Below, in pieces: positions 1 through 64,000 of a stretch of 64,000 bases of DNA. The notes under the pieces are model-generated. The model was not told the origin of the DNA, did no database searches, and worked only from the letters and a program-made list of their open reading frames with translations. Numbering within the stretch: position 1 is the stretch's first letter; each line of letters begins with the position of its first letter. Location: contig CAZWUO010000001.1 in assembly GCA_964636675.1 (NCBI GenBank), forward strand, positions 639 to 64,638, given 5' to 3'. The position numbers were made by a program, and so were the translations under genes. The stretch comes from an uncultured Ectothiorhodospiraceae bacterium (GTDB taxonomy: Bacteria > Pseudomonadota > Gammaproteobacteria > S012-40).

Positions 1-1179
1 CGCAAAATAGTCGAAGAAATTAATAGCATCCGGTCGGCGATAAAATCACAGTTTCAGTCTGCGCTTGAAAAAGAAAGGTTGCTTAACCTCGAGTTAGTTG
101 CTTTGAAAGAAAATGTACTTGGTTTTCAAGACAGAAGTATTCAATATAATATTTTGCAGCGAGAGGTTGAAACAAACCGTGAGTTATATCAGGGTTTGTT
201 ACAACGGATGAAAGAAGTGGGTGTGGCTGGCGGTATAAGTTCGAATAATGTTTTTATTGTTGATGTGGCAGTTGATCCGGACAAAAAATATAAACCAAAG
301 CTTGTGGTTAATTTATTACTGGCAATGTTGGTTGGTTTACTTGGCGGGATTGGACTGGCATTTTTGTTTGAACACCTTGATGATACCTTAAAACAGGCTG
401 ATGACTTTGAGAAACTAGTTTCCTTGTCTTCTCTTGGTCTCGTTCCGGTAGCCAGTGAAAGTGTTTCAACTTCTGATTTGGGCTTATTGTCGCATTACGA
501 CCCTGGCTCGATGTTGGCCGAAGCTTATCGTTCCATTAGAACGTCGTTAAGCTTTGGCACGACGAACGGTGCTCCTAGGAGTCTGTTGATTACGAGTCCA
601 GGGCCAGGAGAAGGAAAAACGACCTCAGCCCTGAATATTGCCATTGCGTTTACTCAGCTAAATAAGCAAGTTCTACTGATCGATGGTGATTTGAGAAATC
701 CGTCGATTCATAAGCTATTGCGCATCAGGAATAGCATTGGACTGAGTAATTATTTGACGTCTGATACTGGTCCTGCTGATGTCTCTCAAGATACCGAAAT
801 CGAGGGTCTATTTGTAATGCCGGCTGGGCCTGTTTGTCCGAACCCTGCTGAGTTATTGTCGAGTGAGAAAATGAGCGAATTATTAACCATTGCGCAGCAG
901 AAGTTTGATTATGTCATAATAGATGGCCCTCCCGTGCTGGGTTTAGCTGATGCATTAATACTCAGTAAACAAGTTGTTGCTGTTGTAATGATTGCTGAGG
1001 CGAGTAGCACAAGAACTGGCATGCTAAAAATGAGTGTAAAGCGATTAATCAAAGCGCACGCTAATATAATGGGTGGCATATTAACCAAAGTAGACGCAAG
1101 GCATGGGTTTTATGGCTATTATGGTCAGTATTATTCCTACGAACGAGACCGAGAAGAAAATCCAAAGCTTCCGGTGTGA
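1..1179 (+). CDS. Polysaccharide-biosynthesis tyrosine autokinase (BY-kinase, Wzc/Etk-like), C-terminal cytoplasmic kinase domain. The reading frame is open from base 1, so the gene is 5'-partial.
   Basis: Walker A GPGEGKTT, Walker A' VLLIDGDLR, Walker B DYVIIDGPP and a terminal Tyr cluster YGYYGQYYSY. Upstream TM-like segment LVVNLLLAMLVGLLGGIGLAFLF. Frame 1 has no stop between bases 1 and 78. Confidence 0.75.
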   Translation, partial: RKIVEEINSIRSAIKSQFQSALEKERLLNLELVALKENVLGFQDRSIQYNILQREVETNRELYQGLLQRMKEVGVAGGISSNNVFIVDVAVDPDKKYKPKLVVNLLLAMLVGLLGGIGLAFLFEHLDDTLKQADDFEKLVSLSSLGLVPVASESVSTSDLGLLSHYDPGSMLAEAYRSIRTSLSFGTTNGAPRSLLITSPGPGEGKTTSALNIAIAFTQLNKQVLLIDGDLRNPSIHKLLRIRNSIGLSNYLTSDTGPADVSQDTEIEGLFVMPAGPVCPNPAELLSSEKMSELLTIAQQKFDYVIIDGPPVLGLADALILSKQVVAVVMIAEASSTRTGMLKMSVKRLIKAHANIMGGILTKVDARHGFYGYYGQYYSYERDREENPKLPV

Positions 1180-1259
1180 GATAAATCACAAGTATCGCTG
1201 CAGATTGATGGTACAAGATAGGTAATTATTCCGTTGTTTTTAGTATTTAGGTGAGCTAA

Positions 1260-3947
1260 TTGTACGAAGCACATTTTGGATTAACCGCATCTCCTTTTCG
1301 GCTTAGCCCGGATCCTAGCTTCTTTTTTGGAAGCAAGGGGCACAAGCGTGCGCTTGCGTATTTACGGTATGGTTTGACTCAAAAAGAAGGCTTTATTGTG
1401 GTTACTGGTTCACCCGGAACGGGTAAGACCACACTTGCACGCGCTTTACTTGAAGAGCTATCTAAAAATAAGGTCATTGTTTCGGAACTAAATACCACGC
1501 ATCTTGAGGCAGATGATGTATTACGCATGGTGGCCGCATCTTTTGGTTTAGAGCATGAAAATCTCGCAAAAGCTTCGTTGCTTAATAGACTGGAACGCTT
1601 TTTTCTGACGAAGTATAGAGCTGGATATCATTGTTTGTTGATGGTTGATGAGTCGCAAAACCTTCCGTTTGGTTCATTAGAAGAACTTAGAATGCTGTCT
1701 AATTTTTATGCGGGAAAACATGCCTTATTGCAAATTTTTCTATTAGGTCAGCAACAGTTTCGAGATGCGTTGTATGATCCTAAGTTAGAGCAATTGCGTC
1801 AACGTGTTGTTGCTGCAACTCATCTTGATCCATTAAACGCGAAAGAAACACGTGCATATATACTGCATCGTTTAAATCATGTTGGATGGAAGCAAAACCC
1901 TAATTTTACCCAAAGAGCTTTTGCTTATATTTATACTTTGACCACAGGGATTCCAAGACGCATAAATACGTTTTGTGATCGTTTGATGTTGTTTGCATCC
2001 TTAGAAGAAATTACTGAAATAAATGATACCCATGTTAAAGCAGTTGCCAAGGAGTTGATGTACGAGGTTACTTCCAATAAATCCGATATAACGACTGAGA
2101 CCGCTTCTGATCCGTCACAAACTTCTCTTGAGTTGACGACTATGGAAGAACTTACTCCGTCAGAAATAATTAATATTGAAGAAGAATTTAGACAGGAAGA
2201 AGAGCTTCAGGCGTCAGAAATATCGCAAACCGAAATTGTGCAAAACGCACCGTTATTAGTGCCAGAAGAAGAGAACATCGAAAAACTTGCTGCACAAGAA
2301 AAAACTGCTTTTGAGGCTCAAGCATCTTTTTCCAGGAATGAAGTTCTTTCTGATAAAAATGAGAGCAACGATATTGCGCATGATGATAGTTCATCGAAAG
2401 TTAAAAATAAAAAACGCAAAGGCCAAAATAAATCATATGCTAGCGTGAAAAAAACGCTATACAGTAAATCCAGAAATAATACTCAAACATCACCTAGAAA
2501 GAATGTTGAACACAAACCTCAGTATTTAAATCAGCAACCAGGGCTAGGATTAGTTGCTCTTGCCGTAGAGTATTATCATCAACCTGATGAACATAAAGAA
2601 TTATTGTGTTCCTCTTCGATATTGCCACCTGGCATTGACGAGCTTTTCAGGGTGGCGATGGGAAAATTACATATTGATTTAGATGCGTTTGAAGGTTTAT
2701 CAGATATGAGCCAAGCAGATCTAAAGGAGGCTGCACGGCGTTTTATCAAGGAAATATTATTATCCAATGCATCTGATTATTATCGACGATTAGGTTTAAC
2801 TAAGACTGCTAGCCAAGAACAAATTAAAGCGCACTACCAAATATTATTCAAACTTTTTCAGCCGGATCAAGAAAAAGATGCTGGACAATGGAATGAATCT
2901 TTCACTATAAAAATAAACCAAGCTTATGTTTCTTTACGTGAAAAAAATAAACGAGATGCCTATGATTATTTTCTTGATTCTTTAGAAATTGTTGAGCTTG
3001 ACCAAGAAGTTGAAGTTGATCAAGGATCCGTATCTGTTTCAGATATTTCGGATAAGCTTCCATTAAAGCTTGAAGCAGGGGATGCGAATAAAACTTTCTT
3101 ATCTGTCGTTAAGAATAATATGTACATGATCATTGCGACTGTGATTTTTATGATTATCGGGGTTGTAAGTGTGGTGTTAGCTCCTTCGCTGTTTGATTTA
3201 CAACCAAATCAGTTTGTGGATAAGCAACGCGACGGATCTTTAATGAACGCTCCCACGGAAAATATTCCTCTTTCCCCGACTGATGAGCATGATATCAATC
3301 GGATAGATACTGTCCTAAATAGTGACCTCGAATTTGGAGAACCAAAGGTATTTGATGGGTCGGCAGGTTCGAATTCACCGATTACAAATTTCATTAATGA
3401 AAATATTAATTCTACGACGCTGAATAAATCCGCGCAAGAAAAACCCCCAGGGTTTAAGATTCGCAATAATATTCTTTCTCAACAAACCACGACTCTGTCG
3501 ACAGAAAAACTCGGATCCTTAAAAACGAACGAACAAGTTAAAAAACTCGAGACAGTGAAGCAAAACACCGTTAAAGTTATACCGAAAAAAGAGCTTGATG
3601 CCATGATGAGCCTGTTTTATCAGTCTTATAAAGAAGGTGATTTAAAAGAATTTATTCGTTTGTTTTATAAAAGCGCGATCACGAATGATCGCAAGAACAG
3701 AGTTGGGATTGCCAAAGATTATTCTCGACTTTTTAGTTCTACTGATAAACGCAGTATTAACATCGAAAATCTCGAATGGAATACGGTGGGTAATAAAGCA
3801 GTAGGAATTGGAGACTTTATCGTTAGGACAGTTAAGACTGGGGACACCGAAACAAAGAGTTTTGAAGGCACAATTAGACTCGTTGTGCTTAAAGAAAGAG
3901 GCAAAATAAGATTTAAAGAAATGTACCATGCTTACAGTGAAGATTGA
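1260..3947 (+). CDS. ExeA/GspA-like AAA ATPase with a central J-like domain, one TM segment and a C-terminal periplasmic domain (EPS/exosortase-locus-associated ATPase type)
   Basis: TTG start after aggtgag SD. Walker A GSPGTGKTT and Walker B LLMVDESQN. J-domain-like stretch DYYRRLGLTKTASQEQIKAHYQILFKLFQPDQ...KRDAYDYF with HPD replaced by QPD. TM MYMIIATVIFMIIGVVSVVLAP. Confidence 0.65.
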   Translation: MYEAHFGLTASPFRLSPDPSFFFGSKGHKRALAYLRYGLTQKEGFIVVTGSPGTGKTTLARALLEELSKNKVIVSELNTTHLEADDVLRMVAASFGLEHENLAKASLLNRLERFFLTKYRAGYHCLLMVDESQNLPFGSLEELRMLSNFYAGKHALLQIFLLGQQQFRDALYDPKLEQLRQRVVAATHLDPLNAKETRAYILHRLNHVGWKQNPNFTQRAFAYIYTLTTGIPRRINTFCDRLMLFASLEEITEINDTHVKAVAKELMYEVTSNKSDITTETASDPSQTSLELTTMEELTPSEIINIEEEFRQEEELQASEISQTEIVQNAPLLVPEEENIEKLAAQEKTAFEAQASFSRNEVLSDKNESNDIAHDDSSSKVKNKKRKGQNKSYASVKKTLYSKSRNNTQTSPRKNVEHKPQYLNQQPGLGLVALAVEYYHQPDEHKELLCSSSILPPGIDELFRVAMGKLHIDLDAFEGLSDMSQADLKEAARRFIKEILLSNASDYYRRLGLTKTASQEQIKAHYQILFKLFQPDQEKDAGQWNESFTIKINQAYVSLREKNKRDAYDYFLDSLEIVELDQEVEVDQGSVSVSDISDKLPLKLEAGDANKTFLSVVKNNMYMIIATVIFMIIGVVSVVLAPSLFDLQPNQFVDKQRDGSLMNAPTENIPLSPTDEHDINRIDTVLNSDLEFGEPKVFDGSAGSNSPITNFINENINSTTLNKSAQEKPPGFKIRNNILSQQTTTLSTEKLGSLKTNEQVKKLETVKQNTVKVIPKKELDAMMSLFYQSYKEGDLKEFIRLFYKSAITNDRKNRVGIAKDYSRLFSSTDKRSINIENLEWNTVGNKAVGIGDFIVRTVKTGDTETKSFEGTIRLVVLKERGKIRFKEMYHAYSED

Positions 3948-4064
3948 TGACAGTTTGCCTCGTTTTCATCTCACTATCACTTAATCAGAGGTTGCCTTAT
4001 TAATTAGGATACGATAATTATGTTGATTTTTATGAATGCATACCACGGTGACCCTTGTTAAGGC

Positions 4065-5309
4065 TTGAATCGAAATTTGCTTAAAGTTTACCCTTTTGTT
4101 TTTTTTCTGTTGTGTACAGTATTAGTTTGGCGTGTCATTTCTCTTGGTGTTTCTGAGTTTTTGAGCGCAGACTCTTCAGTGGATAATATCGACGCGATAT
4201 TGAGCTGGAATAGTGTAAATCCACAAGCATTACTTGCCAAAGGATTGTCTCATTTATCAACTGACAAAGATTCCTTTGAGTTTTATTTAGCAAAATCAAT
4301 TGTGAGTAATATTTCTGATTCCAGAAGTCTCGTACTGCTCGCGGAGCGGTGGGCAGAGCGCGGAGATATAGAAAGAGCGAATAAGGCGATGCACTTGTTG
4401 GTTAAGTTATATCCGGCAGATATAAGTGTTGGTCTAGCGGCTGCTTCTTATTTTTATAGCCGCAGTAAACTCACTGAAGCTTTCCAACATTGGTCACAGG
4501 CGATGCTGAGATCAAGTCGTTTTGATTCAGTAATATTTGATTTTATTTATCCGCAACTCAAACATAAAGAAATGCGAGATGCGGTGATTAATGCATCGAG
4601 GGCTGGAAAAAAATGGTGGCCTAGATTTTTTGCTTACGCGATCAAGCAAAACGATAATATTGATATTGTAGATGTGTTATACGCTGCAAGATTGGAGTCT
4701 GCCAAGCCTGTCAAGCCTTGGGTTCGCAAGCAATATCTCAATTTTCTATTTAAACATGATAAATGGCAAAAAGCCTATATGGTTTGGTTGTCAGGTTTGG
4801 ATGAAAAAGAAAGGAAATCTTTAGGTTATTTATACGATGGTGGGTTTGAAAATGAATTTAGCTATTACGGATTTTATTGGCATGCCTACAAGAATAAAGC
4901 GGCAAAAATAGAACAAACACGGGTGCGCGCTAGCAGTGGCAAGAAGGCTCTAAAAATCACGTTCTTAAACAAGCCCGTTCCGTTTTATCATGTTCTGCAA
5001 ATTACTCTCTTACGACCGGGCAGTTATCTTTTTAAAGGAAAAGTTAAGAAAGATGGTTTAACGAGCAATCGAGGAATTAATTGGCGCATAAGTTGTAAAG
5101 GGCAATCACTATTGGCGCAAAGTATTCGTTTTAACGGGATGGAGCATTGGCAGTCTTTTGAGGTAGAATTCAAGGTTCCTGAGCAAAAATGCAATGCTCA
5201 AGAAATAAGACTCGTCTCAAATGGAAAGAATAAATCAGATTATAAAATAAAAGGTGCTCTTTGGTTTGATGATTTATCGATCGCTCAAGTGCATCGACCA
5301 AATAGATAA
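4065..5309 (+). CDS. Hypothetical membrane-anchored protein with an N-terminal TM and helical repeats
   Basis: 414-aa ORF, TTG start, N-terminal hydrophobic segment VYPFVFFLLCTVLVW. No recognisable catalytic motif. Confidence 0.45.
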   Translation: MNRNLLKVYPFVFFLLCTVLVWRVISLGVSEFLSADSSVDNIDAILSWNSVNPQALLAKGLSHLSTDKDSFEFYLAKSIVSNISDSRSLVLLAERWAERGDIERANKAMHLLVKLYPADISVGLAAASYFYSRSKLTEAFQHWSQAMLRSSRFDSVIFDFIYPQLKHKEMRDAVINASRAGKKWWPRFFAYAIKQNDNIDIVDVLYAARLESAKPVKPWVRKQYLNFLFKHDKWQKAYMVWLSGLDEKERKSLGYLYDGGFENEFSYYGFYWHAYKNKAAKIEQTRVRASSGKKALKITFLNKPVPFYHVLQITLLRPGSYLFKGKVKKDGLTSNRGINWRISCKGQSLLAQSIRFNGMEHWQSFEVEFKVPEQKCNAQEIRLVSNGKNKSDYKIKGALWFDDLSIAQVHRPNR

Positions 5310-5326
5310 TTGTTTAAAGGTTAAAT

Positions 5327-5884
5327 ATGATGAAAAACAAATGGATATGTGCTTTTTTGTTGGTGTTAACGGCATCGATAGGTATCGCTAATGCTGAAAA
5401 AGTGACCGTTGGAGAAATAATTGGTTTGGTAATGCTCAATAATGAAGGTGTATTTGTAAAAGTGAATACAGGGATGGAATTAGAAAAAGGTGATCAAATT
5501 TATGTGCTTGAAAATTCTTCGGCATTATTATTACAAGGTAGTGATTGTGCAGCGCGGTTAAATGCCAATGAACTCTTTGAGTTAAATCACTCTGATCTAT
5601 GCGCAAAAAACTCCAGTTTGATTACGTCCAAAGGGCCTCAATTAGTCGCAGCGATCGGCTTGGATGAACCTAACTCTGCAACTGGCTTGGATACAGGGGA
5701 AGCATCTGAAGACCAAGAAAATTCCGTTGGTGAAGATGGAGCAATATTACCGGAAAATCAGAGTTTTTTTTCAGGGATTGCAGCGAAACTAGCAATTCCT
5801 GCAACCTTAACCGGTGCTGTACTATTTTCAACCATTGCAGGTGGTGGTGGTACTGTGCGGCCTGAACCGATTAGTCCAGAATAA
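5327..5884 (+). CDS. Small secreted protein with a FecR-like beta domain and a hydrophobic, Gly-rich C-terminus
   Basis: Signal peptide MMKNKWICAFLLVLTASIGIANA with an AEK cleavage context. Central region aligns by eye with the N-domain of the 621-aa protein at 32081..33946 (G.V...G.V..N...V..G..L..GD.I...ENS.A.L). C-terminus AIPATLTGAVLFSTIAGGGGTVRPEPISPE. Confidence 0.5.
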   Translation: MMKNKWICAFLLVLTASIGIANAEKVTVGEIIGLVMLNNEGVFVKVNTGMELEKGDQIYVLENSSALLLQGSDCAARLNANELFELNHSDLCAKNSSLITSKGPQLVAAIGLDEPNSATGLDTGEASEDQENSVGEDGAILPENQSFFSGIAAKLAIPATLTGAVLFSTIAGGGGTVRPEPISPE

Positions 5885-5925
5885 GTTGTGAGCCAAATAC
5901 AAGTCGTTACTTAGAATATTCTTTA

Positions 5926-7407
5926 GTGTATGAGTCTGCAAAACTAAGCCGATACTCTTTTGGTTTAGTTATTCTTCTTCTCACAGCGCCTCTGTTTCGC
6001 GGTGGTAACCGTCCCATCGCTCTTATGTTTATTGAATTGTTGGGAATAGCCTTGTTATTCCTAATATTTTTTCAGCGGAAACAATTGTCCTCGATGCCGA
6101 AATTTTTACGTTATGGTTTAGTTGCTTTTGTTTTAATACCGCTGATCTACTTAATACCCTTGCCTATTGATTGGTGGGCAGCCCTCCCTGGCAGAGAAGG
6201 ATTTTATGAAGTGCTTCGTTTATTAGAGGGTGAGAGGGTTTTATTTCATAGCATATCAATAAATTCTCTTTCTTCTGAGCAATCTTATCTCGCGTTGTTA
6301 CCCATCATCGCGATTTTTCTGAGCTGCTTTATTTTTAATCAAAAGCAGCTATTAAATATTATCAAGTGCTTAATCCTATTAGCAATGTTTCAAGCGATTA
6401 TAGGGCTTCTGCAATTTAGTACAGCTGTTGATCACTGGATTCGCTTGGGCATTGAGACCCATAGTAATAATGCAGTGGGTACCTATCCAAATCGGAATCA
6501 TTTTTCGGGCTTGCTTGAGATGATTTTACCGCTTTCCATTGCTTATTGGGCAATGCGTTTTAATCGCCGAATCGGTAAAGAAGGACTGCGGCATTGGCGA
6601 ATTAGGCTTGCGAGTTTAGCTGATAGTGACGCATTGATAATTGCGGGGATAGGTATTGTTATTTTATTGCTGATCTTAGGGGTGGTTTTTTCGCGTTCTA
6701 GAACAGGTATAGCCCTCGTCATGTTAGGTATCCTGTTATCCGCTATATTGTTGGCACCAAAAATTAATAAGAAACGAGGATTTCGAGGTATTGCAGTATT
6801 AGTGACGCTGGTCATTGTTATTGCTGCGCAAATTGGCCTGATGCCTATTTTTCAACGATTTGCGGAGCAAGACCCGTTGCTGGACAGTAGATGGACGATC
6901 TATAGTGCAACGTTTGACGCTATAAGTACCTATTTCCCGTTAGGCAGTGGACCGGGAACCTATCAATCCGTTTTATTGGGCTTTCAGCCAGATAGCATTA
7001 GTCATTTTATTAATCACGCCCACAATGATTATTTGGAGTGGATGACTGAATTAGGTATTTTTTCCATTTTATTGTTTGTTTTATTTTGCTTCGTTATTTT
7101 GCGACAATTTATTCGTTTATTTAACAATAAACACTGGGGTGATTTTCACTATTTACAAATGGGTTGCGGCATAGGTATTTTTTTAATGATGTTACATAGT
7201 CTTACTGATTATAATTTGAGAATTCCTGCGAATGCACTTATTTTTTCTTTTTTGGTGGGGGTGTTTTTAAGATCACATAATGAGGGACTAGAGAAGAGAG
7301 CCACGCGTAAATTAAGGTTCAAAGCAGACGGTGCACGTATATTACATCAATCGGTTAAACCAGATTCCTTGCGTAGCAAAAAAAATCCTTTTCTTGATTC
7401 TGACTAA
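5926..7407 (+). CDS. O-antigen ligase / Wzy_C-family polytopic membrane protein (exopolysaccharide-locus ligase type)
   Basis: GTG start, at least 10 predicted TM helices, a periplasmic loop with AHNDYLEWMTELGI (Wzy_C signature region), basic C-terminal tail. Confidence 0.65.
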   Translation: MYESAKLSRYSFGLVILLLTAPLFRGGNRPIALMFIELLGIALLFLIFFQRKQLSSMPKFLRYGLVAFVLIPLIYLIPLPIDWWAALPGREGFYEVLRLLEGERVLFHSISINSLSSEQSYLALLPIIAIFLSCFIFNQKQLLNIIKCLILLAMFQAIIGLLQFSTAVDHWIRLGIETHSNNAVGTYPNRNHFSGLLEMILPLSIAYWAMRFNRRIGKEGLRHWRIRLASLADSDALIIAGIGIVILLLILGVVFSRSRTGIALVMLGILLSAILLAPKINKKRGFRGIAVLVTLVIVIAAQIGLMPIFQRFAEQDPLLDSRWTIYSATFDAISTYFPLGSGPGTYQSVLLGFQPDSISHFINHAHNDYLEWMTELGIFSILLFVLFCFVILRQFIRLFNNKHWGDFHYLQMGCGIGIFLMMLHSLTDYNLRIPANALIFSFLVGVFLRSHNEGLEKRATRKLRFKADGARILHQSVKPDSLRSKKNPFLDSD

Positions 7408-7413
7408 GTTTAA

Positions 7414-7456
7414 CCTAGATTCCGCAGTTGACCACGATGCGGCATCGTTAAGCCGC
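7414..7456. repeat. Truncated copy (left terminal inverted repeat plus about 20 bp) of the MITE-like repeat family also present at 15420, 24510 and 35501
   Basis: cctagattccgcagttgacc...ggcatcgttaagccgc matches the 5' end of the 15420..15647 copy. It overlaps the spoVR stop codon. Confidence 0.6.
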
Positions 7457-8953
7457 AATCTCTTTTTTCTGTTCATGGGTTAATTCAACGGCGTTATCCT
7501 CGGTAACGGTCTCTAGGCGTACCGTAAACCCCCATAGTCGCGTGAGATGTTTTATTACCTGATCGACAGTTGCAGCAAGTGGTTTACGGTTGTATTGTTG
7601 GTGGCGTAAGGTCAATGCGCGATCGCCACGCATGTCTACATTATACACCTGAATATTAGGTTCTTGGCTTCCTAGATTATATTGATCCGCAAGTAATGTG
7701 CGAATTTGTTGATAGCCTTCATCATTATGAATTGCAGATATTTCGATATTGCGATTTTTGTCATTGTCTAGAACAGCGAACAGTTTTAAGTCGCGTATCA
7801 CTTTAGGTGACAAATATTGTGAAATAAAGCTTTCATCTTTAAAATTTCTCATGGCAAAGTCCAAAGTATCGATCCAGTCTGTGTTTACTAAATCAGGAAA
7901 CCATTTTGTATCTTCCTCGGTAGGGTGTTCGCAGATTCGCCTGATATCACTCATTATCGAAAATCCAAGCGAGTAGGGGTTTATTCCACTATAGTGGGGT
8001 GAGTCGAAATCGGGTTGGTAAGTTACATTACTATGTGACTTGAGGAATTCAATCATAAAACCATCAGTGACGAGATTTTCATCATAGAGTTGATTTAAAA
8101 TCGTATAGTGCCAAAATGTTGCCCAACCTTCATTCATCACTTTAGTTTGTTTTTGTGGATAAAAGTATTGGGATATTTTTCTGACTATGCGTACGATTTC
8201 TCTTTGCCAAGGTTCTAGTAGAGGGGCATTTTTTTCGATAAAGTAGAGTATGTTTTCCTGAGGTTCTTCTGGGAAACGATCAACTATTTTTTCTTTTTTC
8301 TCATTTTCTCGTCTAGGCAACGTGCTCCATAGCTCATTAACCTGAGACTGCATATAAACTTCTCGTTCTTTGAGCCTTGCTTGTTCTTCTTTCATGGACA
8401 CAGGGTGGGGCCGTTTATATCGATCAACTCCGTAGTTCATTAGCGCATGACAGGAATCCAATATTTCTTCGACTGCAACTTCGCCATATTTTTCTTCGCA
8501 GTCAGTCACAAAGTCCTTGGCAAATACGAGATAATCAATAATCGCATCTGCGGAAGTCCATTGTTTAAATAAATAGTTGTTTTTAAAAAATGAATTATGT
8601 CCATAAGCTGCATGTGCAAGCACAAGTGCTTGCGTCATCATCGAGTTTTCTTCCATTAAATAGGATATACATGGATTCGAGTTTATAACAATTTCGTAGG
8701 CTAAGCCCATTTCTCCGCGACGATACTTTTTCTCCGTGTCCATAAATTGCTTACCGAAAGACCAGTGGCTATAACCCACCGGCATTCCAACTGAGGAATA
8801 CGCATCCATCATCTGTTCTGCGGTTATAACTTCTATTTGGTTTGGATAGGTATCGAGCTTGAATTTCCGAGCAATCCTCGATATTTCTTGGTCATATCGC
8901 TCAATCAACTCGAAGGTCCACTCAGATGTTTCAGATATTGGCTTGTGTGTCAT
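7448..8953 (-). CDS. spoVR: SpoVR/YcgB-family protein
   Basis: 501 aa. Conserved gene order prkA-yeaH-spoVR on the same strand. Typical SpoVR-family length and motifs. Confidence 0.85.
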   Translation of the reverse strand: MTHKPISETSEWTFELIERYDQEISRIARKFKLDTYPNQIEVITAEQMMDAYSSVGMPVGYSHWSFGKQFMDTEKKYRRGEMGLAYEIVINSNPCISYLMEENSMMTQALVLAHAAYGHNSFFKNNYLFKQWTSADAIIDYLVFAKDFVTDCEEKYGEVAVEEILDSCHALMNYGVDRYKRPHPVSMKEEQARLKEREVYMQSQVNELWSTLPRRENEKKEKIVDRFPEEPQENILYFIEKNAPLLEPWQREIVRIVRKISQYFYPQKQTKVMNEGWATFWHYTILNQLYDENLVTDGFMIEFLKSHSNVTYQPDFDSPHYSGINPYSLGFSIMSDIRRICEHPTEEDTKWFPDLVNTDWIDTLDFAMRNFKDESFISQYLSPKVIRDLKLFAVLDNDKNRNIEISAIHNDEGYQQIRTLLADQYNLGSQEPNIQVYNVDMRGDRALTLRHQQYNRKPLAATVDQVIKHLTRLWGFTVRLETVTEDNAVELTHEQKKEIAA

Positions 8954-8961
8954 ATAACGTT

Positions 8962-10272
8962 CTACGTTTCATTGTTTTTGCTAAAGAGTTCCCGAAAAAC
9001 AGGATAAATGTCTGCGACATCGTGTAACTGCTGCATCGCAAAATTTGGATAAGTCGATACTATTTTTTCATACTCATACCACAGGCTTTGGTGGTTTTGC
9101 GGGGTTATTTCTACGTATGCAAAATATTGTACTAATGGCATAATGTCCTCTTCCAAGAGCTTTTTGCACAACGGGGAGTCATCATGCCAATTATCACCAT
9201 CTGATGCTTGGGCAGCATAAATATTCCATTCCTCTTCCGAGTATCGTTCTTGTGCGATTTTTTTCATTAAGTGTAATGCGCTCGATACAACTGTTCCACC
9301 TGTTTCGCGAGAATAAAAAAAGTCTTCTTCGGATACTTCTTTGGCGATAGTATGGTGTGATATGAAGACGAGTTCAATTTTTTCATAATTACGATTTAGA
9401 AATAGATAGAGAAGAATAAAGAATTTTTTAGCCATATCCTTCTTTTTTTGATCCATAGACCCCGATATATCCATGAGACAAAACATGACTGCCTGGGTTG
9501 TTGGTTTTTGGATGTCGACCCTATTGTTATACCGTAAATCAAAAGTGTCGATAAAGGGAATCGCATCTCGTTTCCTCTTTAGACCTTCAATTTTTTTTCT
9601 TAATTGAATGACCGGTAAATCGTCTTCGGAAGACGATTCTAATAGCAATTCTAGCTCTTTTTCTGTTTCGATTATTTTTTTTCTATAGGGATTGCGCAGT
9701 GCAATTCTGCGAGCTTGGGCACTACGCATTGAACGCAGAATATTAATGTTTGTAGGTACACCTGATGTAGTGAATCCCGCTCTGGATTTGCTTTTTTCAT
9801 ATATCGTGGAAAGTTTTGTTTTAACCAAGTTTGGAAGTTCAAGATCCTCAAAGAAAAACTCCATGAACTCTTCTTTACTGAGTTCAAAGACAAAGTCATC
9901 AGCACCCTCACCTTGATTCGACGGCTTATTTCCTTGTCCATTTCCTTTGCCACCTCTTGGTCTCGGTATTTTATCGCCGGGTACAAAATCATGATTTCCA
10001 GGATGGATAATATCTCGTTGGCCGCCTTGGCCATGATATATAGTCGGTTCAGAAATGTCTTTTGCAGGAATTGAGATTTTTTCACCACTGTCTACGTCAG
10101 TGATGCTTCGATTTGCAATGGCGTCAGTGACCGCCTTCTTAATTTGGTTTTTATAGCGCCGAATAAAACGTTGACGATTTACTGCACTTTTGTTTTTCCC
10201 ATTAAGACGACGATCAACAAGTCTGTACACAGTGTCAACCTTTATGAAGACTTGCGTACGCGTAAATACCAA
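8962..10272 (-). CDS. yeaH: YeaH/DUF444 family protein (vWA-like)
   Basis: 436 aa. Gly-rich basic segment RPRGGKGNGQGNKP typical of YeaH. Sits between prkA and spoVR. Its start overlaps the prkA 3' end. Confidence 0.85.
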   Translation of the reverse strand: MVFTRTQVFIKVDTVYRLVDRRLNGKNKSAVNRQRFIRRYKNQIKKAVTDAIANRSITDVDSGEKISIPAKDISEPTIYHGQGGQRDIIHPGNHDFVPGDKIPRPRGGKGNGQGNKPSNQGEGADDFVFELSKEEFMEFFFEDLELPNLVKTKLSTIYEKSKSRAGFTTSGVPTNINILRSMRSAQARRIALRNPYRKKIIETEKELELLLESSSEDDLPVIQLRKKIEGLKRKRDAIPFIDTFDLRYNNRVDIQKPTTQAVMFCLMDISGSMDQKKKDMAKKFFILLYLFLNRNYEKIELVFISHHTIAKEVSEEDFFYSRETGGTVVSSALHLMKKIAQERYSEEEWNIYAAQASDGDNWHDDSPLCKKLLEEDIMPLVQYFAYVEITPQNHQSLWYEYEKIVSTYPNFAMQQLHDVADIYPVFRELFSKNNET

Positions 10273-12164
10273 TCACAAAGTAAACGTACTTGTTTCGAGG
10301 TGTAGCCTTTGTCTGACATACGTTGCAAGAAGTCATCGTGCTTTTTCTTATCATCAGAGGAAGATTTTGTATTAAATGAGATAACGGGTAAAAGTTCTTC
10401 CGTATTAGAGAACATTTTTTTCTCTATGACATTTCTGAGTTTTTCATAGCTTGTCCAGCTAGGGTTTTTTCCTTTGTTTGCGGCTTTTGCTCGCAGAACA
10501 AAGTTTACGATCTCATTCCTAAAATCTTTAGGATTGCTGATTCCTGCTGGTTTTTCTATTTTTTCCAATTCTTCATTTAGTGCGGATCGACTAAATATTT
10601 CCCCGGTATCTGGGTCACGATAGTCTTCGTCTTGAATCCAATAGTCTGCATAGGTGACATAGCGGTCAAATATATTTTGACCATACTCTGAATAACTTTC
10701 TAGATACGCGGTTTGTATTTCTTTCCCAATAAATCCCACATATTCCCTAGCGAGATATCCTTTGATAAATGACAAATAACGCTCTTCAATTTCAGAAGAG
10801 AATTGTTCTTGTTCTATCTGCTGTTCCAATACATAGAGAAGATGAACCGGATTTGCTGCTATCTCCGAGTTATCATAATTAAACACTCGTGATAGTATTT
10901 TAAACGCGAAGCGAGTCGATAAACCTGTCATTCCTTCATCAACACCGGCAAAATCTGTATATTCTTGATAAGATTTTGCATGGGGGTCAGTATCTTTTAA
11001 ATTTTCTCCATCATAGACTCGCATCTTTGAATAAATATTCGAGTTTTCGGGCTCTTTCAGGCGAGATAATATGGCAAATTGAGCCATCATTTTGAGTGTA
11101 TCGGGCGCGCATGGGGCTTGAGAAAGCGAGCTTTCGCGCAAAAGTTTATTGTAAATTTTGATTTCGTCGGCTACCCGTAAACAGTAAGGGACTTTCACAA
11201 TATAAATTCGATCAAGAAATGCTTCATTATTTTTATTGTTTCTAAATGTTTGCCATTCGGATTCATTGGAGTGAGCAAGGACTATTCCATCGAATGGTAT
11301 AGCACCTAATCCTTCAGTGCCTTTATAGTTACTCTCTTGAGTTGCGGTTAACAGAGGATGTAACACTTTAATCGGTGCTTTAAACATCTCGACAAATTCT
11401 AATAGACCTTGGTTAGCTAAGCATAGTCCTCCTGAATAGCTATAAGCATCAGGATCATCCTGTGCATATTCTTCTAGTTTTCGGATATCTACTTTACCTA
11501 CTAAGCTAGAAATATCTTGGTTGTTTTCATCGCCAGGTTCGGTTTTGGCAATTCCCGATTGCAAAAGTATTGATGGCTTGAGCTTAACAATTTTAAATTT
11601 GGTAATATCGCCATTAAATTCTTGCAACCTTTTTACAGCCCAGGGTGACATCATTCCATTTAGATAGCGACGTGGTATGCCATAATCCTCTTCAAGAATT
11701 TCGGCATCCTCTTCTACGGAAAAAAGTCCCAGAGGAGATTCATTGACGGGGGATCCTTTGATGGCATAGAACGGTGTTACTTCCATCAGTGATTTCAGCT
11801 TTTCTGCTAACGAAGATTTTCCACCACCAACAGGGCCTAACAAATATAGAATTTGTTTTTTCTCTTCTAAGCCTTGTGCCGAGTGTTTGAAATAAGAAAC
11901 TATTTTTTCCACCGCGTCTTCCATGCCGTAAAAATCTTTGAATGCCGGATAAATTTTTATCATGCGATTGGAAAATAATCGGCTCAGCCGTGGATCTGTT
12001 CTTGTATCAATAATTTCTGGTTCGCCAATAGCAGCTAACATTCTTTCCGCTGCGGTAGCATATGCAGAGGAATCAGACTTGCAAAGCGTAAGATACTCCT
12101 GAATGGAATATTCTTCTTCTTTGGCTGCATCAAAACGTGTTTGATAATGATTGAATATGCTCAT
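10242..12164 (-). CDS. prkA: PrkA-family serine protein kinase (AAA-type)
   Basis: 640 aa. Walker A GPVGGGKSS. Strong end-to-end resemblance to E. coli YeaG/PrkA. Confidence 0.9.
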   Translation of the reverse strand: MSIFNHYQTRFDAAKEEEYSIQEYLTLCKSDSSAYATAAERMLAAIGEPEIIDTRTDPRLSRLFSNRMIKIYPAFKDFYGMEDAVEKIVSYFKHSAQGLEEKKQILYLLGPVGGGKSSLAEKLKSLMEVTPFYAIKGSPVNESPLGLFSVEEDAEILEEDYGIPRRYLNGMMSPWAVKRLQEFNGDITKFKIVKLKPSILLQSGIAKTEPGDENNQDISSLVGKVDIRKLEEYAQDDPDAYSYSGGLCLANQGLLEFVEMFKAPIKVLHPLLTATQESNYKGTEGLGAIPFDGIVLAHSNESEWQTFRNNKNNEAFLDRIYIVKVPYCLRVADEIKIYNKLLRESSLSQAPCAPDTLKMMAQFAILSRLKEPENSNIYSKMRVYDGENLKDTDPHAKSYQEYTDFAGVDEGMTGLSTRFAFKILSRVFNYDNSEIAANPVHLLYVLEQQIEQEQFSSEIEERYLSFIKGYLAREYVGFIGKEIQTAYLESYSEYGQNIFDRYVTYADYWIQDEDYRDPDTGEIFSRSALNEELEKIEKPAGISNPKDFRNEIVNFVLRAKAANKGKNPSWTSYEKLRNVIEKKMFSNTEELLPVISFNTKSSSDDKKKHDDFLQRMSDKGYTSKQVRLLCDWYLRVRKSS

Positions 12165-12777
12165 CAGATTTGCCTCCTAATGAGTGTTTGTACTTACTCA
12201 AATGCGGCAAACATTTACCGCCAATTCTGTGGTTAATGCAGTTAAGTGCATGAAAAAAAACTAAAAACCACTCAATGATATTCTAATTTAGCGAGCAAGA
12301 TATAAGCCAAGAGAATAAAATCGTGCTGTAGGCTCTATATCGTCGATTATATTAGTTGATAAACCAATACTGGTTAGGTACTTGGAGTCATAATACGCAA
12401 AAAAATGCGAAAATTTGTTGACTCTAGTTACGCATTTCGTGCTTGGGTTAGACAATTTAATGACGCTCTCAAGCATTTTGCAAAGGGAATTGGGCTGAAG
12501 TTTTTATGTGCCAAATCTTTCAAAGATAGGTGTTGTTTTTTACGCAAAAACAGGCCTTTTAGGGAGAAAAAAAATTAATACGTATCATTAAAAAAAAGTA
12601 TTTGTATCTTTTTTATGGACTATTATTGTAGTAAGTACGCCAATCGAAAATGCAAGCAGGACAAATGGATACTAAGATAAAAGGAGTGTTATATACACAT
12701 TAAATTTTCGTGGTGTTCTTGGGGTAAAATCTAATCTCAGGATTCGTTAAGAGTTATAATTATAGAGGAGATCATTT

Positions 12778-13308
12778 GTGAAGCTTCCGTTACAAATAAC
12801 AACGCGAAAACTTTCCTTACCGAAAAACGCTGCAGACATGATTAAGCAAAAAGCGAACAAACTAGAGACTTTTTATGACAAAATCATTGGGTGTCGCGTT
12901 ATGGTTGAGACACCACACAAGCACCAAAATCAGGGAGTATTATATAATGTTAGAATTGTAATTAGTGTCCCTGGATCAGAACTCATCGTGAAAAGAGAGC
13001 CTAACCAAGGTATCTATATTGCTATTCGTGATGCCTTTGATGCTGCAAGACGACAAATTCAAAATTTTGCGCGTAAACGTAGAGGAGAAATAAAGACCCA
13101 TCACGTCATTCCAACCGCTACAATCACTGAAATCTTTCCTTATATGGGATATGGCTTTATGACGACTGATGACGGTCGACAAATCTATTTTCATACCAAT
13201 AGTTTGATCAATCAGGATATTGCAGAAGTGGAAATAGGAGCTTCGGTGCGATTTGCCGAAAAGCAAGGCATGGATGGCCCTCAAGCGAGCACCGTTGCGT
13301 TGATCTAA
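12778..13308 (+). CDS. hpf: Ribosome hibernation factor (HPF/RaiA) N-domain fused to a C-terminal cold-shock-like (CSD) domain
   Basis: GTG start after agaggag SD. N-terminal 110 aa match the HPF/YfiA pattern (LQITTRKL...A..KLETFYDKI....V...PH). C-terminal 65 aa match CspA-like motifs (GYGFMTTDDGRQIYFH...VEIGASVRF...GPQAS). Confidence 0.7.
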   Translation: MKLPLQITTRKLSLPKNAADMIKQKANKLETFYDKIIGCRVMVETPHKHQNQGVLYNVRIVISVPGSELIVKREPNQGIYIAIRDAFDAARRQIQNFARKRRGEIKTHHVIPTATITEIFPYMGYGFMTTDDGRQIYFHTNSLINQDIAEVEIGASVRFAEKQGMDGPQASTVALI

Positions 13309-13382
13309 TAAATACAGAGATACCCTATAGCTAATAACGGTGTTTGTACGATCTCGGAGCTGTGAGTATTGGGAAGTATCTA

Positions 13383-13422
13383 AAAGCCTTTTCATTCTAT
13401 GGAATGAAAGGGCTTTTTCTTT
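13383..13422 (+). terminator. Rho-independent terminator downstream of hpf
   Basis: aaagccttttcattc-tatg-gaatgaaagggcttt followed by a T-run. Confidence 0.5.
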
Positions 13423-13549
13423 GTTAATCAATTATATAAGGTGTTAAGTGAAAGAATAAACTAAAGGTTCGTCGGTTTTATGTCGAAATGCTTGTGTACA
13501 TAGATTATGCACTCAACCCATTTACGAGAATAATACGGCGGTTCTTCCA

Positions 13550-14284
13550 ATGCCCTCAAAACCTTATAAGCAATTAAAAGATGGTGAGATTTCCAATGAT
13601 TTTGTCAAAAATTATGCGCCTTTAGTTAAGCGTATCGCGTATCATTTGATGGCTCGATTGCCCGCGTCGGTTATTGTCGATGATTTAATTCAGGCTGGTA
13701 TGGTCGGTTTGCTTGAAGCGTCACGGAATTACAAGGCAGAATTAGGCGCTAGTTTCGAGACCTATGCGGGGATTCGCATTCGCGGGTCAATGTTAGATGA
13801 ATTAAGACGAAATGACTGGGCTCCTAAGTCAGTCCATCGAAAAACGCGAGAATTAGCACAGGTTGTGCGTAAAATCGAAGGAGAAACGGGTAGAGATGCG
13901 CGTGATGATGAAGTCGCTAAAGCACTTAATATTACCTTGGGCGAATACTATAAGATACTGCAAGATGCGAGTACTGCGAGAATGTTCGGTTTTGAAGATT
14001 TAGGGGTCAATGAAGATACGCTTGACGCGGGAATACGGGATGGTGCGCGGAGTACGCCTCTCGATAAGATTCAAGACGAACGTTTTAAGAAAAAGCTCAA
14101 AGAAGCAATATCTGGCTTACCCGAGCGGGAGAAAATGGTGGTTACACTTTATTATGACTCTGAGCTAAATCTTAGGGAAATCGGTTCAGTATTAGGTGTG
14201 AGTGAATCGCGAATTAGTCAACTACTAAGCCAAGCGATGATACGGTTACGCGCACGCATGAAAGAATGGGTGATAGATTCTTAG
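13550..14284 (+). CDS. fliA: Flagellar sigma factor sigma-28 (FliA/RpoF)
   Basis: Sigma-70 region 2 (DLIQAGMVGLLEA), region 3 and a region-4 HTH (LNLREIGSVLGVSESRISQLLSQA). 244 aa. Confidence 0.85.
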   Translation: MPSKPYKQLKDGEISNDFVKNYAPLVKRIAYHLMARLPASVIVDDLIQAGMVGLLEASRNYKAELGASFETYAGIRIRGSMLDELRRNDWAPKSVHRKTRELAQVVRKIEGETGRDARDDEVAKALNITLGEYYKILQDASTARMFGFEDLGVNEDTLDAGIRDGARSTPLDKIQDERFKKKLKEAISGLPEREKMVVTLYYDSELNLREIGSVLGVSESRISQLLSQAMIRLRARMKEWVIDS

Positions 14285-14318
14285 CGCAAATTTAGTTAGA
14301 TTTGAAACAGGTATAACA

Positions 14319-14762
14319 ATGTTATTGAAACCCCATTTAAAGAATTGCCAAAAGCTTTATGAGCAAAATTATCGAAATTTACTGGCGATAATGCCTGAGT
14401 TAGTCATTATAGAAATGCAAAAAAATAACTATGGGCTTCCTGCTTACGGCTTAAAAGTCCACATACGCGAGCGTACAAGATATACAACGTTGCTAAGCTT
14501 TGATATTAATCAGAATATTGAAAGTCCTTTTATAAAGGCTTCTGTGTTTCAAGTGCGGATGTATCACGATGCTAGAGTAGCGGAAGTGGTTTCTTATCAA
14601 GGTCATCGTTGTCAACAGGCTCACTACGCATATCCCAACCAAAATATGTACCACAAAGACGAAAAAAAACAATTAAACTTATTACTTTCCGAAGTAATCG
14701 AGCTTTGTCATGATAATGGCTTGAACGCGATTCCAAATATTCATTCCTTCGAAATAAATTAG
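14319..14762 (+). CDS. Hypothetical protein (147 aa) downstream of fliA
   Basis: ORF with reasonable codon usage and no recognisable motif. Possibly co-transcribed with fliA. Confidence 0.5.
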   Translation: MLLKPHLKNCQKLYEQNYRNLLAIMPELVIIEMQKNNYGLPAYGLKVHIRERTRYTTLLSFDINQNIESPFIKASVFQVRMYHDARVAEVVSYQGHRCQQAHYAYPNQNMYHKDEKKQLNLLLSEVIELCHDNGLNAIPNIHSFEIN

Positions 14763-14973
14763 CTCCCTTCTTACATTATCAGTGATCATTATGCGTGCGC
14801 TACGAGTATAGCTTTGCATTTGTTACTGAATATTCCGCCTTCGGAAACAAAATTTGCTGGATGGCTCATCCGTTGCCATTGATGTCTTCCCTCGTGATTT
14901 TTGTGAACTTAGATAAGTTGAATTATCTGGTTTTGCAGGGCAAATTCGGCTGATTTTGGCTTTTCCAGTTTTA

Positions 14974-14989
14974 TGTGAATTAATTCACA
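14974..14989. promoter_or_regulatory. Perfect CRP/Vfr-type palindrome TGTGA-N6-TCACA
   Basis: tgtgaattaattcaca, embedded in the 18-bp perfect palindrome atgtgaattaattcacat, about 100 bp upstream of the small acidic ORF starting at 15090. Confidence 0.45.
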
Positions 14990-15089
14990 TTTTTTCTTTT
15001 ATTCTTGGTTAATTTAATTTGAGTCCAGACGATTAAAACATTAGTTCGGTATGTAAATACATTTAACGCTAATAACACAGGTGATAATA

Positions 15090-15299
15090 ATGGCTAGAAC
15101 CATTGAAAATGCTCAGTATGCGGGTGCGGGTAAGAGAAAACTTGAAAATATGAATGACTCCGTCCGTATGGATGATGCGTATAAAGAGCCTAAATCCATA
15201 CAGATCGATGATGAATGGGACACCAACATGGAAGAGTATTTTGATGAAATCGAAGATTTTCAAGATATCGATTTTCCAAGACTAGACAACGATTATTAA
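15090..15299 (+). CDS. Small, highly acidic hypothetical protein (about 69 aa)
   Basis: ATG 5 nt after the acaggtga SD. C-terminal half is very acidic (EEYFDEIEDFQDIDF). The ORF track gives a GTG-extended version from 15081. Confidence 0.4.
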   Translation: MARTIENAQYAGAGKRKLENMNDSVRMDDAYKEPKSIQIDDEWDTNMEEYFDEIEDFQDIDFPRLDNDY

Positions 15300-15419
15300 G
15301 GACGCTCTGATTAATTCTAGGCCACAGAGCTAGAAGATTTTAGTCTAGCCATTGATTCATGAATTAGTCAGAGATTTGCAAAGGGGTCTCAATTAATACA
15401 CCAGTACGGCAGCATTAAT

Positions 15420-15647
15420 CCTAGATTTCGCAATTGACCGCTGTGAGGCATCGTTAAGCGGCTGAATAAAAAACGAATGAGGTGGTTTGTCGAATTCACT
15501 CAGAGGATGAGTGCGTTACGCCATGAATAGCGCACTTATAAGCGCACTCGATAACTGCTCCATGCGTCGCCTAAGAGCGCCTACTTTTGGTGTTCTACCT
15601 CCTGCATCCATGCAGTCGTCTGCATGCCGACCAACTGCGATTCTAGG
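15420..15647. repeat. Full-length (about 228 bp) MITE-like repeat with terminal inverted repeats and a 5-bp flanking duplication TTAAT
   Basis: Ends are cctagatttcgcaattgaccgc ... ccaactgcgattctagg. Internal nested palindromes ctgcatccatgcag and gcagtcgtctgc. Flanked by ttaat on both sides. Confidence 0.7.
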
Positions 15648-15669
15648 TTAATGGATAAAAACCCTTGTG

Positions 15670-16539
15670 TTAATGTGGTTTAATTTCCATGAATGCGCTC
15701 GCAGCGTTAGATAGCGTTCTTTGTTTGTGAGTGACTATCCCTAACTTTCGAGCAATTGCAATACCCTTGACCTTAAAGGGGCTTATTTCAGGACCTAACA
15801 TTGACTCAGGTAACACGCTCCACCCCAGTCCGACTCCTACCAACATTTTTATTGTTTCCAGATAGTTTGTCGCGATCCCGGATTGTAACGTAATATTTTT
15901 TTGCTTAAATTGAGCGTCTAATATTCTGCGTGTATAGGTGCTTTGGCTGGTTAATATGGCGGGCTGATCGGCCAATTGTAACGGAGAAATCGGTTCTTCA
16001 TTTGTCCATGGATGATCGGGTTTTATGACGAAACACAATTTATCATTCCACATCGGGGTTTGCTCTAAGTTGTCTATGGGTTTATTTGGCAGGGTAACAA
16101 TCGCAAATTCTAGCTTACCTGAAAGAACCTGCTCGCAAGCGGCTTCCGAATCTAAAAATGATATATTGACATTAACGCTAGGAAAGTTTTCAGTAAAAAT
16201 TTTTAGTATCGGAGGCAAATGGTATAAACCAATATGATGACTTGTTCCGAAGTTTAATTTCCCTGCAATTTCAGTTGAAAACTTGTCTACCGCTTTTTTA
16301 GCTTCGCTGATGGAGTCTAAAACCAGCTTTGCTTTGGGTAGCAACGCTTCGCCAACGGCGGTTAAGCGACATGACCTACCAATTCGATCAAACAGTTTTT
16401 GATTGAGCGAGGCTTCTAGATTGAATATTCGCTTACTCACCGCAGACTGAGTGATGAATAAATCATCTGCTGCTGCAGAAAACGATCCTGTATCCGAGAC
16501 TGCGATAAATGCACTCAAATTAGCAATATCCATGTTCAA
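15670..16539 (-). CDS. LysR-family transcriptional regulator, divergent from leuC (probable leu-operon regulator)
   Basis: N-terminal HTH FIAVSDTGSFSAAADDLFITQSAVSKRI and a LysR substrate-binding domain. Divergent arrangement with leuCDB. Confidence 0.85.
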   Translation of the reverse strand: MNMDIANLSAFIAVSDTGSFSAAADDLFITQSAVSKRIFNLEASLNQKLFDRIGRSCRLTAVGEALLPKAKLVLDSISEAKKAVDKFSTEIAGKLNFGTSHHIGLYHLPPILKIFTENFPSVNVNISFLDSEAACEQVLSGKLEFAIVTLPNKPIDNLEQTPMWNDKLCFVIKPDHPWTNEEPISPLQLADQPAILTSQSTYTRRILDAQFKQKNITLQSGIATNYLETIKMLVGVGLGWSVLPESMLGPEISPFKVKGIAIARKLGIVTHKQRTLSNAASAFMEIKPH

Positions 16540-16697
16540 ATCCTTGAGTTATTGGTATTCCTGTTAGGAATGGTTTCCTATTATAAATATGAATTGAAGT
16601 AATGAAAAGATATTAGGTAAAATAGCGATACTTGCTTTTATCGTAGCCGCAAGATCCAATTTCGCTAAATTGGGCTTACTCTGAGGAATATTAGAAA

Positions 16698-18116
16698 ATG
16701 AACGGAAAAACACTTTATGACAAATTATGGGATGCGCATGTCGTGCGTCAGGAAAATGATGGCACTTCACTCATTTATATAGATCGTCAGCTTGTACATG
16801 AAGTGACATCACCCCAAGCGTTCGAGGGGTTACGTGTGAACAAAAGATTGCCCTGGCGCACGGCCGCTAATTTAGCCACACCGGATCATAATGTTCCGAC
16901 TACCGATAGAAGCCAGGGAATCACGGATGAAATTTCACGACTGCAAGTTGAGACATTAGATCAAAACTGCCGTGAGTTCAATATAATCGAATTCCCTATG
17001 GATGACATTCGTCAGGGAATAGTGCATGTAGTGGGGCCTGAGCAAGGTGCCACATTACCGGGTATGACCATCGTGTGTGGGGATTCTCATACTGCTACAC
17101 ACGGTGCATTTGGCGCCTTAGCTTTTGGCATCGGAACATCGGAGGTCGAGCATGTACTCGCAACTCAATGTCTCATGCAACAAAAGTCAAAAAATATGCA
17201 AATCAAGGTTGATGGCTTTACCGTTGACGGCGTGAGTGCAAAAGATATCGTCTTAGCCATTATTGGGCGCATTGGAACGGCAGGTGGCACAGGCCATACC
17301 ATTGAGTTTGTCGGAGATGCAATAACAGCGCTGTCGATGGAAGGTAGAATGACGGTGTGCAATATGGCTATCGAGGCGGGTGCTAGGGCAGGGATTATTG
17401 CGGTTGATCACAAGACGATCGAATATGTTAAAGGACGCCCTTATGCACCCAAAAAGTCCCAATGGGAGCAGGCTATTCAGCAATGGCAAGATTTACACAG
17501 TGATGCAGATGCTAAATTTGATCGTGTGGTTGAAATTGACGCAACAGAAATTAAGCCGCAGGTCACTTGGGGAACATCGCCTGAAATGGTGGTAGATATC
17601 GATTCGAAAGTACCTGACCCTATGGCGGTTGGTGATCTCGTTAAACGCGAAAGTATGCTGGCGGCGCTCAATTATATGGGCTTAGAAGCGAACACTGCTA
17701 TACGAGATATCAGAATTGATGCAGTGTTTATTGGTTCGTGTACTAACTCCAGGATTGAAGATTTGCGTGTTGCTGCGAAGATTGTTAAAGGTCAAAAATT
17801 AGCGAAAAATATTAAGCAAGCATTGGTCGTGGCGGGTTCTGGCTTGGTAAAAAAACAAGCAGAAGGCGAGGGCTTAGACATCATATTTAAGGCAGCAGGT
17901 TTTGAGTGGCGTGAACCGGGTTGCTCGATGTGTCTCGCGATGAATGCTGATCGATTGGAGGAGGGTGAAAGATGTGCTGCAACATCAAATCGGAATTTTG
18001 AAGGTCGTCAAGGAAAAGGGGGAAGAACCCACTTGGTAAGCCCTGCAATGGCTGCTGCAGCTGCTATCGCAGGTCATTTTGTGGATATTCGTGAAAAAAT
18101 TGGGAGCATGACATAA
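16698..18116 (+). CDS. leuC: 3-isopropylmalate dehydratase large subunit
   Basis: Near-identical blocks to E. coli LeuC ([59 protein letters not shown]). Confidence 0.95.
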
Positions 18117-18760
18117 TGGAAGCTTTTACTCAGTTAGCAGGCATTGTGGTACCGCTGGATAGGGCTAATGTCGATACAGACGCGATTATCCCTAAGCAGT
18201 TTTTGAAATCTATAAAACGTTCTGGGTTTGGTCCGAATTTGTTTGACGAATGGCGTTATATGGATCATGGGGAGCCTGGCCAAGATGTGCAGAATCGGAA
18301 ATTGAACCCAGACTTTGTGTTGAACCAGGCGCGTTATCTAAACGCGAGTATATTGCTTGCAAGGGAAAATTTTGGCTGTGGTTCAAGTCGCGAGCATGCG
18401 CCATGGGCATTAGAGGATTTCGGAATTAAGGTCATTATTGCACCTAGTTTTGCAGACATTTTCTATAACAACTGTTTCAAAAATGGTATTCTTCCTATCG
18501 TTTTGGATGCATCGATTGTAGATGATTTGTTTGCAAGCACGTTTACGCAGATAGGTTATAGCCTCACCGTTGATTTACCTGCGCAAAAAATAGTGGCTAA
18601 GGGGAATAAAATAATTGAATTTGACATTGATCCGTTTCGCAAAGATTGCTTGATAAACGGTTTAGATGATATTGCTTTAACATTGCGCTATGTTGACGCA
18701 ATAAAAAAATATGAAGCACGCAAAAAAGTAGAATCCCCGTGGTTATTTAACGATCTCTGA
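18116..18760 (+). CDS. leuD: 3-isopropylmalate dehydratase small subunit
   Basis: ATG overlaps the leuC stop (taATGg). LeuD motifs [11 protein letters not shown]. Confidence 0.9.
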
Positions 18761-18797
18761 ACGGCAAATCGCAGCAAGATTCCAATTTGAAAATTTA

Positions 18798-19982
18798 GTG
18801 AATGGGATGAACATGACAAAAAAAATACTCGTATTACCCGGTGATGGCATTGGCCCGGAAATCGTCGAGGAAGCTACCAAGGTTCTTAAATGCCTTAAGC
18901 AAGAACTCGAATTGGATATAGAGCTGGAATATGCCCACATCGGTGGTGCTGCAATTGATGCTCTCGGTAGCCCATTACCTAAGGAAACGCTAAAACTCGC
19001 GAGGGAATGTGATGCGATATTATTAGGTGCTGTGGGTGGGCCTAAATGGGAATCCTTGGATATTTCCATGAGGCCTGAAAAGGGCTTGCTGGGTTTGCGT
19101 TCTGAATTAGAGCTATTTTCAAATTTGCGTCCTGCGATATTATATCCTCAGCTTGCCGCGGCCTCATCTTTGAAATCTGAAATTGTATCTGGGCTTGATA
19201 TTATGATTGTCAGAGAGCTGACAGGTGGAATATATTTTGGACAGCCGAGAGGAATTAGAGTTTTAGACAATGGGGATAAAGAAGGATTTAATACCCTCGT
19301 TTATAATGAAACCGAAATCAAACGTATTGGCCGTTCGGCATTTCAAATTGCTCAAAAAAGAAATAAAAAACTATGCTCTATTGATAAGGCCAATGTTTTG
19401 GAGTGTACTGAATTATGGCGCGAAACGATGACTGAGCTTGCAAAAGATTATCCGGATGTAGAGTTAATTCACATGTATGTGGATAATGCGGCAATGCAAC
19501 TTGTTAAGGCACCAAAACAATTTGATGTCATCGTTACAACTAATATGTTCGGGGATATCTTATCTGATTGTGCCGCTATGCTGACTGGCTCGATAGGGAT
19601 GTTGCCCTCTGCTTCTTTGGCTGCTGATAACAAAGGTATGTATGAACCCATTCATGGATCAGCCCCCGATATTGCAGGCCAAGGTATCGCAAACCCACTT
19701 GCGACCATATTGTCAGTCGCTATGATGCTAAGATATAGCCTGGATGCGTCGGCGTTGGCGGATCGAGTAGAGCATGCTGTAGCTACGGTATTAGATGAAA
19801 AACTAAGAACGCCTGACATACATACTGATGATAGTCGTAAAGTTGGTACGGAAGAAATGGGTGATGCAGTTATTGCTTCAATGATGCGGGAGTACTGGCA
19901 TGAAGCTGGAATGAAGCAAAACCTGGAGAATAGCACTCACGAATGTGTAGGTAGTGGTGGCTTGAGCAATGACGCCGATTAA
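18798..19982 (+). CDS. leuB: 3-isopropylmalate dehydrogenase
   Basis: [14 protein letters not shown]-terminus and the NMFGDILSD motif. The true start may be the internal ATG at 18813 ([14 protein letters not shown]). Confidence 0.9.
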
Positions 19983-20001
19983 TGACTATAGGAATTCATG
20001 A

Positions 20002-21036
20002 ATGAGCAATAAAATAAAAAAATATGATGTGGCTATTGTCGGTGCAACGGGTGCTGTTGGCGAGGTGATGATATCCATACTTGAGCAACGCAAATTTCCG
20101 GTGGGCAAGCTTTATTTGCTTGCAAGTAGTCGGTCAGCAGGAAGAAAAATCCAGTTTAATGGGAAAAATATTACGGTTATTGATTTGGCAGATTTCGATT
20201 TTTCAAAAGTTCAAATAGGCTTATTTTCTGCCGGTGGGCATATTTCTGAAATATTTGCGCCAAAGGCGGCTGAAGCTGGGTGCATTGTCATTGATAATAC
20301 ATCTCACTTTAGGTACGACAAAAACATCCCGCTGGTTATTCCAGAGGTTAATCCGCAAGCTATCGAGCAATATACCGAGCGGGGTATTATCGCTAACCCC
20401 AATTGTTCCACTATTCAAATGTTAGTTGCGCTAAAGCCAATCTATGACGCAGTCGGTATTGAGCGGATAAATGTTGCGACTTATCAAGCTGTATCAGGTA
20501 CTGGAAAAGAGGCGATAGAAGAGCTAGCTAAGCAAACAGCAGCACTTTTGAGTTTTAAGGATGTTAAGTCAGAAGTCTATCCCAAGCAGATTGCGTTTAA
20601 TGTGCTACCGCAGATTGATGTGTTTATGGATAATGGGTACACCAAAGAAGAGATGAAAATGGTGTGGGAAACAAAAAAAATATTTGCAGATGATCACATT
20701 GAAGTAAATCCCACGGCTGTGCGTGTCCCGGTATTTTTTGGGCATTCTGAATCGCTGCATATTGAAACGAAAGAAAAAATTACGACATTAATGGCAAAAG
20801 ATTTGCTCGAAAACGCACCTGGAGTGCAAGTGATGGATATACGCGAAGATGGCGGATATCCGACAGCTATATCTGAAGCGGCGGGTCAAGATCCCGTTTG
20901 GGTTGGGCGAATTCGTGAAGACATTTCACACCCCCGAGGCCTTAATCTATGGGTGGTTGCAGATAATGTGCGTAAAGGCGCTGCATTGAACAGCATTCAA
21001 ATTGCTGAGTTATTGATCAAAAAGTATTTAGCCTAA
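20002..21036 (+). CDS. asd: Aspartate-semialdehyde dehydrogenase
   Basis: VAIVGATGAVGE Rossmann N-terminus and the active-site region NPNCSTIQM. Confidence 0.9.
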   Translation: MSNKIKKYDVAIVGATGAVGEVMISILEQRKFPVGKLYLLASSRSAGRKIQFNGKNITVIDLADFDFSKVQIGLFSAGGHISEIFAPKAAEAGCIVIDNTSHFRYDKNIPLVIPEVNPQAIEQYTERGIIANPNCSTIQMLVALKPIYDAVGIERINVATYQAVSGTGKEAIEELAKQTAALLSFKDVKSEVYPKQIAFNVLPQIDVFMDNGYTKEEMKMVWETKKIFADDHIEVNPTAVRVPVFFGHSESLHIETKEKITTLMAKDLLENAPGVQVMDIREDGGYPTAISEAAGQDPVWVGRIREDISHPRGLNLWVVADNVRKGAALNSIQIAELLIKKYLA

Positions 21037-21218
21037 ATCTTGCATATGTGCTGTTAATTTTACAGCTAGGAGTCTATTTGGAATATGGATGATTCTTCGT
21101 GGCAATTTGCGGTTGCATTGGTTTACCACCTATATCGAAATAATTGCACGCATGTGGAGCAGCAATTCACAGCTTTTGAGCAATTCGTCGATGCGTAACG
21201 CGGATTATTTATTGTAAA

Positions 21219-23663
21219 ATGGATAACATTATCGCTCATCATTTCGTTAAGATCTCGTTAATTCGGAATACTATCCGAATGGGGGTTGCAGCGGTGAAAA
21301 AAACTCTTTTTGTCCTCTTAGCATTGTTAACAATGTTTTATTCATTTCCTGCTCATTCGCTAGATCTGGGTAATATTCAGGTTAACAGTCTCATTAACCA
21401 GAGACTAGAAGCTAGCATAGCCTTAGTAGATGTTGACGAAGCACAGATTTCTCAGCTCGAAATCATGCTCGCTGAGGAAAATATCTTTAAACGTTTGGGG
21501 GTTGAGCGTAACAAACAGTTAGAGACCTTGGTTTTCGCCGTAAAACAAGATGATAAACAACAATATTATATCGAAGTAAGCTCAAGTGATCCTATTTCAG
21601 TAGAGTTTTTGAATTTCCTTATAGAGATTAACTGGCCTGGGGGGCGCTTGCTGAGAGAATTTACCGCATTATTAGACCAGCCTATTTTTCTGGATGATCA
21701 AGCAAAGCAGGTTTCATCCCCCTCTACGGAGCGAGTTGTGTCGCAACAACGAGAAATACAAGCTGAGGATCACGAAAGTCATTCAAATGTGTTATCTGTT
21801 CCGAAATCAGAATCCAATCAAACACCCTTGTTATACGGTCCTGTTGAAAAAAATGAATCGCTTTGGAAAATCGCTGAAAAAATAATGCCTGAAGGGGTAA
21901 CATTGGAGCAAATTATTTATGCGCTGTATTTAGAAAACCCGGAAGCCTTTTATCGCCAAAACATGAATAATTTAAAAGAAGGTTCGGTTTTAAGATTGCA
22001 GAGTAGAAAGAGTATTACCGCAATCTCGCCAGATGATGCCTTGGCTATTATGGCTAAGCATCACAATATATGGATGCAAGAAAAGCGCGAGCGACAAAAT
22101 AGGAGAGCGTCGAACGGTGAAGCGATAGGGTTAAAAAATGAAACTAGCGATGCTTCTTTATCTCGTGCGAAATTTAGTCTCGATAGGGAGGCTCGGTTAT
22201 CATTACTGGTTCCAAATGGCGAGCGATTTTCTGATGCGAGCACGGATAATTCAAGACTGAATAATGCACGTCAGGAGCATTCGTTAGCGAGCGAAACCTT
22301 CGAGGCTGTAAAAAAAGAAAACCAAGTGTTGCAAAATCGACTGCAATCAATCGAAGGGCAAGTGGTTTCTCTACGCAATTTAATCCAATTGAAAGATGAG
22401 CAGCTACGGCTATTGCAAGAAAACAAAAGTAAAAAATTCAATGACAATATTTCTAGTCTTGAGCTAGATATTGCATCCGATAATCAAAAACTGACAGTTT
22501 CAAATATTTCCGAAAAAGATAAATCCGTTGATTCCCTTTGGAGTGATCCCTTAGTACTGGGCACTGGTGTTGGTGTGATTGCTTTACTTGGATCGCTTAT
22601 ATTGCTTTTAAGAAGAGGTAAAAAAACTACTTTAAGCCGTGTTCCGAAAGTAGATGAACCGGATTCTGAAAATAATTTTGTAAACAAAGAACAAGTATTT
22701 ACCGACAGTGATCGATCCGATATTTCGGATATGATTATTGGGCGACAATCACAAGCGAAAAGTATAAATAATGATGACCAAGAAAAAAAGCTTGTTGCGG
22801 ATGGCGACACTATTGAAGTGCCAGGGGGTTCTGATAATTATAGCGGGTCTTCTATTGATCCTATATCAGAAGCGGATGTATATATAGCATATGGTAAATA
22901 CGATAAAGCCGTAATATTATTATCTGAAGCGATTACAGAGCGTCCAGAGAATCACCAGTTAAAGCTAAAGTTATTAGAAGTCTATGCGGCAAGTAATAAT
23001 AAAGAATTATTTATTGTAGCAGCTGAAGAGCTTTATGCTGCGTTAGGCGGTGATACTGCTAACATATTATGGAAACAAGCACTGAGTTTTGCAAAAAATA
23101 TTTGTCCGGAGCATCCGTTGTTTAATAGTGCTGATAGTAGTGCTTCGGAAGAAAAAGATATTACCCCAGAAGCTTTCGACAATATTTCTGTTCCTGAATT
23201 TGATGTGCCTACAACAGATGAATCAAAAATTATGATTCAACCTGCAACAAAAATATTTGTTGATGAGGAACCGCAAGAGTCTAATCGAGTCACACCCGAT
23301 AATTCCTCTGAAAGCTCGCCGGAAAAAATGCTGACCAAAGAAGAGCGAGCGAGCAAAGAAGATATACAGAGTTTGGCTGCGTCATTTTCCGCAGCAGAAG
23401 CGAAAACAGAAAGTACTTTGCATGATGGCATCTCTGATGTTTTCTCTGATCTCGGTTATCAGTCTGAATTTGGTTCTCAAGACATGGACGATGCATCTAT
23501 GTTCTTGCTTGCAGATGAAGTAGGTACCAAATTGGATCTAGCACGCGCTTATATAGAAATGGGTGATAAAACAGGTGCAAAAGAATTATTAAGTGAAGTA
23601 GAAGAAGAAGGAAATGAGCAACAACAGGTTGAAGCTAAGAAACTTATGGAGTATACGAGTTAG
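21219..23663 (+). CDS. fimV: FimV-like peptidoglycan-binding, motility/pilus assembly protein
   Basis: Signal peptide, LysM-like N-region, central TM (VLGTGVGVIALLGSLILLL), acidic C-terminal region with a TPR-like repeat and the FimV C-terminal motif (LDLARAYIEMGDKTGAKELL). The real start is probably internal, GTG 21294 (MKKTLFVLLALL) after GGGGG. Confidence 0.7.
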   Translation: MDNIIAHHFVKISLIRNTIRMGVAAVKKTLFVLLALLTMFYSFPAHSLDLGNIQVNSLINQRLEASIALVDVDEAQISQLEIMLAEENIFKRLGVERNKQLETLVFAVKQDDKQQYYIEVSSSDPISVEFLNFLIEINWPGGRLLREFTALLDQPIFLDDQAKQVSSPSTERVVSQQREIQAEDHESHSNVLSVPKSESNQTPLLYGPVEKNESLWKIAEKIMPEGVTLEQIIYALYLENPEAFYRQNMNNLKEGSVLRLQSRKSITAISPDDALAIMAKHHNIWMQEKRERQNRRASNGEAIGLKNETSDASLSRAKFSLDREARLSLLVPNGERFSDASTDNSRLNNARQEHSLASETFEAVKKENQVLQNRLQSIEGQVVSLRNLIQLKDEQLRLLQENKSKKFNDNISSLELDIASDNQKLTVSNISEKDKSVDSLWSDPLVLGTGVGVIALLGSLILLLRRGKKTTLSRVPKVDEPDSENNFVNKEQVFTDSDRSDISDMIIGRQSQAKSINNDDQEKKLVADGDTIEVPGGSDNYSGSSIDPISEADVYIAYGKYDKAVILLSEAITERPENHQLKLKLLEVYAASNNKELFIVAAEELYAALGGDTANILWKQALSFAKNICPEHPLFNSADSSASEEKDITPEAFDNISVPEFDVPTTDESKIMIQPATKIFVDEEPQESNRVTPDNSSESSPEKMLTKEERASKEDIQSLAASFSAAEAKTESTLHDGISDVFSDLGYQSEFGSQDMDDASMFLLADEVGTKLDLARAYIEMGDKTGAKELLSEVEEEGNEQQQVEAKKLMEYTS

Positions 23664-23718
23664 CTAAGGAATGAAGAAGGTGTGCAATAAAACCGGAGTT
23701 TCGCGCGCTATGGGTATA

Positions 23719-24393
23719 TTACCTCGCAAAAACTGAAGATGCGTATTTAGAATGAGTTTTAATGTAGTTATGGAATTTTAAATTAAAGTCGTTTCTCGCT
23801 GAATTTATCACAGAAGGTCTTGCAATAAGTGCTTTAGACCAAGATTGCAAATTTGGCAAGTTCTTTAAAAAACCAAGGTGACTTCTTGATTCCATTAGAC
23901 GAAGCCGTAAAAAAAACGGCGCGATAGCGGCATCTATTAACGAAAAATGATTACCATTGAAAAAAGGTTTTTTTAATGTGTGTTTTTCTAGATTTTTTAG
24001 GTCTTGTATTAACAGTTGAAGATATTTTTTAAAGTCATCCTCGGTATTTGCGATTGATAATAAAATTTGTATTTCTATTAAGTCGGAAGAAAAGTGAATC
24101 CATGATCGATTAATGGCTTTTTCCAAAGAATCGGTCGGGTGCATAGAAGGCGAAATAATTTCGTCGAGATATTCGTTTATGACAGAAGATTCAAATAAAA
24201 TACCCCCATTATGTTTTAGTATTGGGACCTTTGCAGAAGGGGTTATATCCAAAAACCACTTAGGGGGCTTTTCTAGGTCAATGTAAGTGATGTCGTAATC
24301 AATTTTTTTTTCTAATAATGTAATTACAGAGCGTTGCACAAATGGGCATAAGTCATTACTCATAAGTTCTGGCTTCATTATAAAATTATCCAC
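23719..24393 (-). CDS. Glutathione S-transferase / glutaredoxin-2-like thioredoxin-fold protein
   Basis: CPFVQRS active-site-like motif in an N-terminal thioredoxin fold and a helical GST C-domain. The start is probably the internal Met (MKPELMSNDLCPF). Confidence 0.6.
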   Translation of the reverse strand: MDNFIMKPELMSNDLCPFVQRSVITLLEKKIDYDITYIDLEKPPKWFLDITPSAKVPILKHNGGILFESSVINEYLDEIISPSMHPTDSLEKAINRSWIHFSSDLIEIQILLSIANTEDDFKKYLQLLIQDLKNLEKHTLKKPFFNGNHFSLIDAAIAPFFLRLRLMESRSHLGFLKNLPNLQSWSKALIARPSVINSARNDFNLKFHNYIKTHSKYASSVFAR

Positions 24394-24509
24394 AGTAAAG
24401 ACTTAATTAGAAATCAAACTTGGACTCTAATATATCAGTAAATAATAAACATATAAAGTGTAAGAGCATTATCCGCTGCTGTTTACTCCGGTATTCTTTC
24501 TCGGTTCAA

Positions 24510-24636
24510 CCTAGAATCCGCAGTTGGACGACATGCAGAGTGCGCTCATCCTCTGGGTGAATTCGACAAACAAGCTCATTCGTTTTCTCATCCATCGCTT
24601 AACGATACCTCATAGCGGTCAACTGCGGAATCTAGG
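24510..24636. repeat. Short (127 bp) MITE-like repeat copy with both terminal inverted repeats and the 5-bp flanking duplication TTCAA
   Basis: cctagaatccgcagttgg ... ggtcaactgcggaatctagg, flanked by ttcaa on both sides. The interior is an internally deleted version of the 228-bp copy, in opposite orientation. Confidence 0.7.
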
Positions 24637-24699
24637 TTCAACGTTAATCCTAGTAATTACACTACTTCAGAACTATCGCGCTGAATATTTTTTGTCTTT

Positions 24700-25311
24700 T
24701 TAGTATGCGTTGCTAGTAATTGCCAGTTTAAGTTCAGAAAAATTCGTTGCACGAGAAGAAAATTCGATTTTTCTTTGACACCTATTATTGATATGTGAAG
24801 TTGAAAAAATACCACGTATGAAGTCGGTATGGGTGTTTTCTAGATGCTCTACAACTAATAAATGTTGCCTGTTGATATGGCGAATTGTTTCGATAATATC
24901 TCCTACGCAGGCTTTTTCCACATCTTTCATATGCAATACATCAAGTCGTTTTTTTGGCGTCATTATTTCTTGTACCATAATCTCATCACGTGATCCTCCA
25001 TGTTCCGTTAAATACTGAATTGGTTTTTCTCCTAAAATATCAGTCGTTGTAATTAAGCCCAACAAGTTGTCAAATTGATCAAGCACAAACAGTAACCTTA
25101 CGCCGTGAGCAATCATTGTCATATTGGCTTTATCGATAGTATCTGTAGGGGAAATAATACGGATAATAACAGAGTGTAAGTCCGTCATTACCTTGGTAGC
25201 AGGATCATTCAAACTGACTATTGAATTATCTAACTTGCCAGACTTAAAAGCAGCATTAGAAGAAATAAGAAAACTTGACAGCTCTTTAAATTGATTAGCC
25301 ATACTGAGCAC
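24700..25311 (-). CDS. CBS-domain protein
   Basis: Tandem CBS-like segments (hydrophobic-G-hydrophobic-hydrophobic-T..D pattern: LLGLITTTDIL, LLVVEHLENT). 203 aa. Confidence 0.65.
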   Translation of the reverse strand: MLSMANQFKELSSFLISSNAAFKSGKLDNSIVSLNDPATKVMTDLHSVIIRIISPTDTIDKANMTMIAHGVRLLFVLDQFDNLLGLITTTDILGEKPIQYLTEHGGSRDEIMVQEIMTPKKRLDVLHMKDVEKACVGDIIETIRHINRQHLLVVEHLENTHTDFIRGIFSTSHINNRCQRKIEFSSRATNFSELKLAITSNAY

Positions 25312-25728
25312 CTCCTTTAAACTGGGTATTGTTTAACAGTAGACCGATTTTTCTGAAAGTTCCAGTGCCTAGGTGATGACGGAGGGATAGTTGGATTTGA
25401 GCCAATTCTTTGGCATGCGCCATCTTAGGATTTGGATGTTTTCCTGCAAAGTCTTCTTATCGGTTCTGCGTTAATTATTGACAATTCCGGCCCCCCCGGC
25501 CAATTAACGAGTATTTCACGCGCATAAGGGCCTGTAATAGCGTGCATTGCATCAAAAAGTATTGAAATGGACTTATTAGTCATTAAGATGTTGTTCAAGA
25601 CCTGATGTGTCTGGCTTTTGATCGGTAGTAGGGTTTGTTTTAATATTATTAATCTTCATGTGAGGTGTCCATTGGAATGCCAAGTAATATTTACATTTAC
25701 ATCTGCCACTAAATTCGAGTTAAAGGCA

Positions 25729-25755
25729 TTGAAATAAAGAAGAAAAGCCCCACCT
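25729..25755 (+). promoter_or_regulatory. Sigma-32 (heat-shock) type promoter upstream of htpG
   Basis: TTGAAA, a 13-nt spacer, then CCCCACCT (consensus TTGAAA-N13-15-CCCCATNT), about 150 bp upstream of the htpG start. Confidence 0.5.
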
Positions 25756-25901
25756 TACAAGCTAATATCAGAGAGTTTATCAGAGATAGTGGCTTAATAA
25801 GCAATTAAGATGTTAGAAACAGAGGCTATTTTATTGATTTAACAGAAGATTACAGAATTTTTAATAGGTAAGAGATTAACATATCGCAAGAGGAGAACAG
25901 A

Positions 25902-27842
25902 GTGACAACAGTAGAAACCAATACAGAGACTAGCGTTGAGAGCAACGCAGAAACACACAAAGAAACAATGAGCTTCCAAACAGAAGTTAAGCAATTACTT
26001 CAGTTAATGATTAATTCGTTGTACTCAAATAAAGAGATATTTTTAAGAGAACTGATTTCAAACGCATCCGATGCTTGTGACAAGCTGCGTTTTAATGGGC
26101 TTACCGATGACGCTTTATATGAGGGTGACAATGATTTACAAATACATGTCAGCTTTAACAAAGATGAAAAGACCTTAACCATTTCAGACAATGGTATTGG
26201 GATGACGCGCGAAGAAGTCATTAGTAATATCGGTACTATCGCAAAATCTGGAACAAAACAATTTTTTGATGCTTTAACGGGAGACCAAGCAAAAGATGCT
26301 CAGCTTATTGGTCAATTTGGAGTGGGTTTTTATTCCTCGTTTATCGTCGCTGAAAAAGTAACAGTGATAACCCGGCGCGCAGGTTTAGGCATTGAACATG
26401 GAGTATGTTGGGAGTCTAGCGGTGAAGGCGAGTTTTCGTTGGAAACAGTTGAGAAGAAATCCCGTGGTACTGACGTTATTTTAACTCTGAAAGCAGACGA
26501 AGATGAGTTTCTTGATAATTTTCGCTTGAAATCAATTATTCGCAAATACTCGGATCATATCGCTTTACCGATTTTGATGGAAAGTGATGATGAGGAAAAG
26601 AAAGGCGAAGATGAGCGTGTAAATCAAGCTTCCGCGCTGTGGACTAGGCCCAAAAATGAAATTACTGACGAAGAATATACCGAATTTTATAAGCATGTAT
26701 CACATGATTTTGAAGAGCCATTAGCCAATATTCATACCTCTGTTGAAGGCAAACACTCGTATAAATCACTTTTTTTCATACCTAAACGTGCACCTTTTGA
26801 TTTATGGGATAGAGAGCGTAAGCAAGGAATCAAACTTTATGTTAAACGGGTATTCATCATGGATGATGCTCAGCATATTTTGCCAGAATACTTGCGCTTT
26901 GTTAAAGGCATTGTCGACTCCGATGACTTACCATTAAATATTTCTCGAGAAATTTTACAAAAAAATCGTCATATTGATGTAATTCGTGGAGCATCCATTA
27001 AGAAAATTTTGGGTTTAATGGAAGGCATTGCTAAAAATGACAAAGAAAAATATGAGATCTTGTGGGAACAGTTTGGCAATGTGTTAAAAGAAGGGCCTGC
27101 AGAAGATTTTGCGAATAAAGAAAGAATTGCGAAATTACTTCGTTTTGCTTCCACGCATAATAATGCGGAAAAACAAAACGTATCCTTAGAAGAATATGTC
27201 GCAAGAATGAATGATCAGCAAGAAGCTATTTATTATATTTCTGCTGATAATTATACTTCGGCGAAGAACAGTCCGCACCTTGAGGTTTTTAAGAAAAATA
27301 ACATAGAAGTTCTGCTTCTCGTTGATCGTGTTGACGAGTGGCTAATGAATCATCTGACCGAGTTTGATGGTAAAAAAATCCAATCAGTAGCAAAGGGTGA
27401 TTTAAATCTTGGCAAAATTGAAGATGATGAAGCAATAAAAGAACAAGAAAAGGCGGCTGAGGAAATACAAGGACTGACTGAGCGAATGAAATCTGCACTC
27501 GGAGAAAAAGTAAAAGAAGTACGTATTACTCATCGCCTTACAGATTCCCCGTCTTGTTTAGTCGTAGAAGATGAAGATATGGCAGTAAATCTTCAACGCA
27601 TGTTAAAAGCAGCTGGTCACGAAGTGCCAAGTAGTCAGCCAATCATGGAAATTAATCCTCAGCATCCATTAGTTAAGCGAATCGATAAAGAAGTGGATGA
27701 GGATTTATTTAATGATTGGACATCCATTTTGTTTGATCAGGCAAATCTTGCAGAGGGTGGGCAGCTTGACGATCCAGCATCTTATGTTGCGAAGTTAAAC
27801 GAGCTGTTGCTTCAGCTATCAACAGATCATGCGATAGAATAA
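25902..27842 (+). CDS. htpG: Molecular chaperone HtpG (Hsp90)
   Basis: GTG start after aggag [36 protein letters not shown] is almost identical to the E. coli HtpG N-terminus, and the GHKL ATPase motifs are present. An alternative start is the internal ATG at 25968. Confidence 0.95.
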
Positions 27843-27924
27843 TTCGATGCGTAATATAGTGCAGGCACTGTGTATGCGGGTTGAAATAATGCGGAGTTTA
27901 TAATAAAAAAAGGTAATAAAAAAA

Positions 27925-27950
27925 GGGTGGCTAATAAGCCACCCTTTTTT
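27925..27950. terminator. Bidirectional rho-independent terminator (htpG 3' end and small minus-strand peptide gene)
   Basis: gggtggct-aataa-agccaccc flanked by an A-run upstream and a T-run downstream. Confidence 0.7.
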
Positions 27951-27971
27951 GATTCTGTTTATTCTTAACGC

Positions 27972-28043
27972 TTAAACAGAAGCCAAAGGTAGCAGTACGA
28001 AAAGTAATAGAGTACCGCCAAAAAAGATCAATGGAACTTGCAT
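27972..28043 (-). CDS. Candidate 23-aa hydrophobic peptide MQVPLIFFGGTLLLFVLLPLASV
   Basis: ATG 8 nt after the AGAGGAG SD. Ends at the bidirectional terminator. Below the ORF-track length cut-off. Confidence 0.35.
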   Translation of the reverse strand: MQVPLIFFGGTLLLFVLLPLASV

Positions 28044-28275
28044 TATGTGAACTCCTCTAAAAAGTAACATCCCAAATGCTCCCCTCCCAAAGGGAGCGCC
28101 CTGTAACTGTGAGCAATAACTCGAACAAATAATCAACATCTATAATAAAGTTAATTACTTGAAGATGTAACATAAACAAGTTTAATAATCTCTGCAAGCG
28201 TTATTTATAGAATCGCTTCTAAAGTGGTAATTATCATCAATATGAATTTGTCTCAGATCAGCTGAATAAAGACAT

Positions 28276-28304
28276 AAAAAAAGCCGGTATAAATACCGGC
28301 TTTT
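28276..28304. terminator. Bidirectional hairpin terminator
   Basis: aaaaaagccggtat-aaa-taccggctttt, a perfect 9-bp stem with flanking A-run and T-run. Confidence 0.5.
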
Positions 28305-28368
28305 AAATCACGTGTATAATATCTCACGTAACGCGATGCAATACGTGAGTGAATATGTCGAGTGGATT

Positions 28369-28473
28369 TTAGCCCATCGCCATACCTAAGAACATAAGTC
28401 CAAAAGTTATTACTATAAGGAAAACCACGATTATCGTATCGTCTTGGCTTACGTCAGTTCTTTGTTTTGCCAT
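28369..28473 (-). CDS. Candidate 34-aa single-TM peptide MAKQRTDVSQDDTIIVVFLIVITFGLMFLGMAMG
   Basis: ATG 9 nt after the AGAGG SD. Paralogous to the peptide at 28740..28844. A hairpin (ctcacgta...tacgtgag) and a terminator follow on the minus strand. Confidence 0.4.
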   Translation of the reverse strand: MAKQRTDVSQDDTIIVVFLIVITFGLMFLGMAMG

Positions 28474-28694
28474 TGGGTATACCTCTTTTATTCAAAATTG
28501 TTAGATATTTATAAACTAAAACATTAATGTAGCAAGACAAACATTAGCAGCAGCAGGATTCGAACGCAAGCAGGCACCCATAGAATATTTATGGGTAAGG
28601 GATAAGGGCAGTTTATTAACTGCTTTCAATGGGGAAACTGGTTAAACTATGTTCTTTTCTATCTCTCCAATATATTAGCAAGAATTGAATAATA

Positions 28695-28719
28695 AGAGGG
28701 TGCGGCAAATACACCCTCT
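28695..28719 (-). terminator. Hairpin terminator downstream of the small peptide gene 28740..28844
   Basis: agagggtg-cggcaaata-caccctct followed on the minus strand by a T/A-rich run. Confidence 0.45.
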
Positions 28720-28739
28720 TAGTAAGGTATGCCCTAATC

Positions 28740-28844
28740 CTAGGCCATATTAACGCCAATAATACCTAATACAAGCGTCATAACAGCTAGATAAACTACA
28801 AACAATGTATCGTGGGTATGAATTAGACCGTCATTCTGGCTCAT
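28740..28844 (-). CDS. Candidate 34-aa single-TM peptide MSQNDGLIHTHDTLFVVYLAVMTLVLGIIGVNMA
   Basis: ATG 7 nt after the AGAGGGG SD and its own hairpin terminator. Aligns with the 28369..28473 peptide: DT[LI][FI]VV[YF]L[AI]V[MI]T[LF].L..[IL]G..M[AG]. Confidence 0.45.
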   Translation of the reverse strand: MSQNDGLIHTHDTLFVVYLAVMTLVLGIIGVNMA

Positions 28845-29116
28845 GAGTGTTCCCCTCTATTTTATTAGTTAGCACGTGATTGCCATCAAAGGCGGATAAA
28901 CCATAGCAGTTTACTAATGTATAAATCAAGTATTTTTTATAAAATATAATGTGTGATAAATGGTAACCCTATGATTTATGGATTATTGCAGGGGCATAGC
29001 AAATAGGTGCTTAGGTTTAACAAATGAGGAAATCATATAAACCAAGTATTTTGCTTATGTAATGACACTTTTGCCAGATAACATCTTCATCACCGCGGAG
29101 AGTGATTGGTTTTGTT

Positions 29117-31639
29117 TTAACCATTTCTTCTATGTTTCTTTTTTTTCGCTTGTCCATGATTATTATATTTATGGGGCTTTTTATATTTTCTTTTATAAGA
29201 TTTCTTTTTTTTCCCATGATGCTTTCGAATCTTTACATGATGTTGTTCCATTTTGTGGTGCTTGTGGGCATATTTATGCGAGCGCTTTTTAGAATATTTT
29301 CGCAAGTGTTTTACTTCATAATAATATGTTTTTGATTTAATATTTCCAGATTCATCGCTTGCTGTCACTACAATGGTATATATTAAGTTTTCATTTGATC
29401 GAGGAATTCTGGTTTTTTTCAACCAGATATCCCATCCATCTTCGGTTTTTCTTATATCCCAAAATGGCTTATTGTACCGATGGCGTCTAGGATGTTTCTT
29501 AATATCCAGGTTAGTGGAAATGTTGATGTCTAGGTTTGGTGATTCATCAACGATGTCCTTTAAGCGATTAATGCTAAGCATGTGCTCGAGCTTACGATTT
29601 GGTGGCCAAAGTCTATTTTTAGTTTCAATGATCGTAAAAGTAGGAGCGGTAGTATCAATAATGATTATCTCTTGTACAGCAACACTTGTGTTTCCGTTGC
29701 TATCGGTTGCATGCCAAGTAACGAGTGTTTGACCAAGCGGCAACGCAGTTGGAGCATTATTAGTAATGGTTACTGGAAAGATATCTTCTGCTTGCGCCGA
29801 GCCAATATTAATTTTGGTTGCAAGACTAGTCGCCTCAGAAATAATATTTTCGGGTGTACTAAGAATAGGAGGTGTCGTATCAGCAACTTGAATGGTTGAT
29901 GTTAAGCTTGAGGCATTGCCACTTGCATCAATTGCACTCATATTTATATCGGTAAACCCGACCGGAAACCACGAGTCATTTATACTGATAGTGGTGTTAG
30001 GGATACTGCAATTGTCTGTTGCGTTGATCGTCACCAAGTAGTGGGCACCTTGTAACGAAGTGGCCTCTAACATGATGTACGATGGTGTGTGAATTTGGGG
30101 TGGTGTATAGTCGTTAATAGAAATTATTACATTATCTGAATCTAATGCATCCGAATTATCACGTACTTGTAAGTTAATGTTATGAATTCCGGTTGCCAAC
30201 GGAAGTACTGGATTCATTAAGTTATTGCTGCCAAAAGTGCCTGTCCAGGTATAGGCCAACGACTGCTCAGAGTCAGGATCGTTTGATTGGCTACCATCGA
30301 GTTGTATGTTTGTAGTAAGGCCGTTACACAATAAAACTTGATCAATTCCCGCATTTGCGACGGGCTGAATATTGGGTATGGTATCTCTCACACGAAGATT
30401 AATTTGGGTGTGATTATTCGAACCCAAATTTGACGCTGAAGACGAAAATGTCAACATCTCCCCGTTATCGTTTATTGCGCTAACGAAGTCAATATTAGCA
30501 TTCAGTTGCTGCCCTTGGTGAGTCAAACTGACTCGTTCGGTGGTACCTAAGATAGTATCGTAGACAAATAAATCGCTTGAATCGTTTGAGTCGTTGCTGA
30601 CCAAGTTGCTTGCTTTTGATACATATGACACAAAACGACCGTTATTACTCATTTTGGGTATTAGACTAACGTTGTTTGCTTGAATCCCCTCCGAGGATTT
30701 ACTGATGAGAATAATTGAATCGGTAGTTTTGTTGTACAAAAAAACATGTCTAAATGTTGCATTTGTACCAGCCACTAAATTCTTAGCGTCCGATATAAAT
30801 GCAATGTATTTTCCGTTGCCACTGATATAAGGGTTTCTATTGTTGGCGACAAGAGGGCTGCCATCAAAGGTTTTGCTGATTAACTCAGAAGTACCTGTTT
30901 CTCTGTCCCAAAGAAAGACATCATACTTATTGTTGTCATCAATCGGGTCAATGTTATTCGCAACAGAAATGTAACTGATGTATCTGCCATCATCACTGAT
31001 GCTTGGAGAATTGCTGTCCCCATTAGCGCTGGATCCATCAGGAGAGGATGAGATTAATTGTACCGAATTGTTAACTACATCAAATATGAATATATCGCGA
31101 AATTGATTGTTATCGTTAGGCGCTAGGTTTGTAGCTCTGGAGTGAAAAACGATATATTTTCCATTACCACTAATTTGAGATAACGAACTTATCCCATTCG
31201 GAATGCTTCCATCATGGGTTTTACTCACTAGTGTTGTAATGTTATTTGTTATATTTCTTAAAAATATATTACCCTTGCTTCCCGAGTTAGCGGTGAGATT
31301 GTTTGCAAAAGACTCGAACACTGCCAATGTCCCATTGCTATCTATATCTGCCCGAAGGCTATTTGCATTTCCTGGATCCCCTGAATTTGAAACACTTAAT
31401 CGAGTGAATTTATTTGTTGTTCGGTCAAGCAGATAGATGTTTCTATTTGTTACCCCATCATTTATAAGATTTCTGGCAGTAGATTCGAATACGATTCTAT
31501 TAGCCTTTGCGCTTATTGAGGGAGAATAGCTTGGACCATTTCCCAATTCGCTTCCATTCTTCGAAATTATAAATGTTTCAGCAGCATTTACCGCAAAACA
31601 AAACACGAATAGAAAACTATATTGGAACAGAGCTTTCAT
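29117..31639 (-). CDS. Secreted 840-aa protein: N-terminal PD40/TolB-like beta-propeller repeats, HYR/Ig-like modules and an extreme Lys/His-rich C-terminal tail
   Basis: GGAGG SD and signal peptide MKALFQYSFLFVFCFAVNAAE. Repeated NGKYI(V/A)F.S.A.NL units. HYR-like blocks (NCSIPNTTISINDSWFPVGFTDINMSAIDASGN, VTWHATDSNGNTS). Last 65 aa about 45% Lys and 20% His. Start overlaps the upstream gene's stop (ATGA). Confidence 0.7.
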   Translation of the reverse strand: MKALFQYSFLFVFCFAVNAAETFIISKNGSELGNGPSYSPSISAKANRIVFESTARNLINDGVTNRNIYLLDRTTNKFTRLSVSNSGDPGNANSLRADIDSNGTLAVFESFANNLTANSGSKGNIFLRNITNNITTLVSKTHDGSIPNGISSLSQISGNGKYIVFHSRATNLAPNDNNQFRDIFIFDVVNNSVQLISSSPDGSSANGDSNSPSISDDGRYISYISVANNIDPIDDNNKYDVFLWDRETGTSELISKTFDGSPLVANNRNPYISGNGKYIAFISDAKNLVAGTNATFRHVFLYNKTTDSIILISKSSEGIQANNVSLIPKMSNNGRFVSYVSKASNLVSNDSNDSSDLFVYDTILGTTERVSLTHQGQQLNANIDFVSAINDNGEMLTFSSSASNLGSNNHTQINLRVRDTIPNIQPVANAGIDQVLLCNGLTTNIQLDGSQSNDPDSEQSLAYTWTGTFGSNNLMNPVLPLATGIHNINLQVRDNSDALDSDNVIISINDYTPPQIHTPSYIMLEATSLQGAHYLVTINATDNCSIPNTTISINDSWFPVGFTDINMSAIDASGNASSLTSTIQVADTTPPILSTPENIISEATSLATKINIGSAQAEDIFPVTITNNAPTALPLGQTLVTWHATDSNGNTSVAVQEIIIIDTTAPTFTIIETKNRLWPPNRKLEHMLSINRLKDIVDESPNLDINISTNLDIKKHPRRHRYNKPFWDIRKTEDGWDIWLKKTRIPRSNENLIYTIVVTASDESGNIKSKTYYYEVKHLRKYSKKRSHKYAHKHHKMEQHHVKIRKHHGKKKKSYKRKYKKPHKYNNHGQAKKKKHRRNG

Positions 31640-32064
31640 AGTGAACCTCCATCTATCTCGCTGAATATAGGGAAATTCAGATTATCCTGAGTGCTGTTTT
31701 TTGCTTGTAAATCGAATACTAAAATGGGGTCTTGAGAAACGGAGCTTGCGGTTGTGTAAGTCGTAAAGCTCCAATAGGATTTGTACATACTCGAAATGGG
31801 TAAGTTTCCGATTTCGAGTATATGATTGGTTGGGTTACTCATTATATCGATACTACGAGGAATGAGAACGACGGAGTTAAAATTCTTCAAGGTGTTGTTA
31901 ATAATAGTGATCTCATAAACTGCGCTGGTGTAATCATCTTTCGAAAATACTGAAACCAAGCGATGTTTAACAGAGATAGCATTTTGCTCAGCCATCAAAT
32001 GACCTGGCCAAATTAATAAGACGCAAATCATAAATGCCAATATATACCTGTAATGATTCATCAC
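31636..32064 (-). CDS. Small secreted hypothetical protein (142 aa), translationally coupled to the downstream 840-aa gene
   Basis: Signal peptide (ILAFMICVLLIWPGHLMAEQ). The stop overlaps the start of the 29117..31639 gene. Confidence 0.55.
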   Translation of the reverse strand: MMNHYRYILAFMICVLLIWPGHLMAEQNAISVKHRLVSVFSKDDYTSAVYEITIINNTLKNFNSVVLIPRSIDIMSNPTNHILEIGNLPISSMYKSYWSFTTYTTASSVSQDPILVFDLQAKNSTQDNLNFPIFSEIDGGSL

Positions 32065-32080
32065 TATCCCAACCCCTCTT

Positions 32081-33946
32081 TTATTGCACTACTTCTAAAG
32101 CAATAGCGCCGTTAACCGTAATATCGTTGTTTACAAAATTTGAGTCTTCGACTGAATCGTTGACTGAATAAGTTAAGCCAACTCCAGCGGGATTATTGCT
32201 CGTTGGATCGGTTAGTGCGCTAAATGCACCATCAATCTGCCCGGTGGCTGAGCCAGATGCGCCTGTGTTTGCAAACATCGTAGTCATACTGCCGCTAAAG
32301 GTGGCGTTTGCATTGTTGATAGGAACGTTAATGGCTTGAGCGGTGATTTCATAATTTGTTGCATCAGGATCATTGATGTCTAACTTGATATCTGCAGATA
32401 TCGTTTGATTGGAAAAATTCGCGGTTAGGGAGGTTTGAGATCTGTTAAGTGTGCCGATATTTCCAAAGTTGTCGGTAGGTGAGGTATTGCCAATGACTGC
32501 ATAATGTGCAACACCGGTAGATGGCAAGGTAATTTGCTCTGCTGATTCATCCATTAACAACCAATGTAGTTTATTTTGGGTAAGATCGATGTTGGATGCT
32601 GTCGTGCCGTCTGATAGCTTCATGCTGCCAGATTCCCACCGCCCCCAAGAAATTCCGAGAGCTGCATTTGAACCACTATCTGCATTTTTTGCAGTTCCTA
32701 TGCTCACCGTTTGTTCTTCGGTAATTAAAGCACTGTTCAATATTTTAATCTTGAACGAAGTGAGTCGTTGGTTTGTGTCGATTTGAAAATCACTCGTTTT
32801 ACGGGAATATACTGCACTCGATATGTTCAAACCATTGTTGGAAAAAATGTTGTTAGATACTGCAATATTATTCTGAGAAATTACCGGTGGCATAATAATA
32901 TTGGGAGTGGATTCGTCCGTTGAAGAATCATTTGGAGGGGGAATACTAATACTGGCTTCAGTAGAGGCATCTTCTTTTGAATGTGTATTTGAGACGATTA
33001 ACAGAACATTTTTTTTGTCCTCAATGGCAGTTTCATTTGATTGCGCGAGTATTTCGGATGATTCAGTATTTCTGACTAACACCTCTTCTTCAAGTTTGTC
33101 ATCAACAAAAATATCATCTGATTTGACCGTTGAAATGATATCTTCTGATACCGAGCTATTTGTTACACGATTATTTTCGGGGTTGACGAATGAGTCTTGT
33201 TTGCCTGCGATTGATGTTGTTACTTTGGAGTTGTTAACGATGTCTTTTGTTATAGATTTTTCTGCAATATTGGAATCAGATTGATTTGATTTTATCGCAG
33301 CAAATAATAACTCTCCAGGTGCTGAATCTAAAAGCAGGGGTTCAGATGAGAAGTCTGGAACATAACCATATTCACTGGCATCAATTTCTACGCTGCCTCC
33401 TTCATTAGCTACTACAACTCCGCCAGCCATAACGCCAATATATAACCCATTATCGTTATTGCAGTCTTCGTCACACAATCGTGCGCTATAGTCTGTTCCT
33501 CTAATGCCTATTGTTGCGATTGGAGTTGCAACTTTATACGATTTTTTATTTGCTTCACCTATAGACCCGGTAACACTTCTAAAGCTTCCCTTTAACAAGT
33601 TGAAGAATGTTCTGTCATTTTCAATATTTTCATTAAAAGTGAATATGTCAATTCTAAATCGACTATTTGGCCTGATGGCAATAAGTCCACCATCGGCCAT
33701 TCTTAGTTGGGCTTGACCGTTTTCTGATGTTATAATTGTGTCTCCCTCATTAATATCATCACCTCGATAAAGTCGTTTTATCTGTTTCGAGTCAGAATTT
33801 TTTATATGTACACCACCCAGAGAAAATAAAACTTTTCCCGCAGCAGAATAGGCTGTTATAGGAATGAATAAAATAAATAACATAAAAATAGTTTGTAATT
33901 TAGTTGTGTTGTTTTGGAAAAAATAAACTGGGTTTTCGGTAGTCAT
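32081..33946 (-). CDS. Secreted 621-aa protein: signal-peptidase-I type leader, FecR-like N-domain, long Ser/Asn/Thr/Asp-rich linker, C-terminal beta-rich domain (candidate Slam-type cargo)
   Basis: AGGAGG SD. Leader MLFILFIPITAYSAAGK with no lipobox Cys. FecR-like block GKVLFSLGGVHIKNSD...GDDINEGDTIITSENGQAQLRMADGGLIAIRPNSRF. C-terminal 200 aa of alternating hydrophobic/polar strands (GVAHYAVIGN, LTANFSNQTISADIKLDI, ATFSGSMTTMFA, AGVGLTYSV) ending VVQ. Confidence 0.7.
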   Translation of the reverse strand: MTTENPVYFFQNNTTKLQTIFMLFILFIPITAYSAAGKVLFSLGGVHIKNSDSKQIKRLYRGDDINEGDTIITSENGQAQLRMADGGLIAIRPNSRFRIDIFTFNENIENDRTFFNLLKGSFRSVTGSIGEANKKSYKVATPIATIGIRGTDYSARLCDEDCNNDNGLYIGVMAGGVVVANEGGSVEIDASEYGYVPDFSSEPLLLDSAPGELLFAAIKSNQSDSNIAEKSITKDIVNNSKVTTSIAGKQDSFVNPENNRVTNSSVSEDIISTVKSDDIFVDDKLEEEVLVRNTESSEILAQSNETAIEDKKNVLLIVSNTHSKEDASTEASISIPPPNDSSTDESTPNIIMPPVISQNNIAVSNNIFSNNGLNISSAVYSRKTSDFQIDTNQRLTSFKIKILNSALITEEQTVSIGTAKNADSGSNAALGISWGRWESGSMKLSDGTTASNIDLTQNKLHWLLMDESAEQITLPSTGVAHYAVIGNTSPTDNFGNIGTLNRSQTSLTANFSNQTISADIKLDINDPDATNYEITAQAINVPINNANATFSGSMTTMFANTGASGSATGQIDGAFSALTDPTSNNPAGVGLTYSVNDSVEDSNFVNNDITVNGAIALEVVQ

Positions 33947-33958
33947 TCGGTCTACCTC

Positions 33959-35293
33959 CTATTGTATTTTCCATTGAACAGACAAATTTATTGAAAATCT
34001 GTCGTAATCAAATAGAGAAACGGTTGAAATATTTTTTATGTACTTTATTTGTGGAATAATACTTAAATTTTTTCTAATTATTATATTTATGCCACTGGAA
34101 AAATTTGCTTTTTTTTCTTTGCGAATTGTCCCAATAAATGGTTTGTTATAATTTGAAGTAGATAATTTTATCTGTGTGAAAAATTGTTTTTTCCCGCCTA
34201 AAAAATGGTTTGTTATGATTTTTGTATGTAAAGAATTTTTTTCATACGGCGATGATTTCAATTTTGGCGCGTCATATTCAATATATCCAGCCAATAAAGC
34301 GGTAGATGGAATAAATAATTTGTATGAAAATTTGGTGTTAATTTCGATTGATCCTTGGTAGCGATCACGTAATGAAAAATTCGATGCATGTGTGTAGTAA
34401 GATATTGTGGAGCTAGTACCGAATCTAATGGTTGGCGAAGCAAAGTAATTCCATTGTGCAGTCGATCTTATGATTCCGGTATTAAATTCGGTTCCCAGAT
34501 AAAATGCGGTGACTGATATATTTGTGTTAGTTGAAAATTTGAGTCTCTTATACGACATTCCGATTGAGGACATTGCACCCGACGAGTTTACAAATGACGC
34601 TCGATTGTATCGATTATCAAATATCGCTGCACTAAGATAAATGTCAGTTCGTTTGTTAGATGAATATGTTGCTGTATTATTCATTGTTAAGCCCATAAAC
34701 TCCGAAGGCGTTGCTTTACTTTCTTGGGTTAATATTAATCCAAGAAAGGATTCATTTTCTGTGGCTGAATTCACATTGTCGTCAAATCCGCCTTTTAGTG
34801 TGACGTAGGTCTCGAAATTAATTGGTTTTTCATACAGTTTGGCATTGATTTTTTTCAACGAAACTGTGATAAATTGTTGCAATTCTCGCGGTGGTTGCAA
34901 GCTTTGAGATATTTCAAATTGTCTTTTTGCTTGATGCAGTTCATGTGCTCGATAATACGCCCGACCTAACTCAAAATGAGCTCCACCGAAGTTCGGGTGT
35001 ATGGCTACGGATCTTTCTAAAGCGAATATAGCGATGCTGGTTTTTCCGGTTTCTAATGCGGATAAACCCAATAAATAGTCAAACTGAGGGTTGCCCGCGT
35101 TAGTTTCCGCTAAGGGGTTTAGCAGCGAGAATGCTCTTATAGATTGGTTATTTGCAATAAGAACTTCGGCTTTTTCCAATAGTTCTTTTAACACATTTTT
35201 ATTCGCGGCTTCATTAATAGATTCGCTTGCTGTTACCTTGGGCAAAAAAATGGATAAAGCGAGAAGGAGAAAAAGCCATTTTGTATTTTTCAT
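33959..35293 (-). CDS. Outer-membrane protein: signal peptide, periplasmic TPR repeats, C-terminal beta-barrel (Slam / DUF560-like surface-protein translocator candidate)
   Basis: Signal peptide MKNTKWLFLLLALSIFLPKVTASE. TPR-like helices (FDYLLGLSALETGKTSIAIFALERSVAIHPNFGGAHFELGRAYYRAHELHQAKRQFEISQSL). About 290-aa C-terminal region of amphipathic beta-strands with aromatic girdle residues. First gene of a 4-gene operon, 12-nt gap to the next gene. Confidence 0.7.
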   Translation of the reverse strand: MKNTKWLFLLLALSIFLPKVTASESINEAANKNVLKELLEKAEVLIANNQSIRAFSLLNPLAETNAGNPQFDYLLGLSALETGKTSIAIFALERSVAIHPNFGGAHFELGRAYYRAHELHQAKRQFEISQSLQPPRELQQFITVSLKKINAKLYEKPINFETYVTLKGGFDDNVNSATENESFLGLILTQESKATPSEFMGLTMNNTATYSSNKRTDIYLSAAIFDNRYNRASFVNSSGAMSSIGMSYKRLKFSTNTNISVTAFYLGTEFNTGIIRSTAQWNYFASPTIRFGTSSTISYYTHASNFSLRDRYQGSIEINTKFSYKLFIPSTALLAGYIEYDAPKLKSSPYEKNSLHTKIITNHFLGGKKQFFTQIKLSTSNYNKPFIGTIRKEKKANFSSGINIIIRKNLSIIPQIKYIKNISTVSLFDYDRFSINLSVQWKIQ

Positions 35294-35500
35294 TTTTTAG
35301 TTCGCTACCAGAAAACCTTTCATACATAAGCAATTTTATCGCTAGCTGATAATTTTTACTGCGCTTGGTATCACAATAATTCTTTTTGATTTTGACGCAG
35401 TTCACGGTTTTGCTAAAAGCAAGCAAGAATTTCATTAAAACACCATATTAATAATGGTTTTATGGGGATTGTTGAATTGTTTTTTTTCTGTTTGGTATGA

Positions 35501-35619
35501 CTCATCGACTATTCACGGCATAGCGCGTTCATCCTCTGAGTGAATCCGATAAACAGGGCTATTCATTTTATAATCAATCGCTTAGCGATACCTCATGGCA
35601 GTCAACCGCGGAATCTAGG
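35501..35619. repeat. Truncated copy of the MITE-like repeat (right terminal inverted repeat plus internal region)
   Basis: ...catcctctgagtgaatccgataaac...cgcttagcgatacctcatggcagtcaaccgcggaatctagg. Aligns with the right half of the 24510 copy and the interior of the 15420 copy. Right flank tttaa. Confidence 0.6.
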
Positions 35620-35732
35620 TTTAAGATAAATTGCTTTCAAGTCAACTTGTCGAGCAACCGATAAACGAGTGGGTAATGGTCATAAATCAAATAAAACCTT
35701 GAGATACAAACGGTAATAACGGAGAAAACACG

Positions 35733-36029
35733 ATGTCGGTAACGAGTAAGATAGATGGTGACAATGTGATGATTACAATCAGTGGGAGGTTTAATTTTAA
35801 TGATCATGTACAATTTAGAAATGCTTATAAAGATGTGCCTCCGAATGCTACTTACACAATGGATATGAGCAATACGGAATATATGGATAGTTCTGCTTTA
35901 GGAATGTTACTTCTGCTACGTGAGCATGCAGGAGGAGACTCATCTGATATTATTATTGCAGGTAGTCCCCCAGACATAAAGAAAATACTCAATATCGCAA
36001 ATTTTCAAAAACTGTTTGAAATACGTTAG
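35733..36029 (+). CDS. STAS-domain anti-sigma-factor antagonist (HsbA/SpoIIAA-like)
   Basis: 98 aa. STAS pattern with phosphorylatable Ser in DSSALGMLLLL. Confidence 0.75.
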   Translation: MSVTSKIDGDNVMITISGRFNFNDHVQFRNAYKDVPPNATYTMDMSNTEYMDSSALGMLLLLREHAGGDSSDIIIAGSPPDIKKILNIANFQKLFEIR

Positions 36030-36043
36030 TTTTTTTTAATAAC

Positions 36044-37750
36044 ATGAAAGTATTAGTGGTCGATGATGATGCAACGAATAGGCTCGTCTTAAAGGGCTTA
36101 CTCGAAAAAGAAGATCATGATGTTATGCTGGCAGTAAACGGTGTTGAGGCTATTCAACAGTATGAAAATGGCAGTCCAGACCTGATTTTAATGGATGTTA
36201 TGATGCCAGAAATGGATGGCTACGAGGCGACCAGAGAAATCAAAAAGAGGTGTGGTAGCCGATTTGTTCCGATAATATTTTTAACCGCAGTTAGTGGTAA
36301 TGAAGCGTTAGTAACCTGTCTCGAATATGGTGGTGACGATTATATCGGGAAACCTTTCAACCGAACCGTATTAAGCGCAAAAATTGAAGCAATGAACCGC
36401 ATTGTTTCTCTTTATTATCAAATCCAAAACCAAAAAGAAGAGCTTGAAACCCATAAGCGTCATGTTCAGCGCGAAACTGAAGTAGCAGAGAAAATATTTA
36501 ATGGTATTCTTGAGCGCAGTGATTTAAATGTAGACTTTATCAATACCTTAAGACGTTCAGCCGAAGCATTTAATGGTGATATCGTGCTTGCCACGCGTAA
36601 TCCAAACGGGGGGATGAATATATTAGTGGGTGATTTTACAGGTCATGGTTTAGCCGCTGCTATTGGAGCAATGCCTGTCGCTGATGTGTTTTATGGAATG
36701 TCCAAAAAAGGCTTTGAGCTTGAAGACATTGTATCGGAAATAAATAAAAAATTACGTGTTGTCTTACCCATGGGGAGATTTTTGGCGGCGTGTATTATTC
36801 ATGTGGATACACGTTGCGAATACCTAAAAATATGGAACGGAGGAATGCCAGACGTTCTTATTTACCGACCGAGTGCGAAACAAGTAGTAGAATACTTGCC
36901 TTCTGAGCACGTTCCGTTGGGAATCTCTTCTCCTGTTCAGTTTGAAACGCAAGCCACCCGGGTGAAAATCAGCCCTGGCGACTATTTATATATTTATTCT
37001 GACGGTGTCGTTGAAACCACAAACGAACACGATGAGTTATTTGGAATGGATAGATTGGTTGAAGTTATTACTACGTTTGATGGCAACGAGGTTATCAGTG
37101 AATTAGAGGCATCTTTAAGTCGGTTCTCTAATACGCTTCCGCAAGCTGATGATATTACTTTAATGGAGTTTCATTGTAATCCAACTCATTTATTGCAACT
37201 CGATAATGAGATATCAGTTGGTAAAACATATGCAACCAGTTGGAGTATGTCGTTTATTTTTGAAACAGATACCTTACAGCGATTAGATCCAGTCACTTTT
37301 TTAATGAAAACCTTGAGCGAAATACAAGGCCTGCGAAGTCACAGTCAAAGTTTGTTTATGATCATTTCAGAGTTGTTTAGCAATGCGCTTGAGCATGGTG
37401 TGCTTGGCTTAGATTCGAAGTTAAAGACGACGCCTGAGGGATTTGCGCAATATTATTTTTTACGAGAAACTTTATTAAAAAAGATGAAATATGCTTATAT
37501 AAAGTTCAGTTTTTCACAGAAAATCATCGGTAGAGGAGGTGAAATAACCATCGGGGTTGAGGACTCAGGAGATGGGTTTGACTATGCTTCGTTAGGTGGG
37601 GAGAAACAATCAATGCCGCCTGAAAGTGTTAAATCGGGACGCGGACAGGTGCTTATTGCTGATTTGTGTGAGACTATTACCTATAAAGGAAAAGGAAATG
37701 TGGTTGAAGCCGTTTATTCTTGGAATGATACCCCCCTTATCGCGCATTAA
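36044..37750 (+). CDS. Three-domain partner-switching regulator: REC receiver + PP2C (SpoIIE/RsbU-like) phosphatase + RsbW-like GHKL serine kinase (HsbR-like)
   Basis: REC (MKVLVVDDD...DLILMDVMMPEMDG). PP2C block (GDFTGHGLAAAIGAMPV...YIYSDGVVE). GHKL N-box ELFSNALEHG, G1 DSGDGFD, G2 GRGQVLIA. Confidence 0.8.
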   Translation: MKVLVVDDDATNRLVLKGLLEKEDHDVMLAVNGVEAIQQYENGSPDLILMDVMMPEMDGYEATREIKKRCGSRFVPIIFLTAVSGNEALVTCLEYGGDDYIGKPFNRTVLSAKIEAMNRIVSLYYQIQNQKEELETHKRHVQRETEVAEKIFNGILERSDLNVDFINTLRRSAEAFNGDIVLATRNPNGGMNILVGDFTGHGLAAAIGAMPVADVFYGMSKKGFELEDIVSEINKKLRVVLPMGRFLAACIIHVDTRCEYLKIWNGGMPDVLIYRPSAKQVVEYLPSEHVPLGISSPVQFETQATRVKISPGDYLYIYSDGVVETTNEHDELFGMDRLVEVITTFDGNEVISELEASLSRFSNTLPQADDITLMEFHCNPTHLLQLDNEISVGKTYATSWSMSFIFETDTLQRLDPVTFLMKTLSEIQGLRSHSQSLFMIISELFSNALEHGVLGLDSKLKTTPEGFAQYYFLRETLLKKMKYAYIKFSFSQKIIGRGGEITIGVEDSGDGFDYASLGGEKQSMPPESVKSGRGQVLIADLCETITYKGKGNVVEAVYSWNDTPLIAH

Positions 37751-37904
37751 AAGAAAATCAACAGGCGCTAACAAATAGATAATAATGATAATTCTGTGTA
37801 AGCTAGCATCATGACTCCTGGATTCATTTATCACCAATGTATTTTACTGGAGAATATCAACATATCATGCTGAATTAGTTACATAATAATAAGGGGGGTG
37901 ATCT

Positions 37905-38588
37905 TTGATCGTTGTTATAGCAGATGATCATGCCATTGTCAGGGAAGGTGTTATTTATTCTTTAAAGACTCATTTTGGCGAAGAGACACAGGTTTTAGAA
38001 GCAGAAGACTCTCCGAGTTTAGTCGCATTACTTGAGCAAAATAAAAATATCGATCTCATCTTACTGGATCTCATGATGCCAGGTGCAAACGGGCTTTCCG
38101 TGTTAAGAAAAATATGTAATGAATGGCCTGGAAACTCCGTAGTGGTGTTGTCCGCATCAGAAGACTCTACGCTGATGCGTAAATCAATTGATATAGGCGC
38201 CGCAGGCTTTATTCCAAAATCATCACCTCGAGAGGTCATGATGAGTGCTATTAGGTTAGTGCTTGCTGGAGGAGTATATATACCGCCTAAAAGTTTATTG
38301 TCCATAGAAGCAGTCTCAACTTCCTCCGAAGCAACGGAAAATAATAAGTTACCTGATCCAAAAATACTCGCTCCCAAGCTAACCGATAGACAACGACAGG
38401 TATTGATTGGTATCGCTGAAGGCAAAACGAATAGAGAGATCGGAGCAGGGCTAGAACTGTCAGAATATACCATCAAGATTCATGTAACGGCTATATTCAA
38501 AAAACTGCAGGTGAACAATCGCATGCAATCTGTGTTAGTTGCTAAAGAGTTAGGCTTATTCAAGGTGGGTGACCTCACGCCAGACTAA
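37905..38588 (+). CDS. NarL/FixJ-family response regulator (REC + LuxR-type HTH)
   Basis: TTG start after aaggggggtga. REC (DLILLDLMMPGANG). C-terminal LuxR HTH (LTDRQRQVLIGIAEGKTNREIGAGLELSEYTIKIHVTAIFKKL). Confidence 0.8.
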   Translation: MIVVIADDHAIVREGVIYSLKTHFGEETQVLEAEDSPSLVALLEQNKNIDLILLDLMMPGANGLSVLRKICNEWPGNSVVVLSASEDSTLMRKSIDIGAAGFIPKSSPREVMMSAIRLVLAGGVYIPPKSLLSIEAVSTSSEATENNKLPDPKILAPKLTDRQRQVLIGIAEGKTNREIGAGLELSEYTIKIHVTAIFKKLQVNNRMQSVLVAKELGLFKVGDLTPD

Positions 38589-38784
38589 GTGTTTTATTCA
38601 TTTATCGCGTAATGCCCTGAATATTTTTATATCTAAAGATCGCCTAACGGTACCAATCTTAGATTGCCCATTATCTCACCTTCCATTCGGCCCAGAATTA
38701 CTTAGTATTACCAGGGAGCAAAATCCTTCTGACACCGAATAAATGCGCACTCTGCATGCTGTTCAACTGTGGGTTCTAGGATAA

Positions 38785-39537
38785 TTGACGATTATGCAAA
38801 AAAGAAGTAGTGAATCTTCAAAGTACATCGCTTTGGTTGCTGAAGATCATAAATATAATATGATATTGATGGCGAGCTTGTTAGAGAAAAAGAGTGTTAC
38901 TGTTATTCAGGCACGCAATGGTAAGGCCGCCGTTGAGCAATATTTGGCAAATAAAGTGGATATTATATTTATGGATATACACATGCCAGTCATGGACGGC
39001 ATTGAAGCGATTAAAAAGATTCGGACCTTAGAAAAGGGGCAAAATCACGTGCCTATTGTAGTGCTTACGGCCGATGTTTTTATTCGGGAAAATACAGGCT
39101 TAGACACTACTCTAATTGATGAAATTTTACTAAAGCCTATCGTTAGCCAAGATTTATGGAGAGCTTTCGAAAAATTAGCCATCAAAAATTCTCTATCTGA
39201 AAAATCTTGTGAGGCTAAATCGATGCCACAAGCGAAAAGTCCTCAAACAGTCATTTCCAAACATTCTCATAAATTACCCGATGTGCTTAAAGAAAAATTT
39301 ATTAAAGAAGTACACTTATTATATGGGTTAGTTGAGGAGCAATATCGTCTAGGTAATTCAGATAAATTGCAAGAATTACTGCATAAGTTAGCGGGTATGA
39401 GCGGATGTTTTGACGCGACAGAAATGACCGGCATTTGCAATGAGTTGTTGTCCGCGATTAAGAACGAAGATTTAGTGGCAATTGATTTGGCTTTTCAAAA
39501 GTTAACCCAGTATAACGCTGAGTTACCTACCCATTAA
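38785..39537 (+). CDS. REC receiver fused to a C-terminal Hpt phosphotransfer domain (HptB-like function)
   Basis: REC (DIIFMDIHMPVMDG) and a C-terminal Hpt-like helix with LHKLAGMSGCFDA (the HxxKG motif). Confidence 0.75.
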   Translation: MTIMQKRSSESSKYIALVAEDHKYNMILMASLLEKKSVTVIQARNGKAAVEQYLANKVDIIFMDIHMPVMDGIEAIKKIRTLEKGQNHVPIVVLTADVFIRENTGLDTTLIDEILLKPIVSQDLWRAFEKLAIKNSLSEKSCEAKSMPQAKSPQTVISKHSHKLPDVLKEKFIKEVHLLYGLVEEQYRLGNSDKLQELLHKLAGMSGCFDATEMTGICNELLSAIKNEDLVAIDLAFQKLTQYNAELPTH

Positions 39538-39751
39538 GGAATGGGCACGAAATATAGAGATTTAGCCGAATGAATAAGTCTGACCATAAATCATGATACA
39601 TCAGTGATTAAGATCTGGTAAGATCCTATACTTTGAAATCTGTAGTTTAGCGTTAATTCTGGTTTTAGATGAACAACTGAATGCTTATTATACTATATCA
39701 ATAAGCAAACACGCTGGGCTGGGATAGTTCATCAGATAAGAAATAGTTCTT

Positions 39752-42700
39752 TTGGTTATCGCGGATACGGGATGTTTTGTGATTGCGCCTAATGAGATTA
39801 TTGATAAAAACCTTCCAAGGAATGAACTGCTTAGTCGGTTGAGCAGGTTGCACACTAAGTCCGTTGCTTGGGTGAGTGGCCCACCCGGTGCGGGGAAAAC
39901 AAATCTTGTTGCAACTTATGTGAAAAGGCAAACATCTGTCATTATATGGTACGAGGTAGAGGTTGGAGACGAGGACCCCGCGACATTTTTCCATTATTTA
40001 TCAGAGAATATAAAGAAAAAATGTGGCTTAGCTGAGAACTGGATTAACCCTTTAAAACCGGAATACCTATTATCTATTGATGTTTACGCAAGGCAGTTTT
40101 TTCAATTGTTGTGTCAGAATATCGATGAATCTTTTACGTTGGTTTTTGACCAATATCAGGAATTACCCAATAAATCCATTATTCATGATCTCATCAAGCA
40201 CTTCATTCGTGCCATACCTAGCCACAGTTCGATTATTTTTATTAGCCGATCTGACCCACCGGCAGCACTCGCACGTTTTGTTATCAATCAAGAAATTGAA
40301 TGTATAGGTTGGAATGATCTACGTTTTTCGGAAAATGAAATTGATGCGCTGGGACATTTGTGGGGATTCTGTCATGATGAAATGCAACTATTAGAAGAAG
40401 CAAAGTCGCAGATAAACGGGTGGGTAGCTGGTGCAGTAATCATTTGCGATTTTATTCGCAACGTTAAAAAAACGCCAGCCATAAAAGATTTATCTAACTC
40501 GGACATTTTGTTGAATTATTTTTCCGGTGAAATATTAAATAAACTCAGCGAGATCGAAAAGAATTTTTTATTTCAAATATCTTTCTTGCCGCGTTTTTCT
40601 GTTGCAGCAGCAATAGAGCTTACAGGAATCGATGACGCGCTACATATTATTGAGCAGTTACACAGTAATCATTCTTTTACTGAGAAGTTAGGTTATTCAT
40701 CAAATGAATATCAGCTACACCCTTTATTCAGAAGGTTTTTACGCTCGCGCATAAAGGATGAGTTATCTAAATCAGATATTTTAAATATTAAACACAGAGC
40801 GGCTTCTTGTTTAGAAAAACAAGGACTCGTCGAGCATGCCATCACACTTTGGTATGAAACCGAGCAATGGGACATGCTTGCGCGGATTGCAGAAAGCTAT
40901 ACCGACACACTGATTGAGCAAGGTCGCGGTAGTACGGTTGCAAAGTGGTTTCAACAAATACCGCCTGCTGTTGTCGATAAATACCCTTGTTTTGCTTATT
41001 GGAGAGCAAGGGCAATTATGCCTTATGACACCAAAGAGGCGCTAAGACTATACCGGTTTGCCTACGAAAAATATGTGCTTTTAGATACTGATGTTAATAA
41101 AAAATGGTTATGTTGGGCAGGATGTGTCGCTACCTATATACACGACTGGAAATCATTTGATGATCTGGATTATTGGATTAGTGAATTACCTTTTTTGCCT
41201 TGTAGCTTCCCACCAGCTTGTAGTATCGAAACCAAAGCCAGTGTTACTTCTGCTATGTTTATTGCGTTATTATTTAGGCAACCCGATCACTCACACTTTA
41301 TTTTGTGGGAAGAGGCCAGCCTAGCATTAGTAAAGAGTGAGTTGAATATCAATCAAAAAATCACGACTGGAAATTGCTTGGTTCTTTATTATTCTTGGAT
41401 TGCCGATTTCCCCAAGTGTCAAGTCATTATGGAAACCATGCGCGAGAATATTTCTCAGCCAGACGTATTGCCGCTTACTCGAATTATTTGGCATTCTATG
41501 GAGGCGATGTATGCTTGGCTGGGCTTGAAACCGCAGCGATGTGAAGAGATTGTTTCCAAGGGCTTAGCATTGGCGAATGATTATGGAATTAAGATTTGGG
41601 ATTTTATGCTCAACGCCCAAGGGGCTTACGGAAAACTTTCTTCTGGACAATTAGCGGGTGCTACCAAATATTTGAAAAATATGTCACGATCCGTTAGTGG
41701 GGGAAGGTCTCTTGATGCATCTCAGTATTACTATTTGAGTGCATGGGTTGCGGTATTAAAAAAGGATTACCCCCAGGCTTTAGAAAAAATTAAATTTGCG
41801 AGTGATTTGACCAAGGACGCGGGATCTCCATTTCCTACTACTTTTGTAGACATTGCTCTGTCGCAGGTGTTGTTTGAGCAAGGCGAAAAATCACGTGCGC
41901 GCGTGATTATTAAACATGTGAACAGCATAGCAGATTCGTTGCGTAGTCGGCATTTTAAACATCATAGTCTTTTAGTGTTGGCTTATTTTGATTTAATGGA
42001 TGGGAGTTACGAGCAAGGAATTAATTATCTAGAGCAAGGATTCAGATTCGCCCGTGAAAATCATTTTTTGAGTCTTATATGGTGGCGTCCTGAGCTTATG
42101 TCTAAGCTTTGCGGAATTGCTTTGTTGCATAATATCGAAGCGGAGTACGTCAAAGAGTTAATTATAAAAAATGAATTAACTCCCGATGAAAAATATCTTG
42201 GACTAGAGCAATGGCCTTGGCAAGTAAAAATCACTTCATTCAATCATTTTACTTTATTCAAAAATGACATACTTTTTGGGTCTTCCGGAAAATCTCAAGT
42301 AAAACCTTTAGATTTATTAAAGGTGTTACTGGCTTATGGAGGCAAAAGCGTTAGTGTCACAAAAATCACAGACTGTTTGTGGCCTGATGCAGACGGTGAT
42401 ATGGGGCAGCACTCATTTAGTACTACGTTATATAGGTTACGCAAACTATTAGGCTGTGAAAATTCCTTACTTCTCAATAATGCGCAATTGAGTTTAAATC
42501 CTATATTTTGCTGGACAGATGTCTGGGCAATTGAAATGCTTGAGAAAAAAATAGAGCAGAAACTACTGGAAGCTACATTCGATCCAAGCACAGCAGCGTG
42601 TTTAGAGATCGAGCTATTTAATTTGTATCAGGGTGCATTTTTAAGTCTGGAAAGTGAAAAACCTTGGTTTTTTATAAAGCGCGAAAAAGAAAGAAATCGT

Positions 42701-42967
42701 TTTATTCGGATCGCAGAACATATAGGGAAATATTGGCTCGATAATTCGCAGATAGATAATGCGATTCGTTTTTATCAAAAAGCGATCGAAATCGATTACT
42801 TGGTGGAATCGTTTTACCAACAGCTTATCCTTGCTTATCAACGTGCCGGACGAAAAGCCGAGGCTAATTCAGTTTATAAACAATGTGAGCAAGCATTAAG
42901 TGACTTTGACGACATAAGGCCGAGCGAGAAGACCAAGAAAATTTTTCGTGACTGTATGAGTTCTTAA
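39752..42967 (+). CDS. Large STAND-type regulator: N-terminal NTPase (MalT/NB-ARC-like), central helical/TPR region, C-terminal OmpR-type winged helix plus BTAD-like domain
   Basis: Walker A GPPGAGKTN and Walker B LVFDQYQE. C-terminal wHTH-like block LLKVLLAYGGKSVSVTKITDCLWPD...TTLYRLRKLLG followed by TPR-like helices (IRFYQKAIEIDYLVESFYQQLILAYQRAGRKAEA). TTG start. Confidence 0.7.
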   Translation: MVIADTGCFVIAPNEIIDKNLPRNELLSRLSRLHTKSVAWVSGPPGAGKTNLVATYVKRQTSVIIWYEVEVGDEDPATFFHYLSENIKKKCGLAENWINPLKPEYLLSIDVYARQFFQLLCQNIDESFTLVFDQYQELPNKSIIHDLIKHFIRAIPSHSSIIFISRSDPPAALARFVINQEIECIGWNDLRFSENEIDALGHLWGFCHDEMQLLEEAKSQINGWVAGAVIICDFIRNVKKTPAIKDLSNSDILLNYFSGEILNKLSEIEKNFLFQISFLPRFSVAAAIELTGIDDALHIIEQLHSNHSFTEKLGYSSNEYQLHPLFRRFLRSRIKDELSKSDILNIKHRAASCLEKQGLVEHAITLWYETEQWDMLARIAESYTDTLIEQGRGSTVAKWFQQIPPAVVDKYPCFAYWRARAIMPYDTKEALRLYRFAYEKYVLLDTDVNKKWLCWAGCVATYIHDWKSFDDLDYWISELPFLPCSFPPACSIETKASVTSAMFIALLFRQPDHSHFILWEEASLALVKSELNINQKITTGNCLVLYYSWIADFPKCQVIMETMRENISQPDVLPLTRIIWHSMEAMYAWLGLKPQRCEEIVSKGLALANDYGIKIWDFMLNAQGAYGKLSSGQLAGATKYLKNMSRSVSGGRSLDASQYYYLSAWVAVLKKDYPQALEKIKFASDLTKDAGSPFPTTFVDIALSQVLFEQGEKSRARVIIKHVNSIADSLRSRHFKHHSLLVLAYFDLMDGSYEQGINYLEQGFRFARENHFLSLIWWRPELMSKLCGIALLHNIEAEYVKELIIKNELTPDEKYLGLEQWPWQVKITSFNHFTLFKNDILFGSSGKSQVKPLDLLKVLLAYGGKSVSVTKITDCLWPDADGDMGQHSFSTTLYRLRKLLGCENSLLLNNAQLSLNPIFCWTDVWAIEMLEKKIEQKLLEATFDPSTAACLEIELFNLYQGAFLSLESEKPWFFIKREKERNRFIRIAEHIGKYWLDNSQIDNAIRFYQKAIEIDYLVESFYQQLILAYQRAGRKAEANSVYKQCEQALSDFDDIRPSEKTKKIFRDCMSS

Positions 42968-43173
42968 AAAGTCTGTGTTCGTCGTATCTTCCTATTAGAT
43001 CTTCCTCTGCATATTTGCCGCAAATGTTTGATTTATCCGTATTGTTTGCGCACCAAGCTTAAACTAACCGCCCTATATTGGTGCATTTATCGGTTATTCT
43101 AGGTCTCGATAAGCCTGCATTGTTACTCACAATCTTTATAAAAAACATAACTTTAGGCTTGGTTATTGAGAGC

Positions 43174-43189
43174 TGGCCCAGCTGTTGCT
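43174..43189 (+). promoter_or_regulatory. Sigma-54 type promoter (-24 GG / -12 GC) upstream of nirB
   Basis: TGGCCCagctgTTGCT versus consensus TGGCAC-N5-TTGCW, with correct GG to GC spacing, about 35 bp upstream of the nirB ATG. Confidence 0.45.
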
Positions 43190-43224
43190 CAATGTCGTCA
43201 TAGCAAAATATTTGAAGGATTAGC

Positions 43225-45663
43225 ATGAAAGAAAAATTGGTATTGGTTGGCAACGGTATGGCAGGTGTTCGTACGCTAGAGGAACTCCTAAAAATTGCGC
43301 CCGATAAATACGCTATTACTGTTTTTGGTTCCGAACCCTATGGGAATTACAATCGTATATTATTATCGCCTGTGTTAGCAGGAGAGAAGTCGTTAAATGA
43401 AATTATGCTCAATGATGAGCAATGGTATAAAGATAACGATATTACTTTGCTTAAAGGTAATAAGATTACAAAAATTGACCGCAAAAATAAAACGGTCATC
43501 GCTGAAGATGGCACCCAGGCCTCCTATGATCGTCTATTGCTAAGCACCGGCTCCAATCCATTTATGATCCCTATTCCCGGTATCGAGTTGCCGGGTGTTA
43601 TCAGTTTTCGTGATGTGCATGATGTTGATCAAATGTTAGATGCGAGTAAAAAGCATAAACATGCCGTAGTCATCGGTGGTGGGTTACTGGGTCTGGAAGC
43701 CGCGAATGGGTTAATGACCCAAGGCATGAACGTCACCGTTGTTCATCTTGGTGACACATTAATGGAACGCCAGATGGATACGGTATCCGGAAAAATGTTG
43801 CAAACCTCGTTAGAGCAACGTGGTTTGCATTTTTTAATGGAACACGCCACAGAAGCGATACTGGGCGAGGATAGAGTCAAAGCCGTGCGTTTTAAAAGTG
43901 GCCTTGAGATAGCTGCAGACATCGTAGTGATGGCCGTAGGTATACGGCCAAATACTGAGCTTGCTGAAAGCGCAGGTATTTATGCTGAACGTGGTATCGT
44001 CGTTGATGACACCATGCAAACATATGATCCAAAGATTTACGCAGTCGGTGAATGTGTGCAACATCGCGGTTCAACCTATGGACTCGTTGCTCCGCTGTTT
44101 GAGCAAGCGAAGGTTTGTGCAAACCATCTCGCGGAATACGGTATCGGTCGATATCAAGGATCGGTGACCTCGACAAAACTAAAAGTGACCGGCATTGATT
44201 TATTTTCAGCCGGTGATTTTAACGGTGACGAGCAGACTGAAGAGTTGGTGATGCAAGATGTGTCACGTGGCATTTATAAAAAGTTAGTCATTAAGGATAA
44301 TAAAATAAGTGGCGCAGTCATGTACGGTGATACGGTAGATGGTGCATGGTATTTCCAATTATTGCGTGACGAAACAGATATCTCGGATATTCGGCATAAC
44401 TTGCTTTTTGGGCAAGCGCACTTAGGTGATTCTGGGCATGGTGGGCATAATCTTGCGGCTCAAATGACCGACGCTACCGAAGTCTGTGGTTGTAATGGAG
44501 TATGCAAAGGCGATATTACTAAAGCGATTACCAGTAAAGGCTTGTTTACCTTAGACGATGTCAGAGCCCATACCAAGGCTTCTGCTTCCTGTGGATCGTG
44601 TACCGGTCTGGTAGAACAAATTATTGCCTCGACGCTTGGTGGTGATTATTCAGAAGCATCAAAAGTAAAGTCAATCTGTAAATGTACAGAGCATACACAC
44701 GAAGAAATTCAAGCTGAAATAAAGGCCCATAAGCTCACAAGCTATCGTGCAGTAATCGATAAAATGGATTGGCATACTGCGGATGGTTGTCATGTTTGTA
44801 GACCGGCACTTAATTATTATGTATTAGCGGCATGGCCAGCGGAAGCAGTTGATGATCCTCAATCACGTTATATCAATGAACGTGTGCATGCAAACATTCA
44901 AAAAGATGGCACCTATTCGGTAGTGCCGCGCATGTGGGGAGGGGTAACAAACCCTAAAGAGTTACGCGCGATTGCAGATGTCGCTGAAAAATACGATGTC
45001 CCTACGGTAAAAGTCACCGGTGGTCAACGTATCGATTTACTCGGTGTCAAAAAACAAGATCTTCCGTTAATGTGGAAAGACTTAAATGATGCAGGCATGG
45101 TTTCTGGTCATGCTTATGGTAAGTCTCTGCGAACGGTTAAAACCTGTGTTGGTAAGGAGCATTGTCGCTTCGGCACCCAATATTCTATGGCATTAGGGAT
45201 TAAGCTCGAAAAACTAACCTGGGGTTCATGGATGCCACACAAATTTAAAATCGCGGTATCGGGTTGTCCGCGTAATTGTGCAGAAGCAACCATTAAGGAC
45301 TTTGGCGTGGTCGCAGTAGATTCGGGTTATGAATTACATGTCGGTGGTAATGGTGGTATAAAAGTCCGCGCAACCGACCTTTTGTGCAAGGTAACGACGG
45401 AAGAAGAAGTCATCGAATACTGCAATGCCTTTATTCAAATGTATCGAGAGCAAGCGCATTATTTAGAGCGCACTGCGCCGTGGATAGAACGTGTAGGATT
45501 GTCGTTTCTGAAAACCCATATTGTCGAGGATGAAAAAAATAGAATAGCGTTATCCAAGCGTTTTGTTGAGTCGCAATCCTATGTGCAAAAAGATCCTTGG
45601 GAAGAAAGAACAACGGGTGATTACGAAAAACATCAGTTTGTTACTTTAAAAGATGTCTCGTAA
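43225..45663 (+). CDS. nirB: Assimilatory NAD(P)H nitrite reductase large subunit
   Basis: FAD/NAD Rossmann motifs (LVLVGNGMAG, AVVIGGGLLGLEAA), BFD-like [2Fe-2S] region and siroheme/4Fe-4S Cys cluster (CGCNGVC, CVGKEHC). 812 aa. Confidence 0.9.
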   Translation: MKEKLVLVGNGMAGVRTLEELLKIAPDKYAITVFGSEPYGNYNRILLSPVLAGEKSLNEIMLNDEQWYKDNDITLLKGNKITKIDRKNKTVIAEDGTQASYDRLLLSTGSNPFMIPIPGIELPGVISFRDVHDVDQMLDASKKHKHAVVIGGGLLGLEAANGLMTQGMNVTVVHLGDTLMERQMDTVSGKMLQTSLEQRGLHFLMEHATEAILGEDRVKAVRFKSGLEIAADIVVMAVGIRPNTELAESAGIYAERGIVVDDTMQTYDPKIYAVGECVQHRGSTYGLVAPLFEQAKVCANHLAEYGIGRYQGSVTSTKLKVTGIDLFSAGDFNGDEQTEELVMQDVSRGIYKKLVIKDNKISGAVMYGDTVDGAWYFQLLRDETDISDIRHNLLFGQAHLGDSGHGGHNLAAQMTDATEVCGCNGVCKGDITKAITSKGLFTLDDVRAHTKASASCGSCTGLVEQIIASTLGGDYSEASKVKSICKCTEHTHEEIQAEIKAHKLTSYRAVIDKMDWHTADGCHVCRPALNYYVLAAWPAEAVDDPQSRYINERVHANIQKDGTYSVVPRMWGGVTNPKELRAIADVAEKYDVPTVKVTGGQRIDLLGVKKQDLPLMWKDLNDAGMVSGHAYGKSLRTVKTCVGKEHCRFGTQYSMALGIKLEKLTWGSWMPHKFKIAVSGCPRNCAEATIKDFGVVAVDSGYELHVGGNGGIKVRATDLLCKVTTEEEVIEYCNAFIQMYREQAHYLERTAPWIERVGLSFLKTHIVEDEKNRIALSKRFVESQSYVQKDPWEERTTGDYEKHQFVTLKDVS

Positions 45664-45690
45664 AACAACAAAATATAGATAGGCTAAGCA

Positions 45691-45999
45691 ATGACACAAT
45701 ATATTGAAGTAGGAAAAATTGAAGATATTCCAAAGTTAGGTTCTCGCGTCATAAAGACCGGGGAAGGGGATGTCGCTGTTTTTAGAACAAGTGATGATGA
45801 AATATTTGCGCTAAAAGACAGTTGTCCGCATCAAGCCGGGCCACTTTCGCAAGGCATTGTACACGGCAAAAAAGTCACATGTCCGTTACATAATTGGGTG
45901 ATTCAACTTGCAGACGGCGAAGTGATTGCTCCCGACGAAGGGTGTGCCGCAACCTACCCGGTAAAAATTGAAAACGCCATCGTTTTTATAAAACTCTAA
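45691..45999 (+). CDS. nirD: Nitrite reductase small subunit (Rieske-like)
   Basis: 102 aa. CPH...CPLH Rieske-type motif (DSCPHQAGPLSQG...VTCPLHNW). Confidence 0.85.
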   Translation: MTQYIEVGKIEDIPKLGSRVIKTGEGDVAVFRTSDDEIFALKDSCPHQAGPLSQGIVHGKKVTCPLHNWVIQLADGEVIAPDEGCAATYPVKIENAIVFIKL

Positions 46000-46027
46000 C
46001 AAGTAAACCCATTGACTGGAGTATTAT

Positions 46028-48214
46028 ATGCTAATTACTCGCCCGATAAAGAATGAAATAAAATTACCCGGAAAACAAGATGAAGTTGTTGCCTGGAAAT
46101 ATACGACCTGTGGTTATTGCTCCACCGGTTGCTCGATCGAAGTGGGGGTCAATGAAAAAGGTGAGGGTATAAAAGCCCGTGGTGTCGGCAACGCAGATGT
46201 GAATCAAGGAAAATTGTGTTTAAAAGGTATTTTTGAGCATGAGTTATTCACTTCCTCGGGGCGTGGAACCATTCCATTGGTGCGCGATAAAATTTTTGAA
46301 GACTATAAAGAAAGCACCTGGGATGCGGCGCTGGATAAAACAGTATCTGAAATCGAACGTATTCAAAAAAAATATGGCAGAGATAGTTTTGCGATTGTAT
46401 CAACCGGTCAAATATTGACTGAAGAATTTTATACCTTGGGGAAACTCGCCCGTGGGGTTATCGGCACGAATAATTACGACGGTAATACAACGCTGTGCAT
46501 GGCCTCTGCCGTTTCGGGTTATAAACGGTCATTTGGTTCGGATGGCCCTCCGGGATGTTATGATGATTTTTCACATACGGATTGTTTGCTTGCCTTTGGT
46601 TCCAACTTACCCGAGCAACACCCCGTTATCTATTGGCGACTCAAGCAGGCGCTTGAAAAGAAAAAATTCCCCCTCATCGTCGTTGACCCTCGGGTAACGA
46701 TGTTTGCGCAATTTGCAGACATGCATTTACCGATAACCCCCGGAACCGATGTCGTGCTGCTGAATAGCTTGGCACACGTTATTCTTGACGAGGGTTTGGA
46801 AGATCGTGCCTATATAGATGCACACACCTCAAACGCTGAGGAATTCGAGAAGCTCGTCGAAAAATACAACCCCGTGATGGCCGCGAAACAATGTGGCATC
46901 GACGAAGATACGATTCGCAATGTGGCGCGATTGTATGCCAAATCCGATGCCGCGATGAGTATCTGGACCATGGGCATTAACCAAAGCACGCATGGCTCTG
47001 ACGGTGTGGTCGGCATTAATAGTTTGAATTTGATTACCGGTAATATTGGCAAAAAAGGCGGTACGAGTTTATCTATTACCGGACAATGCAATGCGATGGG
47101 TACACGAGAATGGTCATCTTGTTCGGGTTTGCCCGGTTATCGTGTGCTTGAAAAAGAACAAGATCGAGAAGACATTGCTAAATTTTGGGGTATTGATCCT
47201 GAGTTTTTCCCTAAAAAACGCGGCTTATTCCAAACAGATATTTTTCCTGCGATAGAAACCGGTCAAATAAAGGGATTGTGGATCATTGCCACTAACCCAA
47301 TGACCTCAATGCCGAATACCGCTAGGATTAGAAAAACATTTGAACAATTGGAATTCTGTGTGGTGCAAGATGCTTATCGTGATGTGGAAACCACAGAATA
47401 TGCACATGTCTATTTTCCTGCGGGATTATGGGCAGAAAAAGAAGGGTGCATGACTAATACCGAAAGAAGGGTGAATTTTATTAGTAATGTTTTGCCCGCG
47501 CACGCTGATTCAAAACCTGATCTATGGATATTTAATCAGCTGGCAAAACGCTTTGACAACGGGAAAAAAATGACATTTCCCGATTCAGCCTCCGCGGTAT
47601 TTGATGAAATGCGCGAGCTTTCGAAGGGACGTTTTCTTGATATTTCGGGCATGTCGCACAAAAAAATAGAAGAAAACCGAGGTTTGCAATGGCCGATGAA
47701 AGAAGATGCAGAAGTAGGATCGGCACGATTATATGAAGACGGAAAGTTTAACCATCCGGATAAAAAAGCCAAGCTAATAGCACTTGATTTTGTTGATAAC
47801 AACGAAGTCCCCGACGAAAAATATCCCTTCTGGTTGAATAGCGGGCGTGTTGTCGAACATTTTCATACCCGAACACGCACCGGAAAAATAGGCAATCTCA
47901 ATAAATTCAGTCCAACGCCCTATATGGAAATGAACCCAGATGTCGCCGCAGAACTTGGTGTGGAACATATGACTTATGTGCGCTTAGTCTCGCGCCGCGG
48001 AGATTCGGTGGTACTCGTACAACTGACTCAGCGGGTACCCCGAAATATGGTCTTTATTCCTTTCCATTTTCATGAATGTGTTAACCGCCTGAGTCTTGGG
48101 TTATTAGACCCTTATTCGCGACAACCTGCATTTAAGCAATGTGCCGTGCGTATAGAAAAGGTGAGTAAACAAGAAGCTGCAGCGCTCACCAATAAATCCA
48201 TTAGAGCGTTTTAA
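46028..48214 (+). CDS. nasA: Assimilatory nitrate reductase catalytic subunit (molybdopterin oxidoreductase, NasA type), cytoplasmic
   Basis: N-terminal 4Fe-4S motif CGYCSTGCSIEV, MopB domains, no twin-arginine signal. Immediately downstream of nirBD. Confidence 0.8.
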   Translation: MLITRPIKNEIKLPGKQDEVVAWKYTTCGYCSTGCSIEVGVNEKGEGIKARGVGNADVNQGKLCLKGIFEHELFTSSGRGTIPLVRDKIFEDYKESTWDAALDKTVSEIERIQKKYGRDSFAIVSTGQILTEEFYTLGKLARGVIGTNNYDGNTTLCMASAVSGYKRSFGSDGPPGCYDDFSHTDCLLAFGSNLPEQHPVIYWRLKQALEKKKFPLIVVDPRVTMFAQFADMHLPITPGTDVVLLNSLAHVILDEGLEDRAYIDAHTSNAEEFEKLVEKYNPVMAAKQCGIDEDTIRNVARLYAKSDAAMSIWTMGINQSTHGSDGVVGINSLNLITGNIGKKGGTSLSITGQCNAMGTREWSSCSGLPGYRVLEKEQDREDIAKFWGIDPEFFPKKRGLFQTDIFPAIETGQIKGLWIIATNPMTSMPNTARIRKTFEQLEFCVVQDAYRDVETTEYAHVYFPAGLWAEKEGCMTNTERRVNFISNVLPAHADSKPDLWIFNQLAKRFDNGKKMTFPDSASAVFDEMRELSKGRFLDISGMSHKKIEENRGLQWPMKEDAEVGSARLYEDGKFNHPDKKAKLIALDFVDNNEVPDEKYPFWLNSGRVVEHFHTRTRTGKIGNLNKFSPTPYMEMNPDVAAELGVEHMTYVRLVSRRGDSVVLVQLTQRVPRNMVFIPFHFHECVNRLSLGLLDPYSRQPAFKQCAVRIEKVSKQEAAALTNKSIRAF

Positions 48215-48232
48215 TGTTAGCAGGAGTCTTAT

Positions 48233-50197
48233 ATGTTTAAAGTTCGTGATGACGAACCGAGTTATGCATTTATTCCCGATGTAGAAACCTCTGATATAAA
48301 CCAATGGGGAAAAAAAATTGAAACCGTCACAGAAGATGACGCGGCGCGGGGTAAATCATTAAATATAAACGGCGATAGCGGCGTAGGCTCAAATGTTAAC
48401 CGTTACAAACAACATGGTTTTCATTTTACCGCCGATAATTGCATTGGCTGTCACGCGTGTGAAGCGGCATGCAGTGAAAAAAACGATTTACCGGCGTATT
48501 TAAGTTTTCGTTCAGTGGGCTATATTGAAGGTGGAAGTTATCCCGCCTATCAACGACTCAATATTTCCATGGCCTGTAATCATTGTGATGATCCAGTGTG
48601 TTTAAAAGGTTGTCCTACCCGCGCATATACAAAATATCCAGAATACGGTGCCGTATTACAAGACCCAGATACCTGTTTTGGTTGTGGCTACTGCACCTGG
48701 GTTTGCCCCTATAACGCGCCCCAACTGGATTTATCCAAAGGCGAAGTATCAAAATGCAATATGTGTGTAGATCGCTTAGAAGTGGGACTAAAACCCGCGT
48801 GTGCAGCAGCTTGTCTAGGCAGTGCATTGGATTTTGGATTAATCGAAACAACGCCTGAGCACAAAGAACAAGCAAAAATTAATATACCAGGGTTTCCTGA
48901 TCCTCGTATCACCAACCCAAATATTCGTTTTCAACAAACCCGCTCATTACCCCGAGAGATGACCCGCACTGACTCGCAACCCTTGCGTTATCAACGCGAC
49001 GAGCAAGGGCAGGGCGAGTATAAAAGCAAGGCCGTTAATCAATCGCTGAGCAAAGAATGGAGCTTTAAAAAACTCAGTTCACGCGAAAATCCCTTAGTCA
49101 TTTTTACGCTGATATCACAGGCGGTAGTGGGCGCATTCTCGCTATTATATTTAGCACCCTTATTCGGAGTATCCGAGCTTTCAAGCGCGAGTAATCCTAT
49201 TACGGTGCTCAGCATGTTGATCTTTATGTTCGTTATACAAGTTGCTGCCCTGGGCATGTCAACCATGCATCTTGGCAAGCCACACCGTTTTTATCGTGCC
49301 TTTAATAATTTGAAATATTCACCGGTGGGCCGAGAAGTGGCCTCGTTAGCGGTATTTTTTACGTTATTTGCAGGCTATGTATTTTTGGAGTCGGGTTTAT
49401 TATCTGGGTTGCCAGAAACGGTGGTAAGCACTGCATCTCATATTATAGGTCTCTTAGCACTCGTCATGGGGCCGATCTTTATTTATGCGATGCATAAAAT
49501 TTATCGTATAGAGGCACGCCCATTTTGGAATCATTGGCAGGTGTTGACCACTTTTTTTGGCAATACGCTCGCATTAGGGGCTTTATTAGTAATACTTTCA
49601 TTTGCCTTTTCAATGGCACTACAGTCACAAAGCTTTCTACCACTCATTAGCATACTCGCACCGATATTGTTATTCGGCTTATTGCTCGAGGGCTATGGTT
49701 TATATCAACACAAAAAGGATTTACAGAAAACAGGTGGCGAAGGTGCTGCTGCACAATTGGTGCAAGAAACCAGGTTTGGAAAAACGTATCAACTGCGCAA
49801 CCTGGCCTTGGGAGTATCAATAAGTATCGTCGGCATATTATCTCTTGCCAATATTGAAGGCTTCATCGGCTTTGTCGCATGGTTTTTAGTCGGTGCGCTT
49901 ATTATTGCGACGGCGGTCGTAGGGCGAGCTTTATTTTATGTATTAGTCATACCCACTACCATGCCCGGTGCCTTTTTCTGGAAAAACACGGGTTTTCAAG
50001 ACCATGCTAGAGAAACCGGTTTAGCCGACATGCAACAAGTTGGCGTGTTACCTAAAACCGATTACCATCATGAACTCATGGCCAGAGCCAAAGCAGATAT
50101 CGCCGCAGAAATAGCGCAAATTCGGCAAGAAGGTTGGCTAAAAGGCATTACTGCTCGGTTGTTTAAAAGAGTAAAAATTATAAAAGAAGGTTTATAA
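48233..50197 (+). CDS. Fusion of a four-cluster ferredoxin (DmsB/NarH-like) with a polytopic DmsC/NrfD-like membrane anchor
   Basis: aggag SD 18 nt after the nasA stop. Four Cys clusters (CIGCHACEAAC, CNHCDDPVCLKGCP, CFGCGYCTWVCP, CNMCVDRL...CAAAC). Then about 8 TM helices including MHLGKPHRFYRAF (DmsC-like motif). No signal peptide. Confidence 0.7.
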   Translation: MFKVRDDEPSYAFIPDVETSDINQWGKKIETVTEDDAARGKSLNINGDSGVGSNVNRYKQHGFHFTADNCIGCHACEAACSEKNDLPAYLSFRSVGYIEGGSYPAYQRLNISMACNHCDDPVCLKGCPTRAYTKYPEYGAVLQDPDTCFGCGYCTWVCPYNAPQLDLSKGEVSKCNMCVDRLEVGLKPACAAACLGSALDFGLIETTPEHKEQAKINIPGFPDPRITNPNIRFQQTRSLPREMTRTDSQPLRYQRDEQGQGEYKSKAVNQSLSKEWSFKKLSSRENPLVIFTLISQAVVGAFSLLYLAPLFGVSELSSASNPITVLSMLIFMFVIQVAALGMSTMHLGKPHRFYRAFNNLKYSPVGREVASLAVFFTLFAGYVFLESGLLSGLPETVVSTASHIIGLLALVMGPIFIYAMHKIYRIEARPFWNHWQVLTTFFGNTLALGALLVILSFAFSMALQSQSFLPLISILAPILLFGLLLEGYGLYQHKKDLQKTGGEGAAAQLVQETRFGKTYQLRNLALGVSISIVGILSLANIEGFIGFVAWFLVGALIIATAVVGRALFYVLVIPTTMPGAFFWKNTGFQDHARETGLADMQQVGVLPKTDYHHELMARAKADIAAEIAQIRQEGWLKGITARLFKRVKIIKEGL

Positions 50198-50287
50198 ATA
50201 CCGAGCTTTAATCTCCCCAAGGTGGATTTGTCATTGTCGCAAATAACTTGAAATAAAAAATGTTATATCAATATAAAGGGATTTGTA

Positions 50288-50623
50288 ATGAGCGATGTTG
50301 GGGAAGAGCACGAAGAAGTTTTCCTGATTACCCAAGCGTGGGTGAAGCCAGGGACTTTTGAAGAACTCAAAGCATATCGCATAAAGGTTCTAAAGATTCT
50401 GGAACCATTTTCACCCGATTTTATTTTTTATAATCATCCATTTGAATGGGTATTTGACGCTGGGGAAGATGAGACTCCCAGCGGCATAGAAGTTTGCCGA
50501 TTTCAAAATGAACAAATCGCCCGTGCAGCAATAGCAGCCATTGAAAGTTCAGGTATACGTGCGGAAGAAAGTAATGTTTTTAGGAAAATTCGAAGTTACT
50601 TAAGCTGTTATTCCTTGCGCTAG
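50288..50623 (+). CDS. Small hypothetical protein (111 aa)
   Basis: ORF with plausible start. No confident motif. Confidence 0.45.
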   Translation: MSDVGEEHEEVFLITQAWVKPGTFEELKAYRIKVLKILEPFSPDFIFYNHPFEWVFDAGEDETPSGIEVCRFQNEQIARAAIAAIESSGIRAEESNVFRKIRSYLSCYSLR

Positions 50624-50779
50624 ATATGATAATTCGGAGTTATTAGCCTTAGTTGTAGTGGTCTAATAAAACCGTACCAACCAATAGGTGGTAAACTCCA
50701 CCAACAAGCGAGGTATGAAAAAATGCCAGAGCTATCAGTATTGCTCAACCTATTAAATGGAGCAAGGTAATCTAGAATA

Positions 50780-51121
50780 ATGGAATTAAGTGATATCGTT
50801 TTACTCGCCTTGTTTTTTTTACTTGCGCGGTTTTGGTGGCAGACTTTAGAAGCGCGAGAGATGGCGGAGAAGCTGTGTAAAAATGCATGTATTAAAGAAA
50901 ATGTGCAATTACTCGATGGCACGGTATCGCTTAAAAAACTACGTTTTGAAAAATCGACACGAGGTCGCCGAATGTTGTTAAGGTATTTCAGTTTTGAATT
51001 TTCGGCAACCAGTGATGATAGAAGAGAAGGCGTTATTGCCATGCATGGGATTAGGCAGCAATATTTAGTCATGGATTTACCTGAAGAATCGATTATTACG
51101 GTTTCATCTGACGAAGAATAA
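50780..51121 (+). CDS. Small membrane-anchored hypothetical protein (DUF3301-like pattern)
   Basis: N-terminal TM (IVLLALFFLLARFWW), then a basic helix, LLDGTVSLKKLRF and FEFS motifs resembling the DUF3301 family. Preferred over the overlapping antisense ORF at 50620..51072. Confidence 0.5.
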   Translation: MELSDIVLLALFFLLARFWWQTLEAREMAEKLCKNACIKENVQLLDGTVSLKKLRFEKSTRGRRMLLRYFSFEFSATSDDRREGVIAMHGIRQQYLVMDLPEESIITVSSDEE

Positions 51122-51228
51122 CCCTTTGATTCTAAGCTTTACCCCGTTCGTTTTGGCATGCTAGGTTGTTGGAGTACTCGTTTAGCCAGCTTATTTTATA
51201 TTTAACATCGTAATAAAGGTTTAACTCT

Positions 51229-52029
51229 ATGAATGACCCTGCTATTCGGTTTATCGATTCTCATTGTCACCTCGATTGTTTGGAGGGTGCGGAAGAGACT
51301 AATGGGGTAAAAAAATATCTTGATCGCGCCAAAGAAAACGGTGTGTCGGATTTTCTTTGTGTGTCGATAGATATGGAAAACTATCCTAAAGTTAAAGCCT
51401 TATCGCAGCAATTTGATAATGTTTATGCGTCTGTGGGGGTGCATCCTAATCATCGCGATAATCGTGAATCCTTAGTTGATGAGTTAATAACAGAAGCGCA
51501 GGATAAAAAAATCGTTGCGATAGGGGAAACCGGCTTGGATTATTTTCGCTCAGAGGGCGATTTAGAATGGCAGCGTCATCAGTTTCGGCGCCATATTGAT
51601 GCGGCCAAACAATGTCATAAACCTCTCATCATCCACACACGAGAAGCCCAACAAGATACCATTAACATCATGCAGGCTGAGAATGCAAATGAAGCAGGGG
51701 GTGTAATGCATTGTTTTACTGAGGATTGGAGTATGGCAAAGCAGGCGCTTGATATGGGTTTTTATATTTCATTCTCAGGCATTGTTACGTTCAAAAGTGC
51801 TAAACAGATCCATGAAGTTGCGCAGAAAGTACCTGCGGATCGAATGTTGATTGAGACCGATTCACCGTATCTTGCGCCGGTACCCCATCGTGGCAAGCCC
51901 AACGAGCCGGCTTATGTGCGCTATGTGGCCGAATTTTTGGCCGAACTCAGAAATCAACCGTTGGCGCAAATTGCAGTGCAAACAAGCCAGAATTTTGCGA
52001 CGCTCTTTGCGCTACCTCACTTGAAGTAG
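51229..52029 (+). CDS. tatD: TatD-family metal-dependent DNase/hydrolase
   Basis: IDSHCHLD N-terminal motif and TIM-barrel hydrolase His/Glu/Asp ligands (GETGLDY, HTREA, ETDSPYL). Confidence 0.85.
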   Translation: MNDPAIRFIDSHCHLDCLEGAEETNGVKKYLDRAKENGVSDFLCVSIDMENYPKVKALSQQFDNVYASVGVHPNHRDNRESLVDELITEAQDKKIVAIGETGLDYFRSEGDLEWQRHQFRRHIDAAKQCHKPLIIHTREAQQDTINIMQAENANEAGGVMHCFTEDWSMAKQALDMGFYISFSGIVTFKSAKQIHEVAQKVPADRMLIETDSPYLAPVPHRGKPNEPAYVRYVAEFLAELRNQPLAQIAVQTSQNFATLFALPHLK

Positions 52030-52130
52030 GTAACATACCTTTTTGAATATTATTGTTTTTTCCTCTTGTTTTCATGGTAAACACGGTTTAAGACTGTTTT
52101 TAGACGCGCGCATCAGTTAAAATCCACAGC

Positions 52131-52994
52131 ATGTTAATATATCCAGAAATTGATCCCGTTGCGCTTGATTTAGGCCCGATTAAAGTCCATTGGTATGGGC
52201 TAATGTATTTAGTTGCTTTTGCCACTGCGTGGTATTTAGGCAAGATACGTGCGAACAAGCCTGGTTCCGCGTGGAACACAGACCAAGTAAGCGATGTTAT
52301 ATTTTACGGCGCACTCGGTGTCGTCCTTGGTGGGCGAATAGGTTATGTGTTGTTCTATAATTTCGGCGAGTTTGTTGCTGATCCGCTGATTCTGTTCCGT
52401 GTATGGGAAGGTGGCATGTCTTTCCACGGAGGCATGTTAGGTGTCTTCGTTGGAATGTATCTGTTTGCCAGAAAAACCAATAAAACGTTTTTTCAAGTCA
52501 TAGACTTTATAGGGCCGCTGGTTCCTCTGGGTTATTTTGCGGGTCGCATCGGTAATTTTATCAATGGTGAATTATGGGGTAGGGCGACCGATGTGCCTTG
52601 GGGCATGGTGTTTCCACAGGCCGGTAATTTTGCGCGCCATCCCTCGATGTTGTATCAAGCGGTACTTGAAGGACTGGTTTTATTCTTAATTTTATGGATT
52701 TATTCTGCTAAACCCCGACCTACGATGGCGGTGTCCGCGGCCTTTTTAATCGGTATGGGATCCTTCCGTATTATCAATGAATTTTTTCGCGAGCCAGATG
52801 CACATTTAGGATTTATTGCATTTGACTGGATGACCATGGGGCAATTACTTTCGCTTCCGATGGTGTTGGCCGGTGCACTTCTTATGTGGTTTGCTTATCA
52901 TAAAGCATCGCCGACGATAAGCGATACGCCGGCGCGCTCAAAGGATCGTACGCAAAATAAATCAGCACGTAAATCTAAGAAAAAATCAAAATAA
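52131..52994 (+). CDS. lgt: Prolipoprotein diacylglyceryl transferase
   Basis: HWYGLMY, the [13 protein letters not shown] signature and a basic C-terminal tail. Confidence 0.9.
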
Positions 52995-52997
52995 GCC

Positions 52998-53792
52998 ATG
53001 CAGCAATATTTAGAATTATTACGCCATGTGTTGGCCAACGGTCATAAAAAAGAGGATCGCACGGGCACGGGCACCTTAAGTGTTTTTGGACACCAGACAA
53101 GATATGATTTAACCCAGGGTTTTCCTGTCGTCACCACAAAAAAGCTTCATCTGCGCAGCATTATTCATGAGCTTCTTTGGTTCTTAAAAGGTGATACTAA
53201 TATAAAATATCTTACGGATAATAAGGTGAGTATTTGGGATGAGTGGGCCGATAAGAATGGCGATTTAGGCCCCGTCTATGGATCACAATGGCGTCAATGG
53301 GTAAAAAATGACGGCTCCCATGTTGATCAAATTTCTAATCTCATCCAGCAAATTAAAAGCAATCCAGATTCACGGCGATTAATTGTTTCCGCGTGGAACG
53401 TAGCTGAGATAGATGATATGGCGTTACCGCCTTGCCATGCCTTTTTTCAATTTTATGTTGCCAACGGCAAGTTATCCTGTCAGCTTTATCAGCGCAGCGC
53501 AGATTTGTTTTTAGGCGTTCCGTTTAATATTGCATCGTATGCTTTGTTAACCCATATGCTAGCCCAGGTAACGGGTTTACAGGTTGGAGAGTTTATTCAT
53601 ACTCTGGGTGATGCACATATTTATGTTAACCACATGAGCCAAGTAGAGCTCCAGCTCACGCGTAAACCACACACCTTGCCACAGTTAAAAATCAATCCAG
53701 AAGTGCGGGATATTTTTGAATTTCAATACGCTGATTTTGAGCTGGTTAATTATACCTGTGATGCAGCCATTAAAGCACCGGTAGCGGTTTAA
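52998..53792 (+). CDS. thyA: Thymidylate synthase
   Basis: Near-identical blocks to E. coli ThyA ([33 protein letters not shown]). 264 aa. Confidence 0.95.
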
Positions 53793-53795
53793 TCA

Positions 53796-54296
53796 ATGAT
53801 AGTATCCTTGATCTGGGCAATGGACGATAATCGGGTCATTGGACTGGATAATAAATTACCTTGGCGTTTACCGGCTGATCTACAGTATTTCAAAAAGACC
53901 ACGTTGGGCAAGCCCATCATCATGGGCCGTAAGACGTTTGAATCCTTTGGCAGTAGGCCATTACCGGGAAGAAAGAATATCGTAATCACTCGCGATCAGA
54001 GGTATGCGCCCGATCCCGATATTACAGTGGTAAGCTCTATAGAGAGTGCGCTTACCGCAACAGGTGATGTCGATGAAGTCATGATTATTGGTGGTCAACA
54101 AATTTACTCTCAGACATTATCACTCGCTGATCGTTTATATATTACAATCGTCCACTCAGAGTTCACGGGGGACGCTTTTTTTCCTGAATTTAATTTAGCT
54201 GCTTGGCGAGAGATAAAACGGGAAGACTGTAAAGCAGATGAAAAAAACCCTTACAACTATAGCTTTATTCTTATGGAAAGAATAACAACATCCTAG
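53796..54296 (+). CDS. folA: Dihydrofolate reductase
   Basis: MIVSLIWAMDDNRVIG, GRKTFESFG and IGGQQIY motifs. 4-nt overlap region with thyA. Confidence 0.9.
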   Translation: MIVSLIWAMDDNRVIGLDNKLPWRLPADLQYFKKTTLGKPIIMGRKTFESFGSRPLPGRKNIVITRDQRYAPDPDITVVSSIESALTATGDVDEVMIIGGQQIYSQTLSLADRLYITIVHSEFTGDAFFPEFNLAAWREIKREDCKADEKNPYNYSFILMERITTS

Positions 54297-54304
54297 CTTA
54301 CCTA

Positions 54305-54667
54305 TTACGCATATAAATCCACTCCAAGCATTTGCTGTATTTCTTGCAATTTATTAAAGTTTTCATTTTTTTTATAGCTTGATATAGCGCTTTGTGCTTG
54401 CGGGTGATAGCGTTCGAGTTCAATTTTGGAAGAAAGTGTTGCGTCGTATTTTTGCGCAAGACTTTCCGCGTAGTTTATTTGTTGTACGGACTTCTGTTGT
54501 GCTTCAGGCGTAATAGCTTGTAGCATTAAACGGTTTGCGGCAGCTGATTTTTTACTCGGTATTGGTGAAATCGCGGCAGCTAACGCGTGGGATTCGATAT
54601 TATTTCGGGATATTGCTTGCGCGCGAGCGTATAAAAAACCTTGTGAAGATAGGGCGGCGATTGACAA
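54305..54667 (-). CDS. Hypothetical low-complexity protein (120 aa, Ala/Gln/Ser-rich)
   Basis: ORF only. No recognisable motif. Confidence 0.4.
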   Translation of the reverse strand: MSIAALSSQGFLYARAQAISRNNIESHALAAAISPIPSKKSAAANRLMLQAITPEAQQKSVQQINYAESLAQKYDATLSSKIELERYHPQAQSAISSYKKNENFNKLQEIQQMLGVDLYA

Positions 54668-54953
54668 AGAGATTTAAACTTAGCACAAACTGCTAAGTTC
54701 GACGCCTTAGAGATGGGGAGACAGGGATAAAAAAATAGACAGAGAAGGGCAGTTTTAGATCATCGCAATCGTCGCTGTGGGCATTAGTTACCAAAATATC
54801 GCGGCTCTTCAACTGCCTTCCTCCAAAACAAAAAGATGTCTTGAATAACTATAGTCGAAGCGAACTCAGAATCAAGAAGAGCTGGGTAAAAAATTTTACG
54901 CTTTCGTTTAATCACAGCAGCAGACAGGGACTGATGATAAAACTCCAATTAAA

Positions 54954-56189
54954 TCAATAAATTATACTGTCTGTATTGGAAGCGCGATCTAGGCCAATAA
55001 CGGTTTTCGAGTTTTTTGTAGCGTGAAAATTAACAGAATCTAGGTTTGCGCCGCTAACGTCCATTTTGTGTATGTTGGCAAAACGAAAATCAGCATGACT
55101 GAGATTAGCCATTGTGTAATTTGTCCATTTATTAATGGTGGATACCAATAGTGTTGATCGCAGTTTTGCCCGTTTGAAGCTTGCCTTACTTAGGTCCGCT
55201 TTTGTAAAGTCGGTATTGGCAATGTGCGACCAATTAAAATTGGCTAATTTTAAATTACATTCGACAAAATCAACATGCGATATCTTTGACTCTTCAAACC
55301 GGGCCTCGGTGAGTTTTCCAGCGTTAAAATTAATGTGCGAAAGTTTACTGCGATTGAAATTAGTGCCAATTGCAATGACATTTAAGAATGTGGAGTTTTC
55401 TATATTGGAAGTACTTAAATCCACTATTTGTAATGATGCACCGCTAAAATCTGATTGGGATATATGAGTATAGCTTAAATCAGAACCGTATAAATTACTA
55501 TTTTTCATGTTGGTCTTATCAAATCTAGCACCCAAAAAATTGCTATAACGTAAGTCTATAGAGGAAATATTGGAGCGCGTAAAATCCGAATATTGTGCTG
55601 TGATACGATTAAGTTTTGATAGCGCAAACGAACTGTTTATCACTTTAGCATCATTGAAATTACTCTTGCTTAGAATAGAGTTATGCACTACCACATTACT
55701 CATATTTGCTTTTCTCAGATTAGCGCCGGTTAAATTTACATTAATGAGAATCGCACCGTCTAAGTTACTTGTTTCGAGATTGCTATATGCTAAGTTTACA
55801 TTTGTAAGAATAGCGCCAGAAAAATTAATTTTTGCTAAATCACAATTTTCAAAATTAATATGCGATAGTTGAGAGTAACTAAAATTTCCATTTGCAATAT
55901 TACAGTTTTTTAAATGTATATTTTGTATTGTTGTGTATTCTGCATTGATGTTATTGAGCCGGATGGTGTTAAGCATCACGGCGTTAGCATTAGTATTGTT
56001 CGCTCGCTCTAAAAACACCTGATTATCCATGATAACATAGGTGTGCAAATTACTTGTTTGATTTATTGCACAAGCAAAAAGTGTAGGAATAAAAGTGAGT
56101 AAAATAATAATCCTAAGAAAAGCGAGGTTGCAAAAAGAATATTTATTAAGGGGGCTAGGAGGGCGTTTTTGCGGTTTTTTTAGCAACAT
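54954..56189 (-). CDS. Pentapeptide-repeat protein with an N-terminal signal/anchor
   Basis: About 60 consecutive A(D/N)LxX pentapeptide units (ANLSHADFRFANIHKMDVSGANLDSVNF...). N-terminal hydrophobic segment LAFLRIIILLTFIPTLFACA. The start is given at the internal Met (MLLKKPQ). The ORF-track start 56240 would overlap the tsaB 3' end by 86 nt. Confidence 0.7.
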   Translation of the reverse strand: MLLKKPQKRPPSPLNKYSFCNLAFLRIIILLTFIPTLFACAINQTSNLHTYVIMDNQVFLERANNTNANAVMLNTIRLNNINAEYTTIQNIHLKNCNIANGNFSYSQLSHINFENCDLAKINFSGAILTNVNLAYSNLETSNLDGAILINVNLTGANLRKANMSNVVVHNSILSKSNFNDAKVINSSFALSKLNRITAQYSDFTRSNISSIDLRYSNFLGARFDKTNMKNSNLYGSDLSYTHISQSDFSGASLQIVDLSTSNIENSTFLNVIAIGTNFNRSKLSHINFNAGKLTEARFEESKISHVDFVECNLKLANFNWSHIANTDFTKADLSKASFKRAKLRSTLLVSTINKWTNYTMANLSHADFRFANIHKMDVSGANLDSVNFHATKNSKTVIGLDRASNTDSIIY

Positions 56190-56841
56190 TATTTCGTAAG
56201 TAAACTGGAACCGCTTTCTCGGGAGGATAAATTTTTCCATCGATTAAATCTTGGTATGCTAAGTATGCAATATTCTCAGCCGAAGGTAAAGAATCCGTTT
56301 CGAATTCCACCATACTAGTAATGACTTGCTCTGCAAAGCAAGTCCGGTATGTGGTCCATGCATCACCTACTGCATACCACTTGACATCGGTTGACGTTGT
56401 TAGTGCCTTAGGTTGGCAAAGTCCTTCCGCAGCATTGACCAGCGTGCCCTTATCAAATTTGAACGCTCCCCAATAGACTTCTTGCATTTTTGCATCCATA
56501 ACAACGAGAATATTTTTTTGTTTATTTTCAATATGTGTTTTATGCGCCAAGGCAGCGAGCGATGATATTGGAATAATAGGTAGGTTTGCGGAAAATGCAA
56601 TCCCCTGGGTCACACCGGCGGCAATTCTAAGACCGGTAAATGATCCTGGCCCGCGTCCAAAGGCAATGCCATCGAGTTGCGAGGGCAATAATTTTTGTTC
56701 TGTTAACAGCTGATCACACATCGTTAAAATGAGATCGGAATGACCTCTAGGTGTGAGTTCATAAAGTGTTTTTACTTTGTCCTTTATCATCAGAGATGCC
56801 GAGCAAGCAGCCGAGGATGTATCTAAAGCGAGTAAATTCAT
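56155..56841 (-). CDS. tsaB: tRNA threonylcarbamoyladenosine biosynthesis protein TsaB (YeaZ)
   Basis: MNLLALDTSS N-terminus and an ASKHA fold without metal-binding His, typical of TsaB. 4-nt overlap with the upstream helicase gene. Confidence 0.85.
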   Translation of the reverse strand: MNLLALDTSSAACSASLMIKDKVKTLYELTPRGHSDLILTMCDQLLTEQKLLPSQLDGIAFGRGPGSFTGLRIAAGVTQGIAFSANLPIIPISSLAALAHKTHIENKQKNILVVMDAKMQEVYWGAFKFDKGTLVNAAEGLCQPKALTTSTDVKWYAVGDAWTTYRTCFAEQVITSMVEFETDSLPSAENIAYLAYQDLIDGKIYPPEKAVPVYLRNNVAKKTAKTPS

Positions 56842-58757
56842 GCTTCAATAATCTCTTCCACATTGAAAAAATGGCGAACGTCGTTGATGTTTTGGGTGAT
56901 TGGCATAGGCGGCAAGCTATGTAAAAAAGTTCTACCATAAAATCGACTTTGAATTCTAGGATCAAAGATAACCATGACGCCACGGTCGGTAAAATCCCGT
57001 ATAAGTCTGCCTACCCCTTGTTTCATAGAAATGACGGCTTGGGGTAGCTGGTAAGTTTTGAAGGGATCAAGACCAGACTCCCTGAAATTGGTGAGTCGTG
57101 CTGATGTAACGGGGTCTCCCGGAGAGGCGAACGGGAGTTTATCGATCATAACGCAGGACAATGCATCGCCGCGAATATCCACACCCTCCCAAAAACTAGC
57201 CGTACCTAAAAGAACGCCATTGCCACTTTTTTTAAATTCGCGCAATAGAGTACGTTTAGGTTTACTGCCTTGGATAAAGAGCGGATAAGATGAGTTCTCT
57301 AATAGCTGTGCTGCTTCTTGCAAATTCCGGTGACTCGTGAATAACAGAAAAGCTCTACCGCGGCTACATTCCAGAATATCTAATGCGTGTTTAACTAAAC
57401 AAGAAACAAACGTGTCTGCAGAGGGCGCGGGCATCTTATTCGGAAAATAGAGTAAGGTGTTTTTACTATAGTTGAAAGGACTATCCCAGGCATAGCAAAT
57501 TGCTTTTTCCAGCCCGAGTTGGTAGACAAAATAACTAAAGTCGTTCTCTACAGAAAGCGTAGCAGATGTAAAAACGACCGATTTGAATTTTTCTATAGGT
57601 TCTCTAAATTTGTCAGCGACATCTAAAGGAGTCGTGTGAAAAATAAAATTTCGCTCAGAGGTTTCGTACCAATGAATTTGCTTGGTTTTAATTTGTATCA
57701 TTTCGTTTAATAAAGATACAAATTTATCGCAGCGAGTTGAACATAACTCGAGTTGTTTTCCGCGTTCGGAGAATTCTTTTAGGTAGGATTGCAATGCTAC
57801 CAGGTTTTCCTGGCATTCCGCGATCGCTGATATAATGTTAGGTTCTCGACTAAATGCAAACCATGGCCCACGATTGGGCAGCTGCTTAAGATGGGTTTTG
57901 ATTTGATGACATGAAAGTATGAGCGGGTCAATATATTTTTTTACGCTGGCTAACAAGTCTGCGGCTTCTTCTTCAATGGCTTCTAATACATCATGGGTTA
58001 ATTCTTGTAACTGCCGGTAACTGACCATTTTACCAAAAAATTGACTGGCGATTTCTGGCAGATGATGCGCTTCATCGAATATAACGGTATCCGAACTGGG
58101 CAGCAGTTCGTTAATGGTTTCTTCCTGTAAAGCAAGATCAGCAAAAAACAAATGGTGATTGATGACAACGATATCCGATTTTTGCGCTTCTTTGCGGGCT
58201 TCTGCGACACAGCATCGATCTATATCGGGGCAATCTGATCCTAAGCAATTATCCGCGTTAGAAGTCACTAAGGGCCACACCGGAGAACCTTCGGCGATAT
58301 TTGCTAGCTCAGAAATATCCCCTTTTTTTGTCCGTAGTGACCAATCCATGATGTTATTAAATGCGACGACGTGTTCGCGAGAACTCAGACGTGCTTCTTC
58401 AGCATTTTTATTCAGTCGGAAATGACATAGATAATTCGCCCGGCCCTTTAATAATGCAATCTTTACAGGCAGACCTAAAACCTTGCAAACTCTAGGCAGA
58501 TCATCGAGAAAAATTTGATCTTGCAAGTGCTTTGTGCCGGTGGATATGAGTACTTTTTTACCGGATAATAATGCCGGTATGAGGTAGGCGAAGGTTTTAC
58601 CGGTGCCGGTTCCGGCTTCTACGATGAGCAGCTGGTTTTTTGCAATACCTTCTTCGATTTTTATAGCCATTTCGATTTGCGCCACACGTGGCGTATAGGC
58701 ATCTATCGCAGTTGCAAGCTTTCCGTTAGCGCCGAAAATGGTATTAATTGAGGACAT
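56838..58757 (-). CDS. yoaA: DinG-family ATP-dependent DNA helicase, YoaA-like (639 aa)
   Basis: Walker A EAGTGTGKT, DEAH box FDEAHHL, Fe-S Cys residues and a C-terminal helicase domain. Its length and adjacency to tsaB are as for E. coli yoaA-yeaZ. Confidence 0.8.
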   Translation of the reverse strand: MSSINTIFGANGKLATAIDAYTPRVAQIEMAIKIEEGIAKNQLLIVEAGTGTGKTFAYLIPALLSGKKVLISTGTKHLQDQIFLDDLPRVCKVLGLPVKIALLKGRANYLCHFRLNKNAEEARLSSREHVVAFNNIMDWSLRTKKGDISELANIAEGSPVWPLVTSNADNCLGSDCPDIDRCCVAEARKEAQKSDIVVINHHLFFADLALQEETINELLPSSDTVIFDEAHHLPEIASQFFGKMVSYRQLQELTHDVLEAIEEEAADLLASVKKYIDPLILSCHQIKTHLKQLPNRGPWFAFSREPNIISAIAECQENLVALQSYLKEFSERGKQLELCSTRCDKFVSLLNEMIQIKTKQIHWYETSERNFIFHTTPLDVADKFREPIEKFKSVVFTSATLSVENDFSYFVYQLGLEKAICYAWDSPFNYSKNTLLYFPNKMPAPSADTFVSCLVKHALDILECSRGRAFLLFTSHRNLQEAAQLLENSSYPLFIQGSKPKRTLLREFKKSGNGVLLGTASFWEGVDIRGDALSCVMIDKLPFASPGDPVTSARLTNFRESGLDPFKTYQLPQAVISMKQGVGRLIRDFTDRGVMVIFDPRIQSRFYGRTFLHSLPPMPITQNINDVRHFFNVEEIIEA

Positions 58758-58769
58758 GAATCACTATTT

Positions 58770-59276
58770 TTAATTGCTGGCCTGGTTTTCCCAGATTTCA
58801 TCTTCGATAGAACCCTCTTCTTGAGTCCAAACTAGACTTGCAATGATTTTGAATTTGGCCAGCGACATCGCACCGCGTTTGTTGCGCTTGTTATGTTGCA
58901 GTTTATCAGATTCATCAAGGATAATGTCTTTATCGCATTCATATATTTCAACAGGATCATAATTTTCGTCCATAATGACTAAAACGACGGAATCCCATTC
59001 TTGCTCTAGCTTGAGTTGGCCAATCCGCTGTCCGGATTTTTTTTCATCAAAGACGGCGCGTCCCTTAATTTGTACCCGTTTTCCTTCGCGTGTGCCCCGG
59101 CCAATGGCGTCATAGGCGCCCGTTTTTTCACGGCATAACTCGAGATTGAGTAATTTGGCAGCATCAAACTCGGCTATTTCGCTACTGATACCCAAAGGCT
59201 TTCCCGTCGCCTTGCGGTATTCAGCCGCTAATCGACGTGCTTCAGCGACAAGTTTTTCGGTAGAATATACGCTCAT
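58770..59276 (-). CDS. Hypothetical protein (168 aa), first gene of the yoaA-tsaB transcription unit
   Basis: 12-nt gap to yoaA. Weak D...(Q/E)xK pattern (AYDAIGRG...VQIKGR), possibly nuclease-like. Unassigned. Confidence 0.5.
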   Translation of the reverse strand: MSVYSTEKLVAEARRLAAEYRKATGKPLGISSEIAEFDAAKLLNLELCREKTGAYDAIGRGTREGKRVQIKGRAVFDEKKSGQRIGQLKLEQEWDSVVLVIMDENYDPVEIYECDKDIILDESDKLQHNKRNKRGAMSLAKFKIIASLVWTQEEGSIEDEIWENQASN

Positions 59277-59656
59277 GATGCGTTGCTTAGAACCCGATTA
59301 AAATTAAACTTAACTATATTAACGTACTTAACGCCACAAAACCTAAACCGATGCGTGAGACTGGCTAAGTTAAGTTTCATATTATCAACTAATAAATAAG
59401 CAAAAACAATCTATTACAAGATATATAAAAAGTGAAAACTAGTATAAAGAATTTCCTGATTTGCCTTCTTATATAGGCAGCCCATGATAAAACAATGGGA
59501 AAAATATGATTTTATAACGGCGATAAGCCAAGGAAATCTTTTTTCGGTGGAATCGGATTTACTGCAACGTCTCATTTTACGATTAATAAAGGGAACCAGA
59601 GAAATTTGTTCTTATTTAGACGAGGCTAGAAAAAAACGATAATAATTGGAACGGTA

Positions 59657-60448
59657 TTAGACAAGCTGGTCTATACTATTTTTTCGATTATTTTCAGTGG
59701 GCTTGTCTGTATAATCCGCGACTTTTGTATAGGCTTCGGAAGCGGGTTGGGATTCTCGGTTGTCGGCTGTAATTTGCTGCTCTTCTATTGCCTGAGTATT
59801 TTCTCGAGTTGCTGCTTTAGTCAGTAAATCCGGCGATGTTTCTTTGCTTGATTCTAAGCGCTCCGTGCTTAGCTCTTGTTGCGCCGTTGCTATTAATTGT
59901 ACTGCTGATGCGGCTACAGATTGGTCTTGCGATGAAGGCTCTGCGGGGGCAAGAGCAGATGCTTTAATTTGTCTGGCTTTTCTTAGCGTCGCTTCTGGGT
60001 CACCTGGAATGGGTGCAGTGTCAATTTTTACTTCACCACCAACCGCGTAGGATTTACCATTTGGGCCTTGCTTAAATGTATAACTAGGGCCGCCTTGAGC
60101 ATACGGACCTGCCGCTGCAAGATGGGCCGCTTCGTGGTTGCGAACTTCTCTATCTCGAATACTTAATTCTTTAATTTCTCGTATTTTTTCTTCTGGTAAT
60201 TCACTGCTTGCTTTATCTGAATCTGACCTTAGCGCTTCCTGGGCATTTTTCTGGGTGATATTTTGTTCTTTAGCGGTGTTTTGATCGCTGGATTGCAAGC
60301 CATTGTTTTGTTGCTGTGTAGATTCTACTGGCTTATTCACACTACTGACTAAATTATATTGCTCAACCTGTTGTTGAGAATTACTTGTTATGCCTAAGTT
60401 TTGCTGATTAGCATATAAATGGTTTGAAGATATTTCGCCGATTGCCAT
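59657..60448 (-). CDS. Gln/Ser-rich hypothetical protein with a HEAAH (HExxH) zinc-metallopeptidase-like motif
   Basis: 263 aa. Low-complexity Q/S/N-rich flanks. Central conserved block REVRNHEAAHLAAAGPYAQGGPSYTFKQGPNGKSYAVGGEV. Confidence 0.55.
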   Translation of the reverse strand: MAIGEISSNHLYANQQNLGITSNSQQQVEQYNLVSSVNKPVESTQQQNNGLQSSDQNTAKEQNITQKNAQEALRSDSDKASSELPEEKIREIKELSIRDREVRNHEAAHLAAAGPYAQGGPSYTFKQGPNGKSYAVGGEVKIDTAPIPGDPEATLRKARQIKASALAPAEPSSQDQSVAASAVQLIATAQQELSTERLESSKETSPDLLTKAATRENTQAIEEQQITADNRESQPASEAYTKVADYTDKPTENNRKNSIDQLV

Positions 60449-60452
60449 GTTA

Positions 60453-60731
60453 TTAAGCCATTACGTCGAGCAAAGTACCGATGAGATTTTTTTCTGTTTG
60501 AATGACTTTCGCGGCAGCTTCCACATCACGGCGGTCAGAAATGAGATTAACTAAGCCGGTGTCTAGGCCTTCACCTAAGGATTTTCCGCTGGTAGGTTGT
60601 TCTCTTTGCATTAAATCAATACCGCTGTTAACAATATCTTGTGCGTCTCTACGCACATTATCCATGCCGCGTTTTATGCCAATGAGGCCGCTCGTAAGCG
60701 CAGAATTTTGAATTTCCATGAATTTCACCAC
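60453..60731 (-). CDS. Small hypothetical protein (92 aa), probably co-transcribed with the HExxH protein gene
   Basis: 4-nt gap to the downstream gene. No confident motif. Confidence 0.45.
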   Translation of the reverse strand: MVKFMEIQNSALTSGLIGIKRGMDNVRRDAQDIVNSGIDLMQREQPTSGKSLGEGLDTGLVNLISDRRDVEAAAKVIQTEKNLIGTLLDVMA

Positions 60732-61049
60732 CTAGTACTCTCGCTAGCCATAATATCGTCTGTCAATGAGAGAAATGAATAGTGTAAGCATGAATTTTGC
60801 TAATTCATTGCTAATTAAAGTCGCTTTCTGCGAAAGAGATCACAATAAACCTGAGTTATGAATGGGTATTAAACGATTGAAGGAATCTTATTTTATTTAC
60901 CTGGTTTCATATTTGCTTTTGAAAACAAGTCACGGTTAAAGCTCAGGATTTTTTGCTCGATACTACATCATCAATACGCTGAGTCCTCGCATTAGCAACA
61001 TTGAATACGGGCAATTTGCCAACACCAATTAAAGGAATGGAGTGATTAC

Positions 61050-61958
61050 ATGACCTATACGCCGGATATGTATGTGGAGAATATTCAATGTTTAGCAGCG
61101 CTGCCCGACATTTGCTTGCAGATAGATGAATTAATAGAAAATCCTTATTCATCAGCACTCGAGATAGCCGAGCTTATTTCTCGAGATCCTGCTCTTTCCG
61201 CGCAATTATTACGTATCGCCAATAGTCCATTTTATGGCTTTCCTTCAGCAATCGACACGATTGACCGGGCCGTTGCGGTTATCGGCACACGAGATATCAA
61301 AGATCTCGTTACCTGTGTATCAATCATTAATAACAGCTCGAGCTTGCCCAGCGATTATTTTAATTTGCAAGCATTTTGGAAACACAGTGTTTTTGTAGGC
61401 ATGATAGCGAGAAATTTGGCGAAAAAAACCACAGTGAAAATTTTACATAAGGAACGTTTATTTCTTGCGGGTTTGCTGCATGATATTGGTCATCTCGTGT
61501 TCAGTAGTAAATCATCCGATTTGTTTGGCGTCATGCTTAAGCGTAACTTAATGGTAAAAAATGAAGATTTTACCATTTCTCAGAATATCATTTTTGATAT
61601 GAATTCAATGGATGTAGGAGCTGCATTATTAAAAAAATGGAAGCTTCCTGTGAGTTTTCAAAACATTGTGAAAAATAGAAATAAAGTTGCAAACACGGTG
61701 GCAGATCGATTAGAAACTGCGATTGTCCATATCGCCAATGTCGAAGCAGGCAAGGCTGGTTTATCCGGCTCCATTGTCTACGAAGACGTTTTGATTAACG
61801 TGGCTGCGCTTGAAATTACAGGCTTAGATCAATCGCAAATTAGCGAAGTTGTGGAACAAACGAGTCGTGAGTTTAAGTCTACGATAAATGCATTTGTCGC
61901 CACTCCACGAGGAGAAGAGACGAGGCTTAGAAAACAGGCACGGGTTGTTTCTACCTAA
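61050..61958 (+). CDS. HDOD-domain signalling protein
   Basis: HDOD (HD-related output domain) pattern: LLRIANSPFYGF, LLHDIGHLVF. 302 aa. Confidence 0.7.
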   Translation: MTYTPDMYVENIQCLAALPDICLQIDELIENPYSSALEIAELISRDPALSAQLLRIANSPFYGFPSAIDTIDRAVAVIGTRDIKDLVTCVSIINNSSSLPSDYFNLQAFWKHSVFVGMIARNLAKKTTVKILHKERLFLAGLLHDIGHLVFSSKSSDLFGVMLKRNLMVKNEDFTISQNIIFDMNSMDVGAALLKKWKLPVSFQNIVKNRNKVANTVADRLETAIVHIANVEAGKAGLSGSIVYEDVLINVAALEITGLDQSQISEVVEQTSREFKSTINAFVATPRGEETRLRKQARVVST

Positions 61959-62094
61959 ATGCTTAAGGTTTGTGTGATAATTATACAGTTGTGGCATATT
62001 GCGCTAATTTCTGAATTAAATAAGGTGATCACACTAGCCAACATCTGCTAGTATCAGACTTCTTTTTCCAACCCGGGAAAACAAAAATCCATTA

Positions 62095-62793
62095 TTGAAT
62101 GATAAGGAAATTCTAATGAAAAAAACGACTCTATGGGCGTTATCCGCCTTGAGCGTATTACCATTTTATGCCTTTGCAAGTGATTTAAAGTTGACGACTG
62201 ATAAAGAAAAATTAAGTTATGCCTTGGGTGTACAAATTGGTCAGGATTTCAAGCAAAGAAATTTTGATGTCAATATTGATACTTTTACGGCGGCAATTAG
62301 CGACATGCTTGCGGGCAAAGAACCGCAATTAAGCCGATCAGAAATCACAAATGTTTTTCAGAAATTACAAAAGGTGCAAATGGAAAAGCAACAAGCAGCG
62401 GGCGCTGAAAATGACAAAAAAGGCAAGGCATTCCTTGCTGCAAACAAAGACAAAAAAGGTATAGTGATTTTAGAGAGTGGAATCCAATATCAAATAATTA
62501 AAGAAGGGACGGGAAAACGTCCAACGGCAACGAATAGCGTGGTTGCGCACTATACGGGAACGTTAATTGATGGTAGTGTTTTTGATAGCTCAGTTAACCG
62601 GGGTGAGCCTGCTACTTTTCCCGTGAATGGGGTTATTAAAGGCTGGCAGGAAATTTTGCCACTGATGAAAATGGGTGCAAAATGGAAAATTTTTATTCCA
62701 TCTGCCCTGGCTTATGGGGAGCGAGGAGCGGGCGCGAATATTGGGCCGAATGAAACCCTAATTTTCGATATTGAGCTTATTGATATCAAATAA
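62095..62793 (+). CDS. mip: FKBP-type peptidyl-prolyl cis-trans isomerase of the Mip/FkpA type
   Basis: Signal peptide, a long dimerisation helix, and an FKBP domain that closely matches Legionella Mip (VVAHYTGTLIDGSVFDSS...GEPATFPVNGVIKGWQEILPLMKMGAKWKIFIPSALAYGERGAGANIGPNETLIFDIELI). Confidence 0.85.
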   Translation: MNDKEILMKKTTLWALSALSVLPFYAFASDLKLTTDKEKLSYALGVQIGQDFKQRNFDVNIDTFTAAISDMLAGKEPQLSRSEITNVFQKLQKVQMEKQQAAGAENDKKGKAFLAANKDKKGIVILESGIQYQIIKEGTGKRPTATNSVVAHYTGTLIDGSVFDSSVNRGEPATFPVNGVIKGWQEILPLMKMGAKWKIFIPSALAYGERGAGANIGPNETLIFDIELIDIK

Positions 62794-62861
62794 ATTGTTT
62801 CACTGATTTAATCAAAGGCTAGGGACTGCTTTCCCTGGCCTTTTTTTGTTTTGTACTAGTG

Positions 62862-64000
62862 ATGAATGACGCACGATCAATTTTAAAAACAACTTTTGGA
62901 TATGATGTATTTCGCCATCAGCAAGAGGAGGTTATTCAAGCCTTGCTTGGCGGCGATGATGCATTTGTATTGATGCCCACCGGTGGTGGAAAGTCTTTGT
63001 GTTATCAAATTCCCGCGCTAATGCGTCATGGTGTTGGGGTCGTTGTTTCTCCGTTAATTGCTTTGATGCAAGATCAAGTGGATACTTTGCTGCAACTCGG
63101 ATTGCGCGCTGGGTTTATTAATTCAACGCAAAATTATGCGCAGCAACAGGAAATTGAACGCCAGATTGTTGGGGGCGAGATTGATATTGTTTATATCGCG
63201 CCAGAAAGGTTATTAACGGCGCGTTGTCTGAATATTTTAGATCATTCAGCAATCGCACTTTTTGCAATAGACGAAGCACATTGTGTATCCCATTGGGGGC
63301 ATGATTTTCGAAAGGAGTATCAGAAGCTAGGCATACTACACCAACGGTTTCCCAATGTTCCGCGCATAGCGCTGACTGCAACCGCCGATAAGAGAACCCG
63401 CCAAGAAATTATTGATCAGCTTAATCTGCAACAAGCCAATATTTTCGTAAATAGTTTTGATCGCCCAAATATTCGGTACACCATTAAAGAAAGGCAAAAT
63501 AGTCGTGAAGAATTATGGCGCTTCATCCACCAGCAACATCCGCGTGATGCAGGTATTGTGTATTGCCTGTCCAGAAAAAAAGTAGAAAACGTCGCAAATT
63601 GGTTGAGTAGCAAAGGACGTATTGCGCTGCCTTATCACGCCGGGTTGTCAAACGAATTAAGGGCACACAATCAAAAACGCTTTCTTAGAGAAGAGTCGGT
63701 TATTATTGTTGCGACGATAGCATTCGGTATGGGTATCGACAAACCGAATGTGCGGTTTGTTGCACATTTAAATCTACCGAAGAGTATCGAAGCTTATTAC
63801 CAAGAGACCGGGCGTGCGGGTCGGGATGGAAGTCCAGCAAATGCATGGCTCTCGTATGGTTTGCAAGATGTCATTTTATTGCGACAAATGTTGCAAGCGA
63901 GTGATGCAGAAGCGCATTATAAACATATTTCCCAGCACAAACTTGAGACCATGCTTGGGTTTACTGAACTCACAAGCTGTCATCGAATTGCTTTGCTTGC
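62862..64000 (+). CDS. recQ: ATP-dependent DNA helicase RecQ (3'-partial, runs off the window)
   Basis: [46 protein letters not shown] box [16 protein letters not shown], helicase motifs IV-VI. No stop before base 64000. Confidence 0.9.

Follow-up and report, generated by a model that had tools for sequence, protein, structure and literature searches.

A J-domain homologue with QPD in place of HPD in an AAA ATPase-fused membrane protein of a family tied to Wza/Wzc-type polysaccharide export loci

Why an ExeA-like AAA ATPase should carry, within the same polypeptide, a J-like domain in which the catalytic His of the HPD tripeptide is replaced by Gln is the question raised by a gene near one end of the 64,000-nucleotide stretch of DNA analysed here (the window). 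The TTG start of this gene is preceded, at a distance of 5–6 nt, by an AGGTGA Shine-Dalgarno sequence, the N-terminus of the product (MYEAHFGL) aligns with position 1 of the TIGR03015 model, and the public protein P0001 is 100% identical to the 895-aa protein. The product is a bitopic inner-membrane protein with the domain order AAA ATPase, linker, pre-J plus J-like module, TM helix and NTF2-like domain (Table 1), and its family, which is large and uncurated, is associated with polysaccharide export loci of the Wza/Wzc type. Neither the Rfam nor the tRNA scan of the whole window gave a match.

Table 1. Features of the gene, of its product and of the neighbouring genes (window coordinates)
Feature	Residues or length	Position	Strand	Basis or remark
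Wzc-type tyrosine autokinase, C-terminal part, upstream neighbour, cut by window edge		1..1179	+	GNVR, AAA_31; TIGR01007 179.8 bits
Whole gene	895 aa	1260..3947	+	ORF list; TTG start
Cytoplasmic GspA/ExeA-like AAA ATPase, TIGR03015 type	1-268	1260..2063	+	TIGR03015, Pfam AAA_22
Walker A GSPGTGKT	50-57	1407..1430	+	Regex on translation
Walker B LLMVDE	126-131	1635..1652	+	Motif in translation
Acidic low-complexity linker	270-385	2067..2414	+	27 D+E vs 10 K+R
Basic low-complexity stretch	386-430	2415..2549	+	10 K+R vs 1 D+E
Family-specific helical pre-J domain	~430-505	2547..2774	+	Conservation, predicted structure
J-like domain	506-572, 67 aa	2775..2975	+	
QPD tripeptide in HPD position	534-536	2859..2867	+	Translation
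Single TM helix	621-645	3120..3194	+	Kyte-Doolittle; MYMIIATVIFMIIGVVSVVLAPSLF
Periplasmic low-complexity linker	646-775	3195..3584	+	S/T/N/Q/P-rich
Periplasmic NTF2-like (SnoaL-type) domain	~776-892	3585..3935	+	AF2, Foldseek, Pfam on homologues
Conserved downstream partner	~410 aa	4065..5309	+	No Pfam match
Small predicted secreted protein	185 aa	5327..5884	+	ORF list
Wzy_C / O-antigen-ligase-like membrane protein	493 aa	5926..7407	+	Pfam Wzy_C 80.3 bits

With regard to the ATPase, the N-terminal domain matched the whole TIGR03015 model with 350.7 bits (curated cut-off, 324.5) and Pfam AAA_22 with 89.2 bits. It contains VDESQ, as required by the DE(A/S)Q motif of TIGR03015, and GIPRRIN at residue 230. 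Walker A, Walker B and GIPRxIN are kept at 96–100% in 125 fused relatives, including K56 of Walker A (98%) and D130 and E131 of Walker B (99% and 98%, respectively), and the domain is apparently active. No solved structure was found for this AAA subfamily, the matches being at the level of the P-loop only. The earlier note had ascribed the ExeA/GspA layout to the protein, and as a layout this holds: as in ExeA/GspA of Aeromonas and Vibrio, a cytoplasmic AAA ATPase from the same broad family, bearing the GIPRxIN motif, stands at the N-terminus and is followed by a single TM helix and a sizeable periplasmic domain, and the gene adjoins those for an outer-membrane multimeric channel, ExeA ATPase being required for assembling the outer-membrane multimer (PMC4098917). 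The likeness does not extend beyond the layout, however. The ATPase is of the TIGR03015 type, ExeA is without a J-like module, and the ExeA periplasmic domain binds peptidoglycan (PF01471), whereas that of the window protein is NTF2-like and no peptidoglycan-binding domain (PF01471) was detected in a Pfam scan of the protein. Moreover, the partners of ExeA are ExeB and the type II secretion secretin, while the neighbours of the window gene encode Wza/Wzc.

The segment between the ATPase and the membrane that had been aligned with DnaJ is a true J-domain homologue. It matched Pfam DnaJ (PF00226) over profile positions 1–63 of 63 with 47.3 bits (E 2.2e-12; gathering cut-off, 27.8), and a profile of the region matched solved J-domains (E 4e-13), with 59 solved J-domain sequences found at E values up to 1e-3. 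In the predicted structure (pLDDT 91), the segment adopts the four-helix J fold with its helix II–loop–helix III hairpin, and J-domains only stood at the top of the fold searches with the predicted module. The QPD reading of the tripeptide was borne out as well. That the resemblance is fortuitous, the segment being a generic helical bundle, has the missing His alone in its favour and retains practically no probability against a Pfam match that spans the whole model and exceeds the gathering cut-off by 20 bits, the 59 solved matches, the J-only tops of the fold searches and the presence of HPD in sister proteins.

The acidic stretch and the J-like segment noticed previously are both real, but they are not contiguous: about 75 conserved helical residues directly precede the J-like segment and form one compact helical module of 150 aa with it. 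This pre-J domain, which is common to fused and unfused relatives and is marked by a P at ~441 and by the motifs LPxG and AaxFF, was predicted as four helices (pLDDT 85–96) that constitute a single module with the J fold (pTM 0.85); it matched neither Pfam nor any solved structure. The acidic-then-basic linker between the ATPase and the pre-J domain is disordered, and its acidic part is weakly conserved, with coverage gaps in the homologue matches. On the other side of the module, the single TM helix was confirmed as the sole Kyte-Doolittle peak above 1.6 in the protein (maximum 2.9). The C-terminal model starts with the periplasmic linker at low pLDDT (58–73) and reaches a pLDDT of 98 across the NTF2-like domain in the AF2 prediction; Foldseek retrieved NTF2-like proteins with the C-domain (E 5e-8; TM 0.75–0.78), and among 34 homologous C-domains SnoaL_2 was found in 12, DUF4440 in 6 and SnoaL_4 in 5.

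These regions delimit a family whose core is a [~75-aa helical pre-J + J-domain] module, a TM helix and a periplasmic NTF2-like domain, to which the apparently active GspA/ExeA-like AAA ATPase is added N-terminally in the window protein. A full HMMER scan with residues 270–895 yielded 2195 relatives, and at least 743 clusters at 50% identity matched at E values up to 1e-10; with only the C-terminal 467 aa as the query, a word-indexed search of proteins was not sensitive enough to return any relatives. The pre-J plus J module was present in 236/236 family proteins and the NTF2-like C-domain in 235/236. No description of a pre-J + J – TM – NTF2 family was found in the literature or in curated family models, and the architecture, considered unusual in the earlier note, is indeed undescribed, yet it is not rare in metagenomes.

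Conservation of the J-like segment extends to all 120 homologues listed and to 125/125 fused members. The HPD tripeptide, in contrast, was found in none of the 125 ATPase-fused relatives, compared with 65 of about 108 unfused ones. At the His position, Gln is invariant in the clade of the window protein (59/59) and Arg in a second fused clade (68/68), while the substituting residue is variable in unfused degenerate members. HPD is kept throughout an unfused clade devoid of the ATPase (65/65), which is the sister of the Q-fused clade in a neighbour-joining tree. This anticorrelation between AAA and HPD may go back to only two evolutionary events and is therefore not statistically independent; furthermore, a third clade, also unfused, has lost HPD without having an ATPase, and HPD loss therefore does not require the ATPase.

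The genomic context is shared between fused and unfused members. The Wzc gene truncated at the window edge has a complete counterpart of 750 aa in locus L001, with Wza ahead of it. The ~410-aa partner is orthologous to the gene right after the J-protein in L083, L092, L093, L086 and L088 (E 1e-34 to 1e-69), the 185-aa protein is related to its equivalents in L092 (E 1e-24) and L083 (E 8e-8), and the Wzy_C-like gene has same-position orthologues in L083 and L092 (E 6e-110 and 1e-94, respectively). The resulting order, Wza, Wzc, J-protein, ~410-aa partner, small protein and Wzy_C-like, is identical in fused (window, L001, L003, L092) and unfused HPD loci (L083, L084, L093). Of the 11 distinct loci of the family that were examined, 9 showed an export-locus context, the exceptions being the Q-type loci L090 and L091, where no adjacent Wza/Wzc was found.

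In the light of this context, it was weighed whether the window protein is nothing more than an XrtA/PEP-CTERM exosortase-system ATPase, in keeping with NCBI-style annotation, with accessory extra domains and a J-like domain in decay. The first 268 residues match the entire TIGR03015 model above its curated cut-off, and 'XrtA-associated ATPase' is the name that homologues bear in their sources. However, the TIGR03015 relatives in L004–L082 match the query over the ATPase only (residues 1 to about 290), and the window protein has ~625 additional residues, with four further regions. A search of the C-terminal tails of all 234 window reading frames (64 kb) gave no PEP-CTERM substrate, and no exosortase was seen among the genes that flank the orthologues in L001, L003 and L092; for the source genome, the scan covered a part of the window ORFs. 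An invariant residue, a fold predicted at high confidence and a conserved pre-J partner domain are also not what is expected of a relic, and we consider this explanation highly improbable. Origin by fusion of neighbouring PEP-CTERM-locus genes was likewise considered; a J module within 10 kb was absent from all 79 loci that encode short TIGR03015-type ATPases, and this route is therefore rejected.

A different set of explanations concerns what the QPD loop could still do. Gln at the catalytic His position is the classical H33Q null substitution, which abolished the functional and ATP-dependent interaction with Hsp70 in every J-domain tested (PMC1906734), and canonical Hsp70 activation by the QPD domain is for that reason very unlikely, as the earlier note had suspected. 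The same finding weighs against the J-like domain still binding DnaK or another Hsp70 (e.g., HscC) in a non-canonical manner, by which the chaperone would be kept at the export machine, or be sequestered or inhibited, without ATP hydrolysis being triggered. Such binding would fit with the Q-fused clade having R/K at the DnaJ-equivalent positions 22, 26 and 30 in 86%, 80% and 91% of its members, like the HPD clade, with its retention of Pro34 (83%) and Asp/Glu35 (81%), and with the invariant Gln, which argues for a conserved loop contact. In the window protein itself, however, position 26 is Gln and position 23 is Ala, and in the second fused clade the charge of helix II is reversed (E at 22, D/G at 26), which excludes Hsp70 binding as a function shared by all fused members; as a whole, this possibility appears unlikely. 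The J-like domain may also serve as a structural helix bundle, an option raised in the earlier note alongside non-canonical DnaK recruitment. Alternatively, the Hsp70-activating loop could have been retargeted; its invariant residue (Gln here, Arg in the second fused clade) would then act, in cis or from one protomer to another, as a regulator of either the fused AAA ATPase or the kinase/ATPase domain of the adjacent Wzc. The invariance within each fused clade compared with the variability in unfused degenerate members, the conserved AAA motifs, the long flexible linker, which would allow the J-like module to dock back on the ATPase, and the precedent of ARC6, whose J-like domain regulates partner binding intramolecularly (PMC12232670), are all in line with this proposal. 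Nevertheless, invariance could reflect any partner, and Gln in one clade versus Arg in the other argues against one shared chemistry, which leaves retargeting distinctly unlikely in our judgement. In the Q clade, the Gln invariance and the basic helix II positions 22, 26 and 30 could equally mean a retained, modified Hsp70 contact.

Known membrane-bound J proteins offer partial parallels. Overproduction of E. coli DjlA induces colanic-acid capsule via the Rcs relay. DjlA, which is described as a class C J-domain protein of bacteria and acts together with DnaK (PMC8215388; PMC10410713), is likewise membrane-anchored with a cytoplasmic J-domain. It differs in its canonical HPD, its N-terminal TM helix and C-terminal J-domain, the lack of ATPase, pre-J and NTF2 domains, and in not being encoded in an export locus. 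In layout only, the protein is also like ARC6 and cyanobacterial ZipN (Ftn2), which combine an HPD-less J-like domain facing the cytoplasm or stroma with a single TM helix and, across the membrane, a C-terminal domain that is NTF2-like in ARC6. ARC6 was not among the listed Foldseek matches (best 50 of 1,091) nor among the profile matches of the C-domain. ARC6/ZipN act in cell or plastid division, bind FtsZ and have no ATPase; in ARC6, the J-like domain tunes partner binding as an intramolecular regulator and shows no binding to Hsp70 (PMC12232670; PMC6391411). The structural J-like subunits Tim16/Pam16, NdhU and mitoribosomal mL77 are eukaryotic or organellar, lack an ATPase fusion and serve unrelated processes.

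The interpretation that we tentatively prefer, at somewhat below an even chance, is one in which DnaK is brought to the Wza/Wzc export machine by the unfused members, and in which the built-in ATPase takes over in the fused members, the J-like domain being kept as a selected interaction surface. A DnaK/DnaJ pair is needed for polysaccharide secretion in Nostoc (PMC9239167). By tethering DnaK, unfused HPD members would provide the cytoplasmic side of this machine with ATP-driven remodelling, for which possible tasks would be assembly or recycling of the Wzc oligomer or of the Wza–Wzc envelope complex. In fused lineages, the covalently joined AAA ATPase would supply that energy, like ExeA in secretin assembly, and the Hsp70 link would therefore have been given up; the J-like domain would remain under selection as a docking or regulatory surface and not as an Hsp70 activator, while the periplasmic NTF2-like domain may couple the protein to the polymer or to those components of the machine that lie in the periplasm. 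It is quite improbable, in our estimation, that the activating loop was itself repurposed in fused lineages such that Gln or Arg at the His33 position regulates a non-Hsp70 NTPase (the fused AAA+ or the Wzc kinase); if it were so, this would be the first J-domain turned into a built-in regulator of a different ATPase, and it would constitute a natural experiment in which Hsp70 was swapped for an AAA+ motor in one envelope-assembly pathway.

The current names of family members, 'XrtA-associated ATPase' and 'DnaJ domain-containing protein', miss both architecture and context, which is an annotation problem. Wza/Wzc export machines are structurally well studied, and to our knowledge the standard model includes no cytoplasmic chaperone or AAA+ assembly factor. 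The family described here places a J-domain protein beside Wzc in many Proteobacteria and supplies matched natural variants, namely HPD without the ATPase versus QPD or Rxx with it. Whether capsule and exopolysaccharide export needs Hsp70 at the membrane, and whether an AAA+ ATPase can replace it there, therefore become testable questions.

The ATPase-J gene, whose start codon is preceded by a well-matching Shine-Dalgarno sequence (AGGTGA), encodes a protein in which Pfam models identified an AAA_22 domain (residues 42–171, 89 bits) and a full-length DnaJ domain (residues 506–569, 47.3 bits, E 2.2e-12, gathering cut-off 27.8). Walker A (GSPGTGKT, residue 50), Walker B (LLMVDE, residue 126) and GspA-type (GIPRRIN, residue 230) motifs were present, together with only one hydrophobic segment (residues 621–645). 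The J-like segment quoted in an earlier note, made from the sequence alone, corresponds exactly to residues 506–572; the replacement of HPD by QPD (residues 534–536) and the acidic stretch claimed between the ATPase and the transmembrane (TM) helix (residues 270–385, 27 D+E versus 10 K+R) were also confirmed, and residues 386–430 are basic. Based on the domain scores, the exact segment, the QPD tripeptide, the Walker motifs and the single hydrophobic segment, this observation is therefore correct, far beyond chance.

Features of the ATPase-J locus and of related loci (window coordinates unless a locus is named)
Feature	Coordinates	Strand	Remarks
C-terminal part of Wzc tyrosine autokinase	1..1179	+	whole 750-aa Wzc seen in L001
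ATPase-J ORF	1260..3947	+	895 aa; TTG start
~410-aa downstream partner, 414 aa	4065..5309	+	no Pfam family; faint TPR-like signals only
SpoVR / DUF444 (YeaH) / PrkA operon	7448..12164	-	directly after export mini-cluster
Rce1-like (CPBP) protease gene	L090 9139..9576; L091 6327..6776; L092 3845..4282		

With regard to the fold, structure prediction from residues 426–585, aligned with 35 homologous segments, yielded a single compact, all-helical module (pLDDT 91, pTM 0.85), the sequence profile of which matched 59 solved J-domain sequences (best E 4e-13), and the structural check proposed in the earlier note came out in favour of a J-like fold. The N-terminal half of this module (residues about 430–505; four predicted helices), here named the pre-J domain, is conserved in the family and matched nothing in Pfam or PDB. 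The C-terminal 140 residues were predicted as an alpha+beta cone (pLDDT 98 over the domain) resembling NTF2-like proteins (E 5e-8, TM 0.75–0.78), and homologous C-domains matched the SnoaL_2, DUF4440 and SnoaL_4 models. [quoted passage not shown] In ExeA itself, an AAA ATPase with one TM helix, the ATPase is needed for outer-membrane secretin assembly (PMC4098917). In layout alone, the protein comes nearest to ARC6/ZipN, whose J-like domain lacks HPD and does not bind Hsp70, and which has a single TM helix plus a domain on the far side of the membrane.

A whole-protein search retrieved 800 proteins at E <= 1e-10; among the 120 listed (581–1431 aa, nearly all 780–1430 aa), the J-like segment, whose conservation had been in question, was present in 120/120 and HPD in none. 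An exhaustive HMMER scan with residues 270–895, which exclude the ATPase, gave 2195 cluster representatives at E <= 1e-3 (743 at E <= 1e-10), many of them proteins of 440–830 aa without the ATPase, in which the pre-J + J module at the start is followed by a TM helix and an NTF2-like domain. In 237 module copies, HPD, which defines functional J-domain proteins, was found in 0/125 ATPase-fused copies, compared with 65/112 unfused ones. A neighbour-joining tree of the module yielded four groups: an R-type fused clade (n=65); a Q-type fused clade including the window protein (n=57, plus three truncated entries); its sister, an unfused clade with HPD in 65/65; and an unfused degenerate clade (n=40). 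In each of the three conserved clades the column of DnaJ His33 held a single residue, namely H (65/65), Q (59/59) or R (68/68), whereas it varied in the degenerate one. Pro34 and Asp/Glu35 were kept by 83% and 81% of the Q clade, respectively, and the ATPase motifs were 96–100% conserved in the 125 fused proteins.

Some members carry additional domains. Two NTF2-like domains occur in 79/235 family proteins. In unfused P0174 (L086 163..2382; YQD for HPD), the J-like module is separated from the membrane by a response-regulator receiver domain, and this suggests phosphorelay input in some lineages. Two tandem pre-J + J-like modules, neither with HPD, occur in unfused P0176, P0145, P0193, P0200 and P0221, the first of which (L088 3327..6089) is placed after Wza-Wzc.

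In L001, a public contig with the identical protein, Wza and Wzc precede the ATPase-J gene; the window ORF listed as 79..1179 (TTG start) is a window-edge artefact, truly the C-terminal half of Wzc. Downstream come the 414-aa protein, another of 185 aa and one that is Wzy_C-like. This order recurs in L003, which carries a Q-type relative of 70% identity, and in L092, also with a Q-type relative, and unfused HPD proteins occupy the same slot in L083 (CpsB/CapC phosphatase, Wza, Wzc, J-protein, 409 aa, 170 aa, Wzy_C), with L084 and L093 similar. The ~410-aa partner is orthologous among the window, L083, L092, L093, L086 and L088 (E 1e-34 to 1e-69), as are the Wzy_C-like and Wzc proteins. It follows the J-protein constantly in all locus types that were examined and is a likely core component of this system, as yet uncharacterised. 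A second context (J-protein, small gene, YjbH, large OPX protein, PCP) is common to R-type fused L089 and degenerate unfused L087, and Q-type L090 and L091 are without adjacent Wza/Wzc.

A minimal gene set makes up the export cluster (Wza, Wzc, ATPase-J, ~410-aa protein, small protein, Wzy_C-like; window 1..7407; L003 6902..16108), and no glycosyltransferase, flippase or sugar-nucleotide genes were found near it; therefore, the polymer synthesis genes must lie elsewhere. Residues 1–268 score above the cut-off of the XrtA/PEP-CTERM system-associated ATPase model TIGR03015 (350.7 bits versus 324.5; NCBIfam), but the genomic setting that defines it was not apparent in what was covered: neither an exosortase nor a PEP-CTERM-like tail was observed among the window reading frames scanned or in the orthologue's flanks. 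Of 79 loci with short TIGR03015-type ATPases, 0 had a J module within 10 kb. The SpoVR/DUF444/PrkA adjacency recurs in L003, L092 and L090, in the last of these next to the ATPase-J gene without Wza/Wzc. Three Q-type loci carry, upstream of the ATPase-J gene or of its Wza-Wzc unit, a small gene for an Rce1-like intramembrane protease. Other window genes sampled were ordinary chromosomal ones (aconitase-family protein, FimV-like, HtpG, nitrite-reductase-like, molybdopterin oxidoreductase), and the 64 kb (1..64000) held no tRNA genes or Rfam families at gathering threshold.

How the loss of HPD is to be read is less certain. The H33Q change eliminates the function of J-domains in vivo and, in vitro, their ATP-dependent binding to Hsp70 (PMC1906734), and polysaccharide secretion in a cyanobacterium needs a DnaK/DnaJ pair (PMC9239167). 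Unfused HPD members might thus recruit DnaK to the export machine, while in fused lineages the attached ATPase would take DnaK's place, the J-like domain being kept as a selected interaction surface. We regard this replacement as a tentative proposal, somewhat improbable as it stands: HPD was also lost in one unfused clade, which counts against it, and the anticorrelation between ATPase and HPD may reflect only two events. Alternatively, the domain may retain a non-canonical Hsp70 contact, in favour of which the Q clade mostly keeps the basic residues at helix II positions 22, 26 and 30; in the R clade, charge is reversed at 22 and 26. The J-like loop could also have acquired the fused ATPase or Wzc as a new target, as the invariance of Q and R within their clades would favour. 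The architectural and evolutionary description is held with high confidence, and its conjunction with ATPase replacing Hsp70 comes slightly short of an even chance.

Taken together, these comparisons demonstrate that the J-like domain is truly homologous to J-domains, with Gln invariably in place of His, that it is fused to a conserved AAA ATPase which appears competent, and that its family regularly forms part of Wza/Wzc-type export loci. The J-TM-NTF2 core is covered by no NCBIfam model, and full-text literature searches found no description of the family. The ATPase-J protein is a new, conserved combination of known domains, with an informative natural pattern.

Follow-up and report, generated by a model that had tools for sequence, protein, structure and literature searches.

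Repeat copies in the 64-kb window

The window, by which we mean the whole 64-kb stretch of DNA that was analyzed, carries five dispersed copies or fragments of one repeat (Table 1). An earlier note on this sequence had reported four of these as MITE-like elements; each of the four was found where it had been placed, but a fifth piece, at 38745-38780, had been overlooked. The same note described all copies as intergenic and lying at gene 3' ends, which is correct only in part: the fragment at 7414-7456 takes in the final codons and stop of a SpoVR gene (7448-8953, minus strand), the copy at 35501-35619 is located between two divergent gene starts, and the fragment at 38745-38780 ends 4 nt upstream of the next ORF. 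Apart from the SpoVR frame, which terminates within one of them, the window copies gave no sign of an effect on neighboring genes. For a LysR-type neighbor gene, no exact protein match was on record.

Table 1. Positions of repeat copies and their component features in the window
Feature	Position	Strand	Remarks
Full-length copy	15420-15647 (228 bp)	+	Runs from end A to end B; only full-length copy in the window
Full-length copy, TIR-A	15420-15439
Full-length copy, A+T-rich variable stretch	Between TIR-A and small hairpin
Full-length copy, degenerate small hairpin	About 15495-15512
Full-length copy, decayed long-hairpin region	About 15513-15627
Full-length copy, TIR-B	15632-15647		One base short
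Left TSD of 228-bp copy, TTAAT	15415-15419		Fits W-T-N-A-W
Right TSD of 228-bp copy, TTAAT	15648-15652
Short form, 127 bp	24510-24636	-	TIRs perfect; A+T-rich stretch and small hairpin retained
Left TSD of 127-bp copy, TTCAA	24505-24509
Right TSD of 127-bp copy, TTCAA	24637-24641
End-A fragment	7414-7456	+	TIR CCTAGATTCCGCAGTTGACC plus 23 nt
Short-form copy	35501-35619	-	End A at 35619; A+T-rich stretch and small hairpin retained
End-B-only fragment	38745-38780	+	36 nt, GCGCACTCTGCATGCTGTTCAACTGTGGGTTCTAGG; end B plus 19 nt

The terminal inverted repeat (TIR) pattern CCTAGAWTCCGCARTTG, with up to three mismatches allowed, matched the window six times against an expectation of 0.54, and none of 100 shuffles of the window reached six matches. 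Repeat finding paired the four longer-known copies with one another (81% identity between the copy at 35501-35619 and that at 24510), and the fragment at 38745-38780 proved 86% complementary to 24510-24545. With a covariance model, the full-length copy scored 106.9 bits (E about 1e-28, minus strand) and the 24510-24636 copy 93.5 bits; 35467-35615, covering the other short-form copy, reached 29.5 bits, and 7414-7503, covering the end-A fragment, 18.2 bits (E = 0.0035).

TIRs bound both complete copies, and the perfect 5-bp target-site duplications (TSDs) that had been reported beside them were confirmed. The ends said to be common to these two copies are perfect in 24510-24636; the 15420-15647 copy has one mismatch to the pattern at its left end (CCTAGATTTCGCAATTG) and one missing base at its right end (CAACTGC-GATTCTAGG). 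Read from end A to end B, this copy runs in the direction in which the parent IS carries its transposase gene. As described previously, the 24510-24636 copy is internally deleted and in the opposite orientation. What it has lost is the long hairpin, removed precisely at the hairpin base, and the same type of deletion was found at two loci of other genomes (L022:3191-3314 and L064:519-651). The pieces at 7414-7456 and 35501-35619 each retain a single end, which is end A in both. In the latter, end B is degenerate or gone and TTTAA adjoins end A; ATAAT adjoins the fragment at 38745-38780. The palindromes quoted for the interiors were confirmed; the family as a whole does not conserve them.

The longest ORF overlapping the full copy is 46 aa, so that coding capacity is absent, and no transposase was found within the 64-kb window. 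The five window copies appear to be old, decayed relics (one full-length but degenerate, one without the long hairpin, and three fragments), and the window seems to hold nothing able to mobilize them. A proposed role as transcription terminators was not supported: neither in nor beside the two complete copies was a terminator-like site detected, and, as read from the alignment of the family, GTAGCG and no T run comes after the long hairpin, and mixed A/T after the small one.

A MITE family with IS1380-type ends

In a scan of the genome collection, the same 17- to 20-nt ends were observed at more than 109 loci in about 47 assemblies, where they bound elements of ~236 bp, with plus and minus end pairs mostly 235 to 239 bp apart. 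The hosts, many of them environmental bacteria, are Gamma-, Beta-, and Alphaproteobacteria and Verrucomicrobiota, together with two plasmids of cultured strains; carrier strains include Polaromonas sp. P1-6, Caballeronia grimmiae Lep1A1, Rhodoferax sp. OV413, and Paraglaciecola sp. MB-3u-78, and several metagenome-assembled genomes among the matches carry at least 10 loci (e.g., JBNKKI, CALZHW, JABDQW). In viral contigs, the end sequence had no exact match. Among 79 paired copies, all with TIRs, 44 had a perfect 5-bp TSD and 15 more had one with a single mismatch, compared to a chance expectation of 7.0% derived from mismatched flanks (p = 4e-30 for 44/79). In all 44 perfect TSDs the second base is T and the fourth is A, giving the target W-T-N-A-W. 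Copies elsewhere without TSDs or TIRs had been named in the earlier note as the outcome that would speak for a REP-like or regulatory repeat; these counts speak for a mobile element. The relatives with the nearest HtpG found (91% identical) were not syntenic around htpG, and no copy was present in the 22 kb examined; the collection likewise held no related plasmid that lacked the Caballeronia insertion.

Read from end A, an intact element consists of a TIR (CCTAGATTCCGCAGTTGACC, 17 to 20 nt), ~55 nt of fast-evolving A+T-rich sequence, a conserved small hairpin of the form CACC-N3-6-GGTG about 76 to 92 nt from end A (TTCACCCA-ATG-GGTGAGTCGC), a second conserved feature in the form of a ~120-nt long hairpin, and the second TIR. 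Across 47 aligned copies the ends are nearly invariant (helix 1, 98.5% paired), and divergence in the interior is compensatory rather than codon-like. Divergent copies keep only the ~20-nt ends and the small CACC..GGTG palindrome, making the MITE a natural minimal substrate.

Elements of the IS1380 family, as known from ISfinder, have ends beginning with CC and generate a TSD of 4 to 5 bp; the MITE has ends beginning CCTAG and a 5-bp TSD. The relatives with the closest likeness are ~1.63-kb IS1380-family elements that encode a DDE transposase of 510 to 545 aa. For example, one such autonomous element lies on a plasmid of Polaromonas sp. P1-6 (CP087967, 342715-344344; L197:6592-8221; transposase UUZ66186.1), and a MITE copy is located on the same plasmid only 360 bp away (L197:6001-6234). 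This IS is flanked by the TSD TTAAA, and its right end, CCTAGAAACGGCAGTTAGCC, matches the variant end of the neighboring MITE, CCTAGAAACGGCAGTTGAAT. Its ORF matched the NCBIfam IS1380 model NF033539 with E = 1.6e-45 and 155.5 bits, a score under the curated cut-off of 180, and PF13701 and PF01609 were on record for all 120 listed relatives of the transposase. Relatives at 69 to 90% identity have the same architecture, with TSDs CTGAT, TTCAA, TTGAT, TTTAT, and GTTAT; taken together, the autonomous elements duplicate 5 bp at N-T-N-A-W. Among the autonomous copies sampled, several have left and right flanks that disagree, and these flanks turn up again at other copies; the cause could be recombination between copies or chimeric assembly.

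The resemblance of these elements to the MITE extends from the tip inward. Their ends start with CCT and contain GCAGTTG, and in the left-end alignment the first ~100 nt of the MITE are colinear with the IS left ends, including ATGGGTGAGTCGC. About 80 nt from the left tip they carry the same small hairpin (TCACC..ATGGGTGA), which in the 1.63-kb ISs encloses the ribosome-binding site and start codon. The MITE differs in having no transposase gene and, in its place, the long hairpin, which the ISs lack. Between the canonical MITE end and the sampled IS ends, 13 of 17 positions agree and no match is exact, and none of the seven transposase clusters examined (69 to 90% identity to the Polaromonas protein) included an autonomous partner with the canonical end CCTAGATTCCGCAGTTGACC. 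Because of these 13/17 matches, the true partner lineage is one that we infer rather than observe. Longest-ORF inspection and tblastn with the ISEcp1 and Polaromonas transposases likewise detected no transposase near MITE ends in about 800 kb of flanks at 109 loci. The prediction of a cognate autonomous IS was therefore borne out as to its kind, in a ~1.63-kb IS1380-family element with related ends and the same TSD and target, but not within the window.

Given TIRs, 5-bp TSDs, small size, dispersed copies, and IS1380-type ends, with motif, hairpin, TSD, and target shared with autonomous elements at the family level, the repeats are very probably non-autonomous MITE copies derived from this IS1380 subgroup, in agreement with the original MITE reading. 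A transposase of the 510- to 545-aa type, acting in trans, would bind both MITE ends and move the element, and it would probably bind the small palindrome too. The end sequence appeared in none of the papers searched, and, judged by title and abstract, papers naming IS1380 or ISEcp1 together with MITEs do not appear to describe such a family.

Comparison with ISEcp1 and other small elements

The IS1380 family, to which a widespread MITE family is added here, contains ISEcp1, a main vehicle of the CTX-M (blaCTX-M) and CMY (blaCMY) beta-lactamase genes. The left inverted repeat of ISEcp1 is CCTAGATTCTACGT, and the element is flanked by 5-bp direct repeats (PMC6061673). The first 9 nt of this repeat are common to the MITE end, and ISEcp1 has the same small hairpin (TTTCACCCATTGGGTGAAAG) at nt 74 to 93; some 30 relatives of ISEcp1, like ISEcp1 itself, have TTTCACCCAWTGGGTGAAAG equally far from the tip. 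Whereas the hairpin encloses the start codon in the 510-aa group, in ISEcp1 it precedes the annotated start codon by about 95 nt, and the long hairpin of the MITE is absent from ISEcp1. The transposases of the two groups are only 22% identical (510-aa group versus ISEcp1, E = 4e-18). Since the CACC..GGTG palindrome is nevertheless conserved in the MITE, in ISEcp1, and in this 22%-identical group, the comparison of sequences points to a putative cis element of the whole IS1380 family, which may be bound by the transposase or may control translation.

These likenesses raise the alternative that the MITE is moved by ISEcp1-type transposases themselves (420 aa, 83 to 100% identical across very different hosts) and that the 510-aa group is not its partner. 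The ends agree over their first 9 to 10 nt (CCTAGATTC), the hairpin distance is the same, and the TSD is 5 bp in both. ISEcp1-like transposases are also very widespread: the top 120 matches were at least 83% identical, with named sources that include a Labilibaculum and an ANME-2 archaeon. ISEcp1 moreover tolerates imperfect right ends. However, the ends diverge further in (TACGTCAGTAC versus CGCAGTTGACC), and ISEcp1-like copies lie mostly beside flanks of the TANTA type (TAATA, TATTA, TACAA), as read from the listed flanks, whereas the MITE is strictly W-T-N-A-W. With the 510-aa group the MITE shares its GCAGTTG motif, its target, and ATGGGTGAGTCGC, the context of the start codon. We therefore regard mobilization by ISEcp1-type enzymes as improbable. 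As a direct parent, ISEcp1-like ISs were rejected: at 80 metagenome loci, the likeness of their ends to the MITE was limited to CCTAGATTC and the small hairpin, with flanks of a different type.

It is still less credible that we are dealing with REP/REPIN-like or regulatory palindromes, either propagated by a single-strand transposase of the RAYT type or maintained by the host, rather than with derivatives of a DDE transposon. Their intergenic, highly structured nature would suit such an origin, as would a hairpin that is stable on one strand only, a property expected of elements handled as single strands. Against this, 5-bp TSDs occur far above chance, and REP elements are not known to duplicate their target; the MITE ends also align colinearly with those of an IS1380-family element, and on the Polaromonas plasmid an IS lies 360 bp from a MITE that has its variant end. 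From inspection of the sequences, we also rejected integron attC sites, as the copies are scattered, have TSDs, and show no evident core-site motif, and TIMEs (Tn3-derived inverted-repeat miniature elements), which are of similar size and make a 5-bp TSD but derive from a family with ends of about 38 bp that begin with GGGG, unlike the CCTAG ends of the MITE, which match the IS1380 family.

Closer in general form are the Correia elements of Neisseria (CREE/NEMIS) and the ERIC/IRU elements of enterobacteria, which, like the MITE, are small, intergenic, non-coding, and bounded by TIRs, and contain long hairpins. In these, as in the MITE, long and internally deleted forms coexist, and in the Correia and ERIC/IRU families transcribed hairpins affect mRNA processing and stability. 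Their ends are unrelated to those of the MITE, and Correia elements duplicate TA rather than 5 bp. Each of those groups is restricted to one genus or family; the MITE spans several classes and a second phylum, and for the MITE no neighbor-gene effect or orientation bias was seen.

Strand-specific structure of the long hairpin

The long hairpin, absent from autonomous ISs of the parent type, is maintained by compensatory change. In the alignment, 93.7% of cells are paired and 37 of 52 pairs have changed on both sides; none of 500 shuffles reached the observed values, and slid controls were 33 to 37% paired. Among 21 representatives below 85% identity, the ratio of G·U to A·C on the structured strand was 94:8. 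Folding energy was lower on this strand for 45 of 47 copies under RNA parameters and for 46 of 47 under DNA parameters, and the strand is antisense to the ancestral direction of the transposase gene. With compensatory upkeep and stability on one strand only, the long hairpin would therefore act as a single strand; the asymmetry is equal with both sets of energy parameters, so that RNA and single-stranded DNA are not told apart by it. No promoter, terminator, or Rfam match explains the hairpin.

Our preferred reading, held with low confidence, is that the hairpin is an RNA read from end B to end A, the 3' part of which is antisense to the translation-start region of the parent IS transposase. 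Transcripts from end B would open with a 5' hairpin of high stability, followed by the exact antisense of that region (GUAGCGACUCACCCAUUGGGUGA versus UCACCCAAUGGGUGAGUCGCUAC), and each MITE copy would be an RNA-OUT-like brake on the transposase that mobilizes it. Several observations count against an RNA. A sigma-70-type promoter was conserved at no fixed column on either strand, occurring in at most 9 of 47 copies and in none of the window copies scanned. At gathering score, Rfam 15 gave no match in the window and, at 18 loci with well-preserved copies, only two tRNAs. Nor was the structured strand biased in orientation relative to host genes (11 co-oriented versus 14 anti-oriented). The main alternative is a single-stranded DNA intermediate of transposition, in which case the hairpin could be the sign of a single-stranded DNA stage in the movement of IS1380-family elements. 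More generally, it is conceivable, if tentative, that the MITE lineage acquired the hairpin as a functional, strand-specific module and not as filler, in the form of an RNA-OUT-like brake or of a single-stranded DNA marker. We know of no worked-out transposition mechanism for the IS1380 family; the W-T-N-A-W target and the strand-specific, covarying hairpin provide two handles on it.

Covariation and asymmetry could also be by-products rather than the outcome of selection, with template switching between the arms of the imperfect palindrome during replication producing the paired changes and strand-biased mutation leaving G·T on one strand. Excision precisely at the hairpin base in independent lineages fits this explanation, since it shows that the hairpin forms in DNA. 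The apical loops differ between subfamilies, so that all of them share no more than the hairpin form, and the lack of a promoter, Rfam match, or orientation bias is likewise as expected. However, the 94:8 ratio holds in 20 of 20 non-window representatives, with wobble pairs retained at fixed columns across subfamilies, an asymmetry that we judge to be stronger than known strand mutation biases. The asymmetry also tracks the polarity of the element itself, not the neighboring genes and not the replication strand as judged by local GC skew (16 versus 23, p = 0.34). On this evidence, an origin of both features as by-products appears unlikely. Within the hairpin, the internal-loop sequences (GGCAAGGCG ... 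AACGC) are conserved in most aligned copies, a further point against by-products.

Copies of the element and their target sites

By ordinary criteria the repeat is a MITE, its source is the IS1380 family, and every defining feature open to testing was found. It has no coding capacity and combines a 5-bp W-T-N-A-W duplication with a strand-specific, covarying hairpin; the MITE interpretation of the earlier note is supported by the inverted repeats, the 5-bp duplications and the colinearity of the ends with IS1380-family elements. The four stretches that the note names are present in the window as described, and repeat finding added a fifth piece that its list had missed and linked all window copies to one another (see table). 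With up to 3 mismatches allowed, the end motif CCTAGAWTCCGCARTTG matched 6 times in the window against a mean of 0.54 in shuffled sequences, none of 100 shuffles reaching 6. The window copies are relics. In the full copy, the left end carries one substitution and the right end lacks one base, most hairpin pairing is lost (1 G·U pair, 2 A·C mismatches), and the covariance model score is 106.9 bits versus about 200 for intact copies.

A search with CCTAGAWTCCGCRGTTGRNC that took one genome per species recovered at least 109 stretches in about 47 assemblies, with paired plus- and minus-strand end matches mostly spaced 235-239 bp apart. Among the matches listed, carriers were mostly uncultured Gammaproteobacteria (Thiodiazotropha, Sedimenticola, Ectothiorhodospiraceae, Thiotrichales, a Legionellaceae MAG, and others), together with Burkholderiales, including the isolate Rhodoferax sp. 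OV413, the isolate Paraglaciecola sp. MB-3u-78, a Parasphingorhabdus MAG, and several Verrucomicrobiota MAGs. Since copies also reside on two plasmids, the conjugative IncP plasmid p5 (Caballeronia grimmiae Lep1A1) and a 564-kb plasmid in Polaromonas sp. P1-6, the MITE is not an assembly artefact.

Of 79 end-to-end copies, 44 had identical 5-bp flanks and 15 more differed by one base. The chance rate, estimated by comparing left flanks with the right flanks of other copies, was 7.0% (binomial p = 4e-30). Every one of the 44 perfect duplications fits W-T-N-A-W, position 2 always being T and position 4 always A; the bases beyond were unremarkable. Such a duplication is expected when a transposase cuts with a fixed 5-bp stagger. 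The earlier note had made its reading depend on whether copies elsewhere carry duplications and inverted repeats, and this result speaks for a mobile element.

Relationship to IS1380-family insertion sequences

On the Polaromonas plasmid, an autonomous insertion sequence (IS) sits 360 bp away from the MITE copy. This 1630-bp element ends in CCTATTTTCGGCAGTTAGCG and CCTAGAAACGGCAGTTAGCC, the latter matching CCTAGAAACGGCAGTTGAAT, an unusual end variant of the adjacent MITE. Its single ORF of 510 aa matched the NCBIfam IS1380-family model at E = 1.6e-45, under the curated cut-off, which places it as a divergent member of the family; its identity to the transposase of ISEcp1 is 22%. In a public collection, 7987 relatives were found at E <= 1e-20, many of them encoded by contigs that measure 1.6-2 kb, about as long as the IS by itself. 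Sampled relatives at 69-90% identity shared the same architecture, with duplications CTGAT, TTCAA, TTGAT, TTTAT, and GTTAT.

By alignment, the MITE is colinear over its first ~100 nt with ISs of this 510-aa group (transposases of 510-545 aa), running from the end through a variable stretch to TCACCC.ATGGGTGAGTCGC. The MITE thus consists of both termini of an IS of this kind, its left part being kept through the first 4-5 codons. The canonical MITE end had no exact match in the sampled autonomous ISs (13 of 17 positions agree), and searches of the window and of roughly 800 kb flanking MITEs found no autonomous copy. We infer that a transposase of the 510-aa type would move the MITE in trans.

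ISEcp1 has the left inverted repeat CCTAGATTCTACGT and makes 5-bp direct repeats (PMC6061673). The MITE end resembles this repeat, and the left end of ISEcp1 on plasmid pC15-1a contains TTTCACCCATTGGGTGAAAG at nt 74-93, corresponding at a MITE-like distance to the small hairpin of the MITE, a CACC..GGTG palindrome about 80 nt from one terminus (end A). ISEcp1-type transposases are extraordinarily conserved, at 83-100% identity over 420 aa, with named sources including a Labilibaculum (Bacteroidota) and an ANME-2 archaeon; those of 80 metagenome loci were 84-100% identical. The hairpin TTTCACCCAWTGGGTGAAAG was present throughout (L111:797-910, L112-L191), some 95 nt ahead of the start codon, and the ~55 nt preceding it vary freely while the hairpin is conserved. 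As parents of the MITE, ISEcp1-like elements were rejected: their ends diverge in the inner half, and the flanks listed for them, on our own reading, are mostly TANTA-like, not W-T-N-A-W.

In the Polaromonas IS the small hairpin reads GGAGGTCACCAAATGGGTGAAGCC, comprising ribosome-binding site, stem, start codon, and stem in that order; in many MITE copies the ATG has been lost. Because the palindrome survives in every MITE form, in the 510-aa group and in ISEcp1, with or without a start codon, it would probably serve as a cis element.

Strand asymmetry of the long hairpin

The part of the MITE that could prove new is a long hairpin of roughly 120 nt between the small hairpin and the opposite terminus (end B). 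It was found in none of the autonomous ISs or ISEcp1-like elements, where the model matched the small hairpin only. Across genomes, the interior has a mean column identity of 56% and the ends are nearly invariant, with secondary structure conserved. In a model-based alignment of 47 copies, which was fitted to the structure, 93.7% of cells held standard pairs and 37 of 52 pairs showed changes on both sides. None of 500 shuffles reached these values, and sliding partners by 1-3 columns left 33-37% paired. RNAalifold on plain MAFFT alignments had already found 23 of 43 and 30 of 52 pairs to be compensated.

Of the two strands, the one antisense to the ancestral transposase direction forms a markedly more stable long hairpin. 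Its folding energy averaged -109.6 versus -92.2 kcal/mol and was the lower of the two in 30 of 33 copies by an alignment-free comparison. The five inner helices held 94 G·U pairs versus 8 A·C mismatches (21 representatives below 85% identity); G·U outnumbered A·C in all 20 representatives from outside the window, and several wobble pairs sat at fixed columns across subfamilies. Together, the asymmetry and the retention of wobble pairs suggest that the long hairpin is selected as a single strand. The asymmetry tracks the polarity of the element itself: it showed no bias with neighboring-gene direction in tandem contexts (11 co-oriented, 14 anti-oriented) and did not follow local GC skew (16 against 23).

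Asymmetry was equally strong with DNA energy parameters (46 of 47), so that RNA and DNA forms are not told apart by it. That the hairpin acts as RNA is speculative. A transcript from end B would carry the stable hairpin and then the antisense of the parental translation-start region; a transcript of this layout would resemble RNA-OUT of IS10. No sigma-70-type promoter was found at a conserved column on either strand, none was predicted in the window copies, and Rfam gave no family match. Alternatively, the hairpin may function in a single-stranded DNA intermediate, or its covariation and asymmetry may be a by-product of palindrome correction. The terminator role proposed in the earlier note was not borne out, and its placement of all copies at gene 3' ends held only in part.

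Correia and ERIC elements are closest in habit, being hairpin forming with long and short forms; what sets the MITE apart is its ends, a 5-bp target, and a distribution over several classes and phyla.

Derived forms and surroundings

Short forms of 116-155 bp without the long hairpin were cut at the stem base in independent lineages, the window copy at 24510 among them. Ultra-short derivatives of 39-52 bp retain little beyond the two inverted repeats, and two have perfect 5-bp duplications (TTTAA, ATGAT). In a 163-bp variant the same parts are rearranged: the long hairpin has the CACC..GGTG palindrome at its tip, and there is no A+T-rich stretch. In some sub-lineages, several end positions are altered on both sides together; either these ends track variant transposases, or one end was copied from the other.

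Coordinates of MITE copies, variants, and neighboring genes (L-numbers are loci from other genomes or metagenomes, with their own coordinates)
Feature	Location	Remarks
MITE fragment	window 7414-7456	
Full copy, 228 bp	window 15420-15647	TTAAT on both flanks
Copy, 127 bp	window 24510-24636	TTCAA on both flanks; short form without long hairpin
MITE fragment	window 35501-35619	
Fifth piece	window 38745-38780	
XrtA/PEP-CTERM-associated ATPase and Wzy_C-type genes	window 1260-7407	upstream of first MITE fragment
SpoVR and DUF444 (YeaH-like) genes, beyond them a 640-aa ORF	window 7448-12164	other strand
Nitrate/nitrite assimilation cluster	window 43225-50197	
NirB large subunit	window 43225-45663	nitrate/nitrite cluster
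Molybdopterin nitrate-reductase-like gene	window 46028-48214	small ORF between NirB and this gene
Autonomous IS, Polaromonas plasmid	L197:6592-8221, minus	TTAAA on both flanks
Ultra-short derivatives	L014:6497-6548, L008:142-180, L097:823-864	
163-bp variant	L038:1800-1962, L108:3664-3826	Paraglaciecola sp. MB-3u-78
163-bp variant	L017, L056, L060, L096	a Thiotrichales MAG
Variant ends	L006:2563-2681, L006:5264-5357, L012:882-997, L026:5983-6100, L105:1199-1329, L192:3001-3234	CCTAAAAAGATCAGTTG...CAACTGATTTTTTTAGG, CCTGGA...TCCAGG, CCTAGATTCGGCAG...CTGCCGAATCTAGG

In the 510-545-aa subgroup, the ribosome-binding site and ATG lie within the conserved small hairpin GGAGGTCACCAAATGGGTGA (L197:8130-8150, minus strand; directly ahead of the gene start in L199, L205, L209, L212-L217), which would occlude translation initiation, and the stop codon lies within or adjoins the right inverted repeat. 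Mismatched 5-bp flanks recur between IS copies (L199/L203, L206, L211, L214-L217); L206 has the left flank of L207 and the right flank of L205. Such recurrence indicates either recombination among copies or chimeric assembly of the repeat. On the Polaromonas plasmid, the MITE and IS belong to a mobile-element patch (L197:438-2798 and 8204-11964) that also contains an IS66 unit and two genes for site-specific integrases.

In the window, the final two sense codons and stop of the SpoVR frame (GCG GCT TAA, 7448-7456, minus strand) lie inside the MITE fragment, so that the native gene end has been replaced through the insertion or through a later deletion. An identical SpoVR protein with the same junction occurs on a Logan contig (L001). 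The HtpG of the window, from an uncultured gammaproteobacterium, has an identical counterpart in GCA_006243245.1. After that come relatives at 91% identity, and those with names, Chromatiales and a Solemya gill symbiont, stand at about 67%.

Follow-up and report, generated by a model that had tools for sequence, protein, structure and literature searches.

The 64,000-nt stretch of DNA analysed here (the window), from an uncultured Ectothiorhodospiraceae bacterium, encodes at positions 12778 to 13308 a protein that very probably (at about 0.85) is orthologous to HPFcold, a ribosome hibernation factor of two domains, and that would act as in the complex from Coxiella burnetii. The family to which it belongs has been described before, with structures solved, and the protein is an unremarkable member of it whose architecture is not new. 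The initial annotation had regarded the fusion of a hibernation factor domain to a cold-shock domain (CSD) as an uncommon architecture that would be a new way of coupling hibernation to RNA binding. The claim to novelty does not stand, since the fusion has been published both as HPFcold and in a pan-genome survey, and in the solved structure the CSD already lies on the 3' end of 16S rRNA. The window adds one environmental HPFcold orthologue, whose lineage has no close reference genome, and leaves the understanding of hibernation unchanged. Its modest additions are that the RNA-stacking residues are invariant across the HPFcold family, that the polar contacts made by Coxiella R123, K155 and R177 are not general to the family, and that one gammaproteobacterial clade shows linkage of the gene with prkA-yeaH-spoVR and fliA.

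HPFcold was named for CBU_0020 of C. burnetii (Stuart et al., bioRxiv 10.1101/2025.11.08.686982; Nat Commun 2026;17:7049, PMC13392368), of which cryo-EM structures are available (PDB 9T0Z and 9TZE), and the family is defined by the presence of PF02482 and PF00313 at gathering thresholds. In the Coxiella complex, seen on the 70S monomer, the N-domain occupies and blocks the 30S decoding centre. Six linker residues further on, the CSD wraps and shields the anti-Shine-Dalgarno (anti-SD) 3' end of 16S rRNA, with bS21 and uS7 acting as the clamp (PMC13392368). F132 stacks on C1535 and Y142 on U1534 of 16S rRNA, R123 pairs with C1535, K155 of 'KLEVG' contacts h40, and R177 bridges the G924-925/C1530 backbone (PMC13392368). 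CBU_0020 also carries a beta2-beta3 loop insertion that short HPF lacks (PMC13392368), and expression of cbu0020 rises 10.5-fold as Coxiella turns into its dormant small-cell variant (SCV) (PMC4766238). It is already published that bacteria can protect the vulnerable 16S 3' end on idle 70S ribosomes without forming 100S dimers. Chimeric HPF-Csp isoforms were independently listed in the pan-genome survey of Chan et al. (bioRxiv 10.1101/2025.11.04.686544), where they are scattered, variable in genomic location, coexistent with canonical HPF and often adjacent to non-canonical factors such as Balon.

Gene model and domain architecture

The coding sequence (12778..13308, + strand, including the stop codon) starts with GTG, ends with TAA and encodes 176 aa in the ORF list, in exact agreement with the coordinates first assigned to it. 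A Shine-Dalgarno sequence, AGAGGAG (12764..12770, + strand), was read off 7 nt 5' of the GTG. The start call is sound, because the N-terminus MKLPLQIT is conserved across the family and both the GTG and a GGAG are kept in the upstream alignment with relatives of 64-65% protein identity. An intrinsic terminator (13382..13427, + strand) was located by the terminator scan, consisting of a 16-bp hairpin (13382-13417) that begins 74 nt past the stop codon and is followed by a T-rich tail. Its folding energy is -20.3 kcal/mol (z = -4.8), and none of 200 shuffled sequences was as stable, confirming that the gene has its own terminator, as had been proposed. With the terminator right after it, the gene looks like a stand-alone transcription unit. 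An antisense ORF (12976-13431) that overlaps the conserved HPFcold coding sequence and the terminator was treated as a shadow ORF.

The N-terminal HPF/RaiA (S30AE) domain (12778..13089, + strand; residues 1-104) was delimited by PF02482, the AlphaFold2 model and Foldseek. PF02482 (Ribosomal_S30AE) matches residues 5-102 (E = 2e-12, 48.1 bits against a cut-off of 23.7), and the model, built from an input alignment of 36 sequences, displays a beta-alpha-beta-beta-beta-alpha order over residues 5-104. In Foldseek against the PDB, this domain matches RaiA/HPF/pY structures, including 8rd8_D, 4hei_A, 2rql and 6h4n_x, at TMt values of 0.84-0.89. The loop between beta2 and beta3 (PHKHQNQGVLYN) is extended: in the phmmer search of the PDB the short HPF 9sda_9 has a 6-residue gap opposite residues 51-56 in this loop, and the PF02482 match spans 98 residues against an 88-position profile, so that the beta2-beta3 insertion described for CBU_0020 is present. 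The domain is followed by the linker IKTHHVIP (13090..13113, + strand; residues 105-112, 8 residues), which is the least conserved segment of the HPFcold family and has pLDDT values below 50 at residues 105-109.

The C-terminal domain (13114..13305, + strand; residues 113-176) is a CSD according to both PF00313 (residues 123-174, E = 1.5e-8, 34.8 bits against a cut-off of 27) and Foldseek, in which it matches CspA, CspB, CspC, CspE, Bc-Csp and YB-1 at TMt values of 0.82-0.86 and rmsd values of 1.7-1.9 A. It is modelled by AlphaFold2 as a five-stranded OB-type barrel (residues 113-175), and the mean pLDDT of the whole model is 85.6, with two folded domains and a low-confidence linker. Y125, F127, Y137, F138 and H139 form its aromatic platform. 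Alignment with CspA and CspB showed that RNP1 changes from KGFGFI to MGYGFM and RNP2 from VFVHF to IYFHT, and that four of the canonical CSD aromatic/His positions are kept and three lost; the description of the RNP motifs as partly degenerate is accordingly accurate. The NCBIfam models agree at the superfamily level, with every specific HPF, RaiA and Csp model scoring below its own cut-off (TIGR00741 yfiA, 32.6 bits against 40.9; the best Csp model, CspE, 27.3 bits against 120). The profile search and structure prediction that had been suggested as checks thus gave both domains above their gathering cut-offs and a confident two-domain model, bearing out the proposed HPF/YfiA fold of the N-terminal half and the assignment of the C-terminal part as a CSD and not a long-HPF dimerisation domain.

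Orthology with Coxiella HPFcold and the alternatives

In the PDB, the protein has a full-length match (residues 1-173, E = 1.5e-40, phmmer) to 9t0z_9, also contained in 9tze, a 183-aa 'Ribosome hibernation promoting factor'. With CBU_0020 it shares 40% identity and 61% positives over 173 residues with 0 gaps (BLASTP), and because the alignment is gapless, the linker is equal in length to that of Coxiella HPFcold. Coxiella residue numbers equal those of the window protein plus 5, and the counterparts of F127 and Y137 in Coxiella are F132 and Y142. Among 120 relatives, F127, Y137 and F138 are each present in 120 and H139 in 118, and position 125 is Y or F in 119. The protein departs from the at least 90% family consensus at six positions only, mostly conservatively, and at the invariant columns H47, H139 and P168 it has the consensus residue where Coxiella deviates (K, N and A, respectively). 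In the 120 close relatives, conservation is no higher in the CSD than in the N-domain (mean majority fractions of 0.70 and 0.76, respectively), opposite to the higher CSD conservation reported for the wider HPFcold set (PMC13392368).

Three of the polar Coxiella contact residues are replaced, R123 by E118, K155 by E150 (KLEVG becoming EVEIG) and R177 by T172. In the 120 relatives, column 118 holds mainly K (53), A (21), R (15), Q (9), S (6) and E (5), column 150 mainly R (34), H (26), Q (17), K (13), E (9) and D (9), and column 172 mainly T (77), V (15), S (13) and A (11), so that E118 and E150 are minority states (5/120 and 9/120). Since all three columns vary family-wide, the Coxiella residues appear to be lineage-specific traits of Coxiella/Legionella and not family-defining ones. 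It is conceivable, though unlikely, that the acidic E118 and E150 reflect a CSD-ribosome interface modified relative to that of Coxiella.

By homology with the Coxiella burnetii complex across 40% identity, we infer ribosome binding, anti-SD binding and 70S hibernation in the window organism. The protein would accumulate under starvation or in stationary phase, as suggested by the induction of cbu0020 in the SCV and by the neighbouring prkA-yeaH-spoVR genes. Its N-domain would occupy the A-site and the mRNA path in the 30S decoding centre, and the short linker would bring the CSD to the side of the 30S platform where mRNA exits. There, the CSD would bind the single-stranded anti-SD tail through its aromatic platform, both blocking initiation and shielding the tail from RNases. 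The predicted outcome is a protected, idle 70S monomer; as the protein lacks the dimerisation domain of long HPF, a 100S dimer is not expected. The Coxiella structure indicates that the expected partner of the CSD is the ribosome's own 16S 3' end, not mRNA or another free RNA. The 16S 3' end, bS21 and uS7 are all absent from the 64-kb window, in which Rfam detected no RNA family and ARAGORN no tRNA.

The strongest competitor, itself improbable, keeps the HPF domain on the 30S subunit and has the CSD capture or chaperone mRNA or other single-stranded RNA in the manner of CspA instead of binding the anti-SD. It is favoured by the generic single-stranded-RNA-binding aromatic platform of the CSD and by the reversal of charge at two Coxiella contacts (E118 and E150). 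In addition, no other Csp gene was found in the 64 kb covered, where tblastn searches with E. coli CspA, RMF and HPF as queries matched only the CSD of this gene and showed no other HPF or RMF gene. Against it, the family shows no variation at the residues stacking on U1534 and C1535, and its conservation is reported to cluster on the anti-SD-contacting surface (PMC13392368); the altered contact positions vary family-wide and are therefore unlikely to define specificity; and a linker of the same length as in Coxiella would constrain the reach of the CSD once the N-domain is docked.

That the protein is a degenerate long HPF promoting 100S dimers through a diverged dimerisation domain is far less probable still. 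Its total length of 176 aa is near that of long HPFs, and long HPF is a frequent mis-annotation of HPF-Csp proteins (Chan et al., bioRxiv 10.1101/2025.11.04.686544). Pfam, however, detected no family other than PF02482 and PF00313 at E <= 10, and hence no long-HPF C-terminal domain; the C-domain is a CSD by both sequence and fold; Foldseek superposes the long HPFs 5myj_A and 5ngm_Av with rmsd values no better than 25-29 A; and the Coxiella homologue was observed on 70S monomers (PMC13392368). The Pfam and Foldseek results rule out a long-HPF C-domain, which the initial annotation had named as one finding that would overturn its reading.

The other such finding, that a frameshift or mis-assembly had joined a short hpf to a csp, has almost no probability, and nothing was found in its favour. 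An identical 176-aa protein is encoded on contigs of four independent assemblies from four samples (GCA_006243105.1, GCA_006243245.1, SRR32234002 and SRR6439372), so that the sequence of this HPFcold copy is already in public assemblies. Full-length homologues number in the hundreds, and a structure of the fused Coxiella protein has been solved. A word-indexed protein search gave 420 matches, of which the best 120 are all 175-210 aa long and contain both Pfam domains, and phmmer, run exhaustively against 1.84 billion representatives at 50% identity, found 142 matches of essentially full length with E <= 1e-30. Length and architecture are the same in relatives at 95%, 84% and 64% and down to ~35% identity, and the linker region aligns without gaps. 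As to phylogenetic distribution, a further check that had been proposed, at least 511 loci encoding HPFcold relatives were found among 185,579 species-representative genomes, their hosts being Gammaproteobacteria, Nitrospirota, Thermodesulfovibrionia, Desulfobacterota/'Deltaproteobacteria', Binatia and others. The HPF-CSD fusion is sparse yet widespread. The best match among the species representatives is only 65% identical, the lineage of the window having no close representative there.

A reading of the CSD as a retron Se72-type toxic effector domain within a defence system, prompted by the best CSD-type NCBIfam match (NF038236, retron_eff_Se72, E = 5.4e-7), is effectively ruled out, since its 29.4 bits lie far under the cut-off of 82 and reflect generic CSD similarity only, and since neither a reverse transcriptase nor an msr/msd RNA lies nearby (Rfam being empty and the neighbours being prkA and fliA).

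Gene neighbourhood and the rest of the window

The gene lies, as first described, between the prkA-yeaH-spoVR module and fliA, which was confirmed by Pfam and NF005413. The module (7448..12164) comprises spoVR (7448-8953), yeaH/DUF444 (8962-10272) and prkA (10242-12164), all on the - strand and identified by Pfam at E values of ~1e-178 to 1e-182, and prkA is divergent from HPFcold across a 613-bp intergenic region (12165-12777) that presumably holds both divergent promoters. Beyond the terminator, fliA (13550-14284, + strand; NF005413, 308.8 bits against a cut-off of 201) is followed by a DUF1249 gene (14319-14762, + strand; PF06853) and, further downstream, by a small acidic ORF, a LysR regulator and leuCDB-asd. 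That ORF (15081-15299, + strand) encodes 72 very acidic residues without a Pfam match and is probably real, as a 67-69-aa gene lies at the same place 3' of DUF1249 in the independent contigs L081, L082 and L085.

The order of prkA on the - strand, an intergenic region of ~540-600 bp, HPFcold and fliA recurs only in three loci, L001, L082 and L085. L085 comes from the 95% relative, and the order is likewise kept in relatives of 64-65% identity; in L001 (CAYUAI010000001.1, a MAG labelled Chromatiales and the nearest of the species representatives), HPFcold is 65%, FliA 76% and PrkA 85% identical to those of the window. This order is not found in the other 79 of the 80 reference loci (L001-L080), and clustering of the flanking ORFs in these 80 loci showed no neighbour family in more than 11, indicating that the HPFcold family has no fixed neighbourhood. 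The prkA/fliA linkage is thus real but local to one gammaproteobacterial clade. Among the 80 loci, 7 have a RelA/SpoT-like gene immediately upstream in the same orientation, 8 have a convergent RpoD-like sigma factor gene just downstream, and 4 have an Hsp20 gene nearby.

As the arrangement is kept in relatives from 95% to ~64% protein identity, HPFcold may have become fixed in this gammaproteobacterial lineage within a starvation/differentiation island, co-regulated with the PrkA module and the motility sigma factor, although we consider this unlikely. If true, hibernation would share one control region with the PrkA starvation module and FliA. A sigma-70-type scan of the upstream region gave no usefully placed site and fewer sites than in shuffled sequences, and no convincing sigma-54 or sigma-28 motif was seen by eye upstream of HPFcold. 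Rfam at gathering thresholds gave nothing in the whole window, and hence no known 5' leader RNA. Alignment of the sequences upstream of the gene in four relatives showed no conserved non-coding block other than the Shine-Dalgarno sequence and start codon, and none that extends beyond the 95% relative.

The remaining content of the window (GC content 37-44%) is ordinary chromosomal, including XrtA/PEP-CTERM genes, FimV, HtpG, response regulators, NirB, a molybdopterin oxidoreductase, TatD, Lgt, ThyA and DHFR. An 895-aa protein (1260-3947, + strand) looks like an unusual fusion, with an XrtA/PEP-CTERM-associated ATPase in the first 268 residues (TIGR03015, 350.7 bits against a cut-off of 324.5) and, at about residues 505-574, a stretch resembling the DnaJ J-domain (E ~1e-11, far under the DnaJ cut-offs). 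In a signalling cluster (36044-42967, + strand), a receiver-SpoIIE/PP2C phosphatase fusion is followed by a LuxR-type response regulator, a third protein with a receiver and a protein of 1071 aa carrying a BTAD domain at its C-terminus. A 427-aa pentapeptide-repeat protein (54954-56240, - strand; PF00805/PF13599) is encoded beside a DinG-like helicase (56838-58757).

Comparison with known systems

Short HPF works with RMF to form 100S ribosomes, and RaiA uses its C-terminal tail. With these proteins of E. coli and its relatives (YfiA, pY), the window protein has the N-domain fold in common and, by inference, the decoding-centre site, but they are single-domain proteins of ~95-113 aa without the CSD or the beta2-beta3 insertion, whereas the protein here has 176 aa and two domains. 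Long HPFs of Staphylococcus, Bacillus, Lactococcus and Thermus are alike in having an HPF N-domain, a linker and a second domain of ~60 aa, and they share the purpose of shielding the 30S platform and the 3' end of 16S rRNA in dormancy. The C-domain of long HPF, in contrast, homodimerises to form 100S ribosomes, while that of the window protein is an OB-fold CSD without a sequence or fold match to it.

The CSD shares the five-stranded fold of CspA, CspB and CspE (rmsd 1.7-1.9 A) and keeps the RNP1/RNP2 cores as GYGF and YFH. It differs from stand-alone Csp proteins, whose CSD is ~70 aa, in being fused to HPF and in being only 25-29% identical to CspA/CspB, with CspA W11, K16 and F34 replaced by I119, M123 and T140. 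The partner of a stand-alone Csp is free mRNA, whereas that of the HPFcold CSD would, by analogy, be rRNA on the ribosome. The chimeras of Chan et al. are alike in combining an HPF N-domain lacking the dimerisation domain with a Csp-type domain, and in their scattered phylogeny and variable location, with which our neighbour analysis agrees; those chimeras are often beside Balon-like factors, and nothing of the kind is evident beside the gene here.

With Coxiella HPFcold, the protein has in common the order of PF02482 and PF00313, the overall length, the linker length, the beta2-beta3 insertion, the anti-SD-stacking aromatics and the absence of a dimerisation domain, although 60% of the residues differ. 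Coxiella is an obligate intracellular pathogen, whereas the host here is a gammaproteobacterium of free-living type that has genes for flagella and PEP-CTERM.

Follow-up and report, generated by a model that had tools for sequence, protein, structure and literature searches.

The window, by which we mean the whole 64-kb stretch of DNA that was analysed, carries three mini-ORFs on the minus strand in the gap beside htpG, with the positions and lengths (34, 34 and 23 aa) proposed for them by an earlier sequence-only reading. ORF A (28740..28844, minus strand; MSQNDGLIHTHDTLFVVYLAVMTLVLGIIGVNMA) encodes a small membrane peptide of 34 aa, designated A-type, and is always the first gene of the cluster. 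ORF B (28369..28473, minus strand; MAKQRTDVSQDDTIIVVFLIVITFGLMFLGMAMG) encodes its 34-aa paralogue, designated B-type, and ORF C (27972..28043, minus strand; MQVPLIFFGGTLLLFVLLPLASV) encodes a peptide of 23 aa that has no charged residue and is unrelated to A and B. Each peptide is shorter than 50 aa and is predicted from hydropathy to form a single hydrophobic helix. Strong Shine-Dalgarno (SD) sequences were found in front of 16 of the 692 ATG ORFs of 18-60 aa in the 64-kb window, and only the A, B and C loci combine such an SD with a hydrophobic helix, which places these three ORFs beyond chance. On comparative grounds, we conclude that A, B and C are real genes for small hydrophobic peptides; their translation may be inferred from the invariant strong SDs, from purifying selection and from conservation at the amino-acid level. 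The expectation that standard gene finders would miss them was borne out for C, which was never called, and failed for A and B, which are called automatically in public assemblies.

The SDs have the strong sequences ascribed to them and lie 7-8 nt from the ATG. They read AGAGGGG for A (28852..28858, minus strand, 7 nt), with an equivalent strong SD in every lineage; AGAGG for B (28482..28486, minus strand, 8 nt), behind which comes the palindrome GGTATACC; and AGAGGAG for C (28052..28058, minus strand, 8 nt), in which AGAGG is invariant in seven lineages. Every gene copy in all lineages is preceded by a strong SD. From conservation we also infer a sigma-70-like promoter for each gene type. The putative promoter of A (28900..28940, minus strand) consists of an A-rich upstream element, a -35 box TTGATT (28924-28929), an 18-nt spacer and a -10 box TATGGT (28900-28905) with an extended-10-like TG; this block is conserved in 6-8 lineages and its flanks are divergent. 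That of B (28541..28570, minus strand) has a -35 box CTTGCG (28565-28570), an 18-nt spacer and a -10 box TAATGT (28541-28546), and was recognized from the conserved block CTTG..-N17/18-gCTAAGGT. That of C (28169..28198, minus strand) has a -35 box TTGCAG (28192-28197), a 17-nt spacer and a -10 box TATGTT (28169-28174); a block of 33 nt is identical in lineage L028, and the pattern CTTG..-N17-TATGTT/TATGGT is kept in 6/7 lineages. Counted from this putative promoter, the 5'UTR of C would be about 118 nt long in the window, and about 110-135 nt overall. Sigma-32 and sigma-E promoters were discarded on inspection, as the conserved blocks fit sigma-70-like -35/-10 boxes.

Seven nucleotides upstream of the -35 box of B lies an AT-rich palindrome, CCATAAATATTCTATGG (28578..28594, minus strand), a candidate regulator binding site that is found at the same position in the window, L028, L030, L032, L034, L036, L037 and L038. 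It is not a LexA box, since its pattern CCATA-N7-TATGG does not fit CTGT-N8-ACAG, the pattern of LexA boxes. A regulon could not be assigned to it either, the window holding no second exact copy. In the 5'UTR of C, a hairpin, GCGCTCCCTTTGGGAGGGGAGC (28078..28099, minus strand), was predicted by folding, and is conserved in the window and L028 only, not in distant lineages; a fourU-type thermometer at the SD of C was rejected on inspection for this reason.

Each ORF had also been credited with its own terminator. This is the case for B, which is followed by an intrinsic terminator (AAAAGCCGGTAT..ATACCGGCTTTT and a T run; 28279..28304, minus strand; z -6.4), a canonical terminator being present behind the B-type gene in every lineage. 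It holds as well for C, which shares a bidirectional terminator (27919..27950, both strands) with htpG, C being served on the minus strand and htpG on the plus strand. The claim does not hold for A: the hairpin after this ORF (28690..28724, minus strand) has an 11-bp stem and an interrupted U tail instead of a proper U tract, and was not called by the terminator scan.

Several other ways of reading the ORFs were set aside. The 38-aa ORF (28058-28174) that a gene finder proposed on L026 overlaps the promoter and 5'UTR of C, and its frame is not kept in L028. An in-frame extension of C to 55 aa (start at 28139) was rejected because L028, L030 and L032 have a frame shift or another sequence in its upstream part. 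Pseudogene fragments of a larger protein, leader peptides and bacteriocin or RiPP precursors were rejected on the grounds that every ORF has a promoter, an SD and a terminator to itself, that no gene of the same orientation lies downstream, and that maturation and export genes are absent nearby.

The similarity noticed between A and B is real: within the window, each is the best tblastn match of the other (E 0.012; 45% identity over 22 aa), and the family data put their homology beyond doubt. A profile built on A and B retrieved 19 clusters at E<1e-3, almost all of them full-length proteins of 33-34 aa, and the metagenome scan with a narrower A/B alignment added three new loci. First-position and later-position genes fall into two clean clusters, with 51% identity within each and 33% between them. 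These relationships show A-type and B-type genes to be ancient paralogues, sorting perfectly by gene position. Both have a polar, acidic N-terminal part of about 13 residues followed by one predicted transmembrane helix that reaches the C terminus; D12 is conserved, and the helix presents a conserved L26-G30-A34 face of small residues. The B-type consensus is MAKQRTDVmaDDa..V.YL.....L.flGMsMA, with a KQR..D..DD motif. C-type peptides, of consensus M(GNAG)VP..F....LLLFVLLPL(A/T)(S/T)V, are 23-26 aa long, charge-free and nearly all one helix, with an invariant Pro near the end and the terminal sequence LLPL(A/T)(S/T)V.

No described family was found to contain these peptides. Pfam and NCBIfam scans of the window peptides gave only sub-threshold chance matches (DUF6480; ABZJ_00068_fam), to which the Pfam scan of all family members and the NCBIfam scan of C-type members added only PetM, DUF5964, PMP1_2 and oadG_fam. 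In the Pfam and NCBIfam scans no profile matched among the toxin families (Hok/Gef, Ldr, Ibs, TisB, ShoB, Fst and others), nor among the MgtS, AcrZ, KdpF, CydX and MgrB families. PDB chains, including those of cryo-EM complexes, gave no match at E up to 10, and none of the three peptides matched plasmids, phages or viral contigs. Judged by these searches, A/B and C are families outside all described ones.

The cluster was recovered from a clade of uncultured sediment Gammaproteobacteria. The A-type gene, one or two B-type copies and the C-type gene occur in this fixed order in the window and in L028, L030, L032, L034, L036, L037 and L038, with the A-type orthologues first in eight lineages; L035 carries B and C. 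A C-type ORF follows the B-type gene in the window, L028, L030, L032 and L034-L038 (HMM E-values 1e-8 to 1e-15). The HtpG proteins of cluster-bearing lineages are 65-69% identical to that of the window, and that of the close relative L028 is 91.5% identical. The reading frames are kept in distant lineages, where conservation is at the amino-acid level and the bodies of the UTRs cannot be aligned, and B-type genes are present in one or two copies. Compared with L028, the dN and dS values are 0.026 and 0.387 for A (8 of the 9 substitutions fall at codon position 3), 0.065 and 0.736 for B, and 0.063 and 0.321 for C, where second-position changes are absent. The resulting dN/dS ratios of 0.07 (A), 0.09 (B) and 0.20 (C), the preference for third positions and the absence of indels within the ORFs show, at the level of this pairwise comparison, that all three genes are under purifying selection.

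The locus is single and vertically inherited. Apart from htpG, the only genes that recur next to it are ycgL/ycgN, that of an OmpR/PhoB-type response regulator, which the window lacks, and those of PD40/HYR proteins. The trio is intact where htpG is not a neighbour (L030) and where ycgL is inserted (L032, L034); these arrangements show, within the lineages compared, that the three genes stay together and in the same order through local rearrangements. The trio was not beside htpG in the htpG relatives L041-L043, nor near htpG in any of the htpG relatives taken from genome contigs (identity <=66%). A search for an OmpR-type regulator inside the window matched only an unrelated receiver domain at 36044, and none of the examined loci holds a conserved membrane-protein neighbour that might be a target. 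Comparison across lineages shows the region to be one vertically inherited cluster, in which three genes, each apparently expressed on its own, encode very small membrane peptides.

The UTRs of A and B were found to contain complementary segments. In the window, a motif of the A 5'UTR, AATCACGTG (28873..28881, minus strand, about +12 to +20 of the inferred mRNA), is complementary to a motif of the B 3'UTR, CACGTGATT (28306..28314, minus strand), which immediately precedes the B terminator. L028, L036, L037 and L038 show this arrangement too, in lineage-specific variants; it is absent in L030, L032 and L034. Reciprocally, the 3' arm and tail of the A hairpin, CCTCTTATTATTCAA, are complementary to the SD region of B, TTGAATAAAAGAGG, in the window; pairing of the B 5'UTR with the A 3'UTR is found in L032, L034, L036 and L037, and the window has a bulged version of it. 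The mean longest complementary run is 8.9 nt for A 5'UTR x B 3'UTR and 10.4 nt for B 5'UTR x A 3'UTR, compared to means of 6.0-6.8 nt for seven control pairings, in a set of eight lineages of which two are close relatives. Permutation gave P = 0.003 and 0.002, respectively, for run length, and P = 0.01 and 0.002 with RNAduplex. Complementarity between the 5'UTR and 3'UTR of the same gene was at background (P 0.3-0.5). Five lineages have, immediately before the terminator, duplexes of -16 to -19.5 kcal/mol whose variable positions are altered in both partners. A hypothetical A-B read-through RNA folds with a helix closing its 5' and 3' ends in 6/7 lineages.

Because lineage-specific changes hit both pairing partners, these data suggest RNA cross-talk between the two paralogues via their UTRs. 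The association of a pairing segment beside an intrinsic terminator with a co-varying complementary site in a target 5'UTR is that of 3'UTR-derived regulatory RNAs. A reciprocal switch can be imagined, in which each 3'UTR, or a small RNA cut from it, would pair with the 5'UTR of the other gene, reaching the SD in some lineages, and so choose which of the paralogous peptides is made; we put this version forward tentatively, as a possible but rather doubtful scheme. The complementarity could instead correspond to inverted repeats acting at the DNA level, for example as protein binding sites.

The explanation that we consider probable is that the peptides are small single-pass membrane proteins of new families, acting jointly on a partner in the membrane, and that the mRNAs of A and B cross-talk. 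Each gene would be monocistronic, with a promoter of sigma-70 type and a strong SD in front and a hairpin or terminator behind; B would be under extra control via the conserved palindrome that precedes its -35 box. Inserted in the membrane N-in/C-out, the peptides would cooperate as accessory or regulatory subunits of some membrane protein or complex, in the manner of MgrB, MgtS, AcrZ, KdpF and CydX and not as toxins. In addition, the mRNAs of A and B probably communicate, a short segment of each 3'UTR pairing with the other's 5'UTR, over the SD in some lineages, which may lead to coupled or alternating output of the two paralogues.

The locus had been likened first to type I toxin-antitoxin loci, with antisense or divergent small RNA antitoxins lying in the intervening hairpin-rich DNA. 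In a reading of this kind, A, B and/or C would damage the membrane and their synthesis would be held low by an RNA, either such an antitoxin or, unconventionally, the 3'UTR of the paralogue. The peptides do have the required aspect, being small (<60 aa; here 23-34 aa), hydrophobic and almost entirely made of one transmembrane helix; C lacks charged residues, as does IbsC (review PMC12648545), and has a long 5'UTR. The tandem paralogues in two to three copies are also in keeping with it, and the 5'UTR-3'UTR complementarity resembles the tac/fbi fold-back of hok (PMC9841398). Against this, a pattern-based search for canonical promoters found no promoter-like site on the antisense strand of the locus in the window and none conserved in eight lineages, and the terminator scan found only htpG's own terminator on the plus strand. 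No Rfam antitoxin or small RNA family was present at threshold, and no toxin family matched. For the genes with an assigned promoter, the probability that the SD-AUG region is unpaired was similar to that of shuffled 5'UTR controls, and the 5' and 3' UTRs of a same gene are not complementary. As neither an antisense promoter, nor a known antitoxin RNA, nor SD sequestration was found, the toxin-antitoxin layout is unsupported. The strong purifying selection, which reaches the polar N-terminal motif, the fixed gene order across lineages whose HtpG proteins are about 67% identical, and the absence from plasmids, phages and viral contigs also count against it, and we judge it unlikely. The hairpin-rich intergenic DNA is better explained as the promoters, 5'UTRs and 3'UTRs of three mRNAs, including their complementary same-strand segments. 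The analogy with small membrane-protein regulators, which had been drawn in parallel, fits better, as an analogy only: the peptides belong to none of the MgtS, AcrZ and KdpF families. Should the reciprocal UTR switch exist and the peptides be toxic, the system would be type I-like with the 3'UTR of the sister gene, on the same strand, as antitoxin in place of an antisense RNA.

Alternatively, the three peptides might belong, as dedicated small subunits, to a single housekeeping membrane complex (an oxidase, a transporter or a P-type ATPase), and be comparable to CydX, CcoQ or KdpF except that the structural genes would lie elsewhere. Such a role is compatible with the deep conservation, with the retention of all three genes together and with the small-residue face L26-G30-A34, and strong SDs would suit stoichiometric or high expression. 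We nevertheless hold it to be quite improbable, given that no small PDB chain (cryo-EM complexes included) and no small-subunit family of Pfam or NCBIfam was matched, that adjacent complex genes were found in 0/9 loci, and that separate, differently built promoters, one of them with an operator-like palindrome, point to condition-dependent and not constitutive expression. Finally, it is very improbable that mainly the RNAs are conserved, with transcripts regulating through UTR motifs and ORFs that are secondary or dual-function: the lineage-specific inter-UTR complementarity and the motif directly 5' of the terminator, as in 3'UTR-derived small RNAs, go in this direction, but conservation in distant lineages is at the amino-acid level with unalignable UTR bodies, substitutions favour third codon positions with dN/dS well below 1, and the strong SD and start codon are invariant in every lineage.

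With the cluster, two undescribed and deeply conserved families (A/B type and C type) are added to the few bacterial micro-proteins with strong comparative support, in a lineage known only from sediment metagenomes and in which annotation always misses one of the three genes (C). By its fixed A-B-C order and its retained pair of paralogues, the cluster offers a testable case for jointly acting small membrane peptides. Were the reciprocal 5'UTR/3'UTR complementarity to be functional, it would represent an unusual direct mRNA-to-mRNA cross-regulation between paralogues. If neither joint action nor cross-regulation is true, the cluster is a further, well-supported set of small membrane proteins that had escaped annotation.

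The small membrane-protein regulators MgrB, MgtS, AcrZ, KdpF and CydX are under 50 aa, have a single transmembrane helix and often escape annotation (PMC12648545). The genes described here share this size and topology; they too stand alone, each mini-gene having a promoter, an SD and a terminator to itself, are chromosomal and vertically inherited, and are often missed by annotation. They differ in having no sequence relationship to these regulators (Pfam, NCBIfam, PDB), in forming one ordered cluster of three peptides, two of them paralogous, and in the A/B helix, which reaches the very C terminus and is preceded by a conserved acidic N-terminal tail. With the enterobacterial ldr/rdl, ibs/sib, zor/orz, shoB/ohsC and tisB/istR loci they have in common tiny hydrophobic peptides, tandem paralogues, a position between genes and UTR elements whose complementary partners lie close by. 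In contrast to those loci, an antisense or divergent small RNA gene was not detected, the partner being on the same strand in the UTR of the paralogue; the SDs are strong and unsequestered, no family matches, and the conservation of A, B and C is much deeper than usual there.

In the tac/fbi fold-back, complementarity links a 5'UTR segment of the hok mRNA, whose product is a small membrane peptide, to the 3' end of that mRNA (PMC9841398). The A and B genes resemble this case, and the long-range 5'-3' pairing of Helicobacter pylori aapA1, by a short 5'UTR segment complementary to a 3'-end segment. Unlike in hok, the pairing would involve two genes, A and B, and not a single mRNA, the 5'UTR of each pairing with the 3'UTR of the other, and no Sok-like RNA was found. 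The Hfq-type small RNAs CpxQ, SdhX and DapZ derive from 3'UTRs and carry a short pairing segment immediately 5' of an intrinsic terminator. The present putative target differs from theirs in being a paralogous neighbour in a reciprocal relation; what is shared with them is a conserved segment just before the intrinsic terminator with which one mRNA ends, together with a complementary site in the 5'UTR of another.

The gap of 1.27 kb between htpG (25902-27842, plus strand) and the gene of an 840-aa PD40/HYR protein (29117-31639, minus strand) houses three minus-strand mini-ORFs, exactly where the sequence-only reading had placed them: A (28740-28844, 34 aa), B (28369-28473, 34 aa) and C (27972-28043, 23 aa). 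Each has a purine-rich Shine-Dalgarno (SD) site 7-8 nt from its ATG. Among the 692 ATG ORFs of 18-60 aa in the 64-kb window, 16 had a strong SD, and only at these three loci was it combined with a hydrophobic stretch, which excludes chance. The proposal that each gene has its own stem-loop terminator held in part: B is followed by an intrinsic terminator of textbook form (28279-28304) and C by a bidirectional one common to C and htpG (27919-27950), whereas the 11-bp hairpin after A (28690-28724) has an interrupted U tail. A second hairpin lies between the stop codon and terminator of B (28316-28356, minus strand); hairpins of differing sequence occupy the equivalent place in the close relative L028 and in two other relatives' contigs (L034 and L035), so that structure is kept there and sequence is not. 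The three genes had also been expected to escape gene finders. This is true of C, whereas A and B are annotated on the public contig of a strain that shares 96.7% identity with the window in this region. A 38-aa ORF called on the near-identical public contig L026 (window 28058-28174, minus strand) overlaps the promoter and 5'UTR of C; its frame is not kept in L028, and this call is most likely false. The real neighbouring ORF, C, was missed there.

A profile of A and B was searched against 1.84 billion representative proteins, and 19 clusters matched at E < 1e-3, nearly all full-length (33-34 aa), with the consensus MAKQRTDVmaDDa..V.YL.....L.flGMsMA. Contigs encoding several of the matched proteins, together with one metagenome scan, were then subjected to six-frame HMM scans. 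Wherever the contig was long enough (window, L028, L030, L032, L034, L036, L037 and L038), the order was one A-type gene, one or two of B type, and one of C type; the L035 contig begins at B, and B and C are found there. Although uncalled, C was recovered in all cluster lineages, with the consensus M(GNAG)VP..F....LLLFVLLPL(A/T)(S/T)V. In these lineages HtpG is 65-69% identical to that of the window (the exception being L028, 91.5%), and the cluster is therefore old. Between the window and L028 (86% nucleotide identity over the region), indels are many in the spacers and zero in the ORFs; substitutions fall on third codon positions in 8 of 9 cases for A, 9 of 15 for B and 5 of 8 for C, and dN/dS is 0.07, 0.09 and 0.20, respectively. 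It is thus the reading frames themselves, and not the DNA only, that are conserved, as the sequence-only reading required. Judged from their sequences, we conclude that A, B and C are conserved protein-coding genes.

The paralogy proposed for two of the ORFs was confirmed: within the window, A and B are reciprocal best matches in tblastn, they share a family profile, and UPGMA of the A/B alignment gave a perfect split by gene position. Every first-position gene is of A type, with a polar head such as MSQND..I..HD, and every later gene, including an additional copy in two lineages, is of B type, with the head MAKQRTDV..DD. This sorting, and an identity of 51% within types compared to 33% between them, imply that the duplication is older than the divergence of the lineages; both copies have been retained in fixed order. 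Common to A and B are an acidic N-terminal tail, an invariant D12 and a helix reaching the C terminus, whose conserved face L26/G30/A34, with its small-xxx-small pattern, may be used for helix packing. C is free of charged residues, and the Pro five positions before its end is invariant. None of the peptides matched toxin families, small-subunit families or PDB chains, and none was found on the plasmids, phages or viral contigs searched. The A/B and C families are undescribed ones of a kind already known, namely stand-alone small membrane proteins.

The ancestral gene order appears to be TPR, FecR-domain protein, small ORF, PD40/HYR, ycgN, divergent OmpR/PhoB-type regulator, A-B-(ycgL)-C and convergent htpG. 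A protein of ~580 aa is sometimes inserted between C and htpG, and in L030 the trio is followed by a gene other than htpG. Through all the changes seen the trio is unbroken, which argues for a functional link between A, B and C. The orphan regulator, divergent from the A-type gene and adjoined by ycgN (L030 769-1467, L032 1268-1975, L037 6368-7117, L038 6973-7668), is present in most lineages and falls under every NCBIfam equivalog cut-off; since it and ycgN were lost in the window and L028, the trio does not require it. Genes for a transporter, kinase or oxidase were not conserved as neighbours across the compared loci. The hosts are uncultured Gammaproteobacteria, the traceable sources being estuarine sediment (one sample from San Francisco Bay). 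In the window, the PD40/HYR protein (beta-propeller/HYR), whose orthologues remain beside FecR-domain and TPR proteins throughout the clade, ends in an extremely Lys/His-rich tail of ~55 residues (29117-29290; …HKYAHKHHKMEQHHVKIRKHHGKKKKSYKRKYKKPHKYNNHGQAKKKKHRRNG). HtpG has a 14-residue N-terminal insertion relative to L028 (25902-25970), which may alternatively be placed within a repeated TVET...HKET stretch. Elsewhere, a single chain (36044-37750) with response-regulator receiver, SpoIIE/PP2C phosphatase and HATPase_c_2 (anti-sigma-kinase-like) domains looks like a one-chain partner-switching module.

A strong SD precedes every copy in every lineage. The upstream 200 nt were aligned per gene type, the remaining spacer sequence not being alignable, and we infer that the conserved blocks are sigma-70-type promoters, and the start sites likewise. 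That of A consists of an A-rich element, CTTGAT or CTTGCA, N17-18 and (TG)nTATGGT (28924-28929 and 28900-28905); that of B of CTTGnn, N17-18 and gCTAAGGT (28565-28570 and 28541-28546), with the palindrome CCATAAATATTnTATGG directly upstream; and that of C of CTTGCA, N17 and TATGTT (28192-28197 and 28169-28174), a position that predicts a C 5'UTR of ~118 nt. The 17-bp AT-rich palindrome CCATAAATATTCTATGG (28578-28594), which precedes the B -35 box by 7 nt and keeps this position in eight lineages, is probably a regulator binding site; the window holds no further exact copy. Purine-rich SD-like runs (GAGAGGAGGAG, AAGAGGGGGGG, GGGAGGGGAG) occur in several C 5'UTRs ~85-100 nt upstream of the real SD (L037 ~8330-8360, L038 ~9105-9125, window 28078-28099), and could be decoy or standby ribosome sites, or part of a hairpin.

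The sequence-only reading had offered two functions, type I toxin or small membrane-protein regulator. On the antisense strand, the promoter scan that found sense promoters in all eight lineages detected nothing promoter-like in the window and nothing conserved among the eight. There was no plus-strand terminator besides that of htpG, and Rfam, over the whole window, gave nothing at gathering score and only terminator-driven noise at permissive E-values. Pairing of the SD regions did not exceed that seen with shuffled 5'UTRs, in a test where automatic promoter assignment is imperfect, and the 5'UTR and 3'UTR of the same gene were not complementary. These searches found none of the RNA features that define type I systems, and the peptides matched no toxin family; the type I claim thus lacks support, and we regard the toxin reading as unlikely. 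Deep vertical conservation, and the retention of a polar tail, are more readily understood if the peptides make specific contacts with proteins than if they damage membranes generically, which favours the second proposal: taken together with its demonstrated parts, it is moderately probable that A, B and C are small accessory or regulatory membrane proteins.

The most interesting lead at the locus is a cross-complementarity between UTRs. The A 5'UTR has a motif GCA(A/T/-)TCACGT(G/A), ~12-20 nt into the inferred mRNA, and the B 3'UTR bears its reverse complement directly 5' of the terminator A-tract and stem. The respective motifs are AATCACGTG (28873-28881) and CACGTGATT (28306-28314) in the window, CAATCACGTGT and ACACGTGATTG in L028, GCATTCACGTAAA and TTTACGTGAATGC in L036, GCATCACGTAA and TTACGTGATGC in L037, and AGCATCACGT and ACGTGATGCT in L038, with duplex energies of -16 to -19.5 kcal/mol; where a lineage varies at a position, both partners are changed. 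The pair is missing from three lineages. A reciprocal complementarity links the B 5'UTR with the A 3'UTR: it spans 19 nt in L032, 15 nt in L034, 11 nt in L036 and 10 nt across the SD region in L037, and in the window it takes the form of a bulged duplex of ~14 bp covering the B SD (28690-28724 against 28480-28495). The mean longest complementary run was 8.9 nt for A 5' with B 3' and 10.4 nt for B 5' with A 3', compared to 6.0-6.8 nt for seven control UTR pairings. Lineage permutation gave P = 0.003 and 0.002, respectively (0.012 and 0.0003 without L028), and permutation of RNAduplex energies P = 0.01 and 0.002 (controls 0.17-0.73). When A and B were folded as one hypothetical read-through RNA, a closing helix of A 5' with B 3' formed in six of seven lineages, and no other cross-pair did. 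Some motifs are partly palindromic, and in L032 each arm also self-folds. The complementarity might reflect inverted repeats at the DNA level, for example protein binding sites, but the motif keeps a constant position relative to the terminator, which favours an RNA role.

For such an RNA role, 3'UTR-derived sRNAs are one of the two nearest analogies; the pairing differs from theirs in joining two paralogous genes, and in doing so reciprocally. The same two properties set it apart from the other, the tac/fbi fold-back of hok (PMC9841398).
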